IMG/VR virus record: IMGVR_UViG_3300030060_007423
Span: 96,001 to 160,000 of that record
Length of the DNA stretch: 64,000 nucleotides
Source: a virus
Reading direction: 5' to 3' (one strand)
Shown here piece by piece: positions 1 to 64,000 of the stretch. How positions within the stretch are numbered: the first letter of the stretch is position 1; the number at the start of each line of letters is the position of its first letter. The translations under genes were made by a program, and so were the position numbers. Below the pieces are notes generated by a model, which saw only the letters and a list, made by a program, of their open reading frames with translations, was not told the origin of the DNA and did not search any database.

Positions 1-558
1 TACAGATGGTTTGAGAATGGCGACTATAATGTCAACATTGTTGGAATCAGAAATTCTGAAACGGGTAACACAGTTACAAACAAATTTGATGACAAAATAA
101 CAATATCATTCAAGTGCGATGGCGAATGGGAATTTTATTGTTATGATTGTACAACAGACCCAGGAACACATTGGGTAGAAAACATAATGAGAAAGGAAGG
201 AGTTGCTGTATTAAAACCAGGGCAATATCCAGGTTCTCATAAAATCAGATTACATCAGGGAAGATATGAAGCATTGGGACAAACAAAAAATGTCACAGTG
301 TATCGTGATAATAATCGTGATGACAAGTATGACTTAGATGACAATAATACACAAACAGGATTATTTGGAATCAACATTCACAGAGCTACAAAATGGGGTG
401 GAAGAAAATCTAGCCAAGTAGATAAGTGGAGTGCAGGTTGCCAAGTAATTGCTGCTAATGATGATTGGCATGAATTTTTAGATATATGTAGAGTTGCACG
501 TGACAAATGGAGCAATAGTTTTACATATACGTTAATTGAATCAAAAGACATAGTATAA
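1..558 (+). CDS. L,D-transpeptidase (YkuD)-like cell-wall enzyme, 5'-truncated by the window
   Basis: Frame 1 is open from base 1 (YRWFENGDYNVNIVGIRN...TTDPG). C-terminal GINIH...WSAGCQV matches the His...SxGC catalytic motif. Confidence 0.6.
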   Translation, partial: YRWFENGDYNVNIVGIRNSETGNTVTNKFDDKITISFKCDGEWEFYCYDCTTDPGTHWVENIMRKEGVAVLKPGQYPGSHKIRLHQGRYEALGQTKNVTVYRDNNRDDKYDLDDNNTQTGLFGINIHRATKWGGRKSSQVDKWSAGCQVIAANDDWHEFLDICRVARDKWSNSFTYTLIESKDIV

Positions 559-905
559 TGAAATTACAAGATATACTTACAGAAAAGAACAAGGGACTCT
601 GGGCAAACATCCATGCTAAAAAGAAGCGTGGTGAAAAGTCAGACCCTCGTTCTAAATCTTACCAAGACGCAAAAAAAGCTGGTGAGAAACTTGCAAAACA
701 AAATGAAGAACTAACAGAAGCTGAAATGGACAAACAATTTGCAAAAGAATTTGAGTCCAACTGTAAAGCATTTATTAATCATATAAAACACGAACTAAAA
801 ACAGCTGAAAGTTCTGATGCGATGGTACTAAGAAAAATGCTAAAAGCTTTACTAGTAGTTTCAGGCTATCCAAAATTAATGTCTAGAATCGTAGGAGAGA
901 AATAA
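558..905 (+). CDS. Putative internal head/cargo protein
   Basis: N-terminus MKLQDILTE; basic GLWANIHAKKKRGEK module. Confidence 0.6.
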   Translation: MKLQDILTEKNKGLWANIHAKKKRGEKSDPRSKSYQDAKKAGEKLAKQNEELTEAEMDKQFAKEFESNCKAFINHIKHELKTAESSDAMVLRKMLKALLVVSGYPKLMSRIVGEK

Positions 906-1144
906 TGAAATTAAAAACAATAATATCACAAAAAGCTTTTGCACCTGAAAAGGAAACAAATGAAGCGGCACCTAAAATGAGAAAGAACCCAGAGGCTGAA
1001 AAAATTGACAAAATATATAAGGCAGCATACCTTCTAAAAAAAGGTGGTTCCGGTAATAGATACGCAAAAGAATTTGAAAAGGCTAAAAAGAAAGCACTTA
1101 AAGCTTTAGCAGAAATGCACCAATACGCTAAGATAGGGGTATAA
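905..1144 (+). CDS. Small basic protein, putative head cargo
   Basis: MKLKTII start; AGGAG upstream; translational coupling. Confidence 0.55.
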   Translation: MKLKTIISQKAFAPEKETNEAAPKMRKNPEAEKIDKIYKAAYLLKKGGSGNRYAKEFEKAKKKALKALAEMHQYAKIGV

Positions 1145-1146
1145 TC

Positions 1147-1623
1147 ATGAAATTGAAAAACATTATAAATGAAATTTCTACAAAGGCTGGACTTAATGAT
1201 GTAATCAAAGGAAGAACAACTTCTATTGAAGGAATTAAAATGTCAAAAGAAATGGCAGAAAATTTAATGTATTGGATTACAACTTCTCCTTATGGTAGAA
1301 AATATGGTAAGCATATCTTAAAGGGTAGAATTGCTTCATTGATTGGACCAGCTAATGCAATGGGATTTGGTGATAGACTTAAAGGAAAATTAAAAGGCGA
1401 ATGGAAAGCTATTGTTGCAAAGCATGGACCTAAGAGAGAATCTGTTAATGAAAGATTAAGTCTTGCAAATGCAAAAAGAATGGATGGACTTCATAATATG
1501 AAAGCAATGAAACAAGTCATTATTGGTGCAAAGGTAATACAGAAAGATTTGTATGATGAAGGATTTGAAAATGATGAAATTCTAGAATTTTTAATGGATA
1601 GAATTAGACGAGCTGCATTTTAA
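1147..1623 (+). CDS. Putative internal head/cargo protein
   Basis: MKLKNIINE start; internal ESVNE linker. Confidence 0.6.
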   Translation: MKLKNIINEISTKAGLNDVIKGRTTSIEGIKMSKEMAENLMYWITTSPYGRKYGKHILKGRIASLIGPANAMGFGDRLKGKLKGEWKAIVAKHGPKRESVNERLSLANAKRMDGLHNMKAMKQVIIGAKVIQKDLYDEGFENDEILEFLMDRIRRAAF

Positions 1624-2012
1624 TGGATAAGTATATCTACAGGGCAAAATTAGATAGGGTAGTTGATGGTGATACTATTGATGCTCTTATCGATGTAGGT
1701 TTTGATATATGGGTTAAGAAAAGAATCAGATATATGGGAATTGATACTTGGGAAAGTAGAACTCGAGACCTGGATGAAAAGAAAAAAGGATTAGCTGCAA
1801 AGGCTAGAAATAAACAACTATTAGATGAAGTATCCAGTAAGCCTGGATACTTTAGATTAAAATCTTACGGAGTTGGTAAATATGGTAGAGTACTTGGTGA
1901 GATTTTTATAATGGACAGTGAAGGTAAGCAATATAATATAAATGAACAACTTAAAGCCGAGGGACATGCTTACGAGTATCACGGCGGCAAAAAACAAGTA
2001 TTCAAAGGATAA
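1623..2012 (+). CDS. SNase/thermonuclease-family nuclease
   Basis: VVDGDT, RxRxxGIDTxE and KYGRVLG motifs. Confidence 0.85.
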   Translation: MDKYIYRAKLDRVVDGDTIDALIDVGFDIWVKKRIRYMGIDTWESRTRDLDEKKKGLAAKARNKQLLDEVSSKPGYFRLKSYGVGKYGRVLGEIFIMDSEGKQYNINEQLKAEGHAYEYHGGKKQVFKG

Positions 2013-2017
2013 AAGAA

Positions 2018-2332
2018 ATGGCAAAAAAAGTAAAAAAGGCTGTAAAGAAAACAGCAAAGAAAGTTGTAAAAAAAGTTTTAGATTCAACAACTATCGATGA
2101 AAAAATTATTGAAAACATAGACAAGAATAGAAGTCTATATAATTTAATCTTATGTTACATTAAATGTTATGGTGGCTATTTATTGGCAGTAGGTGCTGGA
2201 TGTACTTATGGTGCAAACATTTGGTGGGGATTAGCATTAACCGTTGGTGCAGGTGCATGGGCATATTGGCAAGTATGTAAATGTAAAGCTTGTAAAACAA
2301 ATATGCCAGGTGGTACTTGTTGTAATGAATAA
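2018..2332 (+). CDS. Membrane protein with basic N-terminus and Cys-rich tail
   Basis: Hydrophobic segments; CKCKAC...CC C-terminus. Confidence 0.55.
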   Translation: MAKKVKKAVKKTAKKVVKKVLDSTTIDEKIIENIDKNRSLYNLILCYIKCYGGYLLAVGAGCTYGANIWWGLALTVGAGAWAYWQVCKCKACKTNMPGGTCCNE

Positions 2333-2564
2333 GTTAGTATTAATATTTATGATACTGACATTGAGTTCATGTATGGTATCACAGAAAGCATACGATACAA
2401 AATGTGCAGAATATGATGCACAAATAGTTGAGCTTGAAAGTAAAGCTCGTGGCATGGAAATGAAAGAACAACTTTTAAGAGAAAAATTGCATAATGTAAT
2501 TACAGAACTTAAAAAATTAAAAGATCCAAACAACCAGCCACCACACGACCCAGCAAACGACTAG
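2325..2564 (+). CDS. Lipoprotein with coiled coil
   Basis: Start re-set to MNKLVLIFMILTLSSC (lipobox LSSC). Confidence 0.65.
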   Translation: MNKLVLIFMILTLSSCMVSQKAYDTKCAEYDAQIVELESKARGMEMKEQLLREKLHNVITELKKLKDPNNQPPHDPAND

Positions 2565-2573
2565 GAGAAAAAA

Positions 2574-2879
2574 ATGATTAAATTGTCTAAAATATTAAAT
2601 GAAGATGGCTATAAAGGATTATTAGATGATATTCCTGGAGCAAAAGTATACACTGCATCTGGTGGTGGAACTGCTGAAACACAATCAACCAAAAAGATTT
2701 GGGATGATGGAACACCTGTTCTTAAGTATATTGCAAGAGCACCTAAAAAGACAATTAAGTTACCTAGAAAGTTTAAGGTTGTTGATGATACAAAATATGG
2801 CTGGTGGTACTTTCAGATTGGAAATGTTTGGCATGGAATTGACAAAGACAAATACGGAACACCACCGTTTGAATATTAA
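2574..2879 (+). CDS. Putative internal head/cargo protein
   Basis: MIKLSKILNE; AGGAG SD. Confidence 0.6.
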   Translation: MIKLSKILNEDGYKGLLDDIPGAKVYTASGGGTAETQSTKKIWDDGTPVLKYIARAPKKTIKLPRKFKVVDDTKYGWWYFQIGNVWHGIDKDKYGTPPFEY

Positions 2880-2895
2880 ATAAAGGAGAATTGTT

Positions 2896-3045
2896 ATGAT
2901 AAATTGGATAAACGGCTTTGATGCCGGAAATAAAAAAGAAAAGTACTACATTGAATTTAGAGTAGGTACTTTTACAGTATTAGAAATGAAGTGGGAATCT
3001 AAGAAATTTAGATTTATGATATTTAATTTGGGATTTGAAATATGA
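2896..3045 (+). CDS. Small hypothetical protein (49 aa)
   Basis: AAGGAG SD; MINWINGF...LGFEI; overlaps next start. Confidence 0.55.
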   Translation: MINWINGFDAGNKKEKYYIEFRVGTFTVLEMKWESKKFRFMIFNLGFEI

Positions 3046-6000
3046 AAAAGTTATTATTTTTATTGCTATTATTACCATCGGTTATATTAGCACAAAACAG
3101 TTGGATAAACATACAATTATTAACAGATGACTATCCAGAAGAAACTTCTTGGACTATAACACCTCCAGGTGGTTCTCCAATTATTGCTCAGTCTGATTCT
3201 ATAATGACAGACTTAACATTATATGATACAACAATTGCTGTAGGTGGAACTATAGTTGTTAATTTATACGACGAGTATGGAGATGGTTTAGGTGGATTTA
3301 ATGGTTCACCAGAAGGTTGGTTTTTAATTCAAAATGATTGTCAAGATACATTATTATATGTGGCAGGAGATTTTGGAGCTTTATATACTGACACTTTAAC
3401 AATAGCACCTTGTGCACCTCCAGTATCTGGATGTACTGATGTAAATGCTACCAATTATGATTCACTCGCCACAGCCGATGATGGTTCTTGTACCTATCCT
3501 CCATGTGGCGGTTTAGTTTTTAGTAATGCATATCAACAATGTCAACCAAATGGTCAAGCATTGGCTATATTTGAATGGGAAACAGATGCATACAATCCAA
3601 CTTGTGAAGTAGTCAAAGTATGGATTAGCAATGAAAACGGTTTAGGACCATTACAGTTTCCAGGTTCATGGCCATCAGGAGGACCTCATAACTTTGCATT
3701 TAATGCAGGTCCAGGACAAATGCCACCAAATTGGTCAGAAGAGTTTTATTGTCAAGTAGAATTTGCAGATGGTTCATTATCAGATACTATTGCATACACA
3801 CCAACACCATGTATTCCAGGTTGTACTGACCCAACACAAATAGCATATAATCCTTGGGCTACAATAGATGATGGTTCATGTAGTGGAACAACTTGTGACA
3901 CAAATACACAATATCAAATATCCATTTCAATAACATTAGATAATTGGCCAGGTGAAACAAGCTGGCAATTTGTTGATGGTTTAGGTAATACATTTGACTA
4001 TCCAGTAGGAACATATGATTTTAATGATATAGGACAAACTTATACTTACGCATTCTGTGTAGACCAAAATGCAGCTTTTGAAATGATTATCAATGATGAT
4101 TATGGTGATGGTATGGCTGGTTCAACATCAGGTGGAACAATGGATGGTGAAATTTTTATATATGATTGTTCAGGAGATACTATTTGGTATATGGACAATC
4201 CTGGTTTTGGAACTGTATTATATTCAGGTCCACAAACAGCAACACCTTGTCCTACTATTCCAGTAATAGACGGATGTACAGATGATGATTATGTTGAGTT
4301 TAATCCTCAAGCAAATAATGATGATGGTAGTTGCTTAACATTACATACTTACGGTTGTACAGACCCAGCAGCGTTTAACTATGATCCTTCAGCAACTATG
4401 ATGGACTTAACACCAGATTGTAATTACGAACTATGGATTGGAGATGCTGGCGGTGATGGTTGGGGTAATTCATTTATAGGTGTATATCAAAATGGTATTA
4501 ATCTTGGAACATATACAATGGGACCAGGTAATTATCAACAAACCTTTAATGTAATTTTAGACCCAGGAGTTCCAGTAGAAGTATTTTATTTTGAAGTAGG
4601 TGGACCACAACAACCACCAGAAGAGGTACAATTTCAAACTTGGCATAATTCATTTAAGTTAACAAATGCAGATGGTGTTGAACTAATGTATGAAGGACAG
4701 AATCCATTTGCAAATAATGGTCAAGGAGCACTTCAAGGATTTGGAGCACCATTCTTTACAAAATATGTAGCAGTTCCATTTTGTGGAAATACTTGTATTC
4801 CAACAGTATTGGGTTGTATGGACTCATTATCTGTAAACTTTGACCCAAATGCAAATGTAGATGATGGTTCTTGTATTCCTGAAATTTTAGGATGTACTAA
4901 CCTTTTAGCATTTAACTATGACCCAAATGCAACTTTGGATGATGGTTCATGTATTCCAGTTGTAAATGGATGTATGGATTCATTGGCATATAATTTTAAT
5001 CCTTTAGCTAATACACCAGATGGAAGTTGTGTATTTTTAGGATGTACAGATAATTTAGCTTGTAATTATGATGCAATTGCAAATGTAGATAATGGAGGTT
5101 GTACTTACCCAGCTCAATATTACGATTGTTATGGAGCATGTATAAATGATACTGATGGTGATGGTGTTTGTGATGAGTTGGAAGTTTTAGGATGTACGGA
5201 TCCATTATCAACTAATTTTAATCCTGCAGCTACAGATGACGATGGTACTTGTATACCAATTATTTATGGATGTACTGACCCAACAATGTATAACTATAGT
5301 GTAACTGCTAATACAGATGATGGTAGTTGTGTACCGTACATTTATGGATGTACTGACCCAACAATGTTTAATTATGATGTAACTGCAAACACTGACGATG
5401 GTACATGTATACCTATTGTTATTGGTTGTATGGATGTAACTATGTGGAACTATGATCCTTTAGCTAACACATCATCAGGAAATTGTATTCCATTCATATA
5501 TGGTTGTATGGACCCAACGATGTTTAATTATGATCCGTTGGCGAATACAGATAATGGTACATGTGAGCCATTTGTTTATGGATGTACTGACCAAACTGCA
5601 CTTAACTTTAACCCATTAGCAAATACTTTAGATAATAGTTGTTGTTATATTGCAGGATGTACTGACGCATCAGCACTTAATTATGATCCAGACGCATGTT
5701 ATGATGACAATTCATGTATAACAATTGTAACAGGTTGTACTGATGTAACGGCTTACAACTATAACCCAGCTGCAAATGTTTCAGATTCAAGTTGTTTATA
5801 TGATGCAGGTTGTTATGGTGGACCAGGAGTTCCATATTGGTTGAATGATGGATGTTATGCTTGGGTAATTGATGTTGATGATTATTGTTGTACAAATGAT
5901 TGGGATGTAAACTGTCAATCAATGTATGATTATTGTGAACAAGGTTGGCCAGTGTCAACTGAAGAATTATCTGGTTCAGGTACAATATTGGTATATCCAA

Positions 6001-6191
6001 ACCCAACGCCAGATGTATTAAATATTGATACACGATTAGATGTTGAAGTTGAATTATATGATATGATGGGAAGAAAACTTATCGTAACAACTGATAAGAG
6101 AATAGACATATCTAAATTTGATTCTGGAGTATACAACATGATAATTATATACGACAACCTTAGATTTAGTAAAAGGGTAATAAAACAGTAA
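3042..6191 (+). CDS. Secreted Cys-rich repeat protein with T9SS type A C-terminal sorting domain
   Basis: Signal peptide; about 16 GC[TM]D..AxNYDPxANxDDGSC repeats; C-terminal VYPNP...YDMMGR...SGVY...KRVIKQ. Confidence 0.85.
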   Translation: MKKLLFLLLLLPSVILAQNSWINIQLLTDDYPEETSWTITPPGGSPIIAQSDSIMTDLTLYDTTIAVGGTIVVNLYDEYGDGLGGFNGSPEGWFLIQNDCQDTLLYVAGDFGALYTDTLTIAPCAPPVSGCTDVNATNYDSLATADDGSCTYPPCGGLVFSNAYQQCQPNGQALAIFEWETDAYNPTCEVVKVWISNENGLGPLQFPGSWPSGGPHNFAFNAGPGQMPPNWSEEFYCQVEFADGSLSDTIAYTPTPCIPGCTDPTQIAYNPWATIDDGSCSGTTCDTNTQYQISISITLDNWPGETSWQFVDGLGNTFDYPVGTYDFNDIGQTYTYAFCVDQNAAFEMIINDDYGDGMAGSTSGGTMDGEIFIYDCSGDTIWYMDNPGFGTVLYSGPQTATPCPTIPVIDGCTDDDYVEFNPQANNDDGSCLTLHTYGCTDPAAFNYDPSATMMDLTPDCNYELWIGDAGGDGWGNSFIGVYQNGINLGTYTMGPGNYQQTFNVILDPGVPVEVFYFEVGGPQQPPEEVQFQTWHNSFKLTNADGVELMYEGQNPFANNGQGALQGFGAPFFTKYVAVPFCGNTCIPTVLGCMDSLSVNFDPNANVDDGSCIPEILGCTNLLAFNYDPNATLDDGSCIPVVNGCMDSLAYNFNPLANTPDGSCVFLGCTDNLACNYDAIANVDNGGCTYPAQYYDCYGACINDTDGDGVCDELEVLGCTDPLSTNFNPAATDDDGTCIPIIYGCTDPTMYNYSVTANTDDGSCVPYIYGCTDPTMFNYDVTANTDDGTCIPIVIGCMDVTMWNYDPLANTSSGNCIPFIYGCMDPTMFNYDPLANTDNGTCEPFVYGCTDQTALNFNPLANTLDNSCCYIAGCTDASALNYDPDACYDDNSCITIVTGCTDVTAYNYNPAANVSDSSCLYDAGCYGGPGVPYWLNDGCYAWVIDVDDYCCTNDWDVNCQSMYDYCEQGWPVSTEELSGSGTILVYPNPTPDVLNIDTRLDVEVELYDMMGRKLIVTTDKRIDISKFDSGVYNMIIIYDNLRFSKRVIKQ
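4810..5800 (+). repeat. Tandem ~26-aa GCTD-NY-DDGSC coding repeats
   Basis: Periodic GGATGTACTGAC/GGTTGTATGGA DNA units. Confidence 0.85.
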
Positions 6192-6601
6192 TGAAAAAAT
6201 TTATTAATTGGCATAAGCTTACTATAGGTAAATTACAAAATATCTTGAGAATAGATTCATATCAAACTTTATGGATAAGTTTTGTTAAGGGATTATTTAT
6301 AGGGTATTTACTATGTATGCTTACAAGTTGTGCACTAACATATGAAGCACCACATAAATGCGAATTAATGCTAAGAGGTGAACCTTGCTTAACCAGCCAT
6401 GTATGCTGTAATCCACCTCAGACATATCATTATGAAACATATCCAAATTACTATAATTGGTGGTGGCTAACACGACCAAAGCATACTACTAATTATGTAA
6501 TTGTAAAACCAAATAATAAACCTACATATAATGGTCATAGACCAAATTGGAATAATAAGCCTAATAATAAGCCTAATAAAAATAGGAGTAAAAGAAAATG
6601 A
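6191..6601 (+). CDS. Membrane or lipoprotein with NNKP-repeat tail
   Basis: Hydrophobic segment ending LTSC; AATAATAAGCCT tandem repeat. Confidence 0.55.
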   Translation: MKKFINWHKLTIGKLQNILRIDSYQTLWISFVKGLFIGYLLCMLTSCALTYEAPHKCELMLRGEPCLTSHVCCNPPQTYHYETYPNYYNWWWLTRPKHTTNYVIVKPNNKPTYNGHRPNWNNKPNNKPNKNRSKRK

Positions 6602-7677
6602 AAAAGTTACTAATCATACTATGTATGTTACCAGCATTTATGTTTGGTCAAGAAGTTAAAGACAACAAGTTTGAAAAAATACAGAAAAGTCTTAAAAAGA
6701 CATTTAAGTTTGCAACATTTTATGGAGCTGTGAACGGTGGTAATTCAGTATCAGATGTAGATGTATTTAGTGTTACAAACGGATTACAAACAAATACAAT
6801 CCAAACTCCTTTTGATTATTCACTTACAGCTGGTGTAAGAAAGATTGCTAGGTTAGGCTACGAAAATAGAGCTAACACATTTTATAATGGTACCGAGAAT
6901 AGTTTTAGTGATGCTGCAACAATTGGTAGGGTTAGTGGCTTTGAATTTCTATTTGAGGCTGACTACAGAAGACAACAAGGTCAAAACTTTTTAGACCAAA
7001 ACCACTTTTTAAGATATGTTGCAGATAGATATATTGTTAAAGTAGAGTATTTACAAGATGGTTTTGCTGATATACAATATTTTGAAGCTTCACAGAGATT
7101 TAGACAAAAAGTAGGAAACAAATTATCATTTAATATTGGTGCAGTACAAAGATTGTCTGAACCTTATGGATATGACCCATTAGAGGAATGGATGTTATCA
7201 AATGGTAATTTACATTATACATCCCTTGCTATTCAAGAAGGATATACAGTTCAATTTGATGGTCAAGGTGGTGAAACATATTATAACCCATCAGGACAAG
7301 TAGTTGCGGAAAATACACAAATATGGGAAGGTGTTGTTATACCTACTGTATTGTCAGATTATACAGAAAAGAAGAGAAATCAACTAGACCAAACATTCCA
7401 ATACTCAGTAGTTGTTGGTTTTGATTTCTATCATTTTACAAAAGAATTTTGGTTACATTCATGGGGTAATGTAATGCCATATCATTATGATGATGGTGGT
7501 GAATTTAGTTATCATGAATATAATGGTGGACAATGGGTAGACTATTCAGGTGGTCTTATATTTGGATATTATGTTATACCAAAAAAATTAGGGTTATTTG
7601 TTGAAGGAAAATACAATAAGTACTGGAATCGTAATTGGCATGATTTCAGCTTTGGACTTAACTACGTAATATTTTAG
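6598..7677 (+). CDS. Putative outer-membrane beta-barrel protein
   Basis: Signal peptide; alternating beta pattern; C-terminal FGLNYVIF (BAM-type signal). Confidence 0.7.
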   Translation: MKKLLIILCMLPAFMFGQEVKDNKFEKIQKSLKKTFKFATFYGAVNGGNSVSDVDVFSVTNGLQTNTIQTPFDYSLTAGVRKIARLGYENRANTFYNGTENSFSDAATIGRVSGFEFLFEADYRRQQGQNFLDQNHFLRYVADRYIVKVEYLQDGFADIQYFEASQRFRQKVGNKLSFNIGAVQRLSEPYGYDPLEEWMLSNGNLHYTSLAIQEGYTVQFDGQGGETYYNPSGQVVAENTQIWEGVVIPTVLSDYTEKKRNQLDQTFQYSVVVGFDFYHFTKEFWLHSWGNVMPYHYDDGGEFSYHEYNGGQWVDYSGGLIFGYYVIPKKLGLFVEGKYNKYWNRNWHDFSFGLNYVIF

Positions 7678-7687
7678 GAGTTTACAA

Positions 7688-7978
7688 ATGGCAAAGGAAT
7701 TAAATGAAGATTCAGGTTTTAAGGTTAGTATAAAAACTTTAATAGCAATTGGATTCGCAATGGCAACAATCATAGGGATGTGGTTTGCTCTTCAAGCAGA
7801 TATTGAAGAGGCAAAAGAATTACCAGTTCCACCACCACCTGATGTTACCAGGATGGAATTTGATATGAAAGATAAGAACATACGTCTAACTATCGAGAAT
7901 ACTCAAGAAGATGTTGAAGAAATAAAAGAAGATTTGGATAGGATTGAAGAAAAAATTGACGAATTAAACAGGAGATAA
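7688..7978 (+). CDS. Single-TM coiled-coil protein
   Basis: TM helix, PVPPPP linker, acidic coiled coil. Confidence 0.65.
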   Translation: MAKELNEDSGFKVSIKTLIAIGFAMATIIGMWFALQADIEEAKELPVPPPPDVTRMEFDMKDKNIRLTIENTQEDVEEIKEDLDRIEEKIDELNRR

Positions 7979-7981
7979 GTT

Positions 7982-8335
7982 ATGAAATTTATTAAATTGA
8001 TTATAGTTATGTTTATGATGTTACCACTTATTAGTTTTGGCCAAACGTTAAAGCTTGGTAGTGGTGTACAAGTAGTTCACTTCAACGCAAATTGGAATTC
8101 AGCAAATGATGTTAAGTGGGTTAAAGGTTTAAGTGACTGTAAAATAAAATCATGTGATATAGCTACAGATACTAAAGCACAAAATAAATGGGAAATAGTA
8201 GTTGTACCAACAATTATAATTTTTAATGATGGAGAAGAGGTTAAAAGATTTCAAGCAGATATATCTTTTGCCATGAAGGCAACCCAAGAGGAGGTTCAGG
8301 AAAAAATAGATGAAATATTAATGGAGGGATTCTAA
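7982..8335 (+). CDS. Exported thioredoxin-fold protein lacking CxxC
   Basis: Signal peptide; VHFNANWN in place of WCxxC; VVPTIIIFNDGEEV cis-Pro motif. Confidence 0.7.
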   Translation: MKFIKLIIVMFMMLPLISFGQTLKLGSGVQVVHFNANWNSANDVKWVKGLSDCKIKSCDIATDTKAQNKWEIVVVPTIIIFNDGEEVKRFQADISFAMKATQEEVQEKIDEILMEGF

Positions 8336-8556
8336 TGTGGAAATTATTCAAAGACGAAAATGATATAAACGAAAAAGCTATTGTTGGCTTTGCATCTTTT
8401 ATCTTAATGGTATTATTTGCAATTTGTGATTTAATTACTGGATGGTGTGGTATGGAACTTGTAATAAATGAAGTAATATATAATTCATTTGTTATTGTAA
8501 CATTAGGTAGCTTTGGTATAAGTTCAATAGAAAAAATCAAAGGCAATGGAAAGTAA
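8335..8556 (+). CDS. Two-TM small membrane protein (possible holin-like)
   Basis: Two hydrophobic helices; basic C-terminus. Confidence 0.5.
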   Translation: MWKLFKDENDINEKAIVGFASFILMVLFAICDLITGWCGMELVINEVIYNSFVIVTLGSFGISSIEKIKGNGK

Positions 8557-8942
8557 TGATTAAATTAACAGATATACTATTTGAGTATGTAACAAAGAGT
8601 GACATGCGTAGTATTGAAAACTATGCAGATAAACTTTTTGCAGCAGCAGGTATTGATGTTGATTTTACACGTCACTTTAGACAACGTGTTAATGATGAAA
8701 GAAATATAAAACCAATTACAGCAGCAGAACTAATAGGTGTATTTAAGAGGACATGGAAGAAGTACGGAAAAAAACTACCAGAATTAACGGCAAATGCTGA
8801 AGCTGTAATAAAAGACATGAGAAGTGATATAAATATGCCATTTGTATTTACACAAGATAAAGGTGGCGAATTGGATTTAATTGCTAAAACCATAATGAGA
8901 AAGAAAAACTTTCGAACAACAAATAAAGTATTGGATATATAA
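8556..8942 (+). CDS. Putative head cargo protein
   Basis: MIKLTDILFE; FTRHFRQRVND...KTIMRK. Confidence 0.6.
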   Translation: MIKLTDILFEYVTKSDMRSIENYADKLFAAAGIDVDFTRHFRQRVNDERNIKPITAAELIGVFKRTWKKYGKKLPELTANAEAVIKDMRSDINMPFVFTQDKGGELDLIAKTIMRKKNFRTTNKVLDI

Positions 8943-8944
8943 TT

Positions 8945-9418
8945 ATGACAAAATTTAATGACGCAAAATGGAGAAGAGAAATATTAGAAGGTAAGCACCA
9001 ATTAAACGAGTTTACTGAATATGGTTTTGACCCTAGAGAAATGCACCAGAGAAATTCTGAAAACCCACAAAAAGTTGTAAGTGCATTAAAGAAAGCAGGC
9101 TTTTCAAAAATAAACCTTGGTAAAGCTCAAAAACAAGTAAGAAGTTTGGATATGAATAAAACTCGAGGCGTTATGTTTGTTCATGTACAATATCACGTTA
9201 TTGAAGGAAAGGACGGAAAGAAATACTTTATACATCAATCACAATATCATCATAGAGATTTTGGAACAGGTGGTGTAAATCTAACAGCAGTGTATGTAGA
9301 GGAGAGACCTAACTATCCAGATAAAGGTGGTGAAAAAGAAATAGGAAGAGCAGTTTTTCTTAAAGATGATTTCTTAGACGGTTTGAAAAAAGTTAATGTA
9401 TTGAAACGGGCTTCATGA
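8945..9418 (+). CDS. Hypothetical protein (ILE/LNE sites)
   Basis: Long ORF in operon. Confidence 0.6.
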   Translation: MTKFNDAKWRREILEGKHQLNEFTEYGFDPREMHQRNSENPQKVVSALKKAGFSKINLGKAQKQVRSLDMNKTRGVMFVHVQYHVIEGKDGKKYFIHQSQYHHRDFGTGGVNLTAVYVEERPNYPDKGGEKEIGRAVFLKDDFLDGLKKVNVLKRAS

Positions 9419-10116
9419 TTAAACTTGTTGACATATTAACAGAAGGTGTATATGACCCAGGTATATTTAAGGCTGTGTTCACAGCTGGTGGACCTGGTAG
9501 TGGAAAGTCATATGTTGCATCTACATTATTTGGTATGCCAGAAAAAATGCCATTTGTTTCTGCAAAGGGACTAAAATCTGTTAATAGTGACAAGTACTTT
9601 GAAACATATTTGAAAATGAGTGGACTATCTCAAGATATTGCAAAGATGACACCAGCAGAATATGAACAAGCTATGGAAATAAGAAAGAAGAGTAAAAAAG
9701 TTAGAGATGCTGCTCTTAAGAATTATATAAATGGAAGACTTGGTTTGCTAATTGATGGAACTGGAAAAGATTATTCAAAAATAGCAAAACAAAAAAGTAG
9801 ATTGGAATCTGTTGGCTATGATTGTTTCATGGTGTTTGTAAATACAGATTTAGAAGTTGCACTTAAAAGAAACCAAAAACGTGAAAGAAAAGTACCAACT
9901 GATGTTGTAAAGAAAGGTTGGTCAGATGTACAAAGTAATGTTGGAAAGTTTCAAAGTTTATTTGGTGCAAGCAATATGTTAATTGTAGATAATAGTGAAT
10001 ATAAAGACTTTGGAAAAATTGTTAAGCGTGGTGCAAATTCATTTATTTCTAGACCTTTACAAAATCCAAAAGCAAAGGCATGGATTAAAAAAGAATTGGA
10101 GTTGAGAAAATCATGA
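9415..10116 (+). CDS. Zeta-toxin/AAA_33-like P-loop kinase, putative head cargo
   Basis: MIKLVDILTE; GGPGSGKS Walker A; LIDGT; RNxxRxR lid. Confidence 0.75.
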   Translation: MIKLVDILTEGVYDPGIFKAVFTAGGPGSGKSYVASTLFGMPEKMPFVSAKGLKSVNSDKYFETYLKMSGLSQDIAKMTPAEYEQAMEIRKKSKKVRDAALKNYINGRLGLLIDGTGKDYSKIAKQKSRLESVGYDCFMVFVNTDLEVALKRNQKRERKVPTDVVKKGWSDVQSNVGKFQSLFGASNMLIVDNSEYKDFGKIVKRGANSFISRPLQNPKAKAWIKKELELRKS

Positions 10117-11456
10117 GTAAATTATTAAATGAAATTAAAAATATGATACACCAAGAATTGAATGAAATCAGAAAAGGTGATTATGTTGATTCAATGGGTG
10201 AAGTTGGATTAGTTAATAAGGTTAAAGGTCAAGTGGCATATGTTAAATTTCCATCAAAGCCAGGAAGCTTTCATCCTATATTGGCCTCATCTCTAAAAAA
10301 AGCTGGTAAACATAAAGGTAAAGACTTATATTCAGAAGGCAAATTAAATGAAAATGTTAGAATGCCAGCAAAGGATTGGATAAACATTAGATTAGTACAA
10401 ATGCTACTTAAATCTGGTGACTTAAAGAAATACAAATCAGTATTACAAAAAGCTCAAGGACAAGATGGCAAAAAAGCTATTGACATGATATATAAAAAAA
10501 TCGTATTACCTTTACATAAAGCTATGAAAATAGACCCAACTAAAGTAAAAGATTTACGAAGTTATATAGCTAAGTATGGTGAAGATAAATTTACAGATGC
10601 TTGGAATAAACTTTATAAACAGGGTGTAAGTGGAAGTTATCTCTATGCACTTGCAGGAACTATATTTCAAGGTATGGAAAGATATGATTATGTTTCAAAA
10701 CCACTTGGCTTAACAGAAGCATCTACACCATCATTACCTTCTGAAGTAAAAAGATACATGGAAAAGTTTTTATCAGCAATTAAAGGTGCAAATCTAAATC
10801 GCCAAAAACAAAAAGTTTTATTGGCTGGATTGATAGAGGCATTAGGAATAGACTCTGGTGAATTGATGATGTTAGTAAACAAAATCAAAAAAGGACTTAA
10901 GACTGAAGATAAAGAAGAACAAGATGAAGTTGGATTGCAAATGCCATTCGTAATGGTTTCTTCTGTAGATGAAGGCAAATTAAATGAAAGTATGATTGGT
11001 ATAAAAACTAAAGCAAACTTCAAACCTTTACAACTTAAAGGAGCATTGGAAAGAGCTGGAATTAAAGGTTTTCAGATGAATAGATTATCTGTGACTCTAA
11101 CAGCATTAAAATTAGATAAAAAATACTTTAAGAAAGCTAAAGAGATTGTTGATAAGTTAGGACTTTCTGTTATGATGGCAAAAGAATCTGTAAATGAAGC
11201 TACTAATCTTTGGAAACACTTCGATGCAAAGATGAAATTACAAGATACTATTATGGACCTTGAATATGATATGAAAATGATAACTAAAGATATAGCTCAA
11301 CTTCATAAAGATATGGAACAAGAGGCAGAACCAGAAGGCGGTCCTAAAGCTACTAGATATGGTAGAGACATCGAAAAGAAAGAAAAAGAATACAAAAAGA
11401 AAAAAGCTGAGTTCAAAAAACTTATGGCTAAATTGGATAGAATGGAACAATACTAA
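10113..11456 (+). CDS. Modular polyprotein with EGKLNE/ESVNE linkers
   Basis: Repeated LNE/LTE/VNE linkers separating unrelated segments. Confidence 0.65.
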   Translation: MSKLLNEIKNMIHQELNEIRKGDYVDSMGEVGLVNKVKGQVAYVKFPSKPGSFHPILASSLKKAGKHKGKDLYSEGKLNENVRMPAKDWINIRLVQMLLKSGDLKKYKSVLQKAQGQDGKKAIDMIYKKIVLPLHKAMKIDPTKVKDLRSYIAKYGEDKFTDAWNKLYKQGVSGSYLYALAGTIFQGMERYDYVSKPLGLTEASTPSLPSEVKRYMEKFLSAIKGANLNRQKQKVLLAGLIEALGIDSGELMMLVNKIKKGLKTEDKEEQDEVGLQMPFVMVSSVDEGKLNESMIGIKTKANFKPLQLKGALERAGIKGFQMNRLSVTLTALKLDKKYFKKAKEIVDKLGLSVMMAKESVNEATNLWKHFDAKMKLQDTIMDLEYDMKMITKDIAQLHKDMEQEAEPEGGPKATRYGRDIEKKEKEYKKKKAEFKKLMAKLDRMEQY

Positions 11457-12682
11457 TGATTAGTTTGGTTGACATAGTAAACCTTAATAAATTGGTGTAT
11501 TCAGAAGACATCAAAAAGAAACATTTGGATGTAATAAATAATCCATCTCCTCTTTTTGAAAAATTTGATTTAACACAATGGATGGGAACTCCTCCTCCAC
11601 AAAATGGTAGTAGAACAACATTTAAGGAAATACTTCAGATAGATAGTATTCCAATGGATAGTGAATTTATTCATAGTGGTGATAAAACTATAAAATATTT
11701 TGAAAATTGGTTTATTGAAAATACATGTGGATGTAATCATACATTTCCAAAAGCATATATAAATAAAATAAAAGATGCAACAAGACCTTTAATTCTAAAG
11801 TTAAAATATCATTATAATCGTCCAAGACCTATACAGGTTGCAGAAACACATGGATTAAAGTTTCATGAAGAACCATTGGAGAGTGCAAAAACTCCAGCAT
11901 ATCCAAGTGGACATGCAACACAAGGAATGTTAATAGCTATGGTTCTATCTGAAATGTACCCAGAACATACTGGTGAATTAATGAATTTAGGTACTGATGT
12001 TGCAAACTCAAGAATGGTTGCAAAGGTACATTATCCATCTGACACAAAATTTGGATGTGATTTAGCAAAAGCATTATTTAATCATATTAAACAAAATTCT
12101 AATATGAAAGAAAATATTGTAGAAAATAAAATTGTCAAAACCAAAAAACTTACCCTTAAGAATTTATTATCAGAAAATTATGATTTAGACAATCATCCAA
12201 AAAAGAAATGGATAAAGCAACAACTATCTTCAATAGATAAAAAAATAATGGAGTATTTGTTCAAACAGTACAAAGCAGTTTACTCGGCAGAAGGAATGGA
12301 CTTATCAGCGTTTAGTGCAAGTGAATTACAAAGTAGTTACCAAGTAGTAATGTTGATTGATGTTGACAAAGATCCTATGCCAGATGCATTTATATTTACA
12401 AGAGGTAATCGTGTAAAGTTATTAGCAACTGATGGACAAGGACCAAGTAAAAGTGCTGTAGTTAAAAAAGTTGTTAACATGGTAAAATCAGAAGGATACA
12501 ACTTAGAAGCTAGTAAAAAAATGAATGACATTATGATAGGTAAAGGCGCACCTGTTATAACTGATAAAAATAAAATTGAAAAAATGGTAGGACCAAAATT
12601 TATAAAACACCTTGACAATGGATATTATGAAAGAAAACTTAAAAAAGGTGGTAATGTTGTAAAAAGAATGTATGGGAAATAG
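11456..12682 (+). CDS. PAP2/vanadium-haloperoxidase-family phosphatase fused to a second module
   Basis: KxxxxRPRP, YPSGH and SRxxxxxHYPSD motifs; internal LTLKNLLSE. Confidence 0.8.
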   Translation: MISLVDIVNLNKLVYSEDIKKKHLDVINNPSPLFEKFDLTQWMGTPPPQNGSRTTFKEILQIDSIPMDSEFIHSGDKTIKYFENWFIENTCGCNHTFPKAYINKIKDATRPLILKLKYHYNRPRPIQVAETHGLKFHEEPLESAKTPAYPSGHATQGMLIAMVLSEMYPEHTGELMNLGTDVANSRMVAKVHYPSDTKFGCDLAKALFNHIKQNSNMKENIVENKIVKTKKLTLKNLLSENYDLDNHPKKKWIKQQLSSIDKKIMEYLFKQYKAVYSAEGMDLSAFSASELQSSYQVVMLIDVDKDPMPDAFIFTRGNRVKLLATDGQGPSKSAVVKKVVNMVKSEGYNLEASKKMNDIMIGKGAPVITDKNKIEKMVGPKFIKHLDNGYYERKLKKGGNVVKRMYGK

Positions 12683-12684
12683 AT

Positions 12685-13962
12685 ATGGCTAAAATAAAAA
12701 AAGGTAGTATTGTAATACCTAAAATCGGTGTACACAAAGGCGAAAAGCACACTGTAATTCATGACTTTGGAAATGGTACATATAATATACAACCAATGGG
12801 ATTTAGAAACAAATACCACTTAGGAGCAGCTGGTGCAAAGGCAAGTGACTTAAAATTGGTTAAAGAAGACAAAGACATTGGCCATCAAGATGATGAACCA
12901 AACATGTTAAAATCCACTGCATTGGAAATAATGGAGTATGGTAAAAAACTTATGGATAAGTTAGATAAGTATGATGATATGGAAGAAGAAGTTGATTTTC
13001 CTAATTGGTGGCAATCAAAGCTTATTATATCAAAAGAATATCTACAAAAAGCTTATCACTATCTAGATTCTGAAGAAAAAACTAAAGAAGATAAAGTAGA
13101 TGAATCAACAGAAACTGATGAGCTAAAAGTATTACTACGTGATTTAATACAGAAAGAAATGGAAGAAAGAGCCGTAGTATCTAAAATACCATCAGCTTAT
13201 GGATATGACGAAGATGTAGCAGGAATATCTGTTAATGGTTCAGATGTTGAAGAATCAACAAAAGAGTATGGTAAATCTCTCAAAAAAATAGCATTGGATA
13301 AACAATTAAAAATGTTATCTAAAAAAGATAAAGAAACATTGTTAAAAATTGCAAAACTAATGGGTAAAGAAAAACTCAAAGAAGTTATTGAAAAAGCCAA
13401 TAAATTAAATGAAGCAAACAAGTACCCAACAGTTTCAAACAAGTTTAAGAACGCATTAGACAGATTACCAGAAAAACATTTTCATAGAAAAGGTGTAAAG
13501 GCATTAATCAAAAAACTAAAAGAAAAAGACCCAGAAGCTGCAATGGCATATACAATGGCCGCATTTGGTTGGATGAAGAATATGAAAGAAGGGTTTGCTA
13601 GTTATGCACAGCAAAAAGCAGCATACGCTAGTGGATACAAAGGCAAAGGAAAGAAAAAAAGAAAAAAAGAATCTATGGCTAGTCACCCAGTTGTTAAACA
13701 AGGATTTGCAATAGGTAAAGCTAGTACTGTTGGTGGTGAGGAAATGTCATCTGCATCTGGAATATCTGATAGTGATGAAGACCCAACAGATAATCATTCT
13801 AAAAAAGTTAAAGAAATTGTAAAAGCTGAACTTAAAAAGGCAGGTCTTGAAGATGATTATAATATTTTAGATGTAATCACATCCTTAGGTTTAGAAAATA
13901 CAAATGAGTCAAAATTTATTAAAGTAGTTAGGGAAGAAATAAATAAACAGTTGGAGTTGTAA
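12685..13962 (+). CDS. Modular acidic/basic polyprotein
   Basis: Multiple VKE/LNE/VEE linkers. Confidence 0.6.
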   Translation: MAKIKKGSIVIPKIGVHKGEKHTVIHDFGNGTYNIQPMGFRNKYHLGAAGAKASDLKLVKEDKDIGHQDDEPNMLKSTALEIMEYGKKLMDKLDKYDDMEEEVDFPNWWQSKLIISKEYLQKAYHYLDSEEKTKEDKVDESTETDELKVLLRDLIQKEMEERAVVSKIPSAYGYDEDVAGISVNGSDVEESTKEYGKSLKKIALDKQLKMLSKKDKETLLKIAKLMGKEKLKEVIEKANKLNEANKYPTVSNKFKNALDRLPEKHFHRKGVKALIKKLKEKDPEAAMAYTMAAFGWMKNMKEGFASYAQQKAAYASGYKGKGKKKRKKESMASHPVVKQGFAIGKASTVGGEEMSSASGISDSDEDPTDNHSKKVKEIVKAELKKAGLEDDYNILDVITSLGLENTNESKFIKVVREEINKQLEL

Positions 13963-14684
13963 TGGTTTTAAGAATGACATTTAGTGGTAGCCAGCAAATC
14001 ATTGAAGAAGTCTGTGAACATTGTGGTGAAAAGATTGAAGATGTACAACACAGTGAAATAATAGTACAGAAAGATACTGACAAGCGAAGATTGAGAATGC
14101 AGGATAGGGATGGACAGAGAAGAGAACTATTTAAGAAGGCAGATAAAATTGCAGGTATAAAGGCATCAGCATCTGCACAAGGAATGTATGATAGAGCTAT
14201 TGATGGAGATGACTTAAAGTATAGTGTACGTGCAGAAAGAATGTGTAGTTCAAGTGATGGCACAACTACTCAATTTTGTTATAGGGTTACAAATCCAAAA
14301 TTTTTAGCAAAGACTAAGGCAGATGGAACAAGTCTTAGTGCTAGTTTTTTTGATCCAAATGAACCATTAATAAACGAAACCGGTTCAAAGGTTGGATTAG
14401 ATAGGCGAGGAAATGTTGTTAGATTAAAAGAGGAAACTAAAGAAGGTGGTAGTAGAAGACAAAAGGGAGCCTTTGGAGTTACTTGGTTTGCAAATTTAGA
14501 TGCTAGGCGACAAAAAACTGTGTTGGAACAATATCGTGGTTGTAGCTACATGTTAAGATTAGGTGCACAACAAGCAAGTGCTGAAGATGTCCCAGGATTT
14601 CAAAAAGGTGAAATGGGTGAAGGATTGGCAACATTTAGATCTTTAGAAGAATTTAAGTTAGCACACAGTAGATACTGTAGTTAA
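13962..14684 (+). CDS. Hypothetical protein
   Basis: 240-aa ORF; carries FSGS, ASAS, LSAS and ETGS motifs. Confidence 0.6.
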   Translation: MVLRMTFSGSQQIIEEVCEHCGEKIEDVQHSEIIVQKDTDKRRLRMQDRDGQRRELFKKADKIAGIKASASAQGMYDRAIDGDDLKYSVRAERMCSSSDGTTTQFCYRVTNPKFLAKTKADGTSLSASFFDPNEPLINETGSKVGLDRRGNVVRLKEETKEGGSRRQKGAFGVTWFANLDARRQKTVLEQYRGCSYMLRLGAQQASAEDVPGFQKGEMGEGLATFRSLEEFKLAHSRYCS

Positions 14685-14696
14685 GAGGAAATAATT

Positions 14697-15029
14697 ATGG
14701 AAAAAATATTATATAGAAATGAAAATTTAAGACTTGAAATATACGAGACGGCTGAACCTATATTGTTTACTGAGGCTGAATATCAAGGTCGTAAAGTTAA
14801 ACTTAACAAGATAATGCAAGGTGATGCAAAAAAGTTTAAGGTATATGTTAAAAATCCAAAGGGAAATGTTGTTAAAGTAAACTTTGGACAAGGTGGTGAT
14901 GCTAAAGGTGGAACTATGCGTATAAGAAAAAATAACCCAAAGGCCCGTAAAAACTTTAGGGCTAGATTTAATTGTGATACACCAGGACCTAAACACAAAG
15001 CAAGGTACTGGGCATGTAGAACTTGGTAG
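14697..15029 (+). CDS. Basic phage protein (KVNFG...FRARFNC...ARYWAC family)
   Basis: Resembles a motif I associate with large-phage proteins; LFTE site. Confidence 0.6.
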   Translation: MEKILYRNENLRLEIYETAEPILFTEAEYQGRKVKLNKIMQGDAKKFKVYVKNPKGNVVKVNFGQGGDAKGGTMRIRKNNPKARKNFRARFNCDTPGPKHKARYWACRTW

Positions 15030-15038
15030 GAAATTATT

Positions 15039-15734
15039 ATGATAAAACAAACATTAAAAATAATTGAAAGAATTGGTTCAACTACATGGTCTGGGTATAC
15101 AGAAAAAGGTCGCTCATTAGACAATACTGTAGGTGGACAGCCAGCTGGCAAATCTCTTAAGAGACGTGTTGCAGATAATACAGTACCTGACCATGATGGA
15201 AAATCTGCACCGTATGGTTCAGCATATAAAAAAGTAAAAGACTTAGATGAGATGAGTGCAACTGCCAAAAAACATGGTAAGTTTGGTCTTACAAATGTAC
15301 CATTTCCAACTGAAGAACCAAATGAGTTTGCATATTTAGATTTTGTAAAGTATGTTAAGAAAAATGAAAAGAAAATCATGAAAGCATTATCAAATGTTAG
15401 AGGTGAAAGAATGTTTAAGGCAATTGAATCTGTATGGTCTAACTGGGATGATAAAGCAAATAAAGGAGCTTTTTCAAATATTCGTGGTAATAAGTTTGGT
15501 AGAGCATTAGTCTTAATGTTAAGAAAAGACGATTTAGTTTTTCAAAATACTGGAAACAAAATAACTAATCTAAAAGAAAAATATAATATTAGAAAGCAAT
15601 CTTGTACACAATCTGATGGAGACAAAGGAAATACAGTTTTATATTATACAACTAAAAAGGGTAAAAAACGTAGTAATTGTCATACATCAAAAAAGAATGC
15701 AAAAGACCAGATTGCAGCAATAGAGGGACCATAA
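15039..15734 (+). CDS. Putative head cargo polyprotein
   Basis: MIKQTLKIIE; LDE and LKE linkers. Confidence 0.6.
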   Translation: MIKQTLKIIERIGSTTWSGYTEKGRSLDNTVGGQPAGKSLKRRVADNTVPDHDGKSAPYGSAYKKVKDLDEMSATAKKHGKFGLTNVPFPTEEPNEFAYLDFVKYVKKNEKKIMKALSNVRGERMFKAIESVWSNWDDKANKGAFSNIRGNKFGRALVLMLRKDDLVFQNTGNKITNLKEKYNIRKQSCTQSDGDKGNTVLYYTTKKGKKRSNCHTSKKNAKDQIAAIEGP

Positions 15735-15736
15735 TC

Positions 15737-16273
15737 ATGATAAAGAAAACATTACAACTTTTTGAAGATAAAAAATCATCCAGTGCAGATCCAAAAAAAT
15801 CACCAGAATATTACAAAGGACTTTCTGCAAAAGAAAAGAAAGAAAGATCAAATGTAATTGCACGTAGAAGTAAAATGGACGATGATGACCCAGAAGCATA
15901 TGCAAAATTTAGAAGTGATGCTGGTGAAAAAACTAAACCATCAAAGCATACTAATAAATTCAAACAAATGTTTGGTGAAGAAAAGTGGAATACTCTTAAA
16001 GAAGTATATGAAATGGCAAAAGGCCTAAATGAAATGAGTGCTGCTGTAAAAAAAGCATTAAAGAAAAAAGCTGATAAATCTGGAATGCCTTTAGGTGTAC
16101 TAAAGCAAGTATTTAACAGAGGAATGGCTGCATGGAAAACTGGACATAGACCTGGTGCAAGTCAACAACAGTGGGGATATGCAAGAGTAAATAGTTTTGC
16201 AACAAAAAGTCCAGGTACTTGGGGTAAAGCAGATAAAGATTTAGCTAAAAAGGTTAGAGGAAAAAAGAAATAG
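15737..16273 (+). CDS. DUF5824-like basic protein, putative head cargo
   Basis: Start re-set to MIKKTLQLFE; KTKPSKHT; RGMAAWKTGHRPG..QQWGYARVNSF. Confidence 0.65.
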   Translation: MIKKTLQLFEDKKSSSADPKKSPEYYKGLSAKEKKERSNVIARRSKMDDDDPEAYAKFRSDAGEKTKPSKHTNKFKQMFGEEKWNTLKEVYEMAKGLNEMSAAVKKALKKKADKSGMPLGVLKQVFNRGMAAWKTGHRPGASQQQWGYARVNSFATKSPGTWGKADKDLAKKVRGKKK

Positions 16274-16965
16274 TGATTAGCCTTAAACAAATATTAGAAG
16301 GTAGCAGTAATACTTCAACATACACAGCCGATAGTGGTGAACCTGATACAGGATTTTTACCAGGTGGAAAGGCAAGACGTCTTGGTATGAGAAAGGGTAA
16401 ACCTGAACCTTGGTTTGAAAATGGAGGATACACACAGGTTGATTTTCCTAAAGGTGATTACATATATGGAAAAAGAACACGAGCCGAATTTAGTGTAAAG
16501 AAACGAAACGTTAGAATGGTTGTAAAATTAAAAGAATCAAATAAACCATTGAACGAAAGATTTATTGTTGAATCATCAAAATCTGAAATTATGGATGTAG
16601 TCAATACAGTATATCCATATATAGTAAAAGATTTAGGTGGAAGAGCCGTAAAGGTTGAAGTACACAACAATATTTACAAAAGACTTGGTGCTGTTGGTGA
16701 AGAAGATTTAATGGTTGATAACAATCCTTATGGTGAATATGATTGGGATAAAAGAAAGATATATCTATACGCATCAGCAATAAAGAATACTGAACAAATA
16801 ATTAGGTCATTACTACATGAACATACCCATACATTACAGAGTAGAAAAAAGTTCAAAGCTGGATATGATAGTGGAAAATATGATTACAAAACTCATCCAT
16901 ATGAAAAAGCTGCAACACAAGCTGAAAGAAATTGGAAAAAATATTTGAAGTACCTAAATGATTAA
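16273..16965 (+). CDS. Zincin-like metallopeptidase, putative head cargo
   Basis: GTG start MISLKQILE; LLHEHTHxLQ...PYEKAA. Confidence 0.7.
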   Translation: MISLKQILEGSSNTSTYTADSGEPDTGFLPGGKARRLGMRKGKPEPWFENGGYTQVDFPKGDYIYGKRTRAEFSVKKRNVRMVVKLKESNKPLNERFIVESSKSEIMDVVNTVYPYIVKDLGGRAVKVEVHNNIYKRLGAVGEEDLMVDNNPYGEYDWDKRKIYLYASAIKNTEQIIRSLLHEHTHTLQSRKKFKAGYDSGKYDYKTHPYEKAATQAERNWKKYLKYLND

Positions 16966-17479
16966 ACTAAAAGACATATTACATGAAGGTATTACTCTCA
17001 GTATATTTGACTTTGATGATACATTGGCAAAAACTGATAGTTGGATATATGTTATTAAAAATGGACGAGAAGTAAAAAGATTAGACCCGGCACAATTTGC
17101 AACTTATACTCCAAAGGTTGGTGAAACATTTGATTTTAAGGATTTTGATAAAAAACTAAAAAACCCTAAAATCATAAAGAAAAACGTTGATTTATTACGT
17201 AAACAACTAAGTAAAGGTGGCAGGAAAGTGACTATATTAACTGCCAGAAGACTTGGTGCACCCATAAATTCTTTTTTCAAAACTCTAGGTATTCAGCCAT
17301 ACATTGTACCATTAGGTGATGCAAATCCACAAAAGAAAGCAGATTATATAGAAAAGCAAATAAGAAAAGGAAAGTATAATCCTATATACTTTATGGATGA
17401 TAGTCCAAAGAATATCAGAGCAGTTGACTCACTAAAAAAGAAATATCCTAGAATCAAACTAATAACCAAGCTTGTATGA
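16958..17479 (+). CDS. HAD-family phosphatase, putative head cargo
   Basis: MIKLKDILHE; FDFDDTL, ILTAR, K and FMDD motifs. Confidence 0.8.
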   Translation: MIKLKDILHEGITLSIFDFDDTLAKTDSWIYVIKNGREVKRLDPAQFATYTPKVGETFDFKDFDKKLKNPKIIKKNVDLLRKQLSKGGRKVTILTARRLGAPINSFFKTLGIQPYIVPLGDANPQKKADYIEKQIRKGKYNPIYFMDDSPKNIRAVDSLKKKYPRIKLITKLV

Positions 17480-17482
17480 TAA

Positions 17483-17851
17483 ATGTCAGATATAAAAATC
17501 ATAAAACTAGACACTCATGCTCAAGGCCTTATTGGTTGGATTGCAGTACAGAATGACCACACTTTAGGGCATATATTCATGTCCGTTGAACTCGAAATGA
17601 AAATAAAGTTTTTAGATGCTTGGGTACATGAGGAGCATAGGAGAAAAGGTATATTCAGAAAATTGTGGAATACCAGGTGGTCATTTGTTCAAGAAAATTA
17701 TAATGGCTATAAAGTATACGCATGGGCATTACCAAAAAGTTTGCCACTCCTATTAGAAAAGGGCTTTATAGAGGGTGACACTTGTGTATATGTTGAAAGG
17801 CAAGTTGAAGACTTGAAGCCTCCTGGAGAGCAATGTTTTGTCTCTTGTTAA
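17483..17851 (+). CDS. GNAT acetyltransferase
   Basis: WVHEEHRRKGIFRKL acetyl-CoA motif. Confidence 0.75.
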   Translation: MSDIKIIKLDTHAQGLIGWIAVQNDHTLGHIFMSVELEMKIKFLDAWVHEEHRRKGIFRKLWNTRWSFVQENYNGYKVYAWALPKSLPLLLEKGFIEGDTCVYVERQVEDLKPPGEQCFVSC

Positions 17852-17958
17852 AGAAAAATTAAGAAATAGCATAATAAAGTGTATAAATGCTATTAGCATA
17901 GCTTAAATAAATCTCCATATTTTACTTTATATTAGTTGAATTTTATATTTATTAGTAT

Positions 17959-18204
17959 ATGAAAGTAATAACTCATAGATTCAAAAGAAGTGTAGCGGAT
18001 GATAGTGATATTGTCTACTTAGTAAATTTAGTAGATTTCACTGGCAGACCGCTTGAAAGTTATATTGCAGAAACAACAGAAGAAAGAAATAATAAGTCAA
18101 ATAGTTTATTAAAAAGACATAATGTCAATGTTGTACAACACAATCAAGGTTTTAGTATTAGGACAGAAAATTCTACAGAGATTGTAGATAATGTTACTAT
18201 CTAA
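17959..18204 (+). CDS. Hypothetical protein
   Basis: ORF directly after ATATTTAT motif. Confidence 0.55.
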   Translation: MKVITHRFKRSVADDSDIVYLVNLVDFTGRPLESYIAETTEERNNKSNSLLKRHNVNVVQHNQGFSIRTENSTEIVDNVTI

Positions 18205-18339
18205 ATAATCAATATTTTATGGTATAAAATTTTTTTAATTCAAGATTTTTAGTTATATTTATAACTTAAAGAAATAACTCCACTATTAGGAGCTATGCAT
18301 ACAATTTAGAATAGAGGTTAGAAAAAAAGAGGAAAATAC

Positions 18340-18753
18340 ATGAGAAATTTAATTTTAACAATTGCTTTAGTATGTGGATTAGTTTTCACATCACAAGCAC
18401 AAAACGCTAAAGGCGACTGGTATGTTGGAACTGGTGATATTGCTAATATCGCTTGGACTGACTGGGCAATAAACCCAACAATTGGATATGCAGTACATGA
18501 CAACCTTATGGTTGGCGCATCTGTATCACAAGCAAATGAAGAAGCTGATTTAGATATGGATTTCCACGCTAGATATTTCTGGAACGGATATTTCGGATAT
18601 GTAGCGACTGATGGACTTAGCACTGATGGCATGCTATTAGGTGCTGGTAAAATGTTTACACTACGAAAAGGTGTCTATGTAGACCCTAAAGTAGTATATA
18701 ACTCAGGAGATAAGACAACGAACCTACAGTTAGGTTTCGGTCTTACATTTTAA
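18340..18753 (+). CDS. Small outer-membrane beta-barrel protein (Bacteroidota type)
   Basis: Signal peptide; AQNAKGDWYVG; C-terminal LGFGLTF. Confidence 0.75.
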   Translation: MRNLILTIALVCGLVFTSQAQNAKGDWYVGTGDIANIAWTDWAINPTIGYAVHDNLMVGASVSQANEEADLDMDFHARYFWNGYFGYVATDGLSTDGMLLGAGKMFTLRKGVYVDPKVVYNSGDKTTNLQLGFGLTF

Positions 18754-18814
18754 TTATTAATTAAACCCTCTAATCTAAATTATTTTATTAACATTAACAA
18801 AGAAGGAGAAAACA

Positions 18815-19039
18815 ATGGATTCAGTAATTAAATACGTAACAGGTTTTTTTGGTGGATTGTTATCAATTATGATGGCAGTTTTACCAGTTACTATCGTTTG
18901 GCAAGTATTGACAGGCGGAAATGTATTTGGAATGGATGTTGTTGCTAATTTATCTGCTCTTGTAGAATCACTAGGTAATGGTGGTTTTGTAGGACTAGTA
19001 GTATTGGTAATAATTGCGTCATTCTTTACTAAGAAATAG
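18815..19039 (+). CDS. Small membrane protein
   Basis: Two hydrophobic helices; AAGGAG SD. Confidence 0.65.
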   Translation: MDSVIKYVTGFFGGLLSIMMAVLPVTIVWQVLTGGNVFGMDVVANLSALVESLGNGGFVGLVVLVIIASFFTKK

Positions 19040-19062
19040 TTTTATTTGATAATAATCTAGTT

Positions 19063-19099
19063 AAACGGCTCTGAAGAAATTTGGAGCCGTTTTATTTTT
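19063..19099 (+). terminator. Intrinsic terminator
   Basis: AAACGGCTC/GAGCCGTTT stem followed by T-rich tract. Confidence 0.8.
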
Positions 19100-19128
19100 A
19101 TTTGTCAATTATTTTTGTTATATTTATT
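19096..19128 (+). promoter_or_regulatory. Bacteroidota sigma70-like promoter
   Basis: TTTGTCAA...GTTATATTTA; near-identical architecture at ~43180 and ~62470. Confidence 0.6.
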
Positions 19129-19544
19129 AAAAAGAAAATCAAACTATGGAAACAATAGCAATTATTTTATTTGGAGCAGCTTGCTTCGCAATGGGAATGT
19201 ATGTAACTACTCAGATAAGTTCATGGATAGACAGTAGGATACAACATAAAAAGTTTATGAAAAACTTGGAAAACTTTGATAAAGACAAAGATGGAAATAA
19301 AAGCGTTTAATAAAGGATTAAAGGTTATAAGTAGTTGTAAGAATTATTCTCAAATTAGAGGAGCTTATAATTATGTACATAACTATAGAATCTTGTTTGG
19401 TAAAACAAAATTATGGAAAGACCTCTATAATTTTTGTGGTAGAAAACGAGAAATGTTAGGAGACTATGATGGAAGATAAGTATTGGGTAACAACAACTAC
19501 AGCTGGTGATTACGAAGTTGTATATCATATAGTGGAGAATTAAT

Positions 19545-19763
19545 ATGGGATTTCATAAAAGATATATTAGTAATGACCAAATAATGAAAATGTATACCAA
19601 TGATGGAATGCAAAAGGTTTATGATTGGTATACAAAAGGTGTTGACGCATTAATTACAGAGACGGGCCTTGCATCAGATGTTGGAGATTTAATAGGAACA
19701 AATGATGACTGGAATAAAATGTCAATATTAATATCAACAGCTGCAATTAAACAGGCAAAGTAA
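19545..19763 (+). CDS. Hypothetical protein
   Basis: ORF in operon. Confidence 0.55.
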   Translation: MGFHKRYISNDQIMKMYTNDGMQKVYDWYTKGVDALITETGLASDVGDLIGTNDDWNKMSILISTAAIKQAK

Positions 19764-20278
19764 TGTCAGATATAGTTAGGAAGAGACATAGTAAAAGACC
19801 ACTTCTTCAGGCAGAACTTGAAGTTGCAATGAAAAATAGCAAATCAAATAAAGGTGCAGCTAGATTTTTAGGAGTATCGTATAACACATATAAAAAATAT
19901 GCAAAGTTATATACAGATGAAAGTGGTACTACTCTTTTTGACAAACATCGTAACTGGTATGGAAGAGGTATTCCAAAAGTTAGAGACTTAGGAAAGATTC
20001 CATTGGAAGAAATACTTGAAGGTAAACATCCAACATATCCAAGATGGAAACTTAGAGAGAGATTAGTTAAGGCTGGATATTTGGAAGGTGCATGCCAAAA
20101 TTGTGGATATTGTGAAACACGAATCACTGACGGGAGAAGTCCACTGCTTCTAGAATTTAGTGATGAAAATGTAAATAACTTGAAGGTAGATAATCTATAC
20201 GAATTATGTTATAATTGTCACTTTCAATTAATAGGTGGATTAAATCAGAAAAAATCAAATAAATTACATGGAATTTAA
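19763..20278 (+). CDS. HTH plus degenerate HNH/Zn-finger protein
   Basis: AARFLGVSYNTY HTH; CQNCG...NLYELCYNCH. Confidence 0.65.
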   Translation: MSDIVRKRHSKRPLLQAELEVAMKNSKSNKGAARFLGVSYNTYKKYAKLYTDESGTTLFDKHRNWYGRGIPKVRDLGKIPLEEILEGKHPTYPRWKLRERLVKAGYLEGACQNCGYCETRITDGRSPLLLEFSDENVNNLKVDNLYELCYNCHFQLIGGLNQKKSNKLHGI

Positions 20279-20289
20279 TAGAATTAGTT

Positions 20290-20895
20290 ATGAATAAAAT
20301 AGATAGAAATAAATTAAATCCAAACAAGGTTGTTGGATTTACAGCAGGAAATTTTGACCTACTACATCCAGGTTATATTTATACATTTGAAGACGCAAGA
20401 AAACATTGTGATCACTTCATTGTATTTTTACAGAGAGACCCTTCAGCAACACGGTTTACTAAATATAAACCTGTGATACCATTGTATGAAAGATATAGGG
20501 CATTGATGTCAATACAATATATTGATGAAGTATACATTTATCAAACTGAGGAGGAACTTTATGAATTAATTAAATTCTTCAAACCAGATGTAAGAATCCT
20601 TGGAGAAGATTATATTGGTAAACCTTGCACAGGAGATGATCTTCCTCCAAAAATTATTTATACAAGTAGAGCTCATGGTTGGTCAACAACTAAGTTAAAG
20701 GATTTAATTACAAAGCAAACTGTAAAACAAAATCCAGATATACTTAATAATGAAAAAGATGAAGAAGACATGAGTGATGAGGTTGATAGAGAAGCAGAAT
20801 GGTTAATTGACCAACATAATAGAAATAGACCAGCTGAAGAACATATTGATAACATTGATGATTTGCCACAGAATAATCAAGCATTTGGAGATTAA
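20290..20895 (+). CDS. Glycerol-3-phosphate cytidylyltransferase-like protein (TagD/RfaE-II fold)
   Basis: GNFDLLHPGY, LGEDY and WSTT motifs. Confidence 0.8.
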   Translation: MNKIDRNKLNPNKVVGFTAGNFDLLHPGYIYTFEDARKHCDHFIVFLQRDPSATRFTKYKPVIPLYERYRALMSIQYIDEVYIYQTEEELYELIKFFKPDVRILGEDYIGKPCTGDDLPPKIIYTSRAHGWSTTKLKDLITKQTVKQNPDILNNEKDEEDMSDEVDREAEWLIDQHNRNRPAEEHIDNIDDLPQNNQAFGD

Positions 20896-20897
20896 TT

Positions 20898-21221
20898 ATG
20901 AAACATCCGTATTATGACAGTGATAGAAAAAAGAGAACAGAAAGATTTGCAATGGCAGCATGTTCCTTTAGCATAATTGGAATAGTTATCTTAATGATAG
21001 TTGCTTCATTCCTAAATTCTTGTAAAGATGCTCCAGAACCAACATTAGGCGATTTTCTTTCAGGTGATGAAAAAAATTTATTAGATACATTACAATCTAT
21101 AATACCAAATGGTGTTGGAATAATTGAATATGAAGATGGTACATGTGATAGTATAAGATACACTGAATCTGATGAAGATGTAAAGTGGATTGGAAATGAT
21201 GGGGTAGAGTTTTATGATTAA
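20898..21221 (+). CDS. Membrane or lipoprotein
   Basis: TM segment ending LNSC. Confidence 0.5.
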   Translation: MKHPYYDSDRKKRTERFAMAACSFSIIGIVILMIVASFLNSCKDAPEPTLGDFLSGDEKNLLDTLQSIIPNGVGIIEYEDGTCDSIRYTESDEDVKWIGNDGVEFYD

Positions 21222-21371
21222 AAAGACATGGGCAAACATATTATTTGTTTTAGCTTGTATTATAACAATACCAGTAGCAATAGGAATGACAGTATTTTTA
21301 TGGGTACTTGGTTCAGTTGCAATAGTATTGTCATCAATATTAACAACAATAGAAACATTAAGGAATAAGAA

Positions 21372-21590
21372 ATGAAAGTACATATTTACATACATAGAGA
21401 TGATGCAGCCACTGAAACTCTTGACCCTAAAACATATTGCATAAATCAACCTCCACAATACACTGAAGGTAAAAGTGATTATGTAATGGTTTCAATAACA
21501 ACAGACGAGTTTTGTGAGTTGGAAGATATGAGAGGTGATGCGACAGTTCAGGGCGACATATTAGATTCTGAAAAGCTACAGAATATTTAA
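21372..21590 (+). CDS. Hypothetical protein
   Basis: ORF. Confidence 0.5.
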   Translation: MKVHIYIHRDDAATETLDPKTYCINQPPQYTEGKSDYVMVSITTDEFCELEDMRGDATVQGDILDSEKLQNI

Positions 21591-21640
21591 CAATAGATTA
21601 ACATTAGATTAATATAATTGTAGCATATTTTCTATATTTA
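21587..21640 (+). promoter_or_regulatory. Three 11-bp-periodic TTAA(C/T)A repeats upstream of a TATATTTA element
   Basis: TTAACA at 21587, TTAACA at 21598, TTAATA at 21609. Confidence 0.5.
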
Positions 21641-21645
21641 TTAAT

Positions 21646-21723
21646 ATGGAAACCAAAAAACTTGATATAACTCCTGCAATTTATGTAACAATAATGATTG
21701 TTGTATTCCTATTAGCACTCTAA
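21646..21723 (+). CDS. 25-aa hydrophobic peptide
   Basis: METKKLDITPAIYVTIMIVVFLLAL directly after promoter. Confidence 0.45.
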   Translation: METKKLDITPAIYVTIMIVVFLLAL

Positions 21724-21724
21724 T

Positions 21725-21805
21725 TGTTAATAACTTTTTTAGCTTTTTTTAGAAAAAAGTCTCCCAAAAATTTTTTTTTCCCAATAATTCTAGTTATATT
21801 TATAT
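21725..21805 (+). promoter_or_regulatory. Repeated early-promoter cassette, copy 1
   Basis: TGTTAATAACTTT...TTTCCCAA-N6-TAGTTATATTTATA. Confidence 0.8.
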
Positions 21806-21830
21806 ATAAATAATTGATAATACTAAAACT

Positions 21831-22286
21831 ATGATAATATACATTGACTTAGACGGTGTACTTGCTGACTTTCAAAAGGCTGCATCACAACATCCAGATT
21901 ATGGAACAAAAGGTTTCAGACCAGATTTAACATTAGATTTTTCTAAATTTGATATAATTCCTGGAGCAAAAGATGCGGTAAAACAAATACTAGATATGGG
22001 ACATGATGTTTATATTGCAAGCACGGCTCCTTGGGACAATCCAAATGCTTGGACTCAGAAGAGAGAATGGGTAGGAAAAAACTTTCCAGAACTAAAAAGA
22101 AAAGTATTTTTAACTCACCACAAAAACCTGCTTAAAGGTGACATTCTTATTGATGATTCAACATACAGAGGACAAACTGAGTTTGAAGGAGAATTTATGA
22201 AGTTTGACCCTAGCATTGGTTACGATTGGGATTTCATGGTTAAGTCAATTGATAATATGACTAAGTTGTTAAAAATAATTTGTTAA
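21831..22286 (+). CDS. 5'(3')-deoxyribonucleotidase (NT5C, HAD)
   Basis: IDLDGVLADF, ST.PW, K..W and LIDD motifs. Confidence 0.88.
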   Translation: MIIYIDLDGVLADFQKAASQHPDYGTKGFRPDLTLDFSKFDIIPGAKDAVKQILDMGHDVYIASTAPWDNPNAWTQKREWVGKNFPELKRKVFLTHHKNLLKGDILIDDSTYRGQTEFEGEFMKFDPSIGYDWDFMVKSIDNMTKLLKIIC

Positions 22287-22350
22287 TAACTTTTATAAAA
22301 AAGTTGTGAAAATAGTTTTTTTTCCCAATAATTCTAGTTATATTTATATA
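22281..22350 (+). promoter_or_regulatory. Early-promoter cassette, copy 2
   Basis: Same motif set as copy 1. Confidence 0.8.
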
Positions 22351-22382
22351 TAACAAATTGGTAATAATAATAAATACTAAAT

Positions 22383-22724
22383 ATGAAAATAGATAAATCT
22401 ATCGCTACAAAGTTCAGAGCAGACTTTCAGAAAACTGTTCAAAAGTTAGAAAAAAAATACGGAATGAGAATCTCTTTAGGTAACATTCGCTATGATTCAG
22501 AAGAATTAAAGAGTACTTTGACAGCAATATCTGTTAAAGGTGGTGGTACCAAAAGACTTTCAATGTCTGATATATTTATTGGTGACAAGGTTTTGATTAA
22601 CCACAGAAAAACTAAAGGTCAATCATTTGAAGTTACTAAGAAAGCAATCAAGAATGTACAAGTTCAAAACACAAAAACTGGTGAAAGGTTTACTGTAGCG
22701 CCAAGTTTATTAATTAAAATATAA
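22383..22724 (+). CDS. Hypothetical early protein
   Basis: ORF behind promoter. Confidence 0.65.
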   Translation: MKIDKSIATKFRADFQKTVQKLEKKYGMRISLGNIRYDSEELKSTLTAISVKGGGTKRLSMSDIFIGDKVLINHRKTKGQSFEVTKKAIKNVQVQNTKTGERFTVAPSLLIKI

Positions 22725-22727
22725 TAT

Positions 22728-24008
22728 ATGAAAGAATTAAAGCAGTTTATAGATGAAATGAAAAATACTTCTTCACTTAATGAAAAGAAGAAGATTATTG
22801 AAAAGTACAAAGACAATAAATTTATTATGAAGGTTATACAATATACTTATGACCCTTATAAGAAATACAATGTCACAAGTAAAAATTGTAAAAAGCTCTC
22901 TCATATTTGTGATGAAGATTGTGGATTTGTAGATTTGTTTGAATTGTTAGATGATTTAGATAATAGAACTTATACAGGACATGATGCAATTGCAATGGTT
23001 AATGGATATATCTTTCAGAATTCAGATTATGAAGATGTAATTTTTGGTATCATTGACAGAAATATTGAGATTCGTGCAAATGCCAGTGTATTCAATAAAA
23101 TAATTCCAGGACTTGTACCAACATTTGATGTTGCATTAGCAACTAAATATGAATCAAGATTTTGTGATTTTGATAATGAAGAGTGGTATGCAAGTAGAAA
23201 ACTTGACGGTGTAAGATGTATTGTTAGAAAGGATGGAGATACTATTAAAGCTTACTCACGAGCTGGTAATGAATTCACAACTTTACAAAAAGTATTGGAT
23301 GATGTAAAGTTAATGCCTGGTGATTTTGTATTAGATGGTGAGATTTGTATGATGGATGAAAATGGCAATGAAGATTTTCAAGGTATCATGAAACAAATCA
23401 AAAAGAAGAATCATACTATTGAAAATCCAAAATTTGTTATATTTGATTACTTAAGTCTTAGTGAATTTGATAATAAAACTAGCCAAATGATTTTATCAGA
23501 AAGACTTAATGAACTCAAAGGAGAAATTCCACATGATGGGTATTATGATTACTTAACTTTACTTCCTCAGCAACTTGTAAATAGTGAAGAAGAACTTTTA
23601 GAGATGACAGCTGAAGCTGAAACCAATGGTTATGAAGGAGTTATGTTAAGAAAGAATGTTGGTTATGAAGGTAAGAGAAGCAAAAATCTTTTGAAATGTA
23701 AAAAATTCCATGATGCAGAATATAAAGTTATGGGAGCTACCAATGGAGATATTAGAATTATTGAAGATGGAAAAGAAAAGACAATAAATTGTTTGAGTAT
23801 GATTACAATAAATCATAAAGGAACTCAAGTTGGTGTTGGTTCAGGATTTAATTTTGACCAAAGAAAAGAATTTGGAAAGGATCACAGTAAAATTTTAGGT
23901 AAGACAATTACCGTACAATATTTTGAAGAAAGTAAAAATCAATTTGGAGAATACTCATTGAGATTTCCAGTAATTAAACATATATTTGAAAATGGAAGAA
24001 ATGTCTAA
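22728..24008 (+). CDS. ATP-dependent DNA ligase
   Basis: KLDGVR, LDGE, FD, EGVMLR, GSG and SLRFP motifs. Confidence 0.95.
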   Translation: MKELKQFIDEMKNTSSLNEKKKIIEKYKDNKFIMKVIQYTYDPYKKYNVTSKNCKKLSHICDEDCGFVDLFELLDDLDNRTYTGHDAIAMVNGYIFQNSDYEDVIFGIIDRNIEIRANASVFNKIIPGLVPTFDVALATKYESRFCDFDNEEWYASRKLDGVRCIVRKDGDTIKAYSRAGNEFTTLQKVLDDVKLMPGDFVLDGEICMMDENGNEDFQGIMKQIKKKNHTIENPKFVIFDYLSLSEFDNKTSQMILSERLNELKGEIPHDGYYDYLTLLPQQLVNSEEELLEMTAEAETNGYEGVMLRKNVGYEGKRSKNLLKCKKFHDAEYKVMGATNGDIRIIEDGKEKTINCLSMITINHKGTQVGVGSGFNFDQRKEFGKDHSKILGKTITVQYFEESKNQFGEYSLRFPVIKHIFENGRNV

Positions 24009-24009
24009 T

Positions 24010-24528
24010 ATGAAGATAGCATACCTACATGGATTAGAAAGTAAAGTTGGTGGACCAAAAGTAGATTGGTTAATGAGTCTTGGTCATAAAGTTATATTTC
24101 CAAAAATGGACTATAGTGATGTAAATGAGTTTAGAGATACACTCCACCTTTTAGAAATGTATAAGCCAGATTTAATTATTGGTTCAAGTATGGGTGGTTG
24201 GTTTGCATGGAATATTGGAAAGATATTAAAAGTTCCAGTATTATTGTACAATCCTGCAATACTTGCACCTACATTAATTGATGTACCATTATGGGACAGT
24301 AAAGTATTTTTGGCATTAGGTACAAGTGATGAAGTAATAAATCCTAATCAAACAATTAAGTTATTGAACATGATTGATAAACATGATTTCAATATGAACA
24401 ATGTTTGGAAAGGTCCACATGGACATCAAACTCCACTCGATGTATTTCAATCAGCATTTTTATATTTTCAAAACAATATAAAAGCAAATATTAATCTATA
24501 TAAAAGACATAAACATGATAAAATATAA
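24010..24528 (+). CDS. YqiA-like alpha/beta hydrolase
   Basis: YLHG, GSSMGG, NPA, D and H motifs. Confidence 0.85.
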   Translation: MKIAYLHGLESKVGGPKVDWLMSLGHKVIFPKMDYSDVNEFRDTLHLLEMYKPDLIIGSSMGGWFAWNIGKILKVPVLLYNPAILAPTLIDVPLWDSKVFLALGTSDEVINPNQTIKLLNMIDKHDFNMNNVWKGPHGHQTPLDVFQSAFLYFQNNIKANINLYKRHKHDKI

Positions 24529-24820
24529 AGGAATTGCTCCACCAACATTTATGGAATTAAATGGTAAAAATTATTTAATGCCAGGTTTTACAGAAGTACC
24601 ACATTCGTGCGGTGTACACAACTGGAATGATTACATTGTTTGGGAAAGAATTGAAAGTAAAGATTCTCCAAGTGATAAGTGGACAGTTGAAAGTTCATCA
24701 ACAGCTGGAATATTTTACACTGTGAAAAAAGTTGGAGAAAATTATGAATGTGATTGTCCTGGCTATAGGTTTAGAAGAAAAGAATGTAGACACATTAGGG
24801 GAATAAAAGAGTCAGTATAA
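24515..24820 (+). CDS. SWIM zinc-finger protein
   Basis: CDCPG.....ECRHI. Confidence 0.75.
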   Translation: MIKYKGIAPPTFMELNGKNYLMPGFTEVPHSCGVHNWNDYIVWERIESKDSPSDKWTVESSSTAGIFYTVKKVGENYECDCPGYRFRRKECRHIRGIKESV

Positions 24821-24857
24821 ATCACAAATTGAATGTATAACTTAATATTTATAATAA

Positions 24858-25169
24858 ATGGAGAACTTTAATATGTTTAACTTTAATTCAGATAATGACA
24901 AATATGACGAAGTTGATTTACAAGATATCTTATATCAACTAAGAGGTGATGCAATGGAAAGAGGATTTGAAATTGTAATGGAAGAAGGAATTTCTGGATT
25001 AAGAGACTTAGGAAGTAATAAACCAAGGTTAATAGTAGAAAAAATGATAAAGTACTATTCACAGCCCGACATTGAGGAATATGAAAAGTGCGCCGAACTC
25101 GTTAAATTGTTACGTAATGACAAAATCAAAGAAGCAACGCTACCACAGAACATATCTAAAACTAGCTAA
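24858..25169 (+). CDS. Hypothetical protein with UVR-like motif
   Basis: EEYEKCAEL. Confidence 0.55.
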   Translation: MENFNMFNFNSDNDKYDEVDLQDILYQLRGDAMERGFEIVMEEGISGLRDLGSNKPRLIVEKMIKYYSQPDIEEYEKCAELVKLLRNDKIKEATLPQNISKTS

Positions 25170-25539
25170 AGAGTGGTCCAAACTTTCTCATGCAAAGAGA
25201 ATGCAAGTTGGAGCCATTATGGTTAAAGATGGAATGATAATTTCAGACGGGTACAATGGTACTCCATCAGGATTTAATAATTCTTGTGAAGATAGTGAAG
25301 GCAATACAAAACCAGAAGTATTACATGCAGAGGCCAATGCAATACTTAAGTGTGCAAAACATGGTACAAGTTGCGAAGGTGCAACATTATACATCACATT
25401 AAGTCCATGTCAAGATTGTGCAAAATTAATTCATCAAGCAGGTATTAAAGAAGTAATCTATGAAGATGAATATAGATATGGAAATGGCTTAGAATTCCTA
25501 AAAAAATGTGGTGTCAATGTTAAAAAAATAGCAAAATAA
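25117..25539 (+). CDS. dCMP deaminase
   Basis: GYNGTPSG, HAEANA and PCQDC motifs; start re-set to MTKSKK. Confidence 0.92.
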   Translation: MTKSKKQRYHRTYLKLAKEWSKLSHAKRMQVGAIMVKDGMIISDGYNGTPSGFNNSCEDSEGNTKPEVLHAEANAILKCAKHGTSCEGATLYITLSPCQDCAKLIHQAGIKEVIYEDEYRYGNGLEFLKKCGVNVKKIAK

Positions 25540-25593
25540 TTTTTTTATATCAAAAAAAATGGTTATATTAATTAAAAATTTAGAATAAAAGTT

Positions 25594-25968
25594 ATGATAA
25601 ACGAGAGAAGATACGAACAGTTTAAGAAGTACAAAAGAACAGTATTAAGAATGTTTCCACATGCAGAGACAAAGATAAGACCAAATGGCAAATTTACTGT
25701 TGAAGATGGCTTTGGTAGATGTATATTAAGACATTACCCTGATGTTGCAATGTGTGACAATATTTTCAATGCATGGAAAAATATTACAATTGTAAAGCAT
25801 TGGGATAGAATTGAACAACGAAACATTAAGAAGTCAAGAATTGATGTTAAAAATGTTGTAGGAAATACATCAAACATGCCAAGAAAAGAAGGCTGGGAGT
25901 ATCAAGATAATAATATATCAAATACTGGAGAAGTATATGATGAAGCAAATCAATATTCAAACGATTAA
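25594..25968 (+). CDS. Hypothetical protein
   Basis: ORF behind promoter at ~25540-25572. Confidence 0.6.
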   Translation: MINERRYEQFKKYKRTVLRMFPHAETKIRPNGKFTVEDGFGRCILRHYPDVAMCDNIFNAWKNITIVKHWDRIEQRNIKKSRIDVKNVVGNTSNMPRKEGWEYQDNNISNTGEVYDEANQYSND

Positions 25969-25985
25969 AAATAGGAGAAATAGTT

Positions 25986-26201
25986 ATGAAAATGTATTAT
26001 GTAGCAAATGTAAGGTTTACAGACGATAGTCGTAAAGGTGCAAAACAATTTACCAAAGAATTTTTAGTAGAAGCAGTAAGTATCACAGATGCTGAAACAA
26101 CTCTCACAAAAGCATTAAGAGAGGAAGGTACTGTTTTAGACTTTGAGGTCAGAGGTATAAGAGCAAGTAGAGTTGAAGAAGTTTATGCAAAACCTGAATA
26201 A
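25986..26201 (+). CDS. DUF4494-like protein
   Basis: EFLVEAVSITDAE motif typical of Bacteroidota DUF4494. Confidence 0.6.
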   Translation: MKMYYVANVRFTDDSRKGAKQFTKEFLVEAVSITDAETTLTKALREEGTVLDFEVRGIRASRVEEVYAKPE

Positions 26202-26308
26202 TAGAATTGAAATAGAAATGTCAAATGTAACTGTTAAAGATTTTAACAATTGGCATGAAGGACTAAGTCCAATAGAATTATGGATGTATAATAAATTAAT
26301 AAATAAAA

Positions 26309-26695
26309 ATGGCAAAGAAAAGTAAATATCAGAGAAGACGAGCTATCGAATGTAAGATAGTCGAAAAGAGTAAAAAGAATCCAGGTTATTGTAAGTATGA
26401 TATTACAATACAGGAATTGGATGGAAAAGTACATACTCAACCAGCTTATGGTACAGATATGCAAGATGCATTATCCAGATTAATGAATACAGAAAGAACA
26501 ACAAAGATAGAAAAGAAATTAGAGAAAAATCCTTTAATATTCTTTCTTATGTGGTTAGGACTTATGGCATTGCCAGTTATATGGCATGGTGATATAACAT
26601 ATACTCCTTGGTTTATATTGTATATGTTTGCTAGTTTTGCTGCAATGTTTTTATTCGCAGGATTGTGGCAAAGTTATTTGGAAAAGGGAAAGTAA
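26309..26695 (+). CDS. Membrane protein
   Basis: Two C-terminal TM segments. Confidence 0.6.
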   Translation: MAKKSKYQRRRAIECKIVEKSKKNPGYCKYDITIQELDGKVHTQPAYGTDMQDALSRLMNTERTTKIEKKLEKNPLIFFLMWLGLMALPVIWHGDITYTPWFILYMFASFAAMFLFAGLWQSYLEKGK

Positions 26696-27009
26696 TGAAT
26701 TATGTTCCAATACCTAAAGGTGCTGAGCCACCAATGTTGAGATTTGAAACGGATATGGAGTTTCATCAAGAATTATCAAAGTATGAACATGAAATTCATA
26801 TTAGAACATTATATGCAATTCAATACGCATATGATACAAATTTTGAAGATGATGTAACAATTGCATTTATGAATGATGAAGAGACTATACTAAGTGTACC
26901 AAAGGATTGTTGGAAAGAAAATCTAGAGAATACACTTAAGTATTTTATTGATATAGAAGATTACAAAAAATGTAAAGAAGTACAACAATTAATGGATAAA
27001 GTAAAATGA
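26695..27009 (+). CDS. Hypothetical protein with UVR-like C-terminal motif
   Basis: YFIDIEDYKKCKEV. Confidence 0.55.
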   Translation: MNYVPIPKGAEPPMLRFETDMEFHQELSKYEHEIHIRTLYAIQYAYDTNFEDDVTIAFMNDEETILSVPKDCWKENLENTLKYFIDIEDYKKCKEVQQLMDKVK

Positions 27010-27311
27010 AATTGGATATTAACAAAATTGATTTAGACCAATTGGCTCATGATTTTAGAATGGAAAGTATAAAGTGGTATGATAAAGAATACTTTATATG
27101 GTTTGTCAAATCAGTGGTATTATGTAGAGATGTAAAGCAAACAGGTGTACCGTTTAGGCGAATGTACAAGAATGCTAATAACTTTATGTTAGTTAAAGAT
27201 AAGAATACAGCTCTTCTTGATTATAGAAATAAAGGTCAAGATAACTGGGATTGTATACCTACACATCTTTTACATGGTGAAAAATATTATTTGTGTTGGA
27301 CATATGAGTAG
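27006..27311 (+). CDS. Hypothetical protein
   Basis: Coupled ORF. Confidence 0.55.
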   Translation: MKLDINKIDLDQLAHDFRMESIKWYDKEYFIWFVKSVVLCRDVKQTGVPFRRMYKNANNFMLVKDKNTALLDYRNKGQDNWDCIPTHLLHGEKYYLCWTYE

Positions 27312-27582
27312 ACGGGATAGATTTTATATTGTAATTAAGTGGCATTACAACCCAACAACAAATGAAGTAGGTAAAAGAAAAAAGCTACCAGTGTTGATGA
27401 TGGATTCAGATGGTAACCCGTTAGAGTTTGATACATTAACATCGGCAGAAGAATTTACAGAGATTATGAACTTCAATACTAATCAAGGATTTCATTATGA
27501 GATACGAGAATTAGGAAAGAAGTACTTAAAGGTCAATAACAATAGTAGTAACAATGATGGATTTGATGACAGGTGCGGCTGA
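27304..27582 (+). CDS. Hypothetical protein
   Basis: Start re-set to MSRRDRF. Confidence 0.55.
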   Translation: MSRRDRFYIVIKWHYNPTTNEVGKRKKLPVLMMDSDGNPLEFDTLTSAEEFTEIMNFNTNQGFHYEIRELGKKYLKVNNNSSNNDGFDDRCG

Positions 27583-27624
27583 CCCCCGCCCGGCCCGGCG
27601 AAGTTCGCACATGCGATGTCGCAC
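27576..27624 (+). repeat. GC-rich element, left copy of an inverted pair
   Basis: CGGCTG-C-tract-GCGAAGT..CACATGCGATG..GCAC; reverse-complement match at 34119-34166. Confidence 0.75.
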
Positions 27625-27698
27625 ATCAAACCCTAACCAGAAAATTGCCTTTACAAGTTATCAACAACTTTACAAGGCCAGACAAGGAGCAACAAATT

Positions 27699-27920
27699 AT
27701 GGCATGGGAAGATTTTTGGTGGGATATAACAAAAGAAATAGAAGAGTTGGGAATCAAACGAGATTTTGACAAACAACTCAAAAAAATGGATATGCAAGAC
27801 AAACACAAGTATCGTGACACACGGGACAGATGGAGTTATGCACTTGACAAAGTAAAGAAGAGATTATATGCAAAGCAAAATGGCAAGAAAACACGTAAAG
27901 ATGGCAACAACAAATCATGA
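27699..27920 (+). CDS. Hypothetical protein
   Basis: AAGGAG plus MAWEDFWW start. Confidence 0.6.
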   Translation: MAWEDFWWDITKEIEELGIKRDFDKQLKKMDMQDKHKYRDTRDRWSYALDKVKKRLYAKQNGKKTRKDGNNKS

Positions 27921-28051
27921 TATAGAACCTTGGGCGAAAGTCCTGATGTTGGAAATCGACCAGTTATTAAAGCGTGATAATAGAGATGTAACAGCCAGTG
28001 TTAGGAAAGACCTGACACGTTTTATAGATTATATAACAAACGGAGACAAAA

Positions 28052-28294
28052 ATGGAAATGACTAAACAAATTATGGACGCCTTGTTGGCAAAGTATGAAG
28101 CAGACAAAATGAGAGCATTCGCTAATCTTCAAAATTATTTGACAAACCCAGCAGGTATTGGAGAACATCCAGATATAGTTGCGGAATGTGATAAACTAGT
28201 TAGTGATATTGATGATGCGATTGGCAAGATAGATACATTAAGACAATTATTTAGTAGTGGTGACCAGGGTGAGCAAAAAGAAGGCAATGAATAA
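28052..28294 (+). CDS. Conserved phage protein (YLxNPAGIGEHPDI family)
   Basis: Motif I associate with T4-like marine phage proteins. Confidence 0.65.
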   Translation: MEMTKQIMDALLAKYEADKMRAFANLQNYLTNPAGIGEHPDIVAECDKLVSDIDDAIGKIDTLRQLFSSGDQGEQKEGNE

Positions 28295-28307
28295 TAGCGA
28301 TAGATAA

Positions 28308-28712
28308 ATGACAGAGAAACAACCAGACAAATTTGTAATACCAGATTGGTGTGTAGCTACATATGATTGGAATAGACTAGATATACGGATAGAATACGAG
28401 GAAGGTATGGTATATCAGTTTCATGGCGTACATCCAGATAGATGGACACAATGGAAGCAGGCTGATGATCCCCTATTCTATTATTATAGACACATCATGA
28501 CGTGTAGATGGACCTGTGAAAGCCATCCCAACTGGTCTCCTGTGTCATTACCGGTAGAAGTGGCAGGAAATGCCAGTGAATCCTCTAGTCAAAGTGATAG
28601 TGAAGCACAAGAGAATCAAATGGCTGAAAAAACTATGAGTGTGACTAGGAAGGAGCCCATTTCTGGCAGTCTGGATGATACTCATGAGCACGACACAAGT
28701 GTGGCAAAGTAA
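28308..28712 (+). CDS. KTSC-domain protein with low-complexity tail
   Basis: YD...L.IEY..G.VYQF.GV....W......YY..HI pattern. Confidence 0.55.
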   Translation: MTEKQPDKFVIPDWCVATYDWNRLDIRIEYEEGMVYQFHGVHPDRWTQWKQADDPLFYYYRHIMTCRWTCESHPNWSPVSLPVEVAGNASESSSQSDSEAQENQMAEKTMSVTRKEPISGSLDDTHEHDTSVAK

Positions 28713-28804
28713 TCGTTAGATAGACTATCCGGCATGGCTAGACTCACGATAAGAGTGATGGATGGTATGTCAGATTTGCCACTGGTCGTGCCACATTGTC
28801 ATGG

Positions 28805-28858
28805 AAAAAAGTTGTGAAAATATTTTTTTTTCCCAATTATTCTAGTTATATTTATAGT
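28805..28858 (+). promoter_or_regulatory. Early-promoter cassette, copy 3
   Basis: AAAAAAGTTGTGAAAATA...TTTCCCAA...CTAGTTATATTTATA. Confidence 0.75.
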
Positions 28859-28885
28859 ATAATAATGGTTAAAAAATATAATACT

Positions 28886-29062
28886 ATGAATGAAAAAAAT
28901 CACTTAGAAAATCTTTATGACGTTTATCTTTACTGTCCATCTATCGACTCTGCAAAGGTCTGTACTGTGGAAGCAACTCACTACACTAATGCTAAGACAA
29001 AAGCTTTGGATATGTATCCTGGTTATGTATTGCTTGAGGATCAACTGTCTACACAATGTTAA
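28886..29062 (+). CDS. Small early protein
   Basis: Start re-set to MNEKNHL after promoter. Confidence 0.55.
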   Translation: MNEKNHLENLYDVYLYCPSIDSAKVCTVEATHYTNAKTKALDMYPGYVLLEDQLSTQC

Positions 29063-29137
29063 TAACTTTGACAATATTGTTAATAACTTTACGTAAAAGT
29101 ATAGCATAAAACCCAATAAATCTAGTTATATTTATAA
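29057..29137 (+). promoter_or_regulatory. Early-promoter cassette, copy 4 (two TGTTAATAACTTT boxes)
   Basis: Boxes at 29057 and 29078; CCCAA...CTAGTTATATTTATA. Confidence 0.75.
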
Positions 29138-29187
29138 TATAATTGGTTCGGATAGAAATTAAAAATTAAAACAAAAAAACGTCGCTT

Positions 29188-30393
29188 ATGAAAAATGTAA
29201 TCTTAAAAGCTGGTCTTAACGAGAGTGGTAAACCAGTATTGACTGACAAGGTTGGCAATCAGTTTGAATGTCCTGTAAAGGATAAAGCCAACAAACAAAA
29301 ATTAACGTGGGCTGTTAAAAAAGAAGCCTATGTAAAAGTAATAATGAAGGAGGGCGGAGCCATGTCCTACTCAGTATCTAATAGTAGTACTGAAAAGGAT
29401 TGGACTAAAGATGCCACGTCTATATTGACAGACCAGTGGTTGAATAAACCTGCTGCTAATGTACCTGCTGAACAGGCTGAGGTAATGGCATTCATTCAGA
29501 AATCTCCTGAGTTAAAACCAGATACTCTTAAGATGCAAGACCTTAAATGGAAATATCTTGTTAGGTCTGCAATGAGAGGTAAAAATATTATGATGACTGG
29601 TCCTGCAGGATGTGGTAAAACTATGGCAGCTAAAACTGTTGTGAACGCATTAGACAGACCAGAATTTTATTTCAACCTTGGGGCAACTCAAGATCCTAGA
29701 GCTACCTTAATTGGTAATGTCCACTTCAATAAAGAGAGTGGTACGTTCTTCTCTGAATCAATGTTTGTGAAAGCAATACAGACTGAGAATGCTGTAATAC
29801 TCATGGATGAGCTTTCACGTGCTCACCCCGAGGCTTGGAATATATTAATGACTGTATTAGACGAAGGTCAGAGATACTTAAGGTTAGATGAAGCTGATGG
29901 CTCTCCAACTATTAAAGTAGCTCCAGGTGTAACATTTATCGCTACTGCCAATATAGGTAATGAATATACAGCGACAAGAGTTATGGACCGAGCGTTATTA
30001 GACAGGTTTATTATTGTAGAGATGGATACTCTAAATGCTTCTGAGGAGTTTGAGTTGTTAACAAAACTATTTCCTAATGTGGATACTAAAACAGTTAACG
30101 CCATATCTGAAATTGCTCATGCTACTAGAGTTGAGGTTAAGAGTGAAGTTGCGAGAATCTCTACTTCTATTTCTACCAGAGCTTGTGTTGAAATGACTAG
30201 CCTTGTTTACGACGGGTTTAGTTTAACAGAAGCTGCTGAGGTTATTATGTATCCACAATACGATGATGCGGGTGGAGCTGATAGCGAAAGAACATTCGTA
30301 AAACAACTTGTACAGAAATTCTGTGACGATGGTACCGATGAAGATTTATTCAACACTGAAGATGTTGACGGTGCTGATGACAACCAGCAATAA
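29188..30393 (+). CDS. MoxR/CbbQ/CobS-type AAA+ ATPase
   Basis: GPAGCGKT, LMDELSR, IATAN and DRALLDRF motifs. Confidence 0.92.
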   Translation: MKNVILKAGLNESGKPVLTDKVGNQFECPVKDKANKQKLTWAVKKEAYVKVIMKEGGAMSYSVSNSSTEKDWTKDATSILTDQWLNKPAANVPAEQAEVMAFIQKSPELKPDTLKMQDLKWKYLVRSAMRGKNIMMTGPAGCGKTMAAKTVVNALDRPEFYFNLGATQDPRATLIGNVHFNKESGTFFSESMFVKAIQTENAVILMDELSRAHPEAWNILMTVLDEGQRYLRLDEADGSPTIKVAPGVTFIATANIGNEYTATRVMDRALLDRFIIVEMDTLNASEEFELLTKLFPNVDTKTVNAISEIAHATRVEVKSEVARISTSISTRACVEMTSLVYDGFSLTEAAEVIMYPQYDDAGGADSERTFVKQLVQKFCDDGTDEDLFNTEDVDGADDNQQ

Positions 30394-30409
30394 GCGACGA
30401 TTGCTAAGA

Positions 30410-30445
30410 AGGGGGGTGGACATTTAGAGCCATCCCCTATTCTAT
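30410..30445 (+). terminator. GC-rich hairpin, probable terminator
   Basis: GGGGTGG/CCATCCCC stem. Confidence 0.55.
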
Positions 30446-30525
30446 TGTTAATAACTTTGTTAATAACTTTAGAAAATAACTATGAAATAATTTTTATTTC
30501 CCAACAATAATAGTTATATTTATAT
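30446..30525 (+). promoter_or_regulatory. Early-promoter cassette, copy 5 (two boxes)
   Basis: Boxes at 30446 and 30458; TTTCCCAA...TAGTTATATTTATA. Confidence 0.75.
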
Positions 30526-30557
30526 TATAAATAACGGATTAAACTAATAGAGATACT

Positions 30558-32567
30558 ATGACAAATTATTCAAGCTTTTGGTTAGATGACAATTTTGACA
30601 ATGACATTGACATTCTGACAGGTGAATCAATCGTGAAACCTGGTAAGGACCTCATCAAGCTAGCCGGTTATCAAAGAGCAATCGCTAACTTTGTTAACAT
30701 CGTAACAGGTAAACACGTTCCTGTTAAATTCAAACAAAATGGTAATAGCTATACTGATGGCAAATCTATCGTGATTAGCTCAAGTCTAAAGGACAAGGAT
30801 TTCGACCCTGCTGTTGGACTTGCTCTTCACGAAGGTAGCCACATATTGTTGTCTGACTTTCAATTCCTTAAAGACTTAGAGAGCCACATACCTGCTGACA
30901 TTACAAATACAGTAATGATTAAATATGATTATGATAGATACAACGCTAACTATCATATCTTAAATAATCTAAAAGATTTGTTAAACATTGTTGAGGACAG
31001 ACGTATTGACAACTACGTGTTTAAGTCTGCTCCTGGTTATAAAGGTTACTACCACTCAATGTATGACAAATACTTTAACTCTAAAATTATAGACAAAGGA
31101 TTGGCAAGTTCTGAATTTAGAATCCCAACCTTTGAAGCTTATATGTTCCGTATCTGTAACATTACTAATAACCATAGAGACCTCAACGCATTACCTGGTC
31201 TAAGAAAGATATGGAATCTAATGGACTTAAAGAATATCGGTGATGTAAAGAGTACTGAAGAGGCCTTTCAAATTGCTTGTGAAATATATAAAGTAATTGA
31301 AGAAAACATTGAGGCTCCTAAACCAGAGGATAATGATTGTGATGGCAATTGTGATGGTGATGGTAATGAACAACAAACTGAGAATAGAGATGGCGGTACT
31401 CCTAAAACACCAGAAGGAGAATCTGATGACGATGGTTCTACTACAACAGGTACTGATTGTACTAATGGTAATACCACATCAACTATTGACTTAGAGGATT
31501 TAACTGACAAACAAAAACAACAGTTAAAGAAAGCTATTCAAAAGCAAAAGAGTTTCCAGGATGGAGATATTAAGAAAGGCGGAATGAGTAAGAAAGATGC
31601 TAGTTCATTAAATGCTATTCAGCAAGGAGATGTTGAGGTTACTAATGTTGGTAATGGAGTAGACGGATGGAGAAAGACTAGTGGTGGTACTAACTGTATT
31701 GTTATTAATGGTATTACTAAAACATTGATTGATGAGAATCCATTTGACGTGTTTATCAACAAAGACTGGTATGGTAGTAGAATGGAGCAGTTTCAACACT
31801 CTGTAGACAAAGGACTTGTATTAGGACAAAAACTTGGTAGAAAGTTACAGGTTAGAAACGAGGAGAACAGCCTTAGATACACACGATTGAATACAGGAAA
31901 GATAGATAAAAGATTGATTGCTAGTTTAGGCTATGGTGCTGAGAGTGTATTTGAACAAGTATTTACTAGCAGCCATAACGATGCCAACGTACATATCTCA
32001 GTAGATGCTAGTGGTAGTATGAGTGGCCGTAGATATAACAAGGCTATGACTACCTGCGTGGCTATAGCTAAAGCAGCCAGCATGGTTGGTAATCTAAACG
32101 TTCAGATAAGCTTCCGTACTACAGTGGAAAGTGGTGGCACTAACACACCATGTATAGTGATAGCGTATGACTCTAGAAAAGACAAGATCGTAACGATTAA
32201 ATCACTATTCAAATACTGTGTAACTCTAGGGACAACACCAGAAGGACTATGTTTCGAGGCCATTCAAAAACACATGGTACAGAGCAATGGTAGTATGGAT
32301 AGCTACTTTATAAACCTCTCAGATGGAGAACCTTATTTTGAGAACCGAGATATTCAATATTGGGGCCAGACAGCTGCTAGCCATACCGCAAAACAAGTGA
32401 AAAACATGCGTGGTGGTGGTATAGAGGTACTGAGCTACTATATAGATGGTGGTAGCGACGTTAGTGCCCAATTTAAGACTATGTATGGTGCCTCTAGCGC
32501 TAGTATAGATACAAACAACCTTACCCAACTGGCCACTACTCTAAATAAATTATTCCTTGGCCAGTAG
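30558..32567 (+). CDS. CobT-like vWA (MIDAS) protein with N-terminal HExxH domain; partner of the MoxR ATPase
   Basis: LHEGSH, NIVEDRRI, DASGSMS, TPEG and LSDG motifs. Confidence 0.88.
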   Translation: MTNYSSFWLDDNFDNDIDILTGESIVKPGKDLIKLAGYQRAIANFVNIVTGKHVPVKFKQNGNSYTDGKSIVISSSLKDKDFDPAVGLALHEGSHILLSDFQFLKDLESHIPADITNTVMIKYDYDRYNANYHILNNLKDLLNIVEDRRIDNYVFKSAPGYKGYYHSMYDKYFNSKIIDKGLASSEFRIPTFEAYMFRICNITNNHRDLNALPGLRKIWNLMDLKNIGDVKSTEEAFQIACEIYKVIEENIEAPKPEDNDCDGNCDGDGNEQQTENRDGGTPKTPEGESDDDGSTTTGTDCTNGNTTSTIDLEDLTDKQKQQLKKAIQKQKSFQDGDIKKGGMSKKDASSLNAIQQGDVEVTNVGNGVDGWRKTSGGTNCIVINGITKTLIDENPFDVFINKDWYGSRMEQFQHSVDKGLVLGQKLGRKLQVRNEENSLRYTRLNTGKIDKRLIASLGYGAESVFEQVFTSSHNDANVHISVDASGSMSGRRYNKAMTTCVAIAKAASMVGNLNVQISFRTTVESGGTNTPCIVIAYDSRKDKIVTIKSLFKYCVTLGTTPEGLCFEAIQKHMVQSNGSMDSYFINLSDGEPYFENRDIQYWGQTAASHTAKQVKNMRGGGIEVLSYYIDGGSDVSAQFKTMYGASSASIDTNNLTQLATTLNKLFLGQ

Positions 32568-32799
32568 AGGGTACAGGCGACTCGCCACAGGCTATCTAAG
32601 GCCGTGTAGTGAACTAGCCAAAGAAAAAATCTGCAAGTGAATGCAGTGGGACTATTTCTTGTTAACAGCAAGATATGTGTGTGTAGCATTGTGCATTAGT
32701 CCATCTTTGTACAGGAGACGATTTTTTCTTGTATATAAGTGATAGTAGTAGAAGAGTGTTTAACACTATAAAAGTATAAATTAATTAAATATAGATAAT

Positions 32800-33195
32800 A
32801 TGAAAGACAACACAGAGAAATGGAAGTATAGTTATCCATATCAGACAAGGATAGCAACTATTGAACAGGAATATGGTGAACTAGGACAACAGGTACCTGC
32901 AGGATTCTACTTCAGGGATGGCGAGATAATTCGAGCTCTGCTCGATTTTGTGAAACAAAGTGGACCCTGTACATGGACTGAAATGAGCATGGAATACCAC
33001 TACCTGTTCACAAACATGGAATATCATCCAGTCAATCACCGTGGTGGTAGTTTCAGTAGTGGTCACTATCGTAGCCTAATGACACCAAGACGTAGAAGGA
33101 TAGGCAATGGCAATTATGAATATATCCGTAAAGGAGATGATGGTCTATACCGATACCATACACATGCTCTGGGTTATAGTGGTGTTAATTGTTAA
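32800..33195 (+). CDS. Hypothetical protein
   Basis: ORF. Confidence 0.6.
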   Translation: MKDNTEKWKYSYPYQTRIATIEQEYGELGQQVPAGFYFRDGEIIRALLDFVKQSGPCTWTEMSMEYHYLFTNMEYHPVNHRGGSFSSGHYRSLMTPRRRRIGNGNYEYIRKGDDGLYRYHTHALGYSGVNC

Positions 33196-33246
33196 TAACT
33201 TTTTCATCAATAATTTTTATTTCCCAACTATTATGGTTATATTTAA
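33190..33246 (+). promoter_or_regulatory. Early-promoter cassette, copy 6
   Basis: TGTTAATAACTTT...TTTCCCAA...GGTTATATTTA. Confidence 0.75.
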
Positions 33247-33271
33247 TTATCAAATAAAAACAAACTAGATT

Positions 33272-33826
33272 ATGTCAGCTATCTGTAAATCATGTCAGTG
33301 CACTATTCCTGCTGGTCGGGTTAGTCTTGGCTATAATGTATGTGTTGATTGTAGTACCGAAGAGGCAGTGGCCTGTGTAGATATTACATATCACAAAACT
33401 GGTAATACTATTCAAATAACAGACCAAGACACTGCTAGGCGAATCAATAAGTTGGCCTCACGTAGTGGTTATGGTATCATGCGTGGCCTTCGTGGTGGCA
33501 AGTCATCAACTGACAAGACTACTCTGTCCACTACTCCTCGCAATGCTAAACCATTTCGTGAATACACTCATAGTGACCTAGAGCGTGTCCTTGAGGTTGC
33601 TATTGATTGGATGGAGATGGATTCCCGTGACCGTGCCATTGCGCATGTCGAGAATGCACTATCTAACAAAATGATTAGTGGTATACAACGCCGACGCATT
33701 ATGGAGATACTTGCAACCATGTTCCCAGAACCTGTAGTTGAGGAGTCAAGTACTGTACAGGAAACAATAGACCCTGAAATCGAATTTACATTTCGTAACT
33801 GGCGTAATAGTAGAATCTATAAATAA
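33272..33826 (+). CDS. Protein with N-terminal DksA/TraR-like C4 zinc finger
   Basis: CKSCQCTIPAGR......CVDC. Confidence 0.6.
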   Translation: MSAICKSCQCTIPAGRVSLGYNVCVDCSTEEAVACVDITYHKTGNTIQITDQDTARRINKLASRSGYGIMRGLRGGKSSTDKTTLSTTPRNAKPFREYTHSDLERVLEVAIDWMEMDSRDRAIAHVENALSNKMISGIQRRRIMEILATMFPEPVVEESSTVQETIDPEIEFTFRNWRNSRIYK

Positions 33827-33953
33827 AACTATATGAAAACAATAATTGGCAAAATCAAATCATGGCATGCCTACTGGGTATGGATTGAACAGGAAAAAAT
33901 AAAAGCTGCTATACATACGTGTAGTGGTACAGGTTTATATTAAAAACAAGATT

Positions 33954-34115
33954 ATGATTAACTATTTACTTTGTGGATTTATATTCACACTAACTATGGA
34001 ACTTATTAACTCACAACTCAGGTTGAATGTTGACTGGCCAATGCGGACGTTAATGGTCCTTGCATGGCCGTTGTGTCTGGTTGTTTGGTTGTATCACTTC
34101 ATAAAGGAATTGTAA
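33954..34115 (+). CDS. Small membrane protein
   Basis: Hydrophobic; LAWP. Confidence 0.5.
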   Translation: MINYLLCGFIFTLTMELINSQLRLNVDWPMRTLMVLAWPLCLVVWLYHFIKEL

Positions 34116-34118
34116 TGG

Positions 34119-34166
34119 GTGCCGCATCGCATGTGAGACTTCGCAGGGGTGGTGGCGTGGCGGCCG
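34119..34166 (-). repeat. GC-rich element, right (inverted) copy
   Basis: GTGC..CATCGCATGTG..ACTTCGC-G-tract-CGGCCG. Confidence 0.75.
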
Positions 34167-34172
34167 TGAAAT

Positions 34173-34246
34173 GGACCAGTAGCTCAGCTGGATAGAGCAA
34201 CAGCCTTCTAAGCTGTAGGTCATAGGTTCGAATCCTATCTGGTTCA
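34173..34246 (+). tRNA. trnR: tRNA-Arg(TCT)
   Basis: GGACCAG/CTGGTTC acceptor stem; D arm; anticodon loop CTTCTAA; GTTCGAATC T loop; CCA not encoded. Confidence 0.95.
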
Positions 34247-34394
34247 CAAAGGATAAATTATATGGTAGAATTTTTGAAACATTTTTTTGGAGTATGTGGA
34301 GAACCACATCCCAGTGTACTAACTATCCTAATGGGTACGCCTGTTGTGGGATACATAATTTACAATATAAGACAATATATAAAAGGAAAGAATA

Positions 34395-34634
34395 ATGACA
34401 GATAAGCAATGGAGAAAGTTTGGCGAGATACAATATCTTAGAGGACGACTAGATGAAATGTTTAAGATTGATACTTTACTGGATTTTGATATGAGTGGTA
34501 TGAGAAGAATAGATGCAAGGATTGCAAAGTATATGGACAAACTCAAATCAGTAGATGAAATGACTTATGAACTATATTTGATAGAGCGTGATAATATATA
34601 CCATAAGATACGTAAATTAACAAAGGATTGTTAA
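34395..34634 (+). CDS. Hypothetical protein
   Basis: ORF. Confidence 0.6.
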   Translation: MTDKQWRKFGEIQYLRGRLDEMFKIDTLLDFDMSGMRRIDARIAKYMDKLKSVDEMTYELYLIERDNIYHKIRKLTKDC

Positions 34635-34710
34635 TAACTTTTTTACATATTATATGAAAATAACTATGAAAATATTTTTATTTCCCAAATATTCTAGTTA
34701 TATTTATATA
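34629..34710 (+). promoter_or_regulatory. Early-promoter cassette, copy 7
   Basis: TGTTAATAACTTT...GAAAATAACTATGAAA...TTTCCCAA...CTAGTTATATTTATA. Confidence 0.8.
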
Positions 34711-34746
34711 TAAATAAATAACTAATACTAATTAAAAAATAACACT

Positions 34747-35274
34747 ATGCCTAGAACTAAAAAGCCTAATGAAGTAATTTACGGAATTGAAATTACTAAA
34801 CCTCATTCATCAGAAATGTATTCTCACAACCACATGGTTGCTGACGAAATGAAAGCCAATATTCTCAACAAATGGAATGCTTTGATATATGGAATTGACC
34901 CTGAAACGGATTGGGAAGATTTTGCAGATAATGAAAGTACTGTTGAGCTTCAAAAATTAGTTTGCTTTTCTGGCTATGGTAGCGGTTATACTTTAGGTGA
35001 TGTAGATAAAGAGTTTAGAAATGAACTGGAGAATATGCAGAACTATGCTATTCACGAAGAATACTCTTACGGTTGTTTTTCAGGACTTCTACCTAGAACT
35101 AGTTTTATGATGGTTGGTCACGGTTGGTCAAAGCATGACTACCACAATAAAGGAGCGGAATCTAATCTTTCTCCTCATGCACCTGTTCCATGTTCAAAAG
35201 AATTGGATATTGAAATGGCAACTGAATCTGAAAACTTTGAATTTTTAACTGGCGAAGCCTTAATAAACCACTAG
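34747..35274 (+). CDS. Hypothetical early protein
   Basis: ORF behind promoter. Confidence 0.65.
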   Translation: MPRTKKPNEVIYGIEITKPHSSEMYSHNHMVADEMKANILNKWNALIYGIDPETDWEDFADNESTVELQKLVCFSGYGSGYTLGDVDKEFRNELENMQNYAIHEEYSYGCFSGLLPRTSFMMVGHGWSKHDYHNKGAESNLSPHAPVPCSKELDIEMATESENFEFLTGEALINH

Positions 35275-35279
35275 GAGAT

Positions 35280-35942
35280 ATGAATGAAACACCGTTTACA
35301 AAAACACTACAGAGAATAACAGAAGCTGAAGAACATTATGGAGAATGGATTGCTCCAAACTTACAGGCAGATGGTTGGACAGGTACATATAGTCTTGCAG
35401 TTGACCAAATATCAAAAGACATACCTCAAACTAAAAATGGTTGGAATTGGTCAAATATACTTGCAGATAGTAAAGGTCGTGGTGTAGAGTTGGCAATAAA
35501 GGTTAAAGAAGATGGTTGGGGTAAATGGGAATACCATCCACATGTTGAGAGTGTAAAGTATTATATTGCCAAGTTAAAACAAAAAGGTATAAAGGTTTAT
35601 GACTGGCAAATCATTAATGATAGCTGGGCCGTAAATGCATTAGAACGTTTAGGGCTTGAAGAAGTAACAAGGTGGTGTCAAGAAAAGGGTGGTACTCTCA
35701 GGTTCAAAGACCCTCACATGGTAAACTATAAAACCTATTACACATTTCATATAAGAACTGGCTATGTTCGTAGAACACAACATGGACCTAATCCTTGGGG
35801 TAGTGGAAAACGGTGGACATGTTATCAAATTGCTGGTACTAACAGAAAAAAGATATATAATAACTTTCCAAGAATGGTTCACAAAGCTTTAAGGTCTATT
35901 GAAAGATACCAACAAAATAACTGGGATACATTAGATATATAA
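35280..35942 (+). CDS. Hypothetical protein
   Basis: 220-aa ORF. Confidence 0.65.
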   Translation: MNETPFTKTLQRITEAEEHYGEWIAPNLQADGWTGTYSLAVDQISKDIPQTKNGWNWSNILADSKGRGVELAIKVKEDGWGKWEYHPHVESVKYYIAKLKQKGIKVYDWQIINDSWAVNALERLGLEEVTRWCQEKGGTLRFKDPHMVNYKTYYTFHIRTGYVRRTQHGPNPWGSGKRWTCYQIAGTNRKKIYNNFPRMVHKALRSIERYQQNNWDTLDI

Positions 35943-35957
35943 TTAAAAATAATAAAA

Positions 35958-36341
35958 ATGGTAAAAAAGAAAAAGCATAAATTCAAAATAGGCGACAACG
36001 TAACATTCAAGTTCTTTGATGGTGGTACATACACTGGCGTTGTTGACAAGCTTTCATATATGGGAGAGCTTACAGGAAATGTAAACTATCAGTTACCACA
36101 AATTAGAGTAGCTGTTAAAAATAAAAATGTCAAGTACCCTTACACTTATTATCCCATTAGCGAGCATTATGTACTTAAACGCAATGGAAAGGTTAACCCT
36201 AATGCAATCAACCTTCCAAGCAAAGATAATAAGCCCAAGAGGAAGGCTAGTAGTAAAATTGCAAAGACTAATAATAAGTCTGAATTGCAACAAGCAATCG
36301 ATAAACAAAAAGAATTCTTAAATCACAATTATGAAAACTAA
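35958..36341 (+). CDS. Hypothetical protein (FKIGD SH3/KOW-like start)
   Basis: ORF. Confidence 0.55.
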   Translation: MVKKKKHKFKIGDNVTFKFFDGGTYTGVVDKLSYMGELTGNVNYQLPQIRVAVKNKNVKYPYTYYPISEHYVLKRNGKVNPNAINLPSKDNKPKRKASSKIAKTNNKSELQQAIDKQKEFLNHNYEN

Positions 36342-36711
36342 ATTAGAAATACATAAAGGTGTACACGTCAAAAAAAGTAAAGGTAGAGGTTGGGGTGTAT
36401 TCACTAGTGAAAAAATAAATAAAGGAGATATTGTAGAGGAGTGTATTATTCCCTATGATGTTTTACCTATTGGTTCAACTGCATTACCAAACTATAGATA
36501 TGTTTGGCCAAACCGTACAAATTATACTGCATATTGTATAGCGCTAGGCTTTGGTTGTATATACAATCACAATGAAGAAAGTCCAAATATTGATTGGGAC
36601 CTTGACCCTGAAGAAAGAATAATGCGGTTTACAGCAATAAAGGATATTGATGCAGGTGACGAACTAATGTTTGACTATCAATCTCCAGTATTAAACTTTG
36701 AAACTAAATAA
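36331..36711 (+). CDS. SET-domain lysine methyltransferase
   Basis: GRGWGVFT, YNH...PN and DI.AGDELMFDY motifs. Confidence 0.88.
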   Translation: MKTKLEIHKGVHVKKSKGRGWGVFTSEKINKGDIVEECIIPYDVLPIGSTALPNYRYVWPNRTNYTAYCIALGFGCIYNHNEESPNIDWDLDPEERIMRFTAIKDIDAGDELMFDYQSPVLNFETK

Positions 36712-36712
36712 T

Positions 36713-37222
36713 ATGTCAAAGAAACAAAATTTAATTAAATATATTAATAGTACACATGATGTATTTGAGCTGGGTACTATAGTTGAACAAAAGTCAAGTG
36801 ATAACTTAGATGTTGCATTTGAACAGTTAGATGATACGTATAGTAAAAAGGTATTACTGAATTCATATAATCATATGGGCCAACTAAATTTACCTGCAGC
36901 TACGCCAGGAGTATATCGTTTATCATATTATGGTGTAGTATTCTATATTGGTTCTAGTACTAAGGATATGTCAAATAGAACAAATAGTCATAAACTGGAT
37001 ATTGAAAGAAAAGATAAAAAGTTTAAGTTTGTCTGGGATATTGCAAATGACAAATTAGAGCCAGAAGGTCTAATGGTTGAATATAGACCAACGACTAATT
37101 TTATGGCACCAGCATTTGAACTGTGGTCAATTATTAAACATCAGCCTGCATGCAATAGCTCTGGTACATCTAAAACAGCAGCTGATAAAAAAAATGATGA
37201 TGGGAGTGAAAAAAGTTCGTAA
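36713..37222 (+). CDS. GIY-YIG nuclease-like protein
   Basis: PGVY...FYIGSS....R...H...E...P..N. Confidence 0.7.
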   Translation: MSKKQNLIKYINSTHDVFELGTIVEQKSSDNLDVAFEQLDDTYSKKVLLNSYNHMGQLNLPAATPGVYRLSYYGVVFYIGSSTKDMSNRTNSHKLDIERKDKKFKFVWDIANDKLEPEGLMVEYRPTTNFMAPAFELWSIIKHQPACNSSGTSKTAADKKNDDGSEKSS

Positions 37223-37323
37223 ACCTAGCTATAATCCCATGAGAAATGGTTATATTGAATAAATCAATAAACAATTGCATTTATCAAATATATTATTTAC
37301 CAAACTTATAAAAATTATAAAGT

Positions 37324-38322
37324 ATGATTAATTATGGATACGCTTGTATTAACCTAGAGTTAAGAAAGCAAAAAATTACAACTAATCGTGGAATGATTAG
37401 AAGAACCTTCGACGCAAAGGGTCTACCCTATGTATCTGAAATAGCTATAAAAAATATTACTGACCAATTAAAGATTGTACAATGGAATATCGAAAATGGT
37501 ATTAGTGTATATCGAATGTCAGGTAGTTTATTTCCGTGGATGAGTGAATATGAATTTTCTGAATTACCCGAGTACGATACTATTAAATCTATACTTGCTG
37601 AAACAGGTAAGTTAGCTATGGATAATGGACAAAGACTATCCTTCCACCCTGGACAATTTTGTGTTCTTTGTTCACCTACACCAAAGACTGTTGACAATGC
37701 AATTATTGAACTGGATAGACATTCACAAATAATGGATATGATGGGATTACCAATATCACCAGCTGCAAAGATTAACATACATGTTGGTGGTGCCTATGGT
37801 GATAAAGAATCAGCACTTAAACGTTGGTGTAAAAATTTCAAAAGATTAGAACCAAATACTCAGAAACGTTTAGTTGTTGAAAATGACGACAAAGCAAGTA
37901 TGTATTCAGTACAAGATTTATATGAAGGTGTACATAAGGTTATAGGCATACCAATTACATTTGATTATTATCATCATAAGTTCTGCACAGGTGGATTGAC
38001 AGAGGAAGAAGCGCTAAAGCTAGCTGCAAGTACCTGGCCAAAAGATATAAGACCATGTACTCATTATTCAGAATCTAGAAGATATGAGCAGAAACTTATG
38101 ATGGAACAAATATGTGAACGTAATGATATTCCATTTAAGGCATTAGAAGAAACGCCAGACGAATGGCCTACATTATCTAATCACCTTAAGGAATTCAAAA
38201 AAACTAAAGAGCAAGCACATTCAGATTATATATTGGAAAAACCAGATTGCTATGGTTTGGACATTGACTGTGTTGTAGAAGCAAAAGCAAAAGAACAATC
38301 AATTATTAATTTTATTAACTAA
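37324..38322 (+). CDS. uvsE: UV-damage endonuclease UvsE/UvdE
   Basis: GYACIN, RLSFHPGQF, NIHVGG, VENDD, FDYYHH, HYSE, AHSD and EAKAKE motifs. Confidence 0.93.
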   Translation: MINYGYACINLELRKQKITTNRGMIRRTFDAKGLPYVSEIAIKNITDQLKIVQWNIENGISVYRMSGSLFPWMSEYEFSELPEYDTIKSILAETGKLAMDNGQRLSFHPGQFCVLCSPTPKTVDNAIIELDRHSQIMDMMGLPISPAAKINIHVGGAYGDKESALKRWCKNFKRLEPNTQKRLVVENDDKASMYSVQDLYEGVHKVIGIPITFDYYHHKFCTGGLTEEEALKLAASTWPKDIRPCTHYSESRRYEQKLMMEQICERNDIPFKALEETPDEWPTLSNHLKEFKKTKEQAHSDYILEKPDCYGLDIDCVVEAKAKEQSIINFIN

Positions 38323-38354
38323 GACCGGCTTGCAGCCCAACTGCTAAATTAAAG

Positions 38355-38669
38355 ATGGCAAGAAATAAATATCGTAGACAGCCTTGGAAAAAACAACAGA
38401 AAACAGTTCATAACCAACACAAACCATTTAATCCTGGTAAGTATGGTAAACTATGGGCATCAATGAATTGGGAGTGCGAATGGGGTAGAACACCTCAAGG
38501 AGATGCACAAGGACCAGTTATTGGTAAATTATGTATTGGAGGACAACAGTTTGAATTAACATGGACAGAATGTAACAGATTAATTGAAACTTTAACCGAT
38601 GCAAAACACCAACATAAAGTTGGAACATCAATGGGGTTTGAAAGAGGACACGGAACTTATAGAGGCTAA
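38355..38669 (+). CDS. Hypothetical protein
   Basis: ORF. Confidence 0.6.
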   Translation: MARNKYRRQPWKKQQKTVHNQHKPFNPGKYGKLWASMNWECEWGRTPQGDAQGPVIGKLCIGGQQFELTWTECNRLIETLTDAKHQHKVGTSMGFERGHGTYRG

Positions 38670-38693
38670 TATTTATATAAAAGGAGAAGCGTT

Positions 38694-38939
38694 ATGGAAA
38701 TTGTATTATCAATATGTTTAGGTTTAACTTTAGGTTTTGTTGGTTCATATTTTTACATGAATAAAAAACTAACAAATATGGAATCTGAATTTGAACAGTT
38801 TAAGTTTGACAAAGCATTTATTGTTAAATGTTTAAGAGATGAATTAAAAAAAGTTCAACCTAAACCAAGAAAGAAGTACTATTCAAAAAATGGCAAAAGC
38901 AAATCAACACGTAAAGAAGGTAACCGAAAGACTGCTTAA
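38694..38939 (+). CDS. Small N-terminal TM protein
   Basis: AAGGAG SD; TM helix. Confidence 0.6.
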   Translation: MEIVLSICLGLTLGFVGSYFYMNKKLTNMESEFEQFKFDKAFIVKCLRDELKKVQPKPRKKYYSKNGKSKSTRKEGNRKTA

Positions 38940-39219
38940 TGCGTCTGAACAAATAGACGACTTAAAAAGTGTTGGCGGTAGTGATGGACTATTTAAGGCA
39001 ATTACAAATATGGGTGAAAAGAATCTAGACTATATGGAAAAAATTGAATCAATAGAAAGACTAATGATTACAACAGAAAGTTTAGATTCTGACATTCATA
39101 AAAATGTTATTGTAAGTTCAAAAGAATATTTATTACAGAATGGTACATTAACCAAAAACATGATGTTGAGCTTAAACCAAATATATACATATTATAAAAA
39201 CATGCGAGGTAATATATGA
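38890..39219 (+). CDS. Hypothetical protein
   Basis: ORF. Confidence 0.55.
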   Translation: MAKANQHVKKVTERLLNASEQIDDLKSVGGSDGLFKAITNMGEKNLDYMEKIESIERLMITTESLDSDIHKNVIVSSKEYLLQNGTLTKNMMLSLNQIYTYYKNMRGNI

Positions 39220-39407
39220 TGATAATTCCAGAACAATACAAAAATGATTTGGATAAAATATATGAAAGAACTAAAAACTCTAATGAAAAAATGTTAATGG
39301 AATTCAAAAAGTATTTTATGAATGTTGAACCAAAGGAGTTAAATTCAGACTGGGCATGGGTAGCAACACAATGTTATCATGTATATAAAAATAAATCTGA
39401 CCGCTAG
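39216..39407 (+). CDS. Hypothetical protein
   Basis: ORF; 3' end overlaps the tmRNA acceptor piece. Confidence 0.5.
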   Translation: MMIIPEQYKNDLDKIYERTKNSNEKMLMEFKKYFMNVEPKELNSDWAWVATQCYHVYKNKSDR

Positions 39408-39625
39408 TACTTATGTCAGCTGCATTCTTGGACCCGGGTTCGAATCCCGGCATCTCCACTAAAACCCATTATGATATGGGGATGACACGGATTTGACAGG
39501 ATGATAAGAGCATAAGGAAGGTCACCGCAACAACTGGCGAACAAGTTGAAATGGCGATGGCAGCGTAGTACGCTCCCTGACCCGAACGGTATAAAAGAGG
39601 TCATGTCGTAAAAACCTCGGAGGAT
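39397..39625 (+). ncRNA. ssrA: Circularly permuted (two-piece) tmRNA, tag (A)GEQVEMAMAA
   Basis: T arm and 3' acceptor strand (CCGGGTTCGAATCCCGG CATCTCCA, 39433-39458) precede the 5' strand GGGGATG (39478); G3.U70; tag ORF at 39536-39568. Confidence 0.9.
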
Positions 39626-39643
39626 GGTAGGTAAACTATAATT

Positions 39644-40387
39644 ATGAGCATAGAAACAAAATATTTTTCAATTGACGATTTATATAACGTAGATAACAAA
39701 TCTTCGTTTTGGAAATTTATAGAGGGCGAAGTAAAAGTTGCTTTAAGTAAATCTTCAATGTCAAGTTCAAAAAAAGCAGATGCTCTTAATCTATTTAAGA
39801 AACAATATATTAAAAAGTTTTTTATAAGACATACTAAATCACCAAGTGATTATAATAAACCTTGGGATTTAGATAAATATGACCTAGAGTCAATTAAAAA
39901 TAATACAGATGGTCAATGGGCACCACCACCTAATGCTGATGACTATAGGTTTGATTTAGAAAATGCTCAATATGTAATTGAAAAATTTATATGGATGCAA
40001 ATACACCCAGATGATAGAAGGGATTTATTTGATAATGATATTGATAAATTTGATGACTGGGTTGTAACATTATCTGAATCACAAATAGATGAAGTTGTAC
40101 AAAAAATTCAAAATGGTGAAAGACTAGGTGATCTTGATTATGAAAGTATAAAGGATTCACTATATGAACTTGATGATGGTACAATCAGAGTATTTAAGAT
40201 AGACGGATTAATGATTATGTCTTCACTAAATAAAGATTCGCTGGAAACAGCATGCGTAAAAATCTTTATGAAGAAAGGTATAACATTTAAGTATAGAACA
40301 ACTGAAAACTATAAAGGAAAAACTGTACACTCCTATATATTTAGGATTGACGGACGTAATGACAATAAAAATGACAATATGTCATAG
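39644..40387 (+). CDS. Hypothetical protein
   Basis: 247-aa ORF. Confidence 0.65.
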   Translation: MSIETKYFSIDDLYNVDNKSSFWKFIEGEVKVALSKSSMSSSKKADALNLFKKQYIKKFFIRHTKSPSDYNKPWDLDKYDLESIKNNTDGQWAPPPNADDYRFDLENAQYVIEKFIWMQIHPDDRRDLFDNDIDKFDDWVVTLSESQIDEVVQKIQNGERLGDLDYESIKDSLYELDDGTIRVFKIDGLMIMSSLNKDSLETACVKIFMKKGITFKYRTTENYKGKTVHSYIFRIDGRNDNKNDNMS

Positions 40388-40495
40388 TTACTATAGTTTG
40401 CACAGTTTTTTCAGTATATTAATTAAAGGTTATATAATGGTTATATTAAGTGTACTGAGTAGGCACAAAATTAAAATTATCTAAGGAGATTAATT

Positions 40496-40930
40496 ATGGG
40501 AAATTATTTTTTACATGAGCGGTTGTTTCCAACCGACTTATTTTTCAAAAACTTTTTTGATACACAAACTGAGTTTCAATCGTTTGCAGATGTTAAGCCA
40601 CAATATCCAGTTGATATTATGGTAACAGATTATGCACTAACGTTTGATATTGCATGTGTTGGTTTGGACAAAAAAGATATAACATTAGACGTTACTGATA
40701 ATACCTTACGGGTTATCTATGAAAAACCAAACATTGAATCAAATCCATCTGATGAAGATGCAGGTGAATATATCCATAGAGGTATTACTCGGAAGAGTTT
40801 TAATATGGGTTGGAAAATTGCACCACGGTATGATTTGAGTCAAATAGAAGCAGTTATGAAAAACGGATTGTTAAGTATAACAATTCCATTGTTTGAAGAA
40901 GCAAAACCAAAAACAATTAAAATTAAATAA
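40496..40930 (+). CDS. hsp20: Small heat-shock protein Hsp20
   Basis: YPVDI, YIHRGI..KSF and A.MKNGLLSITIP motifs; C-terminal IKI. Confidence 0.92.
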   Translation: MGNYFLHERLFPTDLFFKNFFDTQTEFQSFADVKPQYPVDIMVTDYALTFDIACVGLDKKDITLDVTDNTLRVIYEKPNIESNPSDEDAGEYIHRGITRKSFNMGWKIAPRYDLSQIEAVMKNGLLSITIPLFEEAKPKTIKIK

Positions 40931-40961
40931 ATAGTGTTTTACTCAGTACACTTTTTTTATT

Positions 40962-41195
40962 ATGAACTATAGAATATTCAAACATAATAACAAGTTATAT
41001 AAGGTATTAAGAGAAATACCACAAAGCAATTGTGACCCACGACTATATGGTATCAATTCAAATGATTTTATGAAGGTATTACATGTTTGGAAGGAATGGT
41101 GTTTAGCAGACCATGTATTACGAACTGCTAAAGGGGAAGAAATAGTATTTTTACTATGTGAAACAATACAAGAAGCTGAAATAATATCAGAATAA
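40962..41195 (+). CDS. Hypothetical protein
   Basis: ORF. Confidence 0.55.
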   Translation: MNYRIFKHNNKLYKVLREIPQSNCDPRLYGINSNDFMKVLHVWKEWCLADHVLRTAKGEEIVFLLCETIQEAEIISE

Positions 41196-41404
41196 ATTGT
41201 ATTGTTTTTATATTTATTAAATAAAGGAGAAAGTTATGAGATATAAGCAGAAAGTATCTGAAAATCTTGACAAGGCAACGCAAACCATGTCAACAGCAAT
41301 TAAGGCATTAAATAATAATAGTGTAACGAGGGAAGAGGCATTGAGAGTATTAAAACAATGTCAACACAATATATTGGAGGCAAGCAAATTTGTATCATTA
41401 GAGA

Positions 41405-42583
41405 ATGAAGGCTAGAATATTTCCATTTATTATTGCATTGGCTGCTTTGGCAGTGTCAGGCTCAGCGGCGTTTTACTCAGTCTTTGGATTGAGTAAATTG
41501 TTTGCAGGTGCTAGTACACAAGTTATAATAATGGCTGGTAGTCTTGAATTTGCCAAACTAGTTTGTGCTTCACTATTATATCAATATTGGGGTATTATAA
41601 ATAAGTGGTTACGATTTTACTTATCTGTAGCAGTATTTGTTTTAATGGTTATAACTAGTGGTGGTATTTACGGATTCTTATCAGGAGCATACCAAGAAAC
41701 GGCAACCAAGTCAGAATTCCTAGATAAGTCATTAGCTGTATTGCAAACTAAACAGGAAAGGTTTGAAGAACAAAAGACAGACCTTACTCTAGAAAAGACA
41801 CAACTAAATACAACCATTTCTGATTTAAGAACATCATTATCAAATCCAACATCAGTATCATATTGGGATGAAAATTCTCAATCAGTAATTACAACAACAT
41901 CTAGTTCTACTAGGAGAGCATTACAATCAGAATTAAAAACCACAATTGAAGATAGAGATAATATAAATCTAAAATTGGAAGCTGTAATGGATTCAGTAAT
42001 GAGAATTGATACAGAACTATTAGATTTAGAAATTGGTAATGAAGAACAAAGAGAACTAGGACCACTTAAATACCTATCAGAAACTACAGGGAAAGAAATG
42101 GGACAAGTTGTTAATTGGTTTCTACTTTTAATAATATTTGTATTTGACCCATTAGCAATTGCAATGGTTGTTGCAGCTAACTTTGCATTTGCACAAGTAA
42201 AAAAACCTAAACTAGTAGAAGATGACGGTGATGAGGTTGTTGAGGTTGAACCAACACTATTCAAAGATGAAGTTGTATGTGATAAACCACCAGGGTTAGA
42301 ATATGATACACCATATACGTTAGATGAAATAAAAGAAAAGTGGGAAGCAGCAGAAAAGGAAGAAGTTCAGAAAGAAGAAACTGTTGAAATACCTGTTAGT
42401 GAAATAAAGAGATGGCGTGAAGATGGTACTGATAACCTTTATGGTGAAGACACAATATCAGACAAGAGACTAATAGAACTATCTCATGCAAACGATATAG
42501 ACACTGATGAAATTATCAGATTATTAAATGAAGGCGAAAGAGCCACAGTTATAAATTTATTAAAACAAAAAGGACGGTTATGA
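41405..42583 (+). CDS. Multi-TM coiled-coil membrane protein
   Basis: FYSVFGL, LEFAKL, GIYGFLS, ELGPLKY and IFVFDPLA segments. Confidence 0.7.
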   Translation: MKARIFPFIIALAALAVSGSAAFYSVFGLSKLFAGASTQVIIMAGSLEFAKLVCASLLYQYWGIINKWLRFYLSVAVFVLMVITSGGIYGFLSGAYQETATKSEFLDKSLAVLQTKQERFEEQKTDLTLEKTQLNTTISDLRTSLSNPTSVSYWDENSQSVITTTSSSTRRALQSELKTTIEDRDNINLKLEAVMDSVMRIDTELLDLEIGNEEQRELGPLKYLSETTGKEMGQVVNWFLLLIIFVFDPLAIAMVVAANFAFAQVKKPKLVEDDGDEVVEVEPTLFKDEVVCDKPPGLEYDTPYTLDEIKEKWEAAEKEEVQKEETVEIPVSEIKRWREDGTDNLYGEDTISDKRLIELSHANDIDTDEIIRLLNEGERATVINLLKQKGRL

Positions 42584-43176
42584 AAAACAATAGAACACCA
42601 AAAATACGAGGCGCAAAAAAATCTACATATCATAGAATAACTAAAGAACAACAAAAAAAGTTTGATAGTGAATGTGAACATACTATTGAATATAGAAAGG
42701 GTTATAAGTGGAACCAAAGACCTGATGCAATATACAGATATATGACGTGTAAAACTTGTGGTCAATTTGAACTAGTTGGTGAAACCGCAACAGCAGTGAC
42801 ATGTCATGAATGTGTTAATGAACTAGTTGAACCGCCACAATATAAATCAGTTAAAAAATCTGATAGACCAGCTGGGTGGCATTTTATGAAAGAATTTGTA
42901 GATAAGGATGGTACTGTTTATCATAGAGGAAAAGAACAACCAAAACTTAAAGGAACTCTTGAACCAACAACCATTGAGCCTAAGAAAAGGTTGACAAAGA
43001 AGGAGAAAGATAAACTTAAGCAGCATGCATCTTCACAAATCTTTGACCTTAAAAAACAATTGAAAAAAGCAAGGTGGAAAAAAGATAAGCGTAAGCTTAT
43101 GAGCGAAATAAAGTACCACACAAGAGTACTTAACAATAGAATCCCTAAAGATTATCAAGAAAAAATCTCTAAATAA
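42580..43176 (+). CDS. Basic zinc-ribbon protein
   Basis: CKTC...CHEC; RPAGWHFMKEFVDKDG. Confidence 0.6.
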   Translation: MKNNRTPKIRGAKKSTYHRITKEQQKKFDSECEHTIEYRKGYKWNQRPDAIYRYMTCKTCGQFELVGETATAVTCHECVNELVEPPQYKSVKKSDRPAGWHFMKEFVDKDGTVYHRGKEQPKLKGTLEPTTIEPKKRLTKKEKDKLKQHASSQIFDLKKQLKKARWKKDKRKLMSEIKYHTRVLNNRIPKDYQEKISK

Positions 43177-43241
43177 TTTTTTATTGTCAATTATTTTGGT
43201 TATATTAAAGTATAATAACTAAAAAGCAATAGACAAGAATT

Positions 43242-43502
43242 ATGAAAAAAAGATTAATACACTTCTTTGGACTAATAGGAATAATATCGGCATTGTTCGT
43301 ATTAGGTTCAATTGTAATAATTATTCCATCAATTCCAATAAAAATATTTTGGAATCAAGTAATATGTAGTTTAACAGATGCTAGTGAAATGAGTTGGACA
43401 ATAGCCATTATTTCATCTGCATGTTTATGGTGGTTGTGGTTAATCTATGAAGCGGCTACAACAAAAGTTTGGAGTGAAGAAAAGAAACGATGGACAAAAT
43501 AA
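43242..43502 (+). CDS. Membrane protein
   Basis: Hydrophobic helices. Confidence 0.55.
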   Translation: MKKRLIHFFGLIGIISALFVLGSIVIIIPSIPIKIFWNQVICSLTDASEMSWTIAIISSACLWWLWLIYEAATTKVWSEEKKRWTK

Positions 43503-43720
43503 TTTACATTAGAGGTACGTATTCCAAAGAAGTCCAAAAAATTGAATTAGATGTTACTGAAAATCTAGATGTTGATGACTTTAAGAGAGTATGTAAAAGG
43601 TTAGCAAGTGTTTTAGGATATAGTCCAGAAAGTATTAGTGAAGCATTTGATAATGAGCCAAGAGAATCTAAAACACCAATAAAGAAAATATTAAAAGATG
43701 ACTATAAGCGACAAAAATAA
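43490..43720 (+). CDS. Hypothetical protein
   Basis: ORF. Confidence 0.55.
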   Translation: MDKIIYIRGTYSKEVQKIELDVTENLDVDDFKRVCKRLASVLGYSPESISEAFDNEPRESKTPIKKILKDDYKRQK

Positions 43721-44345
43721 TTTATACGACGAGCCTGTAACAAAGGAGACTCCGAAAAAAGAAAAGGAATCTGAACCAAAGGTTGTATCAATAGATAACG
43801 ACCAAATTTTATATCGTGAAATAGATTATGCTATGGACATTGGTGATAGTGTAATTTATCTTTGTGGTGAAATAGGTGACTTTGCTTCTTTTGATTTTAT
43901 GACACGGTGTAGAACAATTCTTAAGACCCGTGAAGAGAATGATAACAATCCAATTAATGTAATATTGAATTCACCAGGTGGTGACCTATATGAAATGTTT
44001 GCAATCATAGATTATATGTCAACATTAAATGTGGATGTAAATATAATTTGTAGAGGCCAAGCAATGAGTGCAGCAGCAATGATACTCGCATGTGCAACAG
44101 GCCAAAGAATAGCAAGTAAACATTCAACAATAATGTTTCATGAAGCGTCCGCATTTCAAGTTGGTAAACATTCAGACATACAGGCAGCGGCAAAGTATCA
44201 AGATATTCTAGAGAACAATTGTAATATCTTACTAGGTGAAAAAACAAAAAAAGATTCTAAGTGGTGGTCTGAAAAAACAAAAACAGATATGTTCTTAACA
44301 CCAAACGACGCATTAGAATTAGGTATAATCGATAAAATAATATAA
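43698..44345 (+). CDS. clpP: ClpP-family protease subunit
   Basis: NSPGG; AMSAA (Ser), MFHE (His) and DMFLTP..ALELGIIDKI (Asp). Confidence 0.9.
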   Translation: MTISDKNNLYDEPVTKETPKKEKESEPKVVSIDNDQILYREIDYAMDIGDSVIYLCGEIGDFASFDFMTRCRTILKTREENDNNPINVILNSPGGDLYEMFAIIDYMSTLNVDVNIICRGQAMSAAAMILACATGQRIASKHSTIMFHEASAFQVGKHSDIQAAAKYQDILENNCNILLGEKTKKDSKWWSEKTKTDMFLTPNDALELGIIDKII

Positions 44346-44346
44346 T

Positions 44347-44943
44347 ATGAAAAAATCAACACAAGTATTTTTAGCAATAGCTTTAGCAATGTTAACATCA
44401 GTATATATAATAATAACTACTGTGTCATATGAAAAAGATATTGAAAAATTAAATGAAGAAATCTTTCACTTAAAAGATGAGGTACAAACTCTTTACGTAG
44501 ACTTAGAATTTGACCATTCATATATAACCGAATTGGAATCACAATTAGATTCAATACATGCAAGGTTTATGATATTTGATTCACCACCAGGTCGTGACGT
44601 TATAGATATATTAAATGCAATTGTACAAGTAGAAAGTGGAGGTGATCCATCTGCCCATGCTAAAGGTGAAGATGCTGTTGGAATTTTACAAATAAGAAAG
44701 TGTATGGTTGATGATGTAAACAGGATATTAGAAAGGCAAGGTATTTCCAAAAGATTTACATATATAGATAGATGGGATATTATAAAGTCATATGAAATGT
44801 TTAATATCTTTTGTGATTATTATGGACTAACAACAGCTGAAGAAATGGCTAGGTGTTGGAATGGTGGTCCAAGAGGAATAAACAACCCTGCAACATTAGG
44901 GTATTGGGATAAAGTAGAAAATATATTAGATATTAACTCATAG
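44347..44943 (+). CDS. Membrane-anchored lysozyme-fold muramidase or lytic transglycosylase
   Basis: N-terminal TM; AIVQVES, AVGILQI and ARCWNGGP motifs. Confidence 0.75.
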   Translation: MKKSTQVFLAIALAMLTSVYIIITTVSYEKDIEKLNEEIFHLKDEVQTLYVDLEFDHSYITELESQLDSIHARFMIFDSPPGRDVIDILNAIVQVESGGDPSAHAKGEDAVGILQIRKCMVDDVNRILERQGISKRFTYIDRWDIIKSYEMFNIFCDYYGLTTAEEMARCWNGGPRGINNPATLGYWDKVENILDINS

Positions 44944-44953
44944 GGAAAAGATT

Positions 44954-45730
44954 ATGAAATTAACAGAAGAACAATTATTACAGAATTGGAATGACTTAAT
45001 GTCAGTCATAGACAAAACATTTGAAGGTGAAAGAAAAGACAAGCTTACAGAAATGTATAACTATTTTAGAGACAGAATGATGTTTGCACCAGCTTCAGGA
45101 TTCGAACACTTACACAATTGTTTTATTGGTGGATATGTAGACCACGTATTAAGGGTTATGAAATGTGCTGAACAAAATTATATGTTATGGAAAGAAATGG
45201 GTTCAGATTGTTCAGGATATACAATGGAAGAATTAATGTTTGTTGCTCTTAATCATGACTTAGGTAAAGTTGGTGATTTAGAAAATAATTATTATGAACC
45301 ATGTACTAGTGAATGGCACAGGAAAAATCAAGGAAGACTTTATGATTCAAACAAATCTATAGGTCATCACATGCCTGTACCACATCGGTCAATATTTTTA
45401 TTAAATCATTTTGGCATAACAATGAGCCAAGTTGAAATGATTGGTATATTAACACATGATGGTTTATATGATGATGGTAACAAACCGTACTTTATGAACT
45501 GGGCAGATGAAAAAAGTCTTAAGACAAACCTACCACTTATAATGCACCATGCAGACCACATGGCATCTAGGATTGAATATGAAAGATGGAAATCACATAA
45601 GCCTGTTGTAAATGTACAACCTAAACCAAAAAAGAAATCATGGTCAAACCCATCAACTGCACCAAAAGTTTCAACATCAAATCAATCAGCACAAGATATG
45701 TTTAAGAATTTATTTGGAGACGATAAATGA
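44954..45730 (+). CDS. HD-domain phosphohydrolase
   Basis: H...HDLGK...H...HDG...HHAD. Confidence 0.85.
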   Translation: MKLTEEQLLQNWNDLMSVIDKTFEGERKDKLTEMYNYFRDRMMFAPASGFEHLHNCFIGGYVDHVLRVMKCAEQNYMLWKEMGSDCSGYTMEELMFVALNHDLGKVGDLENNYYEPCTSEWHRKNQGRLYDSNKSIGHHMPVPHRSIFLLNHFGITMSQVEMIGILTHDGLYDDGNKPYFMNWADEKSLKTNLPLIMHHADHMASRIEYERWKSHKPVVNVQPKPKKKSWSNPSTAPKVSTSNQSAQDMFKNLFGDDK

Positions 45731-45999
45731 TAACAACAATAGTAATACTTTCAATTATAGTTTGTGCACTCATATATTCAAATATTAATATGTTGAAAAA
45801 ATATGAAAGGTTAGAGGATTATGTAGATGATGCTGATGCATGGATTGATGGTTTACAAAAAACATTAACTGATTTAATTAAGGACTGGGACAAGGTTGAT
45901 AGTAAAGGTGCATTTAAGTCAGACGATGAAGTTGGTACTACATATGAACAAATAAACAATCTTGTTAAAAAATTAAAAGATGGATTCGGAGATAAATAA
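45727..45999 (+). CDS. Small N-terminal TM protein
   Basis: TM helix; FKSDDEVG. Confidence 0.6.
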   Translation: MITTIVILSIIVCALIYSNINMLKKYERLEDYVDDADAWIDGLQKTLTDLIKDWDKVDSKGAFKSDDEVGTTYEQINNLVKKLKDGFGDK

Positions 46000-46682
46000 T
46001 GGGAAGAAAGCGAAAAAGAAAATTGTATTTTACAGAAGATACTGAACGTGCAATAATTGAATACAATAAATCAGATAGTTATGCTTATAGGAACAAAATT
46101 TATAATAAAGAAATCCATCCTGCATTTGAAAAGTTAGCAGAAAATATGATTCATACATTTAAGTTTTATTATTTTGATGTACCATATAGAGATGTTAAGC
46201 ACAATGTAGTAACATTTCTAATTGAAAAAATGCCTAAGTATACTGAAGGAAAGGGCAAGGCATTTTCATATTTTAGTATTGTTGCAAAAAACTGGTTAAT
46301 TCTAAATAACAACAATAACTATAAAAAGATTAAAGCAAAGGCACCAGTCACAACTATAGATACTAGGCGTAATGTTACAAATGAAATTATACGTCAAGAG
46401 GAAATGGAAGCAAAGCATGACTTTATGGAATACTTTATAAGTTACTGTACAAGAAATGCAAACAACTTAGTATCAAAAGAAAGAGACTTAAAGGTACTTT
46501 ATGCATTACTTGAAATATTTAGAAAACGTGATAACATAGAGAACTTTAATAAAAAAGCACTATACATAATGGTTCGAGAAATGACAAATGTTAAGACAGG
46601 TTATATTACTCGAGTTGTAAATGTTCTAAAAGCAAAGTACATTGAATTGCACAATACCTACAGAACTGGGACAAGATTCTAG
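45999..46682 (+). CDS. T4 gp55-like late sigma factor
   Basis: Sigma region-2-like KY...KAFSYFSIVAKN; located before structural operon. Confidence 0.65.
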   Translation: MGRKRKRKLYFTEDTERAIIEYNKSDSYAYRNKIYNKEIHPAFEKLAENMIHTFKFYYFDVPYRDVKHNVVTFLIEKMPKYTEGKGKAFSYFSIVAKNWLILNNNNNYKKIKAKAPVTTIDTRRNVTNEIIRQEEMEAKHDFMEYFISYCTRNANNLVSKERDLKVLYALLEIFRKRDNIENFNKKALYIMVREMTNVKTGYITRVVNVLKAKYIELHNTYRTGTRF

Positions 46683-46704
46683 TTGTATTTGATATTTATA
46701 TTAG

Positions 46705-47076
46705 ATGGAAAAGGATTTAGAAATATTTAGTGGAAAAACATTCTCTGGTTTACTCAAAGACATTTATACAAATGCAAAAGCCAAAGAACGACAAATTGAC
46801 ATTTTAATTAAAGAATTAAAACCGTTGATAAAAAATATTGGCGATGCAACAGTTATCGTTCCACTTATAAAAGACTACTTAGATATTGCAGTAAAAAATG
46901 ATGATCACTTAATTAAGATGGCTGCAATTGTTCAACGTGCTACACAGCGAACAGAAGCTGGTGAATCCTTAATTTTAACTGATGAGGAAAAGAAACAACT
47001 CCTCGAAGAAGTTGAAAAAATTGAAGAAAATATAGAGGATAAATCAAGTGGCAAAGATACTAAGACACGGGTATAG
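46705..47076 (+). CDS. Hypothetical helical protein
   Basis: ORF after ATATTTAT motif. Confidence 0.65.
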   Translation: MEKDLEIFSGKTFSGLLKDIYTNAKAKERQIDILIKELKPLIKNIGDATVIVPLIKDYLDIAVKNDDHLIKMAAIVQRATQRTEAGESLILTDEEKKQLLEEVEKIEENIEDKSSGKDTKTRV

Positions 47077-48109
47077 AGGAGCAGCTTCCGAAGGTAACCA
47101 AATAAAAACAGGAGCCTCCGGAAAACTTATTGAACATACAGGTGAAATTATTTTTGCATATGTACAAGACACTATTCTTGACCCATCAAATCCAAAGTTT
47201 CATTTAGAAGATAAGACCACATCAGTTGGTACAATACAATGTATACCTCTTAACCAAGCAACAACAACTCAGACACAGCGTTCTATTGAAGCAAGACCTC
47301 TCAATGCAAACATAAATAGATACCCAGTTAAACATGAAATAGTTTTAATTATTAAATGTATTGAAGGAGGTACAGTTGGTAACACTCGTGAAGACTATTT
47401 TTATATAGGTACAGTCAATGCATTAAACAGTCCAAACTATAACGGAGGTAATTCATATTTACCAGAACAAGACTTTAAGTGGAAAGGTGAAGACGGTGAA
47501 ACATTTGAACCTGTTGATGCAATAGTTAAATTATTACATAACGATGGTGATGTTGTATTTGAGGGAGGTTTTGGAAATGCAATAAGATTAGGTAGTACAG
47601 CACAAGAACCATCATCAGCAAACCAATGGTCTTTGGATGGTGCAGATGGTGATCCAATAATTATAATAACAAACGGATTTAATGGTACACCTATTGAAGG
47701 TACTGATGGAAAAGTAATTATAGAAAGTGTTGATGACGACTCTTCATCTATGTATTTTACAGGAGGCCAGTCAATACCATTGTCATTAAGTAATAATTTA
47801 CCAACAGGCATTGACCCAACAAATTCCTTTGTTGGAAATCAAGTTGTAATTAATAGTGATAGACTTGTATTTAATGCAAGAGGTGATAGTGTTATATTGT
47901 CAGGTGCTGCACAAATTGCACTATGTACCCCTGAATGGAAAGTTGATGTTACATTAATGATGGACGCAATAAAAGCAATTGCAACTGAACTTGATGCACT
48001 GTGTACAGGTAAAGCAACTCTTACAACGGGTGTTGGACCAACAGGACCTGGAACAAATGCAGGAAATACAACTAAGATTTTATCAGACTTAGGAATGTTG
48101 GAACAGTAG
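47048..48109 (+). CDS. Baseplate hub/spike (gp5-like) protein
   Basis: GDVVFEG.FGN.IRLGS and QVVINSDRLVFNA segments; C-terminal TGVGPTGP; baseplate context. Confidence 0.55.
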   Translation: MAKILRHGYRGAASEGNQIKTGASGKLIEHTGEIIFAYVQDTILDPSNPKFHLEDKTTSVGTIQCIPLNQATTTQTQRSIEARPLNANINRYPVKHEIVLIIKCIEGGTVGNTREDYFYIGTVNALNSPNYNGGNSYLPEQDFKWKGEDGETFEPVDAIVKLLHNDGDVVFEGGFGNAIRLGSTAQEPSSANQWSLDGADGDPIIIITNGFNGTPIEGTDGKVIIESVDDDSSSMYFTGGQSIPLSLSNNLPTGIDPTNSFVGNQVVINSDRLVFNARGDSVILSGAAQIALCTPEWKVDVTLMMDAIKAIATELDALCTGKATLTTGVGPTGPGTNAGNTTKILSDLGMLEQ

Positions 48110-48118
48110 GAGAATAGT

Positions 48119-48664
48119 ATGCCAGTTATTTGGCCAGGATTACAATCAGGTTTTACAAGTTTTTTACAAGGGCAAAGTGCAGCTGGCTTAGAGGATACTG
48201 CAAAAGAAATTGCAAAATTATATCATGATGCTGTTCAACAAGCAATGCCAGCAGTGGCACCAGGTGCAACAGTTTTAGGTCTAGACCCAAAGCCAATAGA
48301 GGATGGATTTTTAGATTCATTTCAACAAATTTTTGATGCAGAAAAAGATCTAGGTCCTGCAGGTTATTCTCTTGCTGCACTGGGTGTTGTAAATTACTGG
48401 ACAGGTAAAAGTCTAAAACCAACCCCACCACCTGGAATGACTGCAACAATATCACACACAATAACAATGGGAGGAGCTCCCTCTCCATTAGACGTACAAA
48501 TATATTCGGCATTTAAGGCAATGAGTGAACCTGCTGTTGCATCAGCATTAGTAGGAGCTTTCACTGCACATATAGCAACAGTAATGGGACTATGGACAGG
48601 AACAATGCCAGGACCTTCAGGAGTTATGCCGGCTCCACCCATTCCTTGGGTTGGATTAATGTAA
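48119..48664 (+). CDS. Putative virion structural protein
   Basis: Operon context. Confidence 0.5.
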   Translation: MPVIWPGLQSGFTSFLQGQSAAGLEDTAKEIAKLYHDAVQQAMPAVAPGATVLGLDPKPIEDGFLDSFQQIFDAEKDLGPAGYSLAALGVVNYWTGKSLKPTPPPGMTATISHTITMGGAPSPLDVQIYSAFKAMSEPAVASALVGAFTAHIATVMGLWTGTMPGPSGVMPAPPIPWVGLM

Positions 48665-48720
48665 TTTCTATTGTAGATAGATATTTATAATAGAAGTAAA
48701 TAAAGTTTAGGAGTTATCAT

Positions 48721-49182
48721 ATGAAAGCAAGTGATTTAGTTAAAATCATACGAAAAGTTGTAAAGGAAGAAATTTCTTTAGCAATACGAAAAGAGTTAAG
48801 ACCAATAATTAAAGAGGTCAAAACAAAAGCCGTTAAAAGAGTAGCTAAAAAGCCAGTAAGTAAAGTTCAATCTAAAAGTTTTACTTCTGATAATACATTA
48901 AATAGTATACTAAACGAAACGGCTCAACAAATAGCAAGTGAAAATGGTTCAGACTGGCCAACAATGGGTAATGGTCAAATGACTTCTCAAGATGCAAGAA
49001 ATGGATTAGCATCACTAATGGGAATGAATGATCCAAACCAAATGTTTGGTGGTCAACCATCAGCACAACAAATGATACCTGATGATAGGAAAGGTGCACC
49101 TGTACCTGAAGCATTAGAAAAAGCATTAACTAGAGATTATTCAGAATTAGTTAAAGCAATGGATATTAAAAAGGGAAAATAA
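48721..49182 (+). CDS. Hypothetical virion-associated protein
   Basis: VVKEE, ILNET and ALTRDYS segments. Confidence 0.55.
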   Translation: MKASDLVKIIRKVVKEEISLAIRKELRPIIKEVKTKAVKRVAKKPVSKVQSKSFTSDNTLNSILNETAQQIASENGSDWPTMGNGQMTSQDARNGLASLMGMNDPNQMFGGQPSAQQMIPDDRKGAPVPEALEKALTRDYSELVKAMDIKKGK

Positions 49183-49185
49183 TAA

Positions 49186-49623
49186 ATGCCATACGAAGTA
49201 CCAGGAGAAAATTTATTAGACCAACAACCTGACGTTGCTGTTGGAATATCTTTGCCATTAAATACAGATGGTGATTTTGGTGCTACGTATACAACAGTAC
49301 AACAAGCTCATAGTAATTTAATAAATCTACTAATGACAATAAAGGGTGAAAGACCCATGCAGCCTGAGTTTGGAACAGATTTACACAAGTTGTTATTTGA
49401 ACCTAACACTCAAGAATTAAGACCAAGAATAGAACATACTATAAAGGATGCTGTTAAAACATGGCTACCATATATTAATATAGTAATGATTGAAATAACA
49501 ACAAAGATAGATTTGTACCAGGTGTTTATTAAAATAACATATCAAGTTAATCCTAGTCAACAACAAGACATAGTTGAGATTGGAGCTAACTTGGCAACTG
49601 GTGGATTGGCACCAGCGTACTAA
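49186..49623 (+). CDS. Baseplate wedge gp25-like protein
   Basis: NLINLLMT.KGERPMQPEFG..L...LFE...WLPYI. Confidence 0.9.
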   Translation: MPYEVPGENLLDQQPDVAVGISLPLNTDGDFGATYTTVQQAHSNLINLLMTIKGERPMQPEFGTDLHKLLFEPNTQELRPRIEHTIKDAVKTWLPYINIVMIEITTKIDLYQVFIKITYQVNPSQQQDIVEIGANLATGGLAPAY

Positions 49624-49635
49624 TAGGAATTAAAT

Positions 49636-51519
49636 ATGTCGTATACTAATAACACACCAACAGGAACAAAAAATATAAAGTATTTGAACAAGTCATTCAG
49701 TGACTTCAAAAATAATCTTATACAGTTTGCGCAAACATATTATCCTGAAACATACAATGACTTTAATGAGTCTTCACCAGGAATGATGTTTTTAGAAATG
49801 TCAGCATATGTTGGTGATGTGCTATCTTATTATTTAGATTATCAGTTTAAGGAAAGTTTAATTCAACATGCCGAAGACGCTGGAAATGTATATAGGGCAG
49901 CGGAAGCATTAGGCTATACACCAACAGTAGCAGCCGCATCTACAGTTAACTTAGATGTTTTTCAATTATTACCTGCAACAGGTAGTGGTGATACTGTTGG
50001 ACCGGACTGGAGATATAGTTTAATTGTTGAAGATGGAATGAGAGCAGTTTCAACAGAAAATGGAACACCTTTTACACTTAATACACCAATAGATTTTAGG
50101 TCGTCAGGTTCAAGTCAAACTGAGGTTAGTGTATATAGTGTTGATGCAAACGGTGCACCTGATTATTATATACTTAGAAAACAAGCAAAGGCAACATCAG
50201 GTGAAATTAAAACATTTGATTTTCCAGTTGGTGCAGCTCAAAGAAGTCTTAGAATTTTAATGCCATCTGAACCAATAATTGAAATAACAAAATGTACAGA
50301 TAGCGACGGTAATGTTTGGACGTATGTACCTTACCTTGCACAAGATTTAACATTTGAAGAAGTACGTGTAACAAATGCTGTTGACCCAGGGTTAGCTGAC
50401 CAGTCAACAAATACACCATACCTATTAAAATTAAATAAAACAACAAAAAGATTTACATATAGAATAACAAGAACAGGAAGATTGGAATTACAATTTGGTT
50501 CAGGAACTGGCGAGCCTGATGAAACATTAGTACCTAACCCTGAAAATGTTGGTTCAGGTGTACCTGGTTCAGTTACACAATTGGATAAATCATTTGACCC
50601 TTCAAATTTTATATATACTAGAACATACGGTGAATCACCTGTAGAAACTACATTGACGGTTGAATATATTGTTGGTAATGGAATAGCCTCAAATGTAGCA
50701 GCAAATACAATCACTGGTGTTGAAAATGCAATATTAACAAATAATGAAGAAGGAATCAATACGGCATTATTAGATACTGTTAAAGGTTCAGTTGCATGTA
50801 CAAATCCAGAACCAGCGGCAGGTGGTAAATCAGCAGAGACTCTTGATGAAGTAAGAAACGCTGCACTTGCAAATTATGCTGCACAAAATAGGGCTGTTAC
50901 TAGGGAAGACTATATTACTAGAGTTTACTCTATGCCTAATAGATTTGGTAGTATTGCAAAAGCATATATAACACAAGACACACAAATAACACCACAAGGT
51001 GGAACACAGCCAAACCCTCTTGCACTAAACCTGTATGTATTAGGATATGATAAAGATTTTAAGTTAACAACATGTAATTCTTCAACAAAGGAAAATCTTA
51101 GAAATTATCTATCACAATATAGAATGTTGACAGATGCTGTAAATATTAAGGATGGGTACATTGTAAATATTGGTATTGATTTTCAAGTAATTGCATTACC
51201 AACATATAATGGAAGGCAAGTTGTTTTACAATGTATTGACAGATTAAAAACATATTTTGAAATTCAAAAAATGCAATTTAATTCTCCAATAATTATTAAA
51301 GATATAATAACAACTCTAGCACAGACTGAAGGTGTACAATCAGTATTAGGCGAACCAGTAGTAACAAACAAATATAGTGTAAGTGATGGTTACTCTGGAA
51401 ATAGATATGTTATAGAAAGTGCAACAAGAAACGGAATTATTTACCCATCACAAGACCCATGTGTATTTGAAATTAAATACCCAGATATAGATATTCGTGG
51501 TCAAGCATCATCATATTAG
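49636..51519 (+). CDS. Baseplate wedge gp6/J-like protein
   Basis: DFNESSPG.MFLE..AYVGD and GG...E...AQNRAVT.EDY motifs. Confidence 0.9.
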   Translation: MSYTNNTPTGTKNIKYLNKSFSDFKNNLIQFAQTYYPETYNDFNESSPGMMFLEMSAYVGDVLSYYLDYQFKESLIQHAEDAGNVYRAAEALGYTPTVAAASTVNLDVFQLLPATGSGDTVGPDWRYSLIVEDGMRAVSTENGTPFTLNTPIDFRSSGSSQTEVSVYSVDANGAPDYYILRKQAKATSGEIKTFDFPVGAAQRSLRILMPSEPIIEITKCTDSDGNVWTYVPYLAQDLTFEEVRVTNAVDPGLADQSTNTPYLLKLNKTTKRFTYRITRTGRLELQFGSGTGEPDETLVPNPENVGSGVPGSVTQLDKSFDPSNFIYTRTYGESPVETTLTVEYIVGNGIASNVAANTITGVENAILTNNEEGINTALLDTVKGSVACTNPEPAAGGKSAETLDEVRNAALANYAAQNRAVTREDYITRVYSMPNRFGSIAKAYITQDTQITPQGGTQPNPLALNLYVLGYDKDFKLTTCNSSTKENLRNYLSQYRMLTDAVNIKDGYIVNIGIDFQVIALPTYNGRQVVLQCIDRLKTYFEIQKMQFNSPIIIKDIITTLAQTEGVQSVLGEPVVTNKYSVSDGYSGNRYVIESATRNGIIYPSQDPCVFEIKYPDIDIRGQASSY

Positions 51520-51531
51520 GAGTATTAGAAA

Positions 51532-52659
51532 ATGATATTTAGTACATTTCCACAAAAAGATGCAACGCTTTACGAAGCGACAAGAAGTATGAATACAGGC
51601 CTAGACGCAATTCTTGAATTGACTAAGCATGGCCAAACTTCATCATCTTTACTTGCAAGCGGTTCCGTATTTAACACACGTATTCTTTTACAATTTGATT
51701 TATCAGAAATATCAAGTTCAATAACTGCAGGCACAATAGGTGCTGATGCAAAATATTATCTAAACTTGTACACATGTGAAGCAAATGATATAGCATCAGA
51801 GTATGCAATAACTGCTCACCCAGTTTCAGAATCTTGGACTATGGGTACAGGCAAATATTTTAACGACCCGGCAACAACAGATGGATGTAGTTGGAAGTAT
51901 AGAATAAGTGAGGATGACGGTACAGAATGGAGACAAACTGGATTTACTGTAGGAACAACAGGTTCTGATAATGCGTTTCAATCTGAGCCAGGTGGTGGTA
52001 CATTTTATACAAGTTCAATATGTAGTCAATCATTTAGTAATGAAACATCAGATGTTCGAATGGATGTGACTGATATTGTTAAGCAATGGATAAGCGGCTC
52101 AATAGAAAATAATGGATTCTTAATTAAGAGAAGTGGTACAGGTGCAACTTCACAAGAATTTGACACAACGCCATACGGTAGTCTAAAGTTTTTCTCAAGT
52201 GATACAAATACAGTATACCCACCAAGATTAGAAGCTGCTTGGGATGATAGCTCTCAAGTAACATCAAGCTTAAGTGAATTAACTGAGGATGATATATTGT
52301 TATATATGAAAAACAACAGAGGAACATATAAGCAAGAAGCAAAGGCAAAATTTAGAGTTACTGGAAGAGAAAGATTTCCTGTTGCAACATATGCAACGTC
52401 ATCCGAAGCATTAACTGTTAAACATTTACCAACCAGTTCTTACTATTCTGTAAAGGATGCTCATAGTGAAGAAACTGTTATTCCTTTTGATACTGGAAGT
52501 ACAAAAATAAGCTGTGATAGTTCAGGAAACTATTTTAAGCTTTGGATGTCAGGATTACAACCAGAAAGATATTATCGATTTGTGTTTAGAGTTGACCGTG
52601 ATGGTGGAAATAGAATAGAATATTTTGATGACAATTATATATTTAAGGTAGTGAGATAG
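51532..52659 (+). CDS. Virion structural protein (DNRLRE-like)
   Basis: KDAT.Y, RILLQFD, DVT.IVK.W...NNGF.IK and F.S.D...PRL motifs. Confidence 0.6.
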   Translation: MIFSTFPQKDATLYEATRSMNTGLDAILELTKHGQTSSSLLASGSVFNTRILLQFDLSEISSSITAGTIGADAKYYLNLYTCEANDIASEYAITAHPVSESWTMGTGKYFNDPATTDGCSWKYRISEDDGTEWRQTGFTVGTTGSDNAFQSEPGGGTFYTSSICSQSFSNETSDVRMDVTDIVKQWISGSIENNGFLIKRSGTGATSQEFDTTPYGSLKFFSSDTNTVYPPRLEAAWDDSSQVTSSLSELTEDDILLYMKNNRGTYKQEAKAKFRVTGRERFPVATYATSSEALTVKHLPTSSYYSVKDAHSEETVIPFDTGSTKISCDSSGNYFKLWMSGLQPERYYRFVFRVDRDGGNRIEYFDDNYIFKVVR

Positions 52660-52671
52660 GAGTAAATAGTT

Positions 52672-54018
52672 ATGCCAAGTTTAACTCAACTTTTAGGAGC
52701 CTCCCCAACAATAACAACCAATATGTTTGGGTTTCCACAGTGGCTAGGTGGAAAAGGATCATCCAATGCTTGGTATGGTACACCTCCTACACCTCCAATA
52801 CCGGAATCAATTGTTAGAGCATACAATGTAACAACGACCTTTGCAACGGAAAGTTATACTGCTCGTGAAACGGCTGAGCTCGTTAATACAATGGGAGTAG
52901 CAAGAACAGATGGAGTAGGTTCAAATTCAAATGGTGAACCAAACCCAGGACATGGTGTAACGGCACAAGGTGTTGTAATTTCACGTGAAAATGATGGCGG
53001 TGTTTTCAAAATACCAAATGAAAAAGTTTTCTTTGAAAGAACATCATATGCAAATGTATTGGATACTTCTTTCAAAGAATTAAAGCCAGATATTCCAGCT
53101 ATTGAGGCACCTGATGAACCTCCATTTTTACCACCGGTTATGAGATTACGAACCGACGTTGGTGGTGACCCAAAGCCAAGTGGTATTATTGTATATAATG
53201 GAAGATTTTGGGTATTAGGTGAAGACAAGGGTTATTGGGAAAGTACAATTCCAACGTCAACAGGAAAAATGATTGTTGAAGCTGGAGCGTTTGTTGTATT
53301 ATCAGCAGATGCTTGGAGTTATAAAACTGAAGCAGGCCAGGAAATTCGAGATGACTTAACATATGAATGGGTAATTGACGGAACAGTTGTATCAACTGAA
53401 CGTGGTTTAAGAATGTTTGATATTTGGTCTCAAGGTCATGCAAAACCAGGTACTGGTATATTTAGACTTAGTAATGATCCATTTTCACCAAAGTCATATG
53501 ACATAACATTAAAGGTAACAAATAAAGTTGGTACGTCAGTATCACAAATAGGAATAATTGTTTTAGGTGGGGAAGATTCTAGTGGAAATTATATTGACAC
53601 AGAAGACTTTATACCATACCAGGATAGAACCGGATTCTATATGAATTTCTATGATAGTACAAGAATCTCAGCACCATACACTGGTACACCTGTTGGTGAT
53701 GAAGGATTATTTGAAGTTGTTGTAACTGATGAGCTTTTATATTATCCTAATCAAACAGCAAATCTTTTACCATACACTGGTCCACCGCAATTTAATTTAT
53801 CAACAAATGGAACAACTGACTTAGGATCATTTGTTCGTGACCAAGATGGTGTATATTGGTATTGGTCTGGTATCCCAGCAATACAAACAACATATTCAAC
53901 AGGTGGAGGTAATTATGCAATTGCAACAAAGGGTGCAGGTAAAGGTACAGGTGTAGGCGGCGGTGATTCATTCTGGTGGAATGAAGGTAGTGACGCAACT
54001 AATTATAATTTATGGTAA
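52672..54018 (+). CDS. Virion structural protein with Ig/PKD-like segment
   Basis: LTYEWVIDG...YDITLKVTN.VG. Confidence 0.55.
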   Translation: MPSLTQLLGASPTITTNMFGFPQWLGGKGSSNAWYGTPPTPPIPESIVRAYNVTTTFATESYTARETAELVNTMGVARTDGVGSNSNGEPNPGHGVTAQGVVISRENDGGVFKIPNEKVFFERTSYANVLDTSFKELKPDIPAIEAPDEPPFLPPVMRLRTDVGGDPKPSGIIVYNGRFWVLGEDKGYWESTIPTSTGKMIVEAGAFVVLSADAWSYKTEAGQEIRDDLTYEWVIDGTVVSTERGLRMFDIWSQGHAKPGTGIFRLSNDPFSPKSYDITLKVTNKVGTSVSQIGIIVLGGEDSSGNYIDTEDFIPYQDRTGFYMNFYDSTRISAPYTGTPVGDEGLFEVVVTDELLYYPNQTANLLPYTGPPQFNLSTNGTTDLGSFVRDQDGVYWYWSGIPAIQTTYSTGGGNYAIATKGAGKGTGVGGGDSFWWNEGSDATNYNLW

Positions 54019-54029
54019 TGTATTAAAAC

Positions 54030-57000
54030 ATGCAAGATATATTTGGAAATAGAATACTAAAGTATACAGACGATAACATTAAAGTTATTCGTTCACTTGT
54101 CTCTACATCTCAGTTTGGTGAATATGCAAACACTGAAACATCTGGGTCATTAACAGACACAACACCTGACTATATCTTAACAAAAGTTATTAGTGAAGGT
54201 GAAGTATTAGAATCATTTACTGATTTACCATACCAAGTTGTTGAAGGTGAAATACAAGTTGACTTAGCTACCCACTTAAGAAATAAAGGCTATTCAACTG
54301 GAATGTTTGATATTGAAATGTCATTTCATAGAAACGTTGTTGGTTCAAATCTTGATGAAACTGAAGTGGGTACAAATGATAATAAATTATTTGTAAAGGA
54401 AATATCTCAAAAGAGATTGGAATTAAGACTAAATCCAGTTGCATATTCAGAATTAATATTTGATGAACAGATTGCATTTGGAGATTATGATCCAGTTACA
54501 TCTACAGCAAACACAGTATCAAATCCAGCCCAACCAGAGGAAGGTGCTGGACAAGAAAGTGTTGAAGGAACACCACTAACACAAACTATTGACTTTGAAT
54601 TAAACATTGGCGGATATGTTTTACCAATAATAAATAAAGTATTGGACTATATAGCAAATCCAATATCACCATATGATTTATTAATAAAACTTGAAGACAA
54701 ATTACCAGCCGAAATAAAAAAGAATGAAGTTTGTTGGGTATCACGAACACTTGCTGAAAAATTTACAACAAGTATAATTTTAGAATCAACAGCAGAATCA
54801 TCTGAACCATATAATCAACTAGGTCCTGCAAACTTTACGGTGCGAACAGGAACTGTTAGAGGTTCATCAACTGGGTTTGAATCATTTGATGATTTACTTG
54901 GTGCAGAAGATGAACAAAAAACAAGAATAATAAACGAATACTTAAGTGGAAGTTTACAAGGCATAGACCTTGCAATTGACCACAGGAAATATGAAAACTT
55001 TATACAATTTAGTTCAGCCGAAGAAAGACTTAGAAGTTTTGTACATAAGCTACAACAAATTGAATACTATGATACAAAAATTGCAGCAGTTTCAACAGAC
55101 TACCAAACAATAACTGCATTCACAGCATCAACTGATGTAACAGGTTCTGATTTCTTTTTATCCAATAAGGCAAAGTGGACAAACAAACGAAATGAAATTT
55201 TAGGTACATTTGACCATTATGATAGATACCTATATTACGAATCATCTTCATATGAATCATCTTCATTTGGAGAGTTTACACCAGCAACCTGGCCAAAGGA
55301 TAATTCAACAAAACCATATACCCTTGCACCATCTACTTCTTCAGCTGCACTAGAGTGGTTAGGAAATATACACAGTTCAGATGGTGAAGGAAAGGGACAA
55401 CTACATTCAGCATCATTATTTGATAATGAAAATCCAGCTGCACTTAGAAGTACAATTCCGCAATACCTAATAAATGATCCAGCAAATGATTCATATAAAT
55501 TATTTGTAGACATGGCAGGTCAACATTATGATATATTATTAAATTACATTAAAGGTTTAGGTAAGCTACATGATAGGGATGAAGGTTTAACAACTGGATT
55601 GTCAAAAGATACAATAAGTGAATTACTATCATCATATGGGTGGAATCCACAATTAGGATTTAATGTTGATGCACTTTGGAAATATGTTCTAGGTACAGAT
55701 AATAGTGGTAGTTATCAGGCAACAGAACCTGATGGAACATCTGTTATATTCAATCAAAGTGAGTCATTACCTAGAGACGAAATAAGTAAAGAAATCTTAA
55801 ACAGACTTCTGAACAATTTACCATACATTTATAAAACAAAGGGAACAGAGAGAAGTATAAGGGCTCTAACAAACTGTTATGGTATCCCAGATACTATTTT
55901 GGATATAAATGAATATGGAGGTCCTAGCCGTGATAAAACTGTAAATGTAAAACATAAACGTAAAAAGTTTTCATATGCACTACAGTTTGATGGTGATGAT
56001 TCTCAAATTAGTGTTCCTTGGCACCCAGTGACAGGTAGTGATGGATTTTCCGGATGGCCAGTACATCAAGAAATTAGAATCAATTGTTCAGGCTCTAGTG
56101 TAAAAAGAAATCAATCAATTCTTGCAACATCCATGAGTTCAGATACTGGATTTAGAACATTAGATACATTTTCAACTTCAAGTGCAGGTTGGAATCTTTG
56201 GATGGAACATACAGGTTCATATAGTGCAAGTAGTGACTATGGCCGATTACATTTTTATATTACAGGTAGTAATGAAACAGGCGATTCAGCAGCAACTGCA
56301 TCTTTTACATTTGATACAGCTGCACAAGGTGGTAAGATTACATTCACTTCACTTAAAGCTGATGCAGCAACATCAAGAACAAAAACATATATTGCAATGA
56401 CATCTTCAGTTGTGAATGGTTCAGTTGCAAGTGGAAAGGTACAGTTTTCAGCATCTGCAACATTAGGTGAAATGGCAAATAACTTTGCAGCTGCCGTGAC
56501 ACATAGTAATGGTCATGGTAATAGAATCTCAACAACCGTTGCTGGTGCAAAGGTAACATTGACCCAAGCCTTTTCAGGTTCAGCTGGGAATTTTCCAATA
56601 TCACAATCAGATAATTTTAATGGTATCGTTGCTGGAAATGTACCTGCAGCATTTGTTGCTGGAAAAGATTTACCTGGTAGAATGTTAAGTGCATCAACTG
56701 ATTGGATACCTTTATATAATGGTGATTGGTGGAACATTGGACTAAATACTACAACTGGAATTGAAACACATACAACACGTTCAGGTGCACCAAACGTTTC
56801 ATTCCAAATAACTGCAAAGCTGGCAGCCGACCATGCAGATGGTAAAGTTACGCATAGTGGAAGTGCTGAAATAAGTTTAACCCACATAACATCTCAAAGT
56901 TATCTTAGAGCTTGGACATACAATAAGAGCATAGCAACAAATAATGAAAGTGCAGTTTTTATTGGTGGTGTAAATGATAGTGAATGGGTATCACATGGAA

Positions 57001-58784
57001 TTCTAAATAAATTTTCAGGTTCTATGCAAGAGTATAGTCAATACACGGAAAGACTAGAAGATGATATATTAGACATTCATACATTGGCACCATCTGCAAT
57101 TGTTGGAAATCATTATACATCTTCATATGATACATTGATTAGAAGATTTCCAATGGGAACCGACTTAAATAATTTGAATCATAATACATTTACAATTATA
57201 TCATCAAGTCATCCACAACAATCAAATACAACATATGTAGGATTAGGGTCATCTGTATTTACATCACACGGTTCAGCATCAGGATTTACAGACACTGATA
57301 ATTATGAAACTGTTGATGAATACTATTTTACAACAATGCCAGATATTATTGGTGAAAGACCAATATCTCATAAAATAAGAATTGAGGATAATACATTAAC
57401 TTCACAATCACTTCAACCAATATTCACTGGAATAAGTGTTGAAACTAGTTCTTTTGATACTCACCCGGTTGATTCAAATAGGTTAAGCATTGGACTTAGC
57501 CCTTCACAAAACATAAATCTTGATATTGCATATCAGTTTGGTAATCTTTCATTTGATGATTTTGTTGGTGACCCACGTGACGAATGGAAATCTGAATATA
57601 CCACATTATCAACCGTTCAAGATGCATACTTCAAAAAGTTTAGTGGTGCATACAATGTAGGTGCATTTAGTAGATTATTAAAATTCTTTGATAAATCTTT
57701 ATGGCAACAAATTGAAAACTTAGTACCTGCAAGAGCAAATACATTTGTAGGTTTAATTATTGAACCAACAATATTGGAAAGGTCAAAGGTTAAAAGAACT
57801 AAACCTTCATTTGAACACTTATATTATACAGCATCAGTTTCTGTAAGTTGTATTCATACAGCAACTGTACCATCAACAACTACAGTGACAAATAGTGGAA
57901 GTTTATCAACGGCTGCATTTAGTTCACTTGATGACAACATAGATATGTTTGTAAATGATAGTGGTCATAGTTATAAAACACAAGGTTCAATATATAAGTA
58001 TGGTGTTAACACAGGTAGTGGAGCATATGAAACGACACAATCTGTTGAAATGTATGGAGTATTAACATCCGTTACAAGTTCAAGAGTTTCTGAAACATGG
58101 CAAGATTTAGACAAGTTTTTCTATCACCCGTCAAGTTCAGGACAAGATAGACATATAGAAGCAGCATATAGTGCAGCTGCTGATAATTTCTATTCATCAT
58201 CTAGAAAATTTGCAGAAGTTCAAGATTATAGACCAAGACAAATTAAAAATTTATATTATGAAGGTGTTAAAATTTTTAGTGAACTTGTAGGACATGCAAC
58301 ATCATCAGGTACAGGTTCAGTATATCTTACGTTCCCTTCACACGTTGCGTCAGGTTCAAGATATGCCGAATCAACACAAGTACCAGATGGTCAACCAGTT
58401 ATTGAAATATTTACTGTAAATCCAAACACGGTTGTTGTAGGTGGAACACCAGGACAAGTATCACAGGTACCATCGGCAGTTAACAATCTTAACCTTGCAA
58501 ATCTTACAATGGCACCTCCGTCAATAACTTTGGCAACAGGTAAAGGTGGTATTGCAGGTGTAACTGCTGCCGTGAAAGGTGCAACAAGTGCTGTAGCAAA
58601 TACGGTTTCAGTTGTTAGTGTTGCACCGGCTCCACCAAGTCCGTATGTTCCTATTGCAACACCGGTTAAAACAGCAGGTTCATCTACATCAACATCTGCT
58701 AAGTCGTCAACGTCAACAGTATCAACAGCTGCTAAGTCGTCAACACCTTCAGCACCAGTTTCATACGCTAAAGGAAAGAGTTAG
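54030..58784 (+). CDS. Large baseplate/tail structural protein (1584 aa)
   Basis: NLPYIYKTKGT..SIR.L..CYG (gp7/P2 gpI-like); LamG-like segments; S/T/A-rich tail. Confidence 0.7.
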   Translation: MQDIFGNRILKYTDDNIKVIRSLVSTSQFGEYANTETSGSLTDTTPDYILTKVISEGEVLESFTDLPYQVVEGEIQVDLATHLRNKGYSTGMFDIEMSFHRNVVGSNLDETEVGTNDNKLFVKEISQKRLELRLNPVAYSELIFDEQIAFGDYDPVTSTANTVSNPAQPEEGAGQESVEGTPLTQTIDFELNIGGYVLPIINKVLDYIANPISPYDLLIKLEDKLPAEIKKNEVCWVSRTLAEKFTTSIILESTAESSEPYNQLGPANFTVRTGTVRGSSTGFESFDDLLGAEDEQKTRIINEYLSGSLQGIDLAIDHRKYENFIQFSSAEERLRSFVHKLQQIEYYDTKIAAVSTDYQTITAFTASTDVTGSDFFLSNKAKWTNKRNEILGTFDHYDRYLYYESSSYESSSFGEFTPATWPKDNSTKPYTLAPSTSSAALEWLGNIHSSDGEGKGQLHSASLFDNENPAALRSTIPQYLINDPANDSYKLFVDMAGQHYDILLNYIKGLGKLHDRDEGLTTGLSKDTISELLSSYGWNPQLGFNVDALWKYVLGTDNSGSYQATEPDGTSVIFNQSESLPRDEISKEILNRLLNNLPYIYKTKGTERSIRALTNCYGIPDTILDINEYGGPSRDKTVNVKHKRKKFSYALQFDGDDSQISVPWHPVTGSDGFSGWPVHQEIRINCSGSSVKRNQSILATSMSSDTGFRTLDTFSTSSAGWNLWMEHTGSYSASSDYGRLHFYITGSNETGDSAATASFTFDTAAQGGKITFTSLKADAATSRTKTYIAMTSSVVNGSVASGKVQFSASATLGEMANNFAAAVTHSNGHGNRISTTVAGAKVTLTQAFSGSAGNFPISQSDNFNGIVAGNVPAAFVAGKDLPGRMLSASTDWIPLYNGDWWNIGLNTTTGIETHTTRSGAPNVSFQITAKLAADHADGKVTHSGSAEISLTHITSQSYLRAWTYNKSIATNNESAVFIGGVNDSEWVSHGILNKFSGSMQEYSQYTERLEDDILDIHTLAPSAIVGNHYTSSYDTLIRRFPMGTDLNNLNHNTFTIISSSHPQQSNTTYVGLGSSVFTSHGSASGFTDTDNYETVDEYYFTTMPDIIGERPISHKIRIEDNTLTSQSLQPIFTGISVETSSFDTHPVDSNRLSIGLSPSQNINLDIAYQFGNLSFDDFVGDPRDEWKSEYTTLSTVQDAYFKKFSGAYNVGAFSRLLKFFDKSLWQQIENLVPARANTFVGLIIEPTILERSKVKRTKPSFEHLYYTASVSVSCIHTATVPSTTTVTNSGSLSTAAFSSLDDNIDMFVNDSGHSYKTQGSIYKYGVNTGSGAYETTQSVEMYGVLTSVTSSRVSETWQDLDKFFYHPSSSGQDRHIEAAYSAAADNFYSSSRKFAEVQDYRPRQIKNLYYEGVKIFSELVGHATSSGTGSVYLTFPSHVASGSRYAESTQVPDGQPVIEIFTVNPNTVVVGGTPGQVSQVPSAVNNLNLANLTMAPPSITLATGKGGIAGVTAAVKGATSAVANTVSVVSVAPAPPSPYVPIATPVKTAGSSTSTSAKSSTSTVSTAAKSSTPSAPVSYAKGKS

Positions 58785-58871
58785 TGGTGAATGAATATAT
58801 ATACAATAAAAAGAGATAAATTTAGTTGACAATTATATTTATACTATATAGAAATACATTAGGGGATACAA

Positions 58872-59588
58872 ATGGGATATTTAGATAATACATCAGTAAC
58901 AGTAGACGCCATCCTTACAAAGAGAGGACGAGAACTTTTAGCTCAAGGCGATGGTAGTTTTAACATAACAAAGTTTGCATTGGCAGATGACGAAATAGAT
59001 TATAGGCTTTATGATTTTTCTCATACAAATGGGTCAAATTATTATGGTGAAGCAATTGAAAGATTGCCATTATTAGAAGCATTTCCAGACGATGATGCTG
59101 CAATGAGGTATAGACTTGTTACCCTAACAAAAAATACAACACAAATTCCAATTGTTGGTGCAGGTGGTGCAACAGCATATACTGTAAATTCTGGACAAGG
59201 TACATTAACAATATTAAATCCAACAACTACAAATGGAGTTGACCCTACATATACTGCAACAGTAAGTGATACAAATGTATTAACAATTGAAGCATTAGGA
59301 ACTGTAGTTTCTCAACCTGCAAATATGGGAACAGATACAATGGGTAATCCTGTTTCATATGCAAAAGGATCATCAAAGGGTGCTGCCACAATTACAGGTA
59401 CAACAAACGCTGTGCCAGTAACAAATACAGTTGTAACAGGTACAGGTGTAAGTGTACAAGGTACACAGTTTAGATTAACACCAGTTTATAATGCAGTTGA
59501 GGATAAAGTTGCTTCTGTAACAATAACTGGAAATGCAACAGGCGGACAAGTAGTTGTTACATTTACAGTGCTTAAGGCAACAATATAA
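58872..59588 (+). CDS. Virion structural protein
   Basis: MGYLDN...DAILT.RGRELLA...ITKFALADDEIDY. Confidence 0.65.
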   Translation: MGYLDNTSVTVDAILTKRGRELLAQGDGSFNITKFALADDEIDYRLYDFSHTNGSNYYGEAIERLPLLEAFPDDDAAMRYRLVTLTKNTTQIPIVGAGGATAYTVNSGQGTLTILNPTTTNGVDPTYTATVSDTNVLTIEALGTVVSQPANMGTDTMGNPVSYAKGSSKGAATITGTTNAVPVTNTVVTGTGVSVQGTQFRLTPVYNAVEDKVASVTITGNATGGQVVVTFTVLKATI

Positions 59589-59603
59589 TAAGGAGAGAAC
59601 AGA

Positions 59604-60668
59604 ATGTCATTTAAGTTTTTTGACCCAGTAAGTGATATAGTAACAGACATAGCATCTGCAACAGTAACAACAGGACTATTTGGTCCAGGTGATAGTGCAA
59701 GTCTTGGCTTTATGACTCAAAGTTTAACACAAGGTGATGCATCTGCATCGTACTTGGCAGTTTATCAAAAAAATCCATCTTTGGATGATTCAGCTGTACA
59801 ATTTTCAATTGCATTTGGTCATAGAGCTGGAAGTGGTTCTGTAAGACAATCTGGTGCAACTAAAGGCTTTTCACCAACAAGAGCAATATTTCAACAGTAT
59901 GCTAGTTTATTAGAAGATGCTCCATCATCAACAGCTGATACTGATATATATGGTGGCTCATTTACATGGGGTACCTCAAATGCTGGTGGTAATGGTGATA
60001 CTGAATTTACATCTTCGTTTTTCATAGCATATAATCGTGCAAGATATAAACAAAATCTTGAAGCAAAAAGTTTTCAACTTTGTTTAAGTGGTTCAGCATA
60101 TAATGTTGGAGGTTTAAGATTAATGGCTGATACATCTACAAAGTATACAGCAAATGGATTAATAAGATTTCCAATTAGGAGTGGTTCAGAAGATAGCCCA
60201 GTTGGAACAACACGAGCTTACGGTTGGATATATCCAGAAGTTGGTGTAGTTGTTTTAGACCCAGGTTCAATTAATGCATCATGTTCAATTGCAACTCCAC
60301 ACACAGACAATACAGATGATGGTGTACCATTAAAGGTATTAAAGGCAATACAATCAGGTTCAGGACAAATGACAAATGCACCTCACACGATGCAACAAAG
60401 AGCTGAGGAATCTGTAAAGAGTACATTCTATTTTGTTCGTGCAAACAACGGTGAATTTAATTATAGTCAAAACCCGTCGTTTTCAACAGGGTCAACTGGT
60501 GGAGGTTCATTAAGATATCCTGAATTTATATCAAACCCGTCTACTTACATTACGACAATTGGAATGTATAATGATAATAATGAACTTATTGCAATTGCGA
60601 AATTAAGTAAGCCACTTGAGAAAAGTTTTAACAGAGAAGCTCTTATTCGTGTAAAACTAGATTATTAA
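59604..60668 (+). CDS. Virion structural protein
   Basis: C-terminal YITTIGMYND.NEL.A.AKLS.P...VKLDY. Confidence 0.65.
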   Translation: MSFKFFDPVSDIVTDIASATVTTGLFGPGDSASLGFMTQSLTQGDASASYLAVYQKNPSLDDSAVQFSIAFGHRAGSGSVRQSGATKGFSPTRAIFQQYASLLEDAPSSTADTDIYGGSFTWGTSNAGGNGDTEFTSSFFIAYNRARYKQNLEAKSFQLCLSGSAYNVGGLRLMADTSTKYTANGLIRFPIRSGSEDSPVGTTRAYGWIYPEVGVVVLDPGSINASCSIATPHTDNTDDGVPLKVLKAIQSGSGQMTNAPHTMQQRAEESVKSTFYFVRANNGEFNYSQNPSFSTGSTGGGSLRYPEFISNPSTYITTIGMYNDNNELIAIAKLSKPLEKSFNREALIRVKLDY

Positions 60669-60689
60669 TACACTAAAGGAGGAAATTGA

Positions 60690-62045
60690 ATGTCAGTATT
60701 TAAGGACATACCCTCCGAAGATGTAAGTATAACAACTTATCTCTCTCATAAAAATTGGGAAATAAGTAGTTCAGTAGCAAGTTCATCTTATGGAGTCTTA
60801 ACGTTTTTAGCAAGAAGTGGTTCATTTGGAAAGGCTGAAAATTATACAGCACAAGGTACCACTAATACATACTATAATAAATTAGTTTGGGACTCTATCA
60901 ATCATCAATTCTATAACCCTCACAGAATAACACCAGAGTTTTTAGGTGTTGGTCAAGCATCGGCAAGTGGACAAGGTGACTTAGAATATTTAGATGGCTT
61001 TTTACCAAACACTGTAACCTTTTTGCAGGAATCTGCATCTGTCCTATCTATACCTCAACAATTATATGGTGATGAAATTAAAAAAGGAAGTTTATCTTTA
61101 GAGTCAGGTTCAGTAACACTTAGTGATGTTGACGGTAAAATCATGAGTGCATCTATTGAAGTTGGGGATATATTCTATAAACGAGGAATGGTTGTTATCA
61201 CACACCCATCAGCATCTGTACAAGATACACTTAATACTTACAATTTAAGATTTAAGGCTAGTCATCCAATTACACAACGTGAATATACTTGCAGAATTAT
61301 GGACAATGAATATAACCATACATTCAATCCAACTGCTAGAAATATTGATAATTTTGTTAGAACACGAGATGATTCTCACGTAACTGCTGGTACTAAAATA
61401 GATTTAGATTTGGCAACACCAATATTTGGAACAACTATTTTTGGAGATAGTGGGTCAATAAATAATATTGGAGAAAGAACAGCTATTGGTGATCTTTCAT
61501 TACAAACTTCATCAGGAAGTACTTCATTAAAAATTGCTACGACTGGAAATTCAACCGCATTCTTTATACCATTTAATACAACATATAATGATGCAGCAGC
61601 ATTTCCAAACACAAAAGAAACGCACTACGCATTAAGATTTAATTATGCTTATGGTAGTGGTAGTTTTAAGGTTAGATTAATTTCAAAATCAGGTGGACCA
61701 GTTGATACACTATTAACATTAACAGGTAGTAATAATGGAAATGAAATTACAACAACATTTACATCATCTGAAAATCACCTTTCATCAATAAGATTTGTAC
61801 CACAACAAAGTGGGTCATATGGTTTAATAGACAATGTTAAACTTGAAGAGATAACTCCAAACTCAACACAAGAGCGTTCAGAAAAATTAAAAGGGTTTAC
61901 ATCAAGTTCAACATGGACCCCATACATAACTTCTGTTGGTTTATATAATCCTTCAAATGAATTATTGGCTGTAGGTAAACTTGCAATACCTACAAAAAAA
62001 TCTATGGATTATGACATATCAATTGTTGTTAGGTTTGATTTATAA
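60690..62045 (+). CDS. Virion structural protein, paralogue of 59604
   Basis: C-terminal PYITSVGLYN..NELLAVGKL..P...VRFDL. Confidence 0.65.
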   Translation: MSVFKDIPSEDVSITTYLSHKNWEISSSVASSSYGVLTFLARSGSFGKAENYTAQGTTNTYYNKLVWDSINHQFYNPHRITPEFLGVGQASASGQGDLEYLDGFLPNTVTFLQESASVLSIPQQLYGDEIKKGSLSLESGSVTLSDVDGKIMSASIEVGDIFYKRGMVVITHPSASVQDTLNTYNLRFKASHPITQREYTCRIMDNEYNHTFNPTARNIDNFVRTRDDSHVTAGTKIDLDLATPIFGTTIFGDSGSINNIGERTAIGDLSLQTSSGSTSLKIATTGNSTAFFIPFNTTYNDAAAFPNTKETHYALRFNYAYGSGSFKVRLISKSGGPVDTLLTLTGSNNGNEITTTFTSSENHLSSIRFVPQQSGSYGLIDNVKLEEITPNSTQERSEKLKGFTSSSTWTPYITSVGLYNPSNELLAVGKLAIPTKKSMDYDISIVVRFDL

Positions 62046-62062
62046 ATAATAGGAAATAAGTT

Positions 62063-62467
62063 ATGGCTTGGAGAAGCAAATCAAAAGTTCGTCAGAACGC
62101 AATAAAGCATGGTTATAGAAGTGGGTTTGAACATAAAGTTGCAGACCAACTAACTGAATCCAAAACAAAATTTGAATATGAAACTACAGTTATTGGTTAT
62201 ATTAAACCACAAACAAATCATACATATACAATAGACTTTACATTGCCAAATGGTATACTTGTTGAAACAAAGGGAAGGTGGGTATTGGAGGACCGTAAAA
62301 AACATTTACTAATAAAGGAACAACATCCAGAATTAGATATACGAATTGTATTTCAAAGTGCAAAAGGTAAAATTAGAAAAGGTAGTAAAACAACATATGC
62401 TGATTTTTGCGACAAGCATGGTATAATTTGGGCAGAAAAAGAAATTCCAAAATCTTGGCTCAAATAA
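62063..62467 (+). CDS. T7 endonuclease I-like Holliday junction resolvase
   Basis: YRSGFE, YT.DF.LPNG..VETKG and DRKKHLLIKEQHPELDIR motifs. Confidence 0.9.
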   Translation: MAWRSKSKVRQNAIKHGYRSGFEHKVADQLTESKTKFEYETTVIGYIKPQTNHTYTIDFTLPNGILVETKGRWVLEDRKKHLLIKEQHPELDIRIVFQSAKGKIRKGSKTTYADFCDKHGIIWAEKEIPKSWLK

Positions 62468-62501
62468 TTTTATTTGTCAATAATTTTAGTTATATTACTA
62501 T

Positions 62502-63428
62502 ATGTCAAATTCAGAACTCAAAAGCTTATTAAATTCAGTATTGGGATATGGGCGGAATCTTAAAAACAATGAAGTTTCCCACCAATGCCCATTTTGTAAT
62601 CATCGTAAAAAGAAATTACAAATTAACCTAATGTCTCAACTTTGGCAATGTTGGGTATGTGGTGAAAAGGGACGAAAACTTGTTTCACTATTTCGAAAAC
62701 TAAAATTATCTTCTTCATATTTTGATAAACTTTCAGGTATACTTGGAGAAAGATTTGAGGGTACTAATAACATAGCTGAAAAATCAACTGATGTAAAACT
62801 TCCTATAGAATTTACAACATTTTTGGAAGGAAACAAACGAGACCCAGAATTTCGACATGCATTAAAATATTTAACAAAAACTAGGGGGTTAACATTAAAC
62901 GATATTGTAAAGTATAATATTGGTTATTGTGAAAAAGGTCCATATCGTGGAATGGTTATTATACCAAGTTATGATAAAGATGGAAATCTAAACTTTTTTA
63001 CAGGCAGAGCATACTATCCTAGTGCAACATTCAAACATAAAAATCCATCTGTGTCAAAAGACATAATTGGTTTTGAATTGTATATAAATTGGGATTTACC
63101 AATAACTATTGTTGAAGGAGCATTTGATGCTATAGCAATAAAGAGAAATGCAGTTCCACTATTTGGAAAAATAATATCAGAAAAACTAAAGCTAAGAATA
63201 TTTAGTGAAGGTGTTAAGGAAATAAATATTGCATTAGACAATGATGCAAAAAAAGATGCAATTAGAATTTCTGAATATTTTATCAACAATGGAATTACTG
63301 TAAACTTTATTGAAATGAATAATAGTGATCCTAGTGAAATAGGTTTTTCAAAAATGATGGATATAATAGACAAATCAGAACCCTTAGATTTTAGAAAAAT
63401 TATGGAGTATAAACTATATGACCGTTAA
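62502..63428 (+). CDS. DNA primase (Zn finger plus TOPRIM)
   Basis: CPFC...CWVC, VEG.FD, LDND and DP motifs. Confidence 0.85.
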   Translation: MSNSELKSLLNSVLGYGRNLKNNEVSHQCPFCNHRKKKLQINLMSQLWQCWVCGEKGRKLVSLFRKLKLSSSYFDKLSGILGERFEGTNNIAEKSTDVKLPIEFTTFLEGNKRDPEFRHALKYLTKTRGLTLNDIVKYNIGYCEKGPYRGMVIIPSYDKDGNLNFFTGRAYYPSATFKHKNPSVSKDIIGFELYINWDLPITIVEGAFDAIAIKRNAVPLFGKIISEKLKLRIFSEGVKEINIALDNDAKKDAIRISEYFINNGITVNFIEMNNSDPSEIGFSKMMDIIDKSEPLDFRKIMEYKLYDR

Positions 63429-64000
63429 AGAAATTGAACTTCCATTTGAAAAAATAAATAATATTGTACACATAGCAGACGTACATATTAGAAATTATAA
63501 AAGACACCGTGAATACAGGCAAGTATTTAGAAAACTATATAAAAAATTAAGGTCTACTCCAAAGGATACTTTAATCTATGTTGGTGGAGATATTGTTCAC
63601 ACTAAAACTGATATAAGTCCAGAACTTGTACAGATGGTTAGTGATTTTTTCAATACACTTGCAAACATACGACCAACAATTGTTATAACTGGAAATCATG
63701 ATGCAAATCTAAATAACAAGTCAAGAATGGATTCTCTTACACCAATTGTTAAAAATTTAGATAATCCAAATTTACATTACTTAAAAGATTCAGGTGTTTA
63801 TGTTTTAGGTGATTGTGCGTTTACAGTTATGTCCGTATTTGATGACCCATCTGATTATCTTAAATCATCTGCAAGTCCAAAGGGTAAAACAAAAATTGCA
63901 CTATATCATGGAACGGTTCACAATTCAGAAACTGATATTGGATATGTTGTTGACAATTTAGATGTTGAATTAAAAAAATTTACTGGATATGATTATGTAA
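63418..64000 (+). CDS. SbcD/Mre11 (gp47-like) metallophosphoesterase nuclease, 3'-truncated
   Basis: HIADVH, GGDIVH, GNHD and YHG motifs; open to window end. Confidence 0.88.
   Translation, partial: MTVKEIELPFEKINNIVHIADVHIRNYKRHREYRQVFRKLYKKLRSTPKDTLIYVGGDIVHTKTDISPELVQMVSDFFNTLANIRPTIVITGNHDANLNNKSRMDSLTPIVKNLDNPNLHYLKDSGVYVLGDCAFTVMSVFDDPSDYLKSSASPKGKTKIALYHGTVHNSETDIGYVVDNLDVELKKFTGYDYV

Follow-up and report, generated by a model that had tools for sequence, protein, structure and literature searches.

The window analysed here (64,000 nucleotides) belongs to an uncultured T4-like phage of a marine Bacteroidota host, with a genome of about 171 kb (170.8 kb; 211 genes) and an estimated completeness of 80% for the record. 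It contains an 18-kb block of 26 genes, separated by intergenic gaps that are all shorter than 35 bp, in which eleven plus-strand genes (starting at 558, 905, 1147, 2574, 8556, 9415, 11456, 15039, 15737, 16273 and 16958) encode proteins that begin with a similar short leader, and all eleven N-termini read as a preliminary description of this DNA had given them. Nine of the eleven have a leader that closes with [I/L]-x-Glu, the Glu being residue 9 or 10; the exceptions are the product of 905, where Gln takes the place of Glu, and that of 11456, which has Leu.

The bodies behind the leader fall into different Pfam families in five cases and into no family in the other six. The first three carriers are a 115-aa basic protein (558-905; pI 9.6) with the nine-residue leader MKLQDILTE, whose body matches internal stretches of longer PHROG profiles; a 79-aa basic protein (905-1144) with the weak leader MKLKTII; and a 158-aa basic protein (1147-1623) that starts MKLKNIINE. 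The second of these has a paralogue in the 179-aa protein whose gene adjoins that of the prohead protease (genome position 20039), both belonging to a family, F6, that also holds MKLKRILKE proteins adjoining the protease in a related locus (L055), and the third is a paralogue of a 499-aa protein of the structural module (genome position 11019; family F3). Two further basic proteins, of 101 aa (2574-2879; MIKLSKILNE) and 128 aa (8556-8942; MIKLTDILFE), follow downstream, and a homologue of the latter forms the C-terminal module of a 602-aa protein of Sinorhizobium phage phiM12. The product of 9415-10116 is a 233-aa P-loop kinase (Zeta_toxin/AAA_33, E = 1.6e-11) with the leader MIKLVDILTE immediately before its conserved GVYDPG core. 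The 408-aa product of 11456-12682 is a fusion of a PAP2 phosphatase module (E = 2.5e-12), headed by the leader MISLVDIV without Glu, and a second module; the internal leader LTLKNLLSE reported earlier is indeed present at the fusion junction (residues 232-240; 12149-12175), where its counterpart in an alignment is MIKLVNILGE, the N-terminus of a separately encoded 177-aa protein from a related locus (L053).

At the far end of the block lie a 231-aa basic protein of no known family (15039-15734; MIKQTLKIIE), a very basic 178-aa DUF5824 protein (15737-16273; MIKKTLQLFE; E = 1.5e-20), a 230-aa protein with a GTG start (16273-16965; MISLKQILE) and a 173-aa HAD-type phosphatase (16958-17479), with MIKLKDILHE six residues before its DxDxT strand. 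The 230-aa protein is a fusion of an N-terminal module with an HExxH module, it retains the remnant of an internal leader ending in LNE (16522-16557), and its 89%-identical homologue in locus L006 has an ATG start and the same kind of leader. Of the enzymatic bodies first proposed, the P-loop kinase and the PAP2 phosphatase are borne out by Pfam; the HAD assignment draws on an FDFDDT motif (residue 17) together with a weak match to DUF2608 (E = 5e-5), and the putative zincin is recognised only from a conserved HExxH at residue 182 and a sub-threshold DUF3920 match. Two more genes of the plus strand are probable members of the set. The 157-aa basic protein of 8945-9418 (family F10) has no clear leader, and is included because homologues in related phages begin MIKLKKVLQE or MIKLHKILKE; the 447-aa basic protein of 10113-11456 (family F21) starts MSKLLNE, and is included because its homologues begin MKSKEIRKIISE or MDKNRLKNIIAE.

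When the rule known from T4 ([IL]-x-E, with Glu at residue 9 or 10) was scored across the 211 genes, it matched 12, with about 4.6 predicted from composition, and the matches were concentrated in the block (9 of 26 genes versus 3 of 185 elsewhere in the genome; Fisher p = 2.8e-7). Outside the block the rule picks out the scaffold, the major capsid protein and DNA ligase, and because of the last of these it must be regarded as unspecific by itself. A stricter rule with two hydrophobic residues before x-E selects eight genes, six of them in the block and the other two those of the scaffold-like and major capsid proteins. The motif is thus uncommon among the other genes of the genome, contrary to the distribution that would have spoken against the original proposal. 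The four MIKL 10-mers (2574, 8556, 9415 and 16958) have L4, I7, L8 and E10 in common, and L4 and I7 recur in the nine-residue MISLKQILE of 16273; in the two MKL 9-mers the hydrophobic positions are displaced by one residue, and the MIKQ and MIKK leaders deviate. Since the Leu, Ile, Asp and Glu codons of the leader vary synonymously between copies, conservation acts at the level of protein and not of DNA. The carriers are also basic without exception (pI 9.3-10.1 in all eleven, the median for the genome being 5.8; Fisher p = 4e-7).

The cutting rule of the T4 prohead protease gp21 is (I/L)-x-Glu, and the genome of the phage with the tagged proteins encodes a T4-type head module consisting of a protease of this family (Peptidase_S77/gp21; genome positions 19364-20026; PF03420, E = 8.8e-29 in a profile search of the genome; phrog_207 head maturation protease, E = 6e-55), a gp20 portal protein (Portal_T4, PF07230, E = 3.4e-74) and a gp23 major capsid protein (PF07068, E = 2.2e-78). 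The scaffold, the capsid protein and the neighbour of the protease are headed by the same type of leader as the proteins of the block. Sites of the form [IL]xE, which occur on average 1.11 times per 100 aa in the genome, reach 4.47 in the neighbour of the protease, 3.97 in the scaffold-like protein and 3.78 in the protein encoded after the portal gene, so that the candidate prohead core proteins have three to four times the mean density. The capsid protein has four such sites within its first 61 residues and the next one not before residue 318; T4 gp23 loses 65 residues in maturation (PMC9958956). A TTGATATTTAT motif lies upstream of the block and likewise before many head and tail genes, with a TATATTTATA variant instead at TerL and the sheath gene, but as a promoter-like alternative it is no more than suggestive; for the late promoter of T4, TATAAATA, there is no enrichment. 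Location in the block proves nothing, because the block also encodes Sec/T9SS-secreted proteins that are unfit as capsid cargo. In two related loci (L046 and L055) the tagged kinase sits within the structural module.

The pattern extends well beyond this phage. Across 80 IMG/VR loci it occurs on 11.7% of N-termini versus 2.4% at internal control positions, and in these relatives the leader heads roughly 25-30 unrelated families. Among about 65 distinct N-termini of the kinase, the Glu before GVYDPG is invariant and P3 is almost always aliphatic, while P2 and the length of the leader vary; in the AF2 model of the 9415 kinase, residues 1-15 have pLDDT below 50 and lie outside the kinase core. 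Nearly all of the 120 clusters closest to the HAD protein start MIKLKDILxE. Fused forms in relatives retain the leader at internal module junctions. Kinase homologues of other phages have leaders specific to their lineage, such as MIPFILKE in HTVC008M, MTTFKEYLLE in RsoM2USA and MKSFKQFTE in phT4A, a true T4-family phage, and these leaders, together with that of Atu_ph07, end in hydrophobic-x-Glu.

Virion data for two of these phages bear indirectly on the fate of the tagged proteins. The six fully read proteins gp53-58 of Atu_ph07 start M(K/R)WxQL(T/N)E, and gp53-59 were all detected by published mass spectrometry with 12-47% coverage, in virions purified by PEG only and in a list that contains some obvious contaminants. 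Atu_ph07 gp53 (87 kDa) contains a homologue of the kinase at 40.6% identity; it gave 31 peptides and its abundance peaked in band 9, where proteins of 21-22 kDa run, an indirect hint of cleavage. Cuts predicted at its [ILV][TN]E junctions would yield pieces of about 5-27 kDa, mostly 14-27 kDa, with a kinase piece of 23.0 kDa. In RsoM2USA, ORF257, which belongs to the gene cluster of the tagged kinase, forms an abundant virion band.

Taken together, our analysis makes it likely that the shared N-terminus of this phage is a T4-type capsid-targeting and processing leader. Because the leader resembles the T4 capsid-targeting sequence (CTS), ends in the motif of the protease and heads some eleven unrelated basic proteins, loading into the head and injection with the DNA are probable. 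The preliminary description had proposed an analogy with T4, which is sustained by the family of the protease, the leader on head proteins, the basic cargo, the fusion junctions and the Atu_ph07 virion homologues, but the two systems are probably homologous and not merely analogous. The tagged proteins would be produced together with the head proteins, and the short leader, with its hydrophobic residues at 4, 7 and 8, would bind them to the scaffolding core on the portal, which would then be enclosed by the capsid shell. The gp21-family serine protease would break down the scaffold by cutting at its numerous [I/L]-x-Glu sites, trim the capsid protein at its N-terminus and clip the leader from each cargo protein after Glu, with internal leaders serving as cut points that separate fused modules. 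The mature basic proteins could then remain in the head beside the DNA and pass into the host along with it; the candidate cargo comprises the P-loop kinase, the PAP2 and HAD phosphatases, the putative metallopeptidase, the DUF5824 protein and several small basic proteins. Core binding, cleavage, retention, injection and the roles of the enzymes in the host are steps that we infer, and the invariant Glu beside the conserved core of the kinase could instead have a structural role.

Targeting to the core need not end in delivery. T4 gp67 and gp68 are targeted to the prohead core and are then degraded or expelled during maturation, and the tagged proteins, or at any rate the small members of the set, could likewise be accessories of the core or scaffold that never reach the host. 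The paralogy of the 905 and 1147 proteins with protease-adjacent and structural-module proteins favours this explanation, as does the fact that core proteins here carry the leader too and are rich in [IL]xE sites. However, the enzyme carriers have few internal sites of this kind and their P-loop, DxDxT, PAP2 and HExxH motifs are intact, and Atu_ph07 gp53-59 are found in mature virions, so that we consider this outcome unlikely for the set. It is distinctly improbable that the common start has no role in sorting and merely makes for favourable translation initiation, or for an N-terminal helix of a common kind, in an AT-rich genome. MK and MIK starts are frequent in AT-rich phages, and DNA ligase has acquired a similar start by chance; yet the pattern is limited to one block and the head genes, Glu is invariant and P3 almost always aliphatic while P2 varies, the motif is retained at internal fusion junctions, where there is no translation start, and the carriers are uniformly basic. 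There is a very slim chance that the leader is a recognition sequence for a modifying enzyme, as in RiPP systems, the candidate being the GNAT-like gene immediately behind the last tagged gene (17483-17851), but the GNAT matches are below threshold, no match to PF04055 (radical SAM) was found anywhere in the genome, and the leader accompanies gp21-type head modules in very different phages. Slimmer still is the chance that the common start is left over from common ancestry, or is a linker at the DNA level through which gene cassettes recombine, for although the genes are contiguous and frequently overlap by ATGA, their bodies fall in different Pfam families, their leader codons differ between copies, and homologous bodies bear different leaders in different lineages.

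If the capsid-targeting reading is correct, its reach could be wider. More tentatively, and with somewhat less than even confidence, we suggest that the leader with its [I/L]-x-Glu end is a portable 'pack here, cut here' boundary across phages with T4-type heads (T4 relatives, phages of SAR11 and of methylotrophs, and 490-kb jumbo phages), by which any module could be added to the injected set, and that genes would be free to fuse or split, since the head protease would cut the modules apart once more; in the present phage, a first wave of a kinase, two phosphatases and a metallopeptidase would enter a Bacteroidota host before gene expression. On the capsid-targeting reading itself, the injected proteins of abundant marine T4-like phages could be listed from sequence alone, including those of phages that infect Flavobacteriia and, as homology suggests, SAR11 and OM43; such a list is at present unobtainable for uncultured phages. 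The proposed cargo is enzymatic (kinase, phosphatases, peptidase), unlike the small inhibitor proteins of T4, and would indicate a chemistry of host takeover or counter-defence that is at work ahead of all phage gene expression. Fusions that carry internal leaders hint at arsenals that evolve through module shuffling, and the leader could provide a natural packaging tag for engineering Bacteroidota phages.

In T4, the CTS (MKTYQEFIAE; PMC8442874) is found on IPII and IPIII, and also on IPI and Alt, and the prohead protease gp21 cuts it off (Mullaney and Black 1996; reviewed in PMC9026906, PMC3012670, PMC9958956). Residues 4 and 7 serve targeting and residues 8 and 10 processing (PMC9026906), cleavage occurs after Glu (LIE-9; PMC9026906, PMC5694885), and the internal proteins are 'highly basic' (PMC8442874). 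The system described here shares with T4 a leader of about ten residues on unrelated basic proteins, with hydrophobic residues at 4, 7 and 8 and Glu at 10, as well as a gp21-family protease, gp20 and gp23 in one genome and a scaffold rich in the same sites. It differs in its consensus (MIKLxDILxE), in its number of carriers (about 11-13 versus a handful in T4), in that several carriers are enzymes with recognisable folds and some are fusions with internal leaders, and in being known from a marine Bacteroidota phage through sequence only. Polymorphic internal-protein loci of T-even phages encode diverse proteins that have only the CTS in common (cited in PMC3012670; T2, T6 and T4D variants in PMC9026906), and here too the members of the cluster have nothing but the leader in common and are replaced from one related phage to another; but those loci hold small inhibitor-type proteins, whereas the modules described here are shuffled, fused and split, and their families turn up again in phages ranging from pelagiphages to jumbo phages of 490 kb. 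The polyvalent proteins of phages and conjugative elements (Iyer, Burroughs, Anand, de Souza and Aravind 2017; PMC5512222) are likewise effectors of several modules, for which packaging, injection and cutting into units have been predicted. Their processing is attributed to peptidase domains of their own, while the cutter proposed here is the protease of head maturation, which would act at a short leader that recurs; text searches of PMC5512222 gave no occurrence of zeta toxin, PAP2 or HAD phosphatase. Finally, the head and ejection propeptides of giant phages (phiKZ gp175, 201phi2-1, SPN3US gp245) are cut after (A/S)-x-Glu (PMC5694885). They resemble the present system in a gp21-related protease that cuts after Glu, in multiple sites per propeptide and in identical N-termini on diverged paralogues, but are mostly longer than 100 residues with a small P3 (Ala/Ser), whereas the leaders described here have 9-10 residues and an aliphatic P3, as in T4.

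Eleven proteins encoded in the block of genes at the start of the window (carriers, named here by their start coordinate in the window) begin with a 9-10-residue leader of the M(I)KLxxILxE type, and all eleven N-termini listed in the preliminary description were found where it had placed them. The contig is a single viral sequence of 170.8 kb, about 80% complete by CheckV estimate, with nearly all genes on the + strand; the window covers its bases 96001-160000. The leader reads MIKLx(D/K)ILxE on four carriers (2574, 8556, 9415 and 16958) and MKLx(D/N)I(L/I)xE on two (558 and 1147). Variant leaders in 15039, 15737 and 16273 (the last with a GTG start) still have aliphatic-x-Glu at residue 9 or 10, and the Glu is replaced by Gln in 905 and by Leu in 11456. 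The bodies are unrelated, as had been claimed, and six of the eleven match no Pfam family. Of the folds named earlier, Pfam places the P-loop kinase in 9415 (Zeta_toxin/AAA_33) and PAP2 in 11456, and it assigns 15737 to DUF5824. For the HAD phosphatase, 16958 has the HAD motif FDFDDT at residue 17 with a weak DUF2608 match; for the zincin peptidase, the call on 16273 is tentative, since its HExxH is conserved but its Pfam match is sub-threshold. The pI lies at 9.3-10.1 in all eleven carriers and has a median of 5.8 across the genome (Fisher p = 4e-7).

In an AlphaFold model of the kinase (24 homologues), residues 1-15 have pLDDT < 50, with a short helix at 4-9, and the confident core starts at the strand 19-25. 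Foldseek with this model retrieved generic P-loop kinases (adenylate, polynucleotide, zeta) and no specific assignment. Searched against PDB sequences, the HAD and HExxH proteins had no informative match, and the kinase matched only a seryl-tRNA(Sec) kinase, weakly; ESM Atlas returned only unnamed viral clusters for the 8556 and 15039 proteins, and megablast of 10 kb of the block found no match among GenBank phages.

A T4-type head module lies on the same contig, about 75 kb upstream of the window. It comprises a large terminase, a portal protein (Portal_T4, E 3.4e-74), a prohead protease of the gp21 family at genome 19364-20026 (Peptidase_S77, E 8.8e-29; E 6e-55 to the PHROG head maturation protease) and a Gp23 major capsid protein (E 2.2e-78), and the gp22 position is taken by an acidic protein of 353 aa. 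The sequence [I/L]-x-Glu has a genome mean of 1.11 sites per 100 residues, and the top densities among proteins of at least about 180 residues are those of a 179-aa neighbour of the protease (4.47), the scaffold-like protein (3.97) and the protein after the portal gene (3.78). The capsid protein has four such sites in residues 1-61 and the next not before residue 318, and the Pfam Gp23 model begins at residue 72. In T4, gp21 digests the scaffold and cuts 65 residues from gp23 (PMC9958956). The distribution of sites in the head proteins fits a protease of T4-like specificity. Between the gene of the protease neighbour and the scaffold gene lies a homologue of ribosomal protein S21 (PF01165, E 3.7e-11) at genome 20677-21015 (L001:10677-11015), outside the window.

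The leader is probably a T4-type capsid-targeting sequence that would be clipped by this protease, after which the cargo would be injected. Less probably, some of the small tagged proteins are instead core components, degraded and never delivered; two of them, 905 and 1147, have paralogues in the head module. The leader also marks the points at which modules are joined in some phages and separate in others. The segment of the PAP2 protein from residue 232 to 407 shows 71% identity to a stand-alone 177-aa protein of the related locus L053, whose N-terminal MIKLVNILGE aligns with the internal LTLKNLLSE that had been reported in the 11456 protein and that lies at residues 232-240 (window 12149-12175); PAP2-only proteins of 212-231 aa occur in three other loci. 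The HExxH module of 16273 is a separate tagged 140-aa protein in L053, longer HAD proteins of ~190-290 aa retain a leader-like ILKE followed by Gly ahead of the HAD strand, and in phage phiM12 the homologue of 8556 makes up the C-terminal module of a protein of 602 aa. Several tagged proteins also match the interior of much longer PHROG profiles. A bias acting at translation starts could be proposed for the common N-termini, but it leaves the internal leaders at fusion junctions unexplained. Shared ancestry is contradicted by the unrelated bodies, and a DNA linker, or any other DNA-level signal, by the codons for the leader's Leu, Ile, Asp and Glu, which vary between copies and thus indicate that the peptide, not the DNA, is conserved. 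A regular expression for internal leaders gave no clear enrichment in the block and missed the leader at the PAP2 junction.

The T4 rule, taken as [I/L]-x-Glu ending at residue 9 or 10, picks out 12 of the 211 called genes, against ~4.6 expected genome-wide from amino-acid composition, and nine of the 12 fall within the 26 block genes (Fisher p = 2.8e-7). The motif is thus not common among the other genes; the preliminary description had held that equal frequency among early non-virion genes would refute its proposal. Outside the block, the rule finds the scaffold-like protein, the major capsid protein and an ATP-dependent DNA ligase (window 22728-24008). Under a stricter pattern, with two hydrophobic residues ahead of x-Glu, eight genes remain, six of which belong to the block, and the other two encode the scaffold and the capsid protein. 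The ligase start, MKELKQFIDE, probably fits the simple rule by chance, which limits the specificity of that rule.

The 27 genes at genome 95953-113851 are separated by no intergenic gap of at least 35 bp. The motif TTGATATTTAT precedes the block and many head and tail genes, and the TerL and sheath genes carry the variant TATATTTATA. Two promoter-like classes are found genome-wide, for example at genome 95907 (window -93), 24050, 30618, 43280 and 85400: TTGATATTTAT or TATATTTATA stands mostly ahead of structural genes and the tagged block, and a class composed of TTATTGTC, a spacer and TAGTTATATTA ahead of other genes. This second class partly overlaps the TTGATATTTAT/TATATTTATA motif. There are 52 copies of ATATTTAT on the + strand, 40 of them intergenic or just upstream of a start; this motif falls into two classes and was rejected as a marker of expression timing. 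Ahead of the structural genes there is no enrichment of the T4 late promoter TATAAATA.

Other genes are interspersed with the carriers. Predicted exported proteins (2325, 6191, 6598 and, at 7982-8335, a small thioredoxin-like protein carrying a signal peptide; PF00085, E 1.5e-4, sub-threshold) interrupt the tagged block. Also in its midst, a 1049-aa protein (3042-6191) has a signal peptide, many ~30-residue Cys-containing repeats and, at its C-terminus, a T9SS sorting domain (PF18962, E 1.3e-9), and would be secreted by an infected Bacteroidota cell. A basic staphylococcal-nuclease homologue (1623-2012; PF00565, E 8.4e-7) lies in the block without a leader; staphylococcal nuclease is among the foreign proteins that have been loaded artificially into T4 heads by the capsid targeting sequence (CTS). 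The last block gene encodes a GNAT-like acetyltransferase (17483-17851; sub-threshold in Pfam), whose position right after the tagged HAD gene is its sole tie to the leader. No radical-SAM gene was found in the genome.

Scanning IMG/VR with the kinase yielded 595 related loci, and a set of 80 was retained. The pattern is present on 11.7% of called N-termini versus 2.4% at internal control positions, and MIKLxxILxE-type leaders stand on roughly 25-30 unrelated families after clustering of the bodies. In ~65 distinct kinase N-termini the Glu ahead of GVYDPG is invariant, and an aliphatic residue nearly always stands three positions ahead of the predicted cut; the position between the two varies, and leader length ranges from 9 to about 21 residues. 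Nearly all of the 120 clusters closest to the HAD protein start with MIKLKDILxE. In two loci (L046 and L055) the tagged kinase sits within the structural module; in relatives it is followed by an 815-aa protein of that module, to which it shows no homology.

Kinase homologues occur in 151 GenBank phage records, nearly all large myoviruses among the matches listed, and each lineage has a different leader, always ending in hydrophobic-x-Glu: MIPFILKE in HTVC008M, MTTFKEYLLE in RsoM2USA (three neighbours being similar), and MKSFKQFTE, then LTE, in phT4A of the T4 family, where a neighbour starts with MKINLHRFIVE. Candidate cultured carriers include HTVC008M, Melnitz and Flavobacterium phage immuto, which grows on Flavobacterium sp. 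LMO8 and whose protein immuto35A_41 begins MIKLIDLLTE. In Agrobacterium phage Atu_ph07 (39484-46418), six consecutive genes share the 8-residue start M(K/R)WxQL(T/N)E; matched through the 1611-bp CDS 49 and molecular weights, they are gp53-58, and the published virion proteome lists all six (PMC6102473, Table S5). Passages of PMC6102473 drawn on here leave the shared start unmentioned. The kinase homologue (40.6% identity, E 6e-43) is held by gp53, for which 31 peptides with 45.5% coverage are reported and which, despite its mass of 87 kDa, reaches its highest abundance in band 9, among proteins of 21-22 kDa (PMC6102473). If gp53 were cleaved at its [ILV][TN]E sites (residues 8, 252, 458, 582 and 733), the fragments would measure about 5-27 kDa, most of them 14-27 kDa, and the kinase fragment 23.0 kDa. 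At two module junctions of gp53, L(T/N)E followed by LFDT is repeated. In RsoM2USA, ORF257, which is clustered with the tagged kinase, accounts for one of the ten bands that are abundant in virions. Coming from PEG-purified or gel-band preparations of distant phages, these data support virion association for the class of protein but not for the particular proteins that the window encodes.

Among known systems, the T4 CTS with gp21 comes closest, along with the polymorphic loci that encode internal proteins in T-even phages (PMC3012670). The T4 CTS is MKTYQEFIAE (PMC8442874), and its mutants indicate that targeting depends mainly on residues 4 and 7, and processing on residues 8 and 10 (PMC9026906). 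The four MIKL 10-mers have Leu4, Ile7, Leu8 and Glu10, and three of them are also acidic at position 6; T4 internal proteins are highly basic, as are the eleven carriers. Those defining features of the CTS/gp21 system that can be judged from sequence are present here. A full-text literature search with the term 'capsid targeting sequence' returned nothing on marine or far-T4 phages among the matches listed, and text searches of the polyvalent-protein paper (PMC5512222) gave no hit for zeta toxin, PAP2 or HAD phosphatase. Unlike T4, this phage has another consensus sequence, a different number of carriers, cargo that is enzymatic by predicted domains, and fused forms with internal leaders. The host differs as well: the block gene with a T9SS sorting domain points to Bacteroidota, and the nearest cultured relative by capsid protein infects Flavobacterium.

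Follow-up and report, generated by a model that had tools for sequence, protein, structure and literature searches.

The window analyzed here is a 64,000-nt stretch comprising bases 96001 to 160000 of a 170.8-kb viral record (IMGVR_UViG_3300030060_007423), with about 32% G+C and nearly all of its ORFs on the + strand. The ORF at 18340 to 18753 (+) encodes a 137-aa protein with a signal peptide, a predicted small beta-barrel, and the C-terminus ...GFGLTF. The match of this protein to PF13505 (OMP_b-brl) was weak and below the cut-off (E 0.0046). AlphaFold (AF2) modeling with 27 homologues gave a small meander beta-barrel with a pLDDT of 72.7, whose Foldseek matches were weak and included OmpW, Opa60, and AlkL as well as avidins and lipocalins. 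It is plausible from these features that the product is outer-membrane-protein-like, and we refer to it as the OMP-like protein. A second ORF follows at 18815 to 19039 (+), preceded by an AGGAG Shine-Dalgarno (SD) sequence at 18804 to 18808 (+), and encodes a 74-aa predicted membrane protein with no match in Pfam or PHROGs; the PHROGs search also returned no match for the OMP-like protein or its two neighbors. A homologue of the 74-aa protein is encoded next after the OMP-like gene in 31 of the 34 loci examined, and the two proteins may act together at the host envelope. A search of Rfam with positions 17900 to 19400 gave nothing real, and no deposited phage genome matched the region at the DNA level. 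Across the whole record, SD-like motifs (GGAG/GAGG/AGGA) occur at positions -18 to -4 in 44% of genes compared to 4 to 6% in control windows, a frequency worth noting because the phage is attributed to Bacteroidota, a group in which most genes are without SD sequences. The window also encodes, at 3042 to 6191, a 1049-aa protein with a C-terminal T9SS sorting domain (Por_Secre_tail, E 1.3e-9), a Bacteroidota-specific secretion signal that is here found on a phage gene and fits a Bacteroidota host.

Upstream of the OMP-like gene lies a promoter-like element at 18224 to 18263 (+), consisting of a T-rich upstream part, a CAA-type box, and GTTATATTTATA (GTTATA at 18252). It belongs to a consensus of about 40 nt that stands 15 to 90 nt before about 25 genes of this genome, all on the + strand, and that is made up of a T-rich upstream part and a CCCAA/GTCAA box followed by TAGTTATATTTATA, ending in GTTATATT(T/A)A. 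Copies are found in the window at 18224 to 18263, 19090 to 19128, 21765 to 21805, and 34669 to 34710 and at about 20 more places in the record, and DNA similarity revealed another two. This repeated element is probably the main promoter class of the phage, and transcription from the copy before the OMP-like gene would start at about 18266. A leader hairpin at 18274 to 18296 (+), with 7 pairs, one mismatch, and a 7-nt loop, was found by a stem-loop consensus scan, which listed it on the other strand; in the closest relative, locus L004, a different hairpin was read by eye at this position. The OMP-like ORF has an SD-like GAGG at 18329 to 18332 (+), 7 nt before its ATG. Beyond the second ORF, a strong intrinsic terminator occupies 19063 to 19102 (+), with a hairpin at 19063 to 19092 (13-bp stem and 4-nt loop) and a T-rich tail, and is predicted to end the transcription unit.

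The two complementary segments that concern us are 18303 to 18317 (AATTTAGAATAGAGG; +), which lies in the leader just downstream of the leader hairpin and about 37 nt from the predicted transcription start, and 18767 to 18781 (CCTCTAATCTAAATT; +), which lies in the intercistronic spacer and is followed by a U-rich stretch. One is the reverse complement of the other over 15 positions but for a single A/A mismatch in the middle (14/15), exactly as a sequence-only reading of the window had described. A distance of 22 nt separates the 5' arm from the ATG (18340), and the 3' arm begins 13 nt past the stop codon (18751 to 18753). When the RNA from 18280 to 18800 was folded, the MFE structure and the centroid alike contained the helix and left the SD unpaired. 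The mean predicted pair probability of the arms is 0.95, and the duplex between the two flanks has an energy of about -16 to -19 kcal/mol. The same reading had spoken of complementary 5' and 3' UTRs, a description that we amend, given that the 3' arm is intercistronic and would come to lie at the end of a transcript only through processing. Between the 3' arm and the second ORF, neither a promoter nor a terminator was found, the first strong terminator being that at 19063 to 19092, and the helix thus brackets the first cistron of what is predicted to be a bicistronic unit, with both arms on the coding strand within one predicted transcript. A 13/15 copy of the 5'-arm sequence occurs at 25577 to 25591 of the window, in the leader of the promoter-proximal gene at 25594 to 25968; this gene has no complementary partner past its end, and the copy may be a shared leader module or a chance occurrence.

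One explanation for such a pair is a chance match in AT-rich flanks. We evaluated this with a contiguous-match scan (+1/-2, ungapped) of the 60-nt flanks of 206 crude ORFs of the record, using mismatched upstream/downstream flank pairs as the control. The OMP pair scored 12, a score reached by 0.15% of the mismatched pairs, and 4 genes were found at this level compared to 0.3 expected, with a per-gene chance of about 0.0015. The mean score was identical for cognate and mismatched pairs (6.32), and the signal was weaker with wider flanks (120/100 nt), for which 7 genes were found compared to about 2 expected. An RNAduplex energy scan evaluated by sampling showed no general excess, with a cognate mean of -11.6 kcal/mol compared to a null of -12.0 kcal/mol; the OMP pair is unexceptional by energy in this genome, and only the hsp20 gene stands out. 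The top contiguous matches around 21831 to 22286 and 32800 to 33195 are AT-only, derive from the palindromic part of the repeated promoter, and were rejected as helices; a further AT-only top match lies at genome positions 20677 to 21015. The AT-rich palindromic tail of the promoter is thus a source of spurious gene-flanking inverted repeats. The energy scan without excess and the two AT-only matches among the top four are what a chance origin would lead one to expect, and the low per-gene probability speaks against it. The single-genome statistic for the OMP helix is suggestive only, and our case therefore rests on comparative data. These scans also bear on the proposal, made from the sequence alone, that enclosure of a gene between complementary flanks is a recurrent mRNA architecture: the excess over control pairs exists in the tail of four genes but not in general, and among the other ~200 genes, pairing between cognate flanks is not better than between noncognate ones. 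Most promoter-proximal genes are without a flank helix. The design is specific to a few genes and is not genome-wide.

We scanned viral contigs and recovered 62 loci with a homologue of the OMP-like gene (49 to 87% identity). Every one of the 27 distinct loci in the promoter-bearing clade that contains the window has a helix in the corresponding position, and the arms of these loci fall into about ten different sequence classes, with 5' arms such as CGAAAGCATGTT, GAGAGCATT, AATTAGAGAGCTC, AATGAAGAGC, GTGAGTTT, AGCGCGCA, and GCGCGATG. The recurrence of the helix with other sequences at every locus of the clade leaves chance with next to no credibility as an explanation. Across the clade, the 5' arm ends 21 to 48 nt before the ATG, and the 3' arm begins 0 to 21 nt past the stop codon (13 to 21 nt for the ungapped cores). 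In most relatives the 5' arm was read by eye about 11 to 23 nt after a GGTTAT-type motif, which would put it very close to the 5' end of the RNA or right at it. Homology among the 3' arms centers on a GCTCTC core and that among the 5' arms on GAGAGC, and pair-preserving variants of these cores include GAAAGC/GCTTTC, TAGAGG/CCTCTA (the window), GTGAGT/ACTCAC, and GCGCGC/GCGCGC; an A-U to G-C switch separates the window from L004. MAFFT alignment of the whole locus or of the flanks alone failed to register the 5' arms, and the compensatory changes, at least eight double, pair-preserving changes among the helix loci, were read from partly manual alignments. A single-sided change in locus L025 produces a U-G wobble, and 1-nt bulges occur as well.

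Given that the 5' arms were out of register in MAFFT, we used an alignment-free comparison of cognate and noncognate flank pairs. The cognate duplex energies of 13 representatives summed to -271 kcal/mol, compared to a permuted mean of -186 kcal/mol (sd 16), and none of 20,000 permutations of the flank pairings was as low as the cognate sum. When the predicted RNAs of about 550 nt were folded, the long-range helix had a pair probability of 0.7 to 1.0 in all 16 representatives. The contiguous helices range from 6 to 15 bp, with 9 to 10 bp in the largest class and only 6 to 9 bp in some relatives. Covariation in homologues, which the sequence-only reading had put forward as a check, is therefore present, both as arm classes that differ between loci and as cognate-specific pairing, and shows that the complementarity has been kept by selection via compensatory change across a diverse clade. 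At the helix edges, 23 G-U pairs were counted compared to 32 A-C mismatches, so there is no G-U enrichment and no strand-specific signature that would tell RNA complementarity from DNA complementarity. From the covariation and the predicted folds, we consider that the arms very probably pair in the RNA and close the OMP-like gene into a loop, which agrees with the earlier idea that the start and the end of the gene are brought together.

The remaining branches of the family provide an internal contrast, in which gain of the helix accompanies gain of the gene's own promoter, an SD, and a widened spacer. The sister clade (support 0.92) and the outgroup have no flank complementarity at the OMP-like gene; in these loci the gene lies within about 15 nt of the preceding gene, without a promoter motif, and its leader is A-rich and lacks an SD. 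All helix loci, in contrast, have the promoter motif, an AGGAG-type SD, and a spacer of 58 to 76 nt to the next ORF that holds the 3' arm, compared to a spacer of 23 to 28 nt in the helix-free loci. The helix loci group together on the protein tree, where the support for their node is weak (0.44). Since the gene for the 74-aa membrane protein adjoins the OMP-like gene downstream in both clades, the 3' arm must have arisen within an existing gene pair. We also considered that the OMP-like gene had been dropped into the loop of a pre-existing hairpin, and we rejected this scenario because the two genes on either side of the 3' arm are already neighbors in the helix-free clade.

The same design had been reported from the sequence at an AAA+ gene and at hsp20, and complementary flanks are indeed found at both. 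The hsp20 ORF (40496 to 40930) is flanked by a perfect 14-nt complement at 40448 to 40461 (+) and 40940 to 40953 (+), which reaches about 19 pairs when extended and appears in the MFE fold as well as in the centroid; seven T in a row follow the 3' arm. Among six relatives, four retain these arms, whereas the other two have unrelated ones in that position, with a U-G wobble in one case. The AAA+ gene, in which AAA_5/MoxR domains were found, encodes a MoxR-type ATPase and has a 10-bp complement between 29180 and 29189 (+), a segment that takes in the first two bases of the start codon, and 30390 to 30399 (+), which overlaps the stop codon. Loci L045 (OMP-like) and L070 (hsp20) are parts of one 10-kb contig (IMGVR_UViG_3300030419_005427), on which no more than about 3 kb separates the two genes, and each gene has a flanking helix of its own. 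Given that they are 22 kb apart in the window, these units sit in a shuffled region.

Such shuffling raises the possibility of a feature that acts at the level of DNA, whether as the ends of a mobile cassette, as recombination or inversion sites, as paired protein-binding sites, or through template-switch correction that would keep the arms complementary with no role for the RNA. The upstream neighbors of the gene differ between groups of relatives, the OMP-like and hsp20 genes are adjacent on the contig just described, and the lack of a G-U excess at the helix edges would be expected of this explanation as well. The arms, however, differ between orthologous loci and among the three genes of this genome, unlike the sites of a transposase, an invertase, or a repressor, and their orientation relative to the downstream gene is constant in 31 of 31 loci. 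In 20 loci that share one common upstream gene, six arm classes are found, so the arms have changed in place; variable arms, a fixed orientation, and several arm classes in one context are not features of the terminal repeats of transposons, invertons, or cassettes. Both arms also always lie inside the predicted transcript, and the 3' arm sits between genes that are already adjacent where the helix is absent. We therefore regard a DNA-level role as very improbable.

We also considered a long-range terminator or attenuator, in which the 5' arm would form the upstream half of a terminator stem, and the 3' arm with the U-rich tract after it would end a part of the transcripts after the first cistron. 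U-rich stretches do follow the OMP 3' arm, though only in the window and in L004, and the run of seven T after the hsp20 3' arm has a counterpart of six T in L070. Most relatives of the OMP locus, however, are without a U tract; in its place, a conserved small hairpin is found together with an A-rich stretch. The loop would measure 449 nt where a short one is called for, and a stem with a loop of this size is a kinetically poor terminator; the terminator scan itself places the terminator at 19063. Premature termination at the helix is for these reasons an account to which we assign little likelihood.

The closest parallel that we found is the hbs mRNA of B. subtilis, in which a 14-nt, -19 kcal/mol interaction joins the leader to the 3' UTR and in which single and compensatory mutants show that the pairing limits cleavage by endonucleases and influences decay from the 5' as well as the 3' end (Braun, Durand and Condon 2017, PMC5737220). 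In both systems, a leader segment of about 14 to 15 nt just past a hairpin has its complement a short way beyond the stop codon of a small gene, the energies are similar (about -16 to -19 kcal/mol here), and the SD is free. The hbs mRNA is monocistronic, with its 3' arm just upstream of the terminator and overlapping a mapped RNase Y site (PMC5737220), whereas the 3' arm described here is followed by a second cistron and is about 280 nt away from the terminator. In addition, the pairing in hbs was shown by mutants, and in our case it is seen as natural covariation in a Bacteroidota phage system. Pairing of the 5' and 3' UTRs across a whole ORF is also described for the icaR mRNA of S. aureus (Ruiz de los Mozos et al. 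2013, PMC3868564). The likeness lies in the pairing of both ends of one mRNA across its ORF; the OMP 5' arm differs in ending 22 nt before the ATG (21 to 48 nt in relatives), with the SD open. The icaR 3' UTR, by comparison, is said to pair with the Shine-Dalgarno region, to block translation, and to invite RNase III. The pair at 29180 to 29189 and 30390 to 30399 of the MoxR-type ATPase gene is nearer to icaR in this respect than the OMP helix is.

We consider it probable, by comparison with hbs, that the arms form a selected long-range RNA helix of the same kind and that this helix stabilizes or insulates the first cistron. Transcription would run from the promoter of the repeated type through the OMP-like ORF and the second small ORF to the terminator at 19063 to 19092. 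Once the polymerase had passed the first stop codon, the 3' arm could pair with the leader segment and close the first cistron into a loop of about 450 nt. The footprint of a terminating ribosome reaches about 10 nt past the stop codon, and that of an initiating ribosome extends about 20 nt or more 5' of the ATG. Since both arms fall just beyond these stretches, the helix could be compatible with translation; the stem would leave the ribosome-binding site open and might persist while the gene is translated. By analogy with hbs, the helix would hide the single-stranded leader from the endonucleases that initiate decay, would act as a 3' barrier to exonucleases after cleavage farther downstream, and would allow the cistron to fold independently of its neighbors. 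The first cistron would in this way gain a functional life that is longer, or less dependent on context, than that of the rest of the transcript.

The same geometry could serve translation. A loop that holds the stop codon at a spatial distance of a few tens of nucleotides from the gene's own ribosome-binding site might hand terminating ribosomes over for re-initiation or might set the ratio of the first to the second cistron. The stem just outside the ribosome footprints on both sides and the free SD would suit such a role, as would the coincidence of helix gain with an SD and a widened intercistronic spacer. The spacing, however, is variable (21 to 48 nt on the 5' side and 0 to 21 nt on the 3' side), and no feature of the sequence tells a role in translation from a role in stability. 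Recycling through a closing helix is not known from bacteria. We consider translation control or ribosome hand-over unlikely.

Among the ideas first attached to this locus was processing by RNase III. If RNase III of the host, or another double-strand-specific nuclease, cut the stem, the OMP cistron would be freed from the longer RNA. A helix that brackets a functional unit within a longer transcript has the geometry of the processing stems of 16S and 23S rRNA, and Bacteroides carries RNase III, which served as the control in our search for the enzyme; no RNase III gene was found in the phage record. RNase III usually needs roughly two helical turns, and the rRNA stems that it cuts are much longer than 20 bp. 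The contiguous helices at the OMP-like gene, which unlike the rRNA stems enclose a translated ORF, are below two turns at 6 to 15 bp and measure only 8 to 10 bp in many relatives. RNase III processing is accordingly unlikely as a function common to these loci, and we give it a low probability overall. The genes of the phage record lend no support to circularization of the message, raised in the same reading: neither an RtcB nor a dedicated RNA ligase was found among them.

Stabilization or insulation of the first cistron, the reading that we favor, can also be set beside structures known from intercistronic spacers and from phages. The REP element in malE-malF and the RNase III hairpins of phage T7 are local hairpins between cistrons. 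As with these, a structure in the spacer could shield the upstream cistron from 3' exonucleases and lead to unequal expression of an operon; the difference here is that the partner strand lies 450 nt away in the leader, such that the two ends of the cistron are tied together. The PeSL cassettes that Arbiol et al. are said to have described in 2010 reportedly combine an early promoter and a stem-loop in the hyperplastic regions of T4-type phages, as repeated local promoter/terminator modules that act as recombination sites. The genes described here are similarly small accessory genes of a T4-like phage with their own repeated promoter in a shuffled region. The likeness ends with the promoter, which is repeated, unlike the arms, which are unique to each gene and complementary across it.

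A 2025 preprint (PMC12697547) cites only three reports of end-to-end pairing in mRNA, hbs and icaR among them. Long-range pairing of the ends of bacterial-type mRNAs has been documented experimentally for very few messages. The natural variation at one phage gene offers the equivalent of many compensatory mutants, and the presence of helices at three genes of this phage suggests that the device is more common than the literature shows. If the helix does stabilize or insulate, it would provide phages with a simple, transferable way to tune accessory genes that move between contexts, and it could be adopted as a design rule for synthetic operons. A bolder form of this idea is a portable device in which one ORF of a polycistronic phage RNA is made autonomous: ribosomes would load and terminate without melting the helix, the ends would be hidden from nucleases, and terminating ribosomes would be returned to their own start. 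Such a device would be the bacterial-type equivalent of the closed-loop mRNA of eukaryotes, and phages would have evolved it repeatedly; we offer it as speculation with a small chance of being correct in full.

The spacer downstream of the OMP-like gene contains further small structures in the relatives. Directly after the 3' arm, most relatives, but not the window, have a small hairpin of the GGCAATTTTGCC type followed by ACA(A/G)AA. In loci L005 to L038, this hairpin lies about 35 to 50 nt past the OMP stop codon (for example, L011:3442-3458) and occurs exactly once per locus, and its stem covaries (GGCA/TGCC compared to TGCA/TGCA). In many relatives, another hairpin, of 5 bp, is found ahead of the 3' arm, after the stop codon. 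Combined with the long-range helix, these small hairpins would form a multi-helix junction.

What the first reader, a model, noticed from the sequence alone, without database searches (positions are those of the whole stretch)
29180..30399. Gene enclosed by inverted repeats (2): MoxR ATPase start codon pairs with its own stop codon
Seen: CGTCGCTTAT (29180-29189, including the AT of ATG) is the perfect reverse complement of ATAAGCGACG (30390-30399, including the TAA stop). This is a GC-rich 10-mer in AT-rich flanks. Inference: a long-range helix could occlude initiation once the full mRNA is made and be opened by terminating ribosomes, giving feedback or re-initiation coupling on a 1.2-kb loop.
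Basis: partly seen in the sequence, partly recalled or inferred. Interest (0 to 1): 0.8.

Follow-up and report, generated by a model that had tools for sequence, protein, structure and literature searches.

The report
Start-to-stop pairing closes phage mRNA
The start-codon region of a marine phage's CobS/MoxR-like ATPase gene is complementary to the sequence at its own stop codon, and about half of 127 related phage loci keep such a pairing with quite different sequences, so it is most likely a selected RNA fold that hides the start codon once the transcript is finished.

Summary

Within this genome alone it is not significant. A start/stop match of 10 nt or more is expected in about 0.7 of 187 ORFs.

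Comparison settles it. In 127 distinct homologous viral and metagenomic loci, the true post-stop segment is among the best 1% of partners for the start region in 53%. For neighbouring genes the figure is 1-7%. At least 14 unrelated arm sequences occur. The closest relative (97% aa) carries a compensatory C:G to A:T change.

The 3' arm always lies between the stop codon and a terminator-like hairpin. Folding models raise the cost of opening the start region by 2.6-7.4 kcal/mol once the last ~67 nt are added, against about 0 in three control genes.

Best reading: a cis 5'-3' closing helix, of the icaR/hok fold-back kind, that limits translation of finished transcripts and must be melted by terminating ribosomes. 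The translational effect is inferred, not shown.

About half of the lineages lack the helix. Another first-stage note (e1-5731224) saw the same thing on other DNA.

The parts
29057..29143 (+). Promoter-like cassette upstream of the gene: two TGTTAATAACTTT boxes and a CCCAAT...TATAAT block. It is the predicted start of a monocistronic transcript.
   Evidence: Repeat families D1 and D12 have copies at 28832, 29112 and 30500. The block is conserved in L001 while the leader downstream of it diverges. It is predicted only; no RNA data.
29180..29189 (+). 5' arm of the closing helix, covering -8 to +2 relative to the A of the ATG. This gene has no Shine-Dalgarno sequence.
   Evidence: It is paired in the MFE and centroid folds of the full transcript. 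It is unchanged in contigs from 4 studies while 29167-29174 vary. Close relatives show C..G or A..T haplotypes only.
29188..30393 (+). CDS of a 401-aa MoxR/CobS-like AAA+ ATPase.
   Evidence: Pfam AAA_5 1.9e-18 and bpMoxR; phrog_249; 8000 or more homologues, mostly unnamed or called 'MoxR-like ATPase'.
30390..30399 (+). 3' arm of the closing helix: the last base of the final sense codon, the TAA stop codon and 6 nt of 3' UTR.
   Evidence: The A of the ATG pairs with the T of the TAA.
30386..30405 (+). Small local hairpin (6-bp stem) that shows the core of the 3' arm in its loop. It is mutually exclusive with the full long-range helix.
   Evidence: Equivalent hairpins with different stem sequences occur in L001 and in many other lineages.
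30407..30449 (+). Terminator-like G+C-rich hairpin (30407-30443) with a U-rich tail. It is the predicted 3' end of the transcript.
   Evidence: -23 kcal/mol for 30385-30460, z -2.9. The consensus scan missed it because its loop exceeds 8 nt. Nearly all homologous loci have a comparable hairpin and T-run 15-40 nt after the stop codon.

Best explanation
The two 10-mers are the arms of a long-range RNA helix that closes a roughly 1.3-kb monocistronic mRNA, running from the predicted promoter at about 29143 to the terminator at about 30445. The helix pairs the translation-initiation region with the stop codon and the first bases of the 3' UTR, just upstream of the terminator.

While the gene is being transcribed the start region is free, so ribosomes can load. 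Once the last ~60 nt are made, the 3' arm can fold back onto the start codon and block further initiation. Because the arm includes the stop codon, every terminating ribosome must melt the helix and briefly re-expose the start codon.

The net effect proposed is a self-limiting, use-dependent translation of each transcript of this ATPase.

Shown: the complementarity, its specificity to this gene, and its maintenance by covariation. Modelled: loss of start-site accessibility in the full-length RNA. Inferred: that both arms lie on one transcript, that the helix forms in vivo, and that it lowers translation.
For: (1) The complement is exact at the stated coordinates.

(2) Among 67 distinct IMG/VR loci, the true post-stop window is in the top 1% of partners of the start window in 63% (median z -3.2). 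The figure is 0.9% for 106 downstream and 7% for 99 upstream neighbour ORFs. This was replicated on 59 new metagenome loci at 44%. Overall 67 of 127 loci pass, with at least 14 unrelated arm groups, spread over all major clades of the protein tree.

(3) Close relatives carry either C..G (window, L175-177, L179-181) or A..T (L001, L169-174) at the outermost pair, and no mixed type was seen. The next outgroups have different arms: L165/L178 with 8 bp and L168 with 11 bp.

(4) Geometry: at least 2 nt of the ATG are paired in 34 of 41 lineages. The 3' arm starts at a median of 0 nt from the stop codon, range -9 to +13, and precedes a terminator hairpin.

(5) The MFE and centroid folds of the full transcript contain the helix.

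(6) The ensemble cost of opening -12..+6 rises from the nascent to the full-length RNA by 3.9 kcal/mol (window), 2.6, 5.3, 7.4 and 4.1 in four relatives. In three control genes it changes by -0.7, +0.1 and 0.0.

(7) Both arms are unchanged in contigs from 4 studies, while adjacent leader positions vary.
Against: There is no RNA evidence at all. Transcript ends, pairing in vivo and any effect on translation are untested.

The helix here is only 10 bp across a 1.2-kb loop, and ribosome traffic would oppose it.

Within this genome alone the match is within chance expectation.

About 47% of lineages lack a strong helix, including L166/L167 at 76% aa identity, and mis-called start codons do not explain this. 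Contig L164 keeps the window's 3' arm but has an unrelated 5' part and no pairing. So the helix is dispensable, or L164 is a chimeric assembly (2x coverage).

The helices are almost purely Watson-Crick, so a G-U strand-asymmetry test could not show that the sense RNA is the folding strand.

The model already gives the nascent start region a 4.2 kcal/mol opening cost.
Confidence: 0.6

Rival explanations
1. The pairing acts in trans. The 3' arm plus the terminator hairpin is released or processed as a short sRNA of about 55 nt derived from the 3' UTR. This sRNA binds the start region of other copies of the same mRNA, giving negative autoregulation of the OppZ/CarZ type.
For: The layout of seed followed directly by an intrinsic terminator is that of an sRNA. 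The arm core sits in a hairpin loop in many lineages, as in antisense RNAs. The same base pairs explain all the covariation. For icaR the cis-or-trans question also remained open (PMC3868564).
Against: The seed overlaps the stop codon, and in several lineages the last sense codons, so release would need cleavage inside the CDS. No other start region in the genome is a target. An intramolecular partner is favoured at low concentration. There is no evidence for a small RNA.
Confidence: 0.15
2. The helix mainly controls mRNA stability or processing, not initiation. Either it protects the ends from RNases, as in B. subtilis hbs, or it creates a double-stranded RNase III site, as in icaR.
For: The known 5'-3' UTR pairings have such effects (review PMC7821165; PMC3868564). 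In some lineages the helix reaches about 25 bp and -25 to -34 kcal/mol, e.g. L059, L044 and L050, which is long enough for RNase III.
Against: The 5' arm tracks the ATG or Shine-Dalgarno sequence, not the predicted 5' end of the RNA, in all 41 lineages. The 10-bp helix here is shorter than usual RNase III substrates (general knowledge). A stability role could also coexist with occlusion.
Confidence: 0.15
3. In this genome the match is a coincidence or a relic with no present function.
For: 0.73 such genes are expected per genome against 1 observed. Half of the lineages do without it.
Against: It occurs in the same gene as in dozens of other lineages. It carries a compensatory change in the nearest relative, with no mixed haplotypes. 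The arms are invariant while neighbouring positions vary.
Confidence: 0.04
4. It is a DNA-level inverted repeat: the boundary of a mobile cassette, an inversion site or a recombination site.
For: The helices are Watson-Crick and strand-symmetric. The gene's N-terminal part and leader are swapped between lineages (L164).
Against: Recombinase or transposase sites keep their sequence. Here only the complementarity is kept, while the sequence differs between clades. The arms are tied to the start codon and the stop codon, not to the boundaries of homology. Arms of 8-14 bp lying 1.2 kb apart are too short for homologous exchange.
Confidence: 0.02

Closest known systems
icaR mRNA of Staphylococcus aureus (3' UTR anti-SD motif pairs with its own ribosome-binding site; PMC3868564)
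   Same: A short segment downstream of the stop codon is complementary to the translation-initiation region of the same mRNA. In some relatives here (L005, L011, L134) the 5' arm is the Shine-Dalgarno sequence itself. In icaR the effect is blocked initiation.
   Different: In icaR the 3' UTR is long (about 390 nt) and the motif is far from the stop codon; here the arm includes or touches the stop codon. icaR's pairing is an RNase III substrate; this 10-bp helix is probably too short. icaR rests on experiments in one genus. This case rests on covariation across more than 60 phage lineages, with no experiment.
hok mRNA fold-back inhibition (fbi/tac) and related type I toxin mRNAs
   Same: The 5' and 3' ends of the full-length mRNA pair and lock it in a translationally inert form.
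   Different: hok also blocks co-transcriptional translation through metastable 5' hairpins, and is activated by 3' trimming. Here the leader is predicted to be open and the arm lies upstream of a terminator hairpin that would block trimming. The product is a 401-aa ATPase, not a small toxin, and there is no antisense RNA.
OppZ/CarZ autoregulatory 3' UTR-derived sRNAs of Vibrio cholerae (cited in PMC7821165)
   Same: A sequence at the 3' end of a transcript, followed by its terminator, pairs with a start region in the same transcription unit and gives 1:1 negative feedback.
   Different: Those act in trans after RNase E processing and trigger Rho termination. Here no processing site or small RNA is known, and the seed overlaps the stop codon.
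MS2 coat-replicase long-distance interaction (Berkhout and van Duin 1985, listed in PMC9894550)
   Same: A start codon is hidden by a long-range helix that is opened only when ribosomes translate through the partner strand.
   Different: In MS2 the partner lies inside another gene, so it couples two genes. Here the partner is the gene's own stop region, so the gene would be coupled to itself.
hbs mRNA of Bacillus subtilis and RNAIII/hld of S. aureus (5'/3' UTR pairing; PMC5737220, PMC7821165)
   Same: A short (14-nt or 7-nt) pairing between the 5' and 3' UTR of one mRNA, tied to translation or its timing.
   Different: hbs pairing protects an RNase Y site rather than covering the start codon. 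In RNAIII the role in delaying hld translation was never proven by mutation.

Membership tests
mRNAs with 5'-3' (initiation region to 3' UTR) self-pairing (icaR / hbs / RNAIII type) | Complementarity between the initiation region and the segment downstream of the stop codon of the same gene | tested here: met
   10 of 10 perfect; best partner of 987 windows; present in the MFE and centroid folds
mRNAs with 5'-3' (initiation region to 3' UTR) self-pairing (icaR / hbs / RNAIII type) | Both arms lie on one transcript | tested here: inconclusive
   A promoter-like cassette lies upstream and a terminator-like hairpin downstream. There are no RNA ends; only contigs could be laid.
mRNAs with 5'-3' (initiation region to 3' UTR) self-pairing (icaR / hbs / RNAIII type) | Pairing maintained by selection (covariation) | tested here: met
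   53% of 127 loci against 1-7% of neighbour genes; at least 14 unrelated arm groups; C:G to A:T in the nearest relative
mRNAs with 5'-3' (initiation region to 3' UTR) self-pairing (icaR / hbs / RNAIII type) | Pairing changes translation or stability, shown by disruptive and compensatory mutants | not testable with these tools
   Only a thermodynamic model is available: the opening cost rises by 2.6-7.4 kcal/mol in the full-length RNA, against about 0 in controls
hok-type fold-back inhibition | Metastable 5' structures that prevent co-transcriptional translation | tested here: not met
   The leader and first codons are predicted unpaired apart from the long-range helix. This is a prediction only.
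hok-type fold-back inhibition | Small toxin ORF with a cis-encoded antisense RNA, activated by 3' trimming | tested here: not met
   The product is a 401-aa AAA+ ATPase. Nearly all genes lie on one strand. A terminator hairpin lies 3' of the arm.
Autoregulatory 3' UTR-derived sRNA (OppZ/CarZ type) | A seed complementary to a start region of its own operon, followed by an intrinsic terminator | tested here: met
Autoregulatory 3' UTR-derived sRNA (OppZ/CarZ type) | A stable processed small RNA acting in trans | not testable with these tools
   No raw RNA reads were available. No further start-region targets were found in the genome.
MoxR/CobS-like AAA+ ATPase (protein) | AAA_5-type P-loop domain; pairing with a VWA-domain partner gene | tested here: met
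   AAA_5 1.9e-18, bpMoxR 1.9e-7, weak CbbQ_C; phrog_249 2.6e-32. The next gene, 30558-32567, has weak CobT-type VWA hits.
True cobaltochelatase CobS | Match to a curated CobS equivalog above its cut-off | tested here: not met
   NCBIfam gives no CobS hit. The best hit is GvpN at 70.6 bits, below its cut-off of 266.8. 'CobS-like' is only the PHROG label.
Rfam families | Match to any curated RNA family | tested here: not met
   No match with E up to 1 in 28500-31000

The most novel reading that the evidence does not exclude
A prokaryotic 'closed-loop' mRNA. The helix sets the stop codon and the start codon side by side, so that a terminating ribosome, which must melt the helix, exposes the start codon right next to itself and re-initiates on the same mRNA. 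Translation of this SD-less gene would then be self-sustaining while ribosomes flow, and would shut off for good once they stop. That makes it a per-transcript timer or bistable switch, used by a large family of marine phages for the CobS-like gene and, in one clade, also for its CobT-like partner.
Probability: 0.15. Interest if true: 0.9.

Novelty: new variant of a known kind. Interest (0 to 1): 0.72.

Why it matters
Self-pairing between the 5' and 3' ends of bacterial mRNAs is known from only a handful of cases found one at a time (icaR, hbs, RNAIII, hok). I found no phage example and no Rfam family.

Here a whole gene family in abundant, uncultured marine and freshwater phages keeps a start-to-stop helix through many sequence replacements. 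That is the kind of evidence that normally defines a functional RNA structure.

It offers dozens of natural variants for testing three questions: whether a finished bacterial mRNA can switch itself off, whether terminating ribosomes can re-open their own start site, and why a MoxR/CobS-type ATPase needs such tight dosing.

It also shows that scans restricted to local structure miss regulatory helices spanning a whole gene.

Tried and rejected
- **Megablast against cultured phages:** no match.
- **Best cultured or named relatives:** Microcystis phage Mel-JY01 (53%), LR756508 and Bacteroides phage BS162P1 lack the pairing. No isolate is at hand.
- **Consensus terminator scan:** found nothing. 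Folding did find the hairpin.
- **Strand asymmetry (G-U against A-C, sense against antisense energy):** an apparent bias vanished under a strand-symmetric selection of loci, so the test is uninformative.
- **Compensatory changes counted on MAFFT-aligned windows:** unreliable because of indels. Replaced by an ATG-anchored count: 123 pairs the same, 48 changed on both sides, 8 changed on one side, over 15 sister pairs. Some of the two-sided changes are register shifts.
- **Mis-called start codons as the reason for negative loci:** not supported.
- **Other start-region targets of the 3' arm in the genome:** none.
- **Rfam:** none.
- **Full base-pair probability matrices for ten transcripts:** timed out. 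Replaced by constrained ensemble energies.
- **Sequencing runs:** only contigs were available.
- **The window's own CobT-like gene:** has no start-stop helix.
- **Literature searches for a phage precedent:** found none.

Full report
**Observation.** The sequence is as described. The 10-mer at 29180-29189 ends with the AT of the ATG at 29188. Its perfect reverse complement at 30390-30399 begins with the last base of the final sense codon, then holds the TAA (30391-30393) and six bases of 3' UTR. In the helix the A of the ATG pairs with the T of the TAA. The 10-mer occurs nowhere else in the window. The enclosed ORF (401 aa) is a MoxR-class AAA+ ATPase (AAA_5 E 1.9e-18) of the phage family labelled 'porphyrin biosynthesis'/CobS-like (phrog_249). 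It does not reach any curated CobS model. The next gene (30558-32567) is a weak CobT-type VWA protein.

The window lies in a 170.8-kb single-contig genome from a marine metagenome. The genome has 33% G+C and nearly all genes on one strand, with myovirus-type baseplate genes.

**Chance within this genome.** On its own the match is not remarkable.
- The window holds 344 perfect 10-mer inverted pairs within 2 kb.
- When start windows (-25..+10) are paired with the stop windows of other genes, 0.39% reach 10 nt. That gives 0.73 genes expected among 187, against one observed.
- With an energy measure this gene ranks first of 199 ORFs (z -3.3), but there is no genome-wide excess.

Whatever this is, it is a property of this gene and not of the genome.

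**Comparative evidence.** This decides the matter. For 80 IMG/VR loci encoding homologues (53-97% aa identity), I compared the start window (-30..+15) with the post-stop window (-10..+40). As controls I used every other 50-nt window of the same locus.
- The window's own pair is the best of 987 (-15.8 kcal/mol), and about 30 loci also rank first.
- After removing duplicates, the true 3' window lies in the top 1% in 63% of 67 loci (median z -3.2). For downstream neighbour ORFs the figure is 0.9% of 106, and for upstream ones 7% of 99.
- A second, independent set of 59 new metagenome loci gave 44%.
- In all, 67 of 127 distinct loci pass. Their perfect cores have a median of 10 nt (range 6-14) and fall into at least 14 groups that share no 6-mer.
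- On the protein tree the pairing occurs in every major clade, with a different arm sequence in each, and is absent from some subclades.

The sequences differ while the complementarity stays, and it stays only for this gene. That is the signature of selection on base pairing.

**Close relatives of this particular helix.**
- The nearest relative (L001, 97% aa, 85% nt over 6.4 kb) has A instead of C at 29180 and T instead of G at 30399. This is a compensatory C:G to A:T change, with the other nine pairs unchanged. The leader just upstream and the terminator just downstream are heavily diverged.
- Among contigs of close relatives from many samples, the C..G type (window, L175-177, L179-181) and the A..T type (L001, L169-174) occur. 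The A..T protein variant was read on 24 contigs. I saw no mixed type.
- Contigs from four studies laid on the region show variants at 29167-29174 and at 30411, next to the arms, but list none within them. At 1-2% divergence this is weak evidence.
- The next outgroups have other arms: L165/L178 (77% aa, 8 bp overlapping the stop codon) and L168 (67%, 11 bp). L166/L167 (76%) have none.
- Contig L164 is mosaic. It is 84-99% identical to the window from 29568 onward, including the 3' arm, but its first ~500 nt are unrelated and the pairing is lost. It is a 2x-coverage contig, so it could be a natural recombinant or an assembly chimera.

**Anatomy.**
- In all 41 distinct well-supported lineages the 5' arm overlaps the initiation region. 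At least two bases of the ATG are paired in 34 of them. In some SD-bearing relatives the arm is the Shine-Dalgarno sequence.
- The first paired base of the 3' arm lies at a median of 0 nt from the end of the stop codon (range -9 to +13). The base that pairs with the A of the ATG lies within -5 to +25 of the stop codon.
- Nearly every locus has a G+C-rich hairpin with a T-run 15-40 nt after the stop codon. The arm fills the space between stop codon and terminator. In the window the hairpin is 30407-30443, followed by a U-rich tail.
- Upstream lies a promoter-like cassette that recurs before neighbouring genes and is conserved in L001. The gene therefore looks like a monocistronic unit.
- A small local hairpin (30386-30405) shows the core of the 3' arm in its loop. 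Equivalent hairpins with other stem sequences occur in L001 and many other lineages. A local fold and the long-range helix may therefore be alternatives.
- This genome uses Shine-Dalgarno sequences (44% of ORFs against a 9% background), but this gene has none.

**Modelling.** The MFE and centroid folds of the predicted transcript 29150-30445 both contain the closing helix. I computed the ensemble free-energy cost of keeping -12..+6 unpaired for the transcript lacking its last ~67 nt and for the full-length RNA.

| Transcript | Without last ~67 nt (kcal/mol) | Full length (kcal/mol) | Change |
|---|---|---|---|
| Window | 4.2 | 8.1 | +3.9 |
| L001 | 5.8 | 8.4 | +2.6 |
| L014 | 1.5 | 6.8 | +5.3 |
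| L049 | 3.2 | 10.6 | +7.4 |
| L070 | 4.4 | 8.5 | +4.1 |
| Control gene at 22728 | 1.95 | 1.22 | -0.7 |
| Control gene at 41405 | 3.93 | 4.02 | +0.1 |
| Control gene at 11456 | 4.14 | 4.13 | 0.0 |

The three control genes are from the window and of similar length.

**Mechanism.** A local hairpin would be a far cheaper way to hide a start codon. Using the very end of the gene as the partner implies that initiation is being tied to completion of the transcript, or to the arrival of ribosomes at the stop codon.

I therefore favour a cis closing helix. Nascent RNA is open and translated. The finished RNA can fold back and stop further loading. Each terminating ribosome must melt the helix, because the stop codon is in or next to it, and so briefly re-exposes the start codon. 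The expected outcome is a limited, use-dependent output per transcript.

What is shown is the conserved, gene-specific complementarity. What is modelled is the loss of accessibility. What is inferred is co-transcription of both arms, folding in vivo and the effect on translation. Why this ATPase needs such control is unknown.

**Rivals.**
- The same pairs could act in trans if the arm plus terminator is released as a small RNA (OppZ/CarZ type).
- The helix could chiefly affect mRNA stability or RNase III processing (hbs, icaR). In some lineages it reaches about 25 bp and -25 to -34 kcal/mol.
- A DNA-level repeat does not explain complementarity kept with changing sequence.
- Pure chance is excluded for the family, though not formally for this one genome.

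A strand-asymmetry test could not separate sense RNA from other strands, because the helices are almost entirely Watson-Crick.

**Comparison with known systems.** The class is known: 3' UTRs that pair with the 5' region of their own mRNA, namely icaR, hbs and RNAIII (review PMC7821165; icaR paper PMC3868564). So are hok fold-back inhibition and the MS2 long-distance interaction that ribosomes open.

This case differs in four ways. It sits in phage genes. The stop codon is placed inside or next to the helix with the start codon. The 3' UTR is minimal. The support comes from extensive natural covariation and not from experiment. There is no Rfam match, and I found no report of it.

Another first-stage note of this scan (e1-5731224) described the same idea on another genome. 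Its arms are those of my L070/L071 group, which rank 0-2 of about 940.

**Limits.** About half of the lineages lack a strong helix. There is no RNA data. The helix here is short. The mosaic contig L164 shows that the gene can exist without it, if that contig is real.

**Verdict.** The mechanism is probably translational self-limitation in cis, at moderate confidence. It is a new variant of a known kind.

Noticed in passing
L037:270-2549, L048:292-2517, L062:153-2432, L064:152-2365: In one clade the CobT-like VWA gene (737-759 aa) lies upstream of the ATPase gene and has its own start-stop helix of 12-15 bp, -20 to -22 kcal/mol, z about -3. The window's own CobT-like gene (30558-32567) has none.
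   Followed up: partly
L072:1632-2114, L036:1107-1526, L052:543-1292: Unrelated small genes next to the ATPase gene in three loci also show strong start-stop complementarity, up to about 18 bp and -23 kcal/mol in L072. Upstream neighbours as a class were slightly enriched, at 7% in the top 1%.
   Followed up: no
L007, L008, L019-L021 (just after the ATPase stop codon): In this subclade a local 9-bp hairpin encloses the stop codon instead of, or besides, the long-range helix.
   Followed up: no
L164:1-1730: A 2x-coverage contig is mosaic. Its 3' two-thirds are 84-99% identical to the window, including the 3' arm and terminator. Its leader and first ~125 codons are unrelated, and the pairing is lost. 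The N-terminal ~90 residues are the variable part of this protein family in general.
   Followed up: partly
L001:4170-4215 against window 30370-30400: In the nearest relative the last sense codon CAA is TAA, giving tandem stop codons, and three extra codons lie upstream. The 3' arm is untouched.
   Followed up: yes
window 28805-28863, 29057-29143, 30446-30531: A repeated promoter-like cassette (TGTTAATAACTTT boxes plus a CCCAAT...TATAAT block) precedes successive genes and is conserved in L001. Earlier notes of the scan describe it too.
   Followed up: partly
whole genome G000: 44% of 199 ORFs have a GGAG/GAGG/AGGA core at -20..-5 against a 9% background, with G enriched at -12..-8.
   Followed up: partly
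window 39644-40387; genome 71128-71886: These two other ORFs have the next-best start/stop duplex scores in the genome: -21.6 kcal/mol with rank 2 of 150, and -16.8 with rank 0 of 150. I did not check them in relatives.
   Followed up: no

Follow-up and report, generated by a model that had tools for sequence, protein, structure and literature searches.

tmRNA is the textbook RNA that rescues stalled ribosomes, and its circularly permuted form is usually assigned to three bacterial lineages and to mitochondria. Two-piece tmRNAs of Alphaproteobacteria, a betaproteobacterial lineage and some cyanobacteria were reportedly described by Keiler et al. in 2000, Gaudin et al. in 2002 and Sharkady and Williams in 2004. 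The Rfam clade models RF01849, RF01850 and RF01851 have been merged in RF04321, and the tmRNA database, which recognizes alpha, beta and cyano as its only permuted classes, includes 79 phage sequences as well as 48 unexplained permuted genes assigned to Bacteroidota genomes (PMC11915505, Table S2). Buchholz et al. (2022) reported 53 unique phage two-piece tmRNAs in 18,146 phage genomes, mostly marine (PMC9004378). The initial annotation of the DNA analyzed here gave a list of permuted ssrA genes that left out phages, and that list needs extending, given these published cases and the abundance of such genes in IMG/VR (at least 119 contigs, described below). The sole Bacteroidetes-phage entry marked 'permuted' in the phage survey, Cellulophaga phage phi4:1 (Table S1, PMC9004378), is not a precedent: we found it to be a 662-nt ARAGORN artefact stretching across tRNA-Tyr, tRNA-Ser and tRNA-Asn, with no RF04321 match.

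The stretch analyzed as a whole, called the window, is 64,000 nucleotides long and covers positions 96,001 to 160,000 of IMG/VR virus record IMGVR_UViG_3300030060_007423. It carries a locus that we read, with a probability of roughly 0.8, as a functional phage-encoded circularly permuted ssrA gene. The features of this locus are as follows.

39398-39458, + strand: acceptor piece, 61 nt, CCA not yet added
39398-402, + strand: helix 2c 3' strand TGACC, in the acceptor piece
39410-15, + strand: helix 2b 3' strand CTTATG, in the acceptor piece
39423-30, + strand: helix 2a 3' strand CATTCTTG, in the acceptor piece
39434-50, + strand: T arm of the acceptor piece, with covarying pairs
39451-57, + strand: acceptor 3' strand CATCTCC, in the acceptor piece
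39458, + strand: discriminator A, last base of the acceptor piece
39459-39477, + strand: intervening sequence (spacer), 19 nt
39478-39524, + strand: 5' part of the coding piece, with the acceptor 5' strand, the D-loop analogue and the helix 2 5' strands
39478-84, + strand: acceptor 5' strand GGGGAUG, whose G3 pairs with U70
39485-96, + strand: D-loop analogue with UUUGAC, in the coding piece
39497-503, + strand: helix 2a 5' strand CAGGATG, in the coding piece
39511-16, + strand: helix 2b 5' strand CATAAG, in the coding piece
39520-24, + strand: helix 2c 5' strand GGTCA, in the coding piece
39525-39535, + strand: single-stranded linker CCGCAACAACU, 11 nt, where pk1 would be, ending in the AACU resume context
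39536-39568, + strand: tag frame GGC...TAG, with GGC resume codon, the 10 codons GEQVEMAMAA and a UAG stop
39559-39576, + strand: helix 5 hairpin with the stop codon (covariation; RNAalifold)
39586-39618, + strand: H-type pseudoknot, pk2-like, 3' of the tag (covariation)
39586-90 and 39605-09, + strand: pseudoknot stem 1, ACGGU with GUCGU
39597-601 and 39614-18, + strand: pseudoknot stem 2, GAGGU with ACCUC
39619-39623, + strand: conserved GGAGG after the pseudoknot in the alignment, the presumed rough 3' limit of the conserved RNA

The acceptor piece, the ~19-nt spacer and the coding piece thus lie where the initial annotation had placed them. The CCA at the acceptor 3' end is only partly encoded, since ACU comes next. 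In the homologue alignment the spacer is the most variable stretch (17-22 nt in the family of relatives described below) and the T at -1 of G1 is invariant. No promoter or terminator matches that would define the ends of the two pieces were found in the surroundings of the gene; the next gene downstream starts at 39644. The first 10 nt of the acceptor piece are overlapped by a 63-codon open reading frame upstream (39216-39407). The tmRNA stretch has 49% G+C, compared with 33% in the window.

Two of the checks that had been suggested for the locus, ARAGORN and a covariance model of permuted tmRNAs, call a permuted tmRNA. ARAGORN reported one such gene in the window (tmRNA*) with the tag GEQVEMAMAA*, and in a whole-window scan the locus reached 65.6 bits at an E value of 2e-10 with the Rfam 15 model tmRNA_permuted (RF04321), whose gathering score is 47. 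When the locus was scanned locally with RF04321 the score was 66.7 bits, and the helix-2 pairing was the same three-part arrangement that had first been drawn by eye; nine relatives that were rescanned scored 63-78 bits. The order of 3' tRNA half, spacer and 5' tRNA half is that of the permuted genes of RF04321. The window gene did not reach the gathering thresholds of the clade models RF01849, RF01850 and RF01851, of which the best was beta_tmRNA with 48.1 bits against a threshold of 84, in a match that spans model positions 76-168 only and is confined to the universal tRNA-like part; the other clade models scored below beta. The hallmarks of a tmRNA are present: a GGGGAUG/CAUCUCC acceptor stem with G3.U70 and a discriminator A, a T arm with a GGUUCGAAUCC-type loop, GAC/GGAC joining helix 2a with no anticodon arm (Rfam alignment), and an internal tag frame that opens at a defined resume codon and closes at a stop within helix 5.

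Viral contigs were scanned for a T loop and acceptor 3' strand followed, after 8-38 nt, by GGGGNTGA. The scan matched at least 119 contigs. ARAGORN calls a permuted tmRNA in most of these, which shows the short-spacer permuted gene to be common among viral contigs. Among the matches listed, ~24 viral contigs with 18 distinct sequences form a family with the window gene and hold it at the same syntenic position, with the neighbor genes in the window's order at 43-85% amino-acid identity and 83% mean column identity in the RNA alignment. This pattern fits vertical inheritance under purifying selection within one phage clade. Two members (L150 and L158) are not called by ARAGORN, and two subfamilies with in-frame insertions and tags of 36-37 codons (L093/L095/L124 and L096/L148/L180) are misread by it. 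A family-specific pattern that recovers 16 of the 18 distinct members had no match in bacteria or archaea, searched as one genome for each of 185,579 species, and within the data searched the family was found in viral contigs only. When the window gene was compared by BLASTN with 50,697 phage records, nothing matched, and a query from L146 likewise found nothing; a pattern for the coding piece that fixed its distance to GGC was also without matches. RF04321 found nothing in the nearest isolates immuto, Mel-JY01 and LR756508; the tmRNA is thus common in the clade but not universal. At 80 loci with homologues of the upstream endonuclease, no tmRNA was found except in the close relative L003/L004. 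A tRNA-rich locus (L002) proved to be unrelated, and ARAGORN makes no tmRNA call there.

The pairing was assessed on an alignment (A2) of 12 distinct sequences with 43 pairs and 500 shuffles. We found that 95.7% of cells were paired, as against 38-43% when partners were slid by 1-3 columns, and that 15 of the 43 pairs carried compensatory double changes; none of the 500 shuffles reached the observed values. The acceptor stem with G3.U70 and the three segments of helix 2 had been proposed from the single sequence, and covariation supports each of them as pairing. G3.U70 (U.G) is invariant in all 12 distinct homologues. Helix 2c changes from GACC/GGUC to AAUC/GAUU between homologues, with double changes in two pairs, and helix 2b and the T stem likewise have double changes in two pairs each. 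Helix 2a was recounted by anchor, MAFFT having misaligned it; it consists of 7 bp with a one-nucleotide bulge, is paired in 124 of 126 cells across 18 sequences and covaries at three positions. Helix 5 has two compensatory pairs (for example AGCG/CGCU to UGCC/GGCA, with the Ala codons kept). A hairpin at the stop had also been predicted, and it is present and covarying, with a stem of 4-7 bp (AGCG/CGCT plus GG/CC) and the stop codon in or beside the loop; the predicted 6-bp AGCGTA/TACGCT stem did not stand, as its loop would be 1 nt. The conserved pseudoknot at 39586-39618 was absent from the first reading of the sequence. Its stem 2 covaries in 4 of 5 pairs (GGGAU/AUCCC, GGGAC/GUCCC, GAAGC/GCUUC), and in its stem 1, which has one double change, pairing is 100%.

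RNAalifold independently finds the T arm and acceptor stem, helices 2c and 5, and stem 2 of the pseudoknot. It also proposes another register in the middle of helix 2, which we rejected because this register mismatches two double changes that are compensatory in the CTTATG/CATAAG register of the initial annotation. Pairing of a TGACC at ~39579 with GGTCA was likewise discarded, the columns there not being conserved. Neither minimum-free-energy folding nor cofolding yielded the canonical fold, and the energy gained on dimer formation (-15.0 compared with -10.4 +/- 4.2 for shuffled sequences) was not clearly beyond controls. Integration into tmRNA genes often leaves phages with ssrA fragments (PMC9004378, PMC11590407), and on that ground one could propose that the sequence is a host-derived remnant without function, a piece of an attachment site or an artefact of assembly. 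We regard this as scarcely credible, given that the tRNA-like domain has both its halves and the tag is complete, that compensatory changes are seen, that the gene is absent from the bacterial genomes searched, and that it sits in a T4-like phage with conserved synteny around it. An artefact of assembly, which had been named in advance as the finding that would overturn the permuted order, is contradicted by the identical order in ~24 independent viral contigs from many metagenomes.

The tag GEQVEMAMAA had been read from the resume context AACT-GGC, and ARAGORN arrives at the same tag in a frame that is conserved among relatives. In the family the GGC resume codon, GTT (Val), the second ATG and the closing AMAA are the same in every member, the Ala codons differ synonymously, and the stop codon varies between TAG, TAA and TGA. 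In 16 contigs and the window the tag has ten codons and reads G[E/A/T][Q/S/T]V[E/Y/H][M/Y]AMAA. Six contigs encode variants of 36-37 codons, in which insertions of 78-81 nt leave the tag frame open and each other frame has 2-4 stops. None of the tag strings was found in the literature searched. As judged from the aligned sequences, these patterns demonstrate selection on the tag reading frame, and we take this selection, together with the gene structure and its conservation, as established at that level.

The same patterns bear on a further reading, that the RNA is a tRNA-like-domain decoy or inhibitor of host trans-translation, like the ORF-less tmRNA of mycobacteriophage DS6A, with a tag frame that goes untranslated. 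A phage tmRNA consisting only of a tRNA-like domain and inhibiting the host tmRNA is on record (cited in PMC11915505), and loss of pk1 might hamper tagging (PMC3968760). However, selection on the tag frame argues against a decoy limited to the tRNA-like domain: frame, AMAA ending and resume context are conserved, the in-frame stop lies inside helix 5, stops have been interchanged, and the 78-81-nt insertions stay open while the other frames close. We therefore consider a decoy very unlikely and return to a tagging tmRNA.

The absence of pk1 had been suspected from the short distance between helix 2 and the resume codon, and the comparison bears this out. From G1 to the resume codon we counted 54-61 nt in the family, compared with a median of 95 nt and a range of 81-99 nt in 120 one-piece tmRNAs from Bacteroidota, and 11-14 unpaired nucleotides follow helix 2c in the family. 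By these lengths pk1 is absent from the family, and the structure retained according to covariation is helix 5 with one 3' pseudoknot. The two pieces of ~61+3 nt and ~146 nt add up to ~210 nt, a smaller figure than the 250 nt at which a 2005 paper put the shortest tmRNA with an open reading frame (PMC1168896). The first description of the locus as a circularly permuted, minimized phage tmRNA thus agrees with ARAGORN, RF04321 and covariation. pk1 is nearly universal in tmRNAs (Burks et al. 2005, PMC1168896), and E. coli tagging needs it unless a hairpin substitutes (review, PMC3968760). The family has neither pk1 nor a substitute hairpin, which counts against a functional reading; pk1 is not strictly defining for a tmRNA, since it is replaceable in E. 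coli (PMC3968760).

We also compared the message part of the gene with bacterial tmRNAs. Species genomes were scanned for GGGGNTGA, TTYGACAG and, 45-75 nt later, CTGGCGAA; the combination of the 5' end and CTGGCGAA gave at least 120 matches, of which ~116 among those listed are from Bacteroidota, and the Bacteroidota matches are standard tmRNAs of 365-413 nt. In the family consensus, CAATTAACT directly followed by GGCGAA, the 9 nt upstream of the resume codon are identical to a common Bacteroidota 9-mer. The family has the marks of the Bacteroidota type, namely GGC-GAA after ...UAACU or ...UAUCU and a 5' end with GGGGNUGA..UUUGACAG, but not the ~400-nt one-piece chromosomal gene with four pseudoknots. 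UUUGAC is present in all 44 Bacteroidota tmRNAs that were extracted full length and in 14 of the 18 family sequences counted; UUCGAC takes its place in most of the other viral permuted tmRNAs. Bacteroidota tags mostly end in ALAA, and two Cytophagales encode GETSYAMAA, which makes the AMAA ending native to part of the Bacteroidota. The initial annotation had regarded the tag ending as a departure from Bacteroidota tags, and these Cytophagales speak against that view.

The IMG/VR source record is 170.8 kb long with an estimated completeness of 80%, and the phage is T4-like, encoding a major capsid protein of the Gp23 family. The closest isolate by capsid is Flavobacterium phage vB_FspM_immuto (65% identity), followed by Microcystis phage Mel-JY01 (55%) and an uncultured 484-kb phage (52%), with Rhodothermus phage RM378 as a more distant relative. 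A gp6-like baseplate protein has the same top three relatives and is slightly nearer to the Microcystis phage (47% versus 42%), so that protein similarity leaves the host unsettled. A ClpP homologue falls in viral clusters only in ESM Atlas and gives no hint of the host. No SmpB gene was found in the 170.8-kb record, and host SmpB would therefore be required.

The match of the tmRNA message part and the capsid kinship to a Flavobacterium phage together make a Bacteroidota host likely, in keeping with the original assignment to a Bacteroidota phage, and that host is probably a marine member of the Flavobacteriia or Cytophagia. SmpB contacts bases upstream of the resume codon (PMC3968760); this would explain why a phage tmRNA has to match its host at the resume context, and it also means that the match could be convergent. 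If our reading is true, tag and resume context could serve to mark the host phylum of uncultured phages.

It was originally proposed that the gene arose by an independent permutation event in a phage. We give even odds to the more specific idea that a Bacteroidota one-piece tmRNA was permuted and shrunk within phages in an independent event. In a tree of the tRNA-like domain, built on 79 columns with no verified alpha, beta or cyanobacterial references, the family is separated from the majority of other viral permuted tmRNAs and sits inside a 70-row clade (SH-aLRT 94) to which all 39 standard tmRNAs of Bacteroidota belong. The tree is thus compatible with the proposal, but it also groups the family with another set of viral permuted tmRNAs, those with the tag ANSNQYALAA, UUCGAC and a GCA resume codon, in a 30-row clade (SH-aLRT 94). 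The main rival is accordingly descent of a functional gene from an older permuted lineage of aquatic phages, of alpha or beta type, whose message part was adapted to or recombined with Bacteroidota ssrA. In favor of such descent are the shared 30-row viral clade, the many unrelated viral contigs that carry compact permuted tmRNAs with a short spacer, and the place of beta_tmRNA as the best clade model at 48 bits; an nhmmer profile of the Bacteroidota 5' end gives the family no advantage in score over the other viral permuted tmRNAs, and SmpB contact with the resume context (PMC3968760) makes convergence under host constraint possible. However, the beta score is far under 84 and covers the universal tRNA-like part only, and the viral clade is nested in the 70-row clade with all 39 Bacteroidota tmRNAs, in a tree limited to 79 columns and lacking verified alpha, beta and cyanobacterial references. 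GGC-GAA, the 9-nt context, UUUGAC and AMAA are moreover all shared with Bacteroidota. We hold descent from an older lineage to be possible, if less likely than not. That three things hold at once, a further, independent origin of the two-piece form in phages from a Bacteroidota one-piece ssrA and not in a bacterial lineage, tagging by a ~210-nt RNA with neither pk1 nor a substitute hairpin, and sister tags of 36-37 residues, falls somewhat short of an even chance in our estimation.

For the gene read as a functional permuted ssrA, we infer processing, charging, tagging and a benefit to the phage by analogy with known tmRNAs. A single precursor would be transcribed and cut by RNase P 5' of G39478; tRNA 3'-end processing would act after A39458, the CCA-adding enzyme would then finish the end, and the 19-nt spacer would be lost during maturation. 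The resulting 61-nt (+CCA) and ~146-nt pieces would stay paired through the acceptor stem (7 bp) and the three segments of helix 2 (18 bp). Host AlaRS would charge the RNA via G3.U70, and with host SmpB and EF-Tu the RNA would enter stalled ribosomes, where translation would resume at GGC 39536, append (A)GEQVEMAMAA and terminate at the UAG in helix 5. The AMAA-ended tag would probably direct the products to Clp-type proteases.

A permuted tmRNA in a phage is already known, and what is new here is the Bacteroidota type, the very small size, the lack of pk1 and the occurrence in viral contigs only. If the reading is true, permutation and extreme reduction also occur inside phage genomes, and the family lets one ask in a natural RNA whether frame selection can do without pk1, a matter so far studied only in engineered mutants of E. 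coli. In practice the finding carries limited weight, as phage precedents are published and Rfam's current model already detects the family.

Compared with bacterial two-piece tmRNAs, the locus has the same order of acceptor piece, intervening sequence and coding piece, joined by acceptor stem and helix 2, and it shares G3.U70, a tag frame that stops in helix 5, a reduced number of pseudoknots and a score above the RF04321 threshold. Unlike them, the window gene fails the clade-specific models, and the family lacks pk1, has a spacer of 17-22 nt and ~210 nt in total, uses a GGC resume codon in a Bacteroidota context, and is found in viral contigs only, not in the bacterial genomes searched. The aquatic T4-like myophage tmRNAs (Melnitz, pelagimyophages, cyanophages; PMC9004378) resemble it in having a large aquatic T4-like carrier, and like the phage tmRNAs of Buchholz et al. 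it is complete, comes with no phage SmpB and is common but not universal in its clade (PMC9004378). Those phage tmRNAs are alpha-type with A-N-D-type tags, whereas the window gene is Bacteroidota-type without pk1 and its clade is related to Flavobacterium phage immuto (PMC9004378); the tmRNA of Methylophilales phage Melnitz has a glutamine riboswitch (PMC9004378). With Bacteroidota one-piece tmRNA the gene shares the 5' GGGGNUGA...UUUGACAG, the resume context (C)AAUUAACU directly before GGC GAA, and a tag starting with G-E (GENNYALAA or GETSYAMAA), the Cytophagales tags also ending in AMAA. Bacteroidota tmRNA is in one piece of 365-413 nt with pk1 to pk4 (PMC1168896), whereas the window gene is permuted, about half that size and without pk1, pk3 and pk4. 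Its extreme reduction outside a bacterial chromosome is shared with the ORF-less DS6A tmRNA and with mitochondrial tmRNAs (PMC11915505); these have no tag frame, whereas the frame of the window gene is conserved and evidently selected.

A permuted tmRNA also lies, unannotated, in a crAss-like phage (Crassvirales, Bohxovirus):

L329:572-761, permuted tmRNA, Bohxovirus sp. isolate record PV686213.1 (about 80.6 kb)
L157:4149-4342, permuted tmRNA, grouped with L329

The Bohxovirus gene scores 70.6 bits against RF04321, the Rfam permuted-tmRNA model, has the G3.U70 pair and a 16-nt spacer, and encodes the tag GNFNVVDYTCVA; ARAGORN, run on the isolate record, gives no tmRNA call for it. Like the window family, to which it is unrelated, this second Bacteroidota-phage lineage has a tag starting with G. 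Further compact permuted phage tmRNAs were found in unrelated viral contigs (L104, L141, L146, L189 and L110/L201), with the tags GEKQTQFAMAA, GDTVYNEMKMAA, GETLKMAA, ANNQEMLMAA and ANDNFALAA and, L146 excepted, RF04321 scores of 73-81 bits. Because a terminator hairpin follows the tag almost immediately in these genes, no pseudoknot is present 3′ of it.

Two other loci were not read as tmRNA:

L334:11919-12580, ARAGORN "permuted tmRNA" of 662 nt, Cellulophaga phage phi4:1 (NC_021788.1)
L002:7505-7563, T arm and acceptor-like end, IMGVR_UViG_3300032397_000008, 15 tRNA genes in the surrounding region

Phage phi4:1 has been entered as permuted in a published supplementary table (PMC9004378). The call covers tRNA-Tyr, tRNA-Ser and tRNA-Asn inside a 22-tRNA cluster and, with its 662 nt, three tRNA genes and no RF04321 match at that location, appears to be a false positive. 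At the L002 site GGGGGCTGA lies 30 nt further on, and neither ARAGORN nor manual inspection could read the site as a tmRNA.

The Bacteroidota-type tmRNA 5′ end and CTGGCGAA resume context occur together in four genomes labelled otherwise, namely two Chloroflexota MAGs (L253 and L296, encoding GEEQTLPLAA and GEEQQLPLAA) and two Bacillota/Clostridium MAGs (L273 and L324), which could reflect mis-binning, mislabelling or a broader spread of this context.

Around the window tmRNA we located three genes or reading frames:

39216-39407, 63-codon ORF, stop TAG at 39405-07
40496-40930, Hsp20-family gene, 46.9 bits
43698-44345, ClpP-family protease gene, 113.9 bits

The ORF has no Pfam match and shares its final 10 nt with the start of the acceptor piece. 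Among the family contigs it is conserved only in the close relative L003 (84% identity), and in other members its place is taken by a conserved AT-rich box (ATATTTATA) that could be a promoter. The Hsp20- and ClpP-family genes both lie less than 5 kb downstream, the former syntenic in most family contigs and the latter present in only some (L003, L184, L196); they could be connected with the breakdown of tagged proteins.

Tags of 36-37 codons occur in two sister subfamilies of the window tmRNA, both in viral contigs:

L093:1636-1962, L095 and L124, long-tag subfamily 1
L096, L148 and L180, long-tag subfamily 2

Examples are GKQV...FAMAA and GKQVELAK...PALMAA. ARAGORN mis-calls these members as AKEQVFAMAA or an out-of-frame peptide; reading is open in the tag frame only, and 36-37 codons is unusually long for a tmRNA tag.
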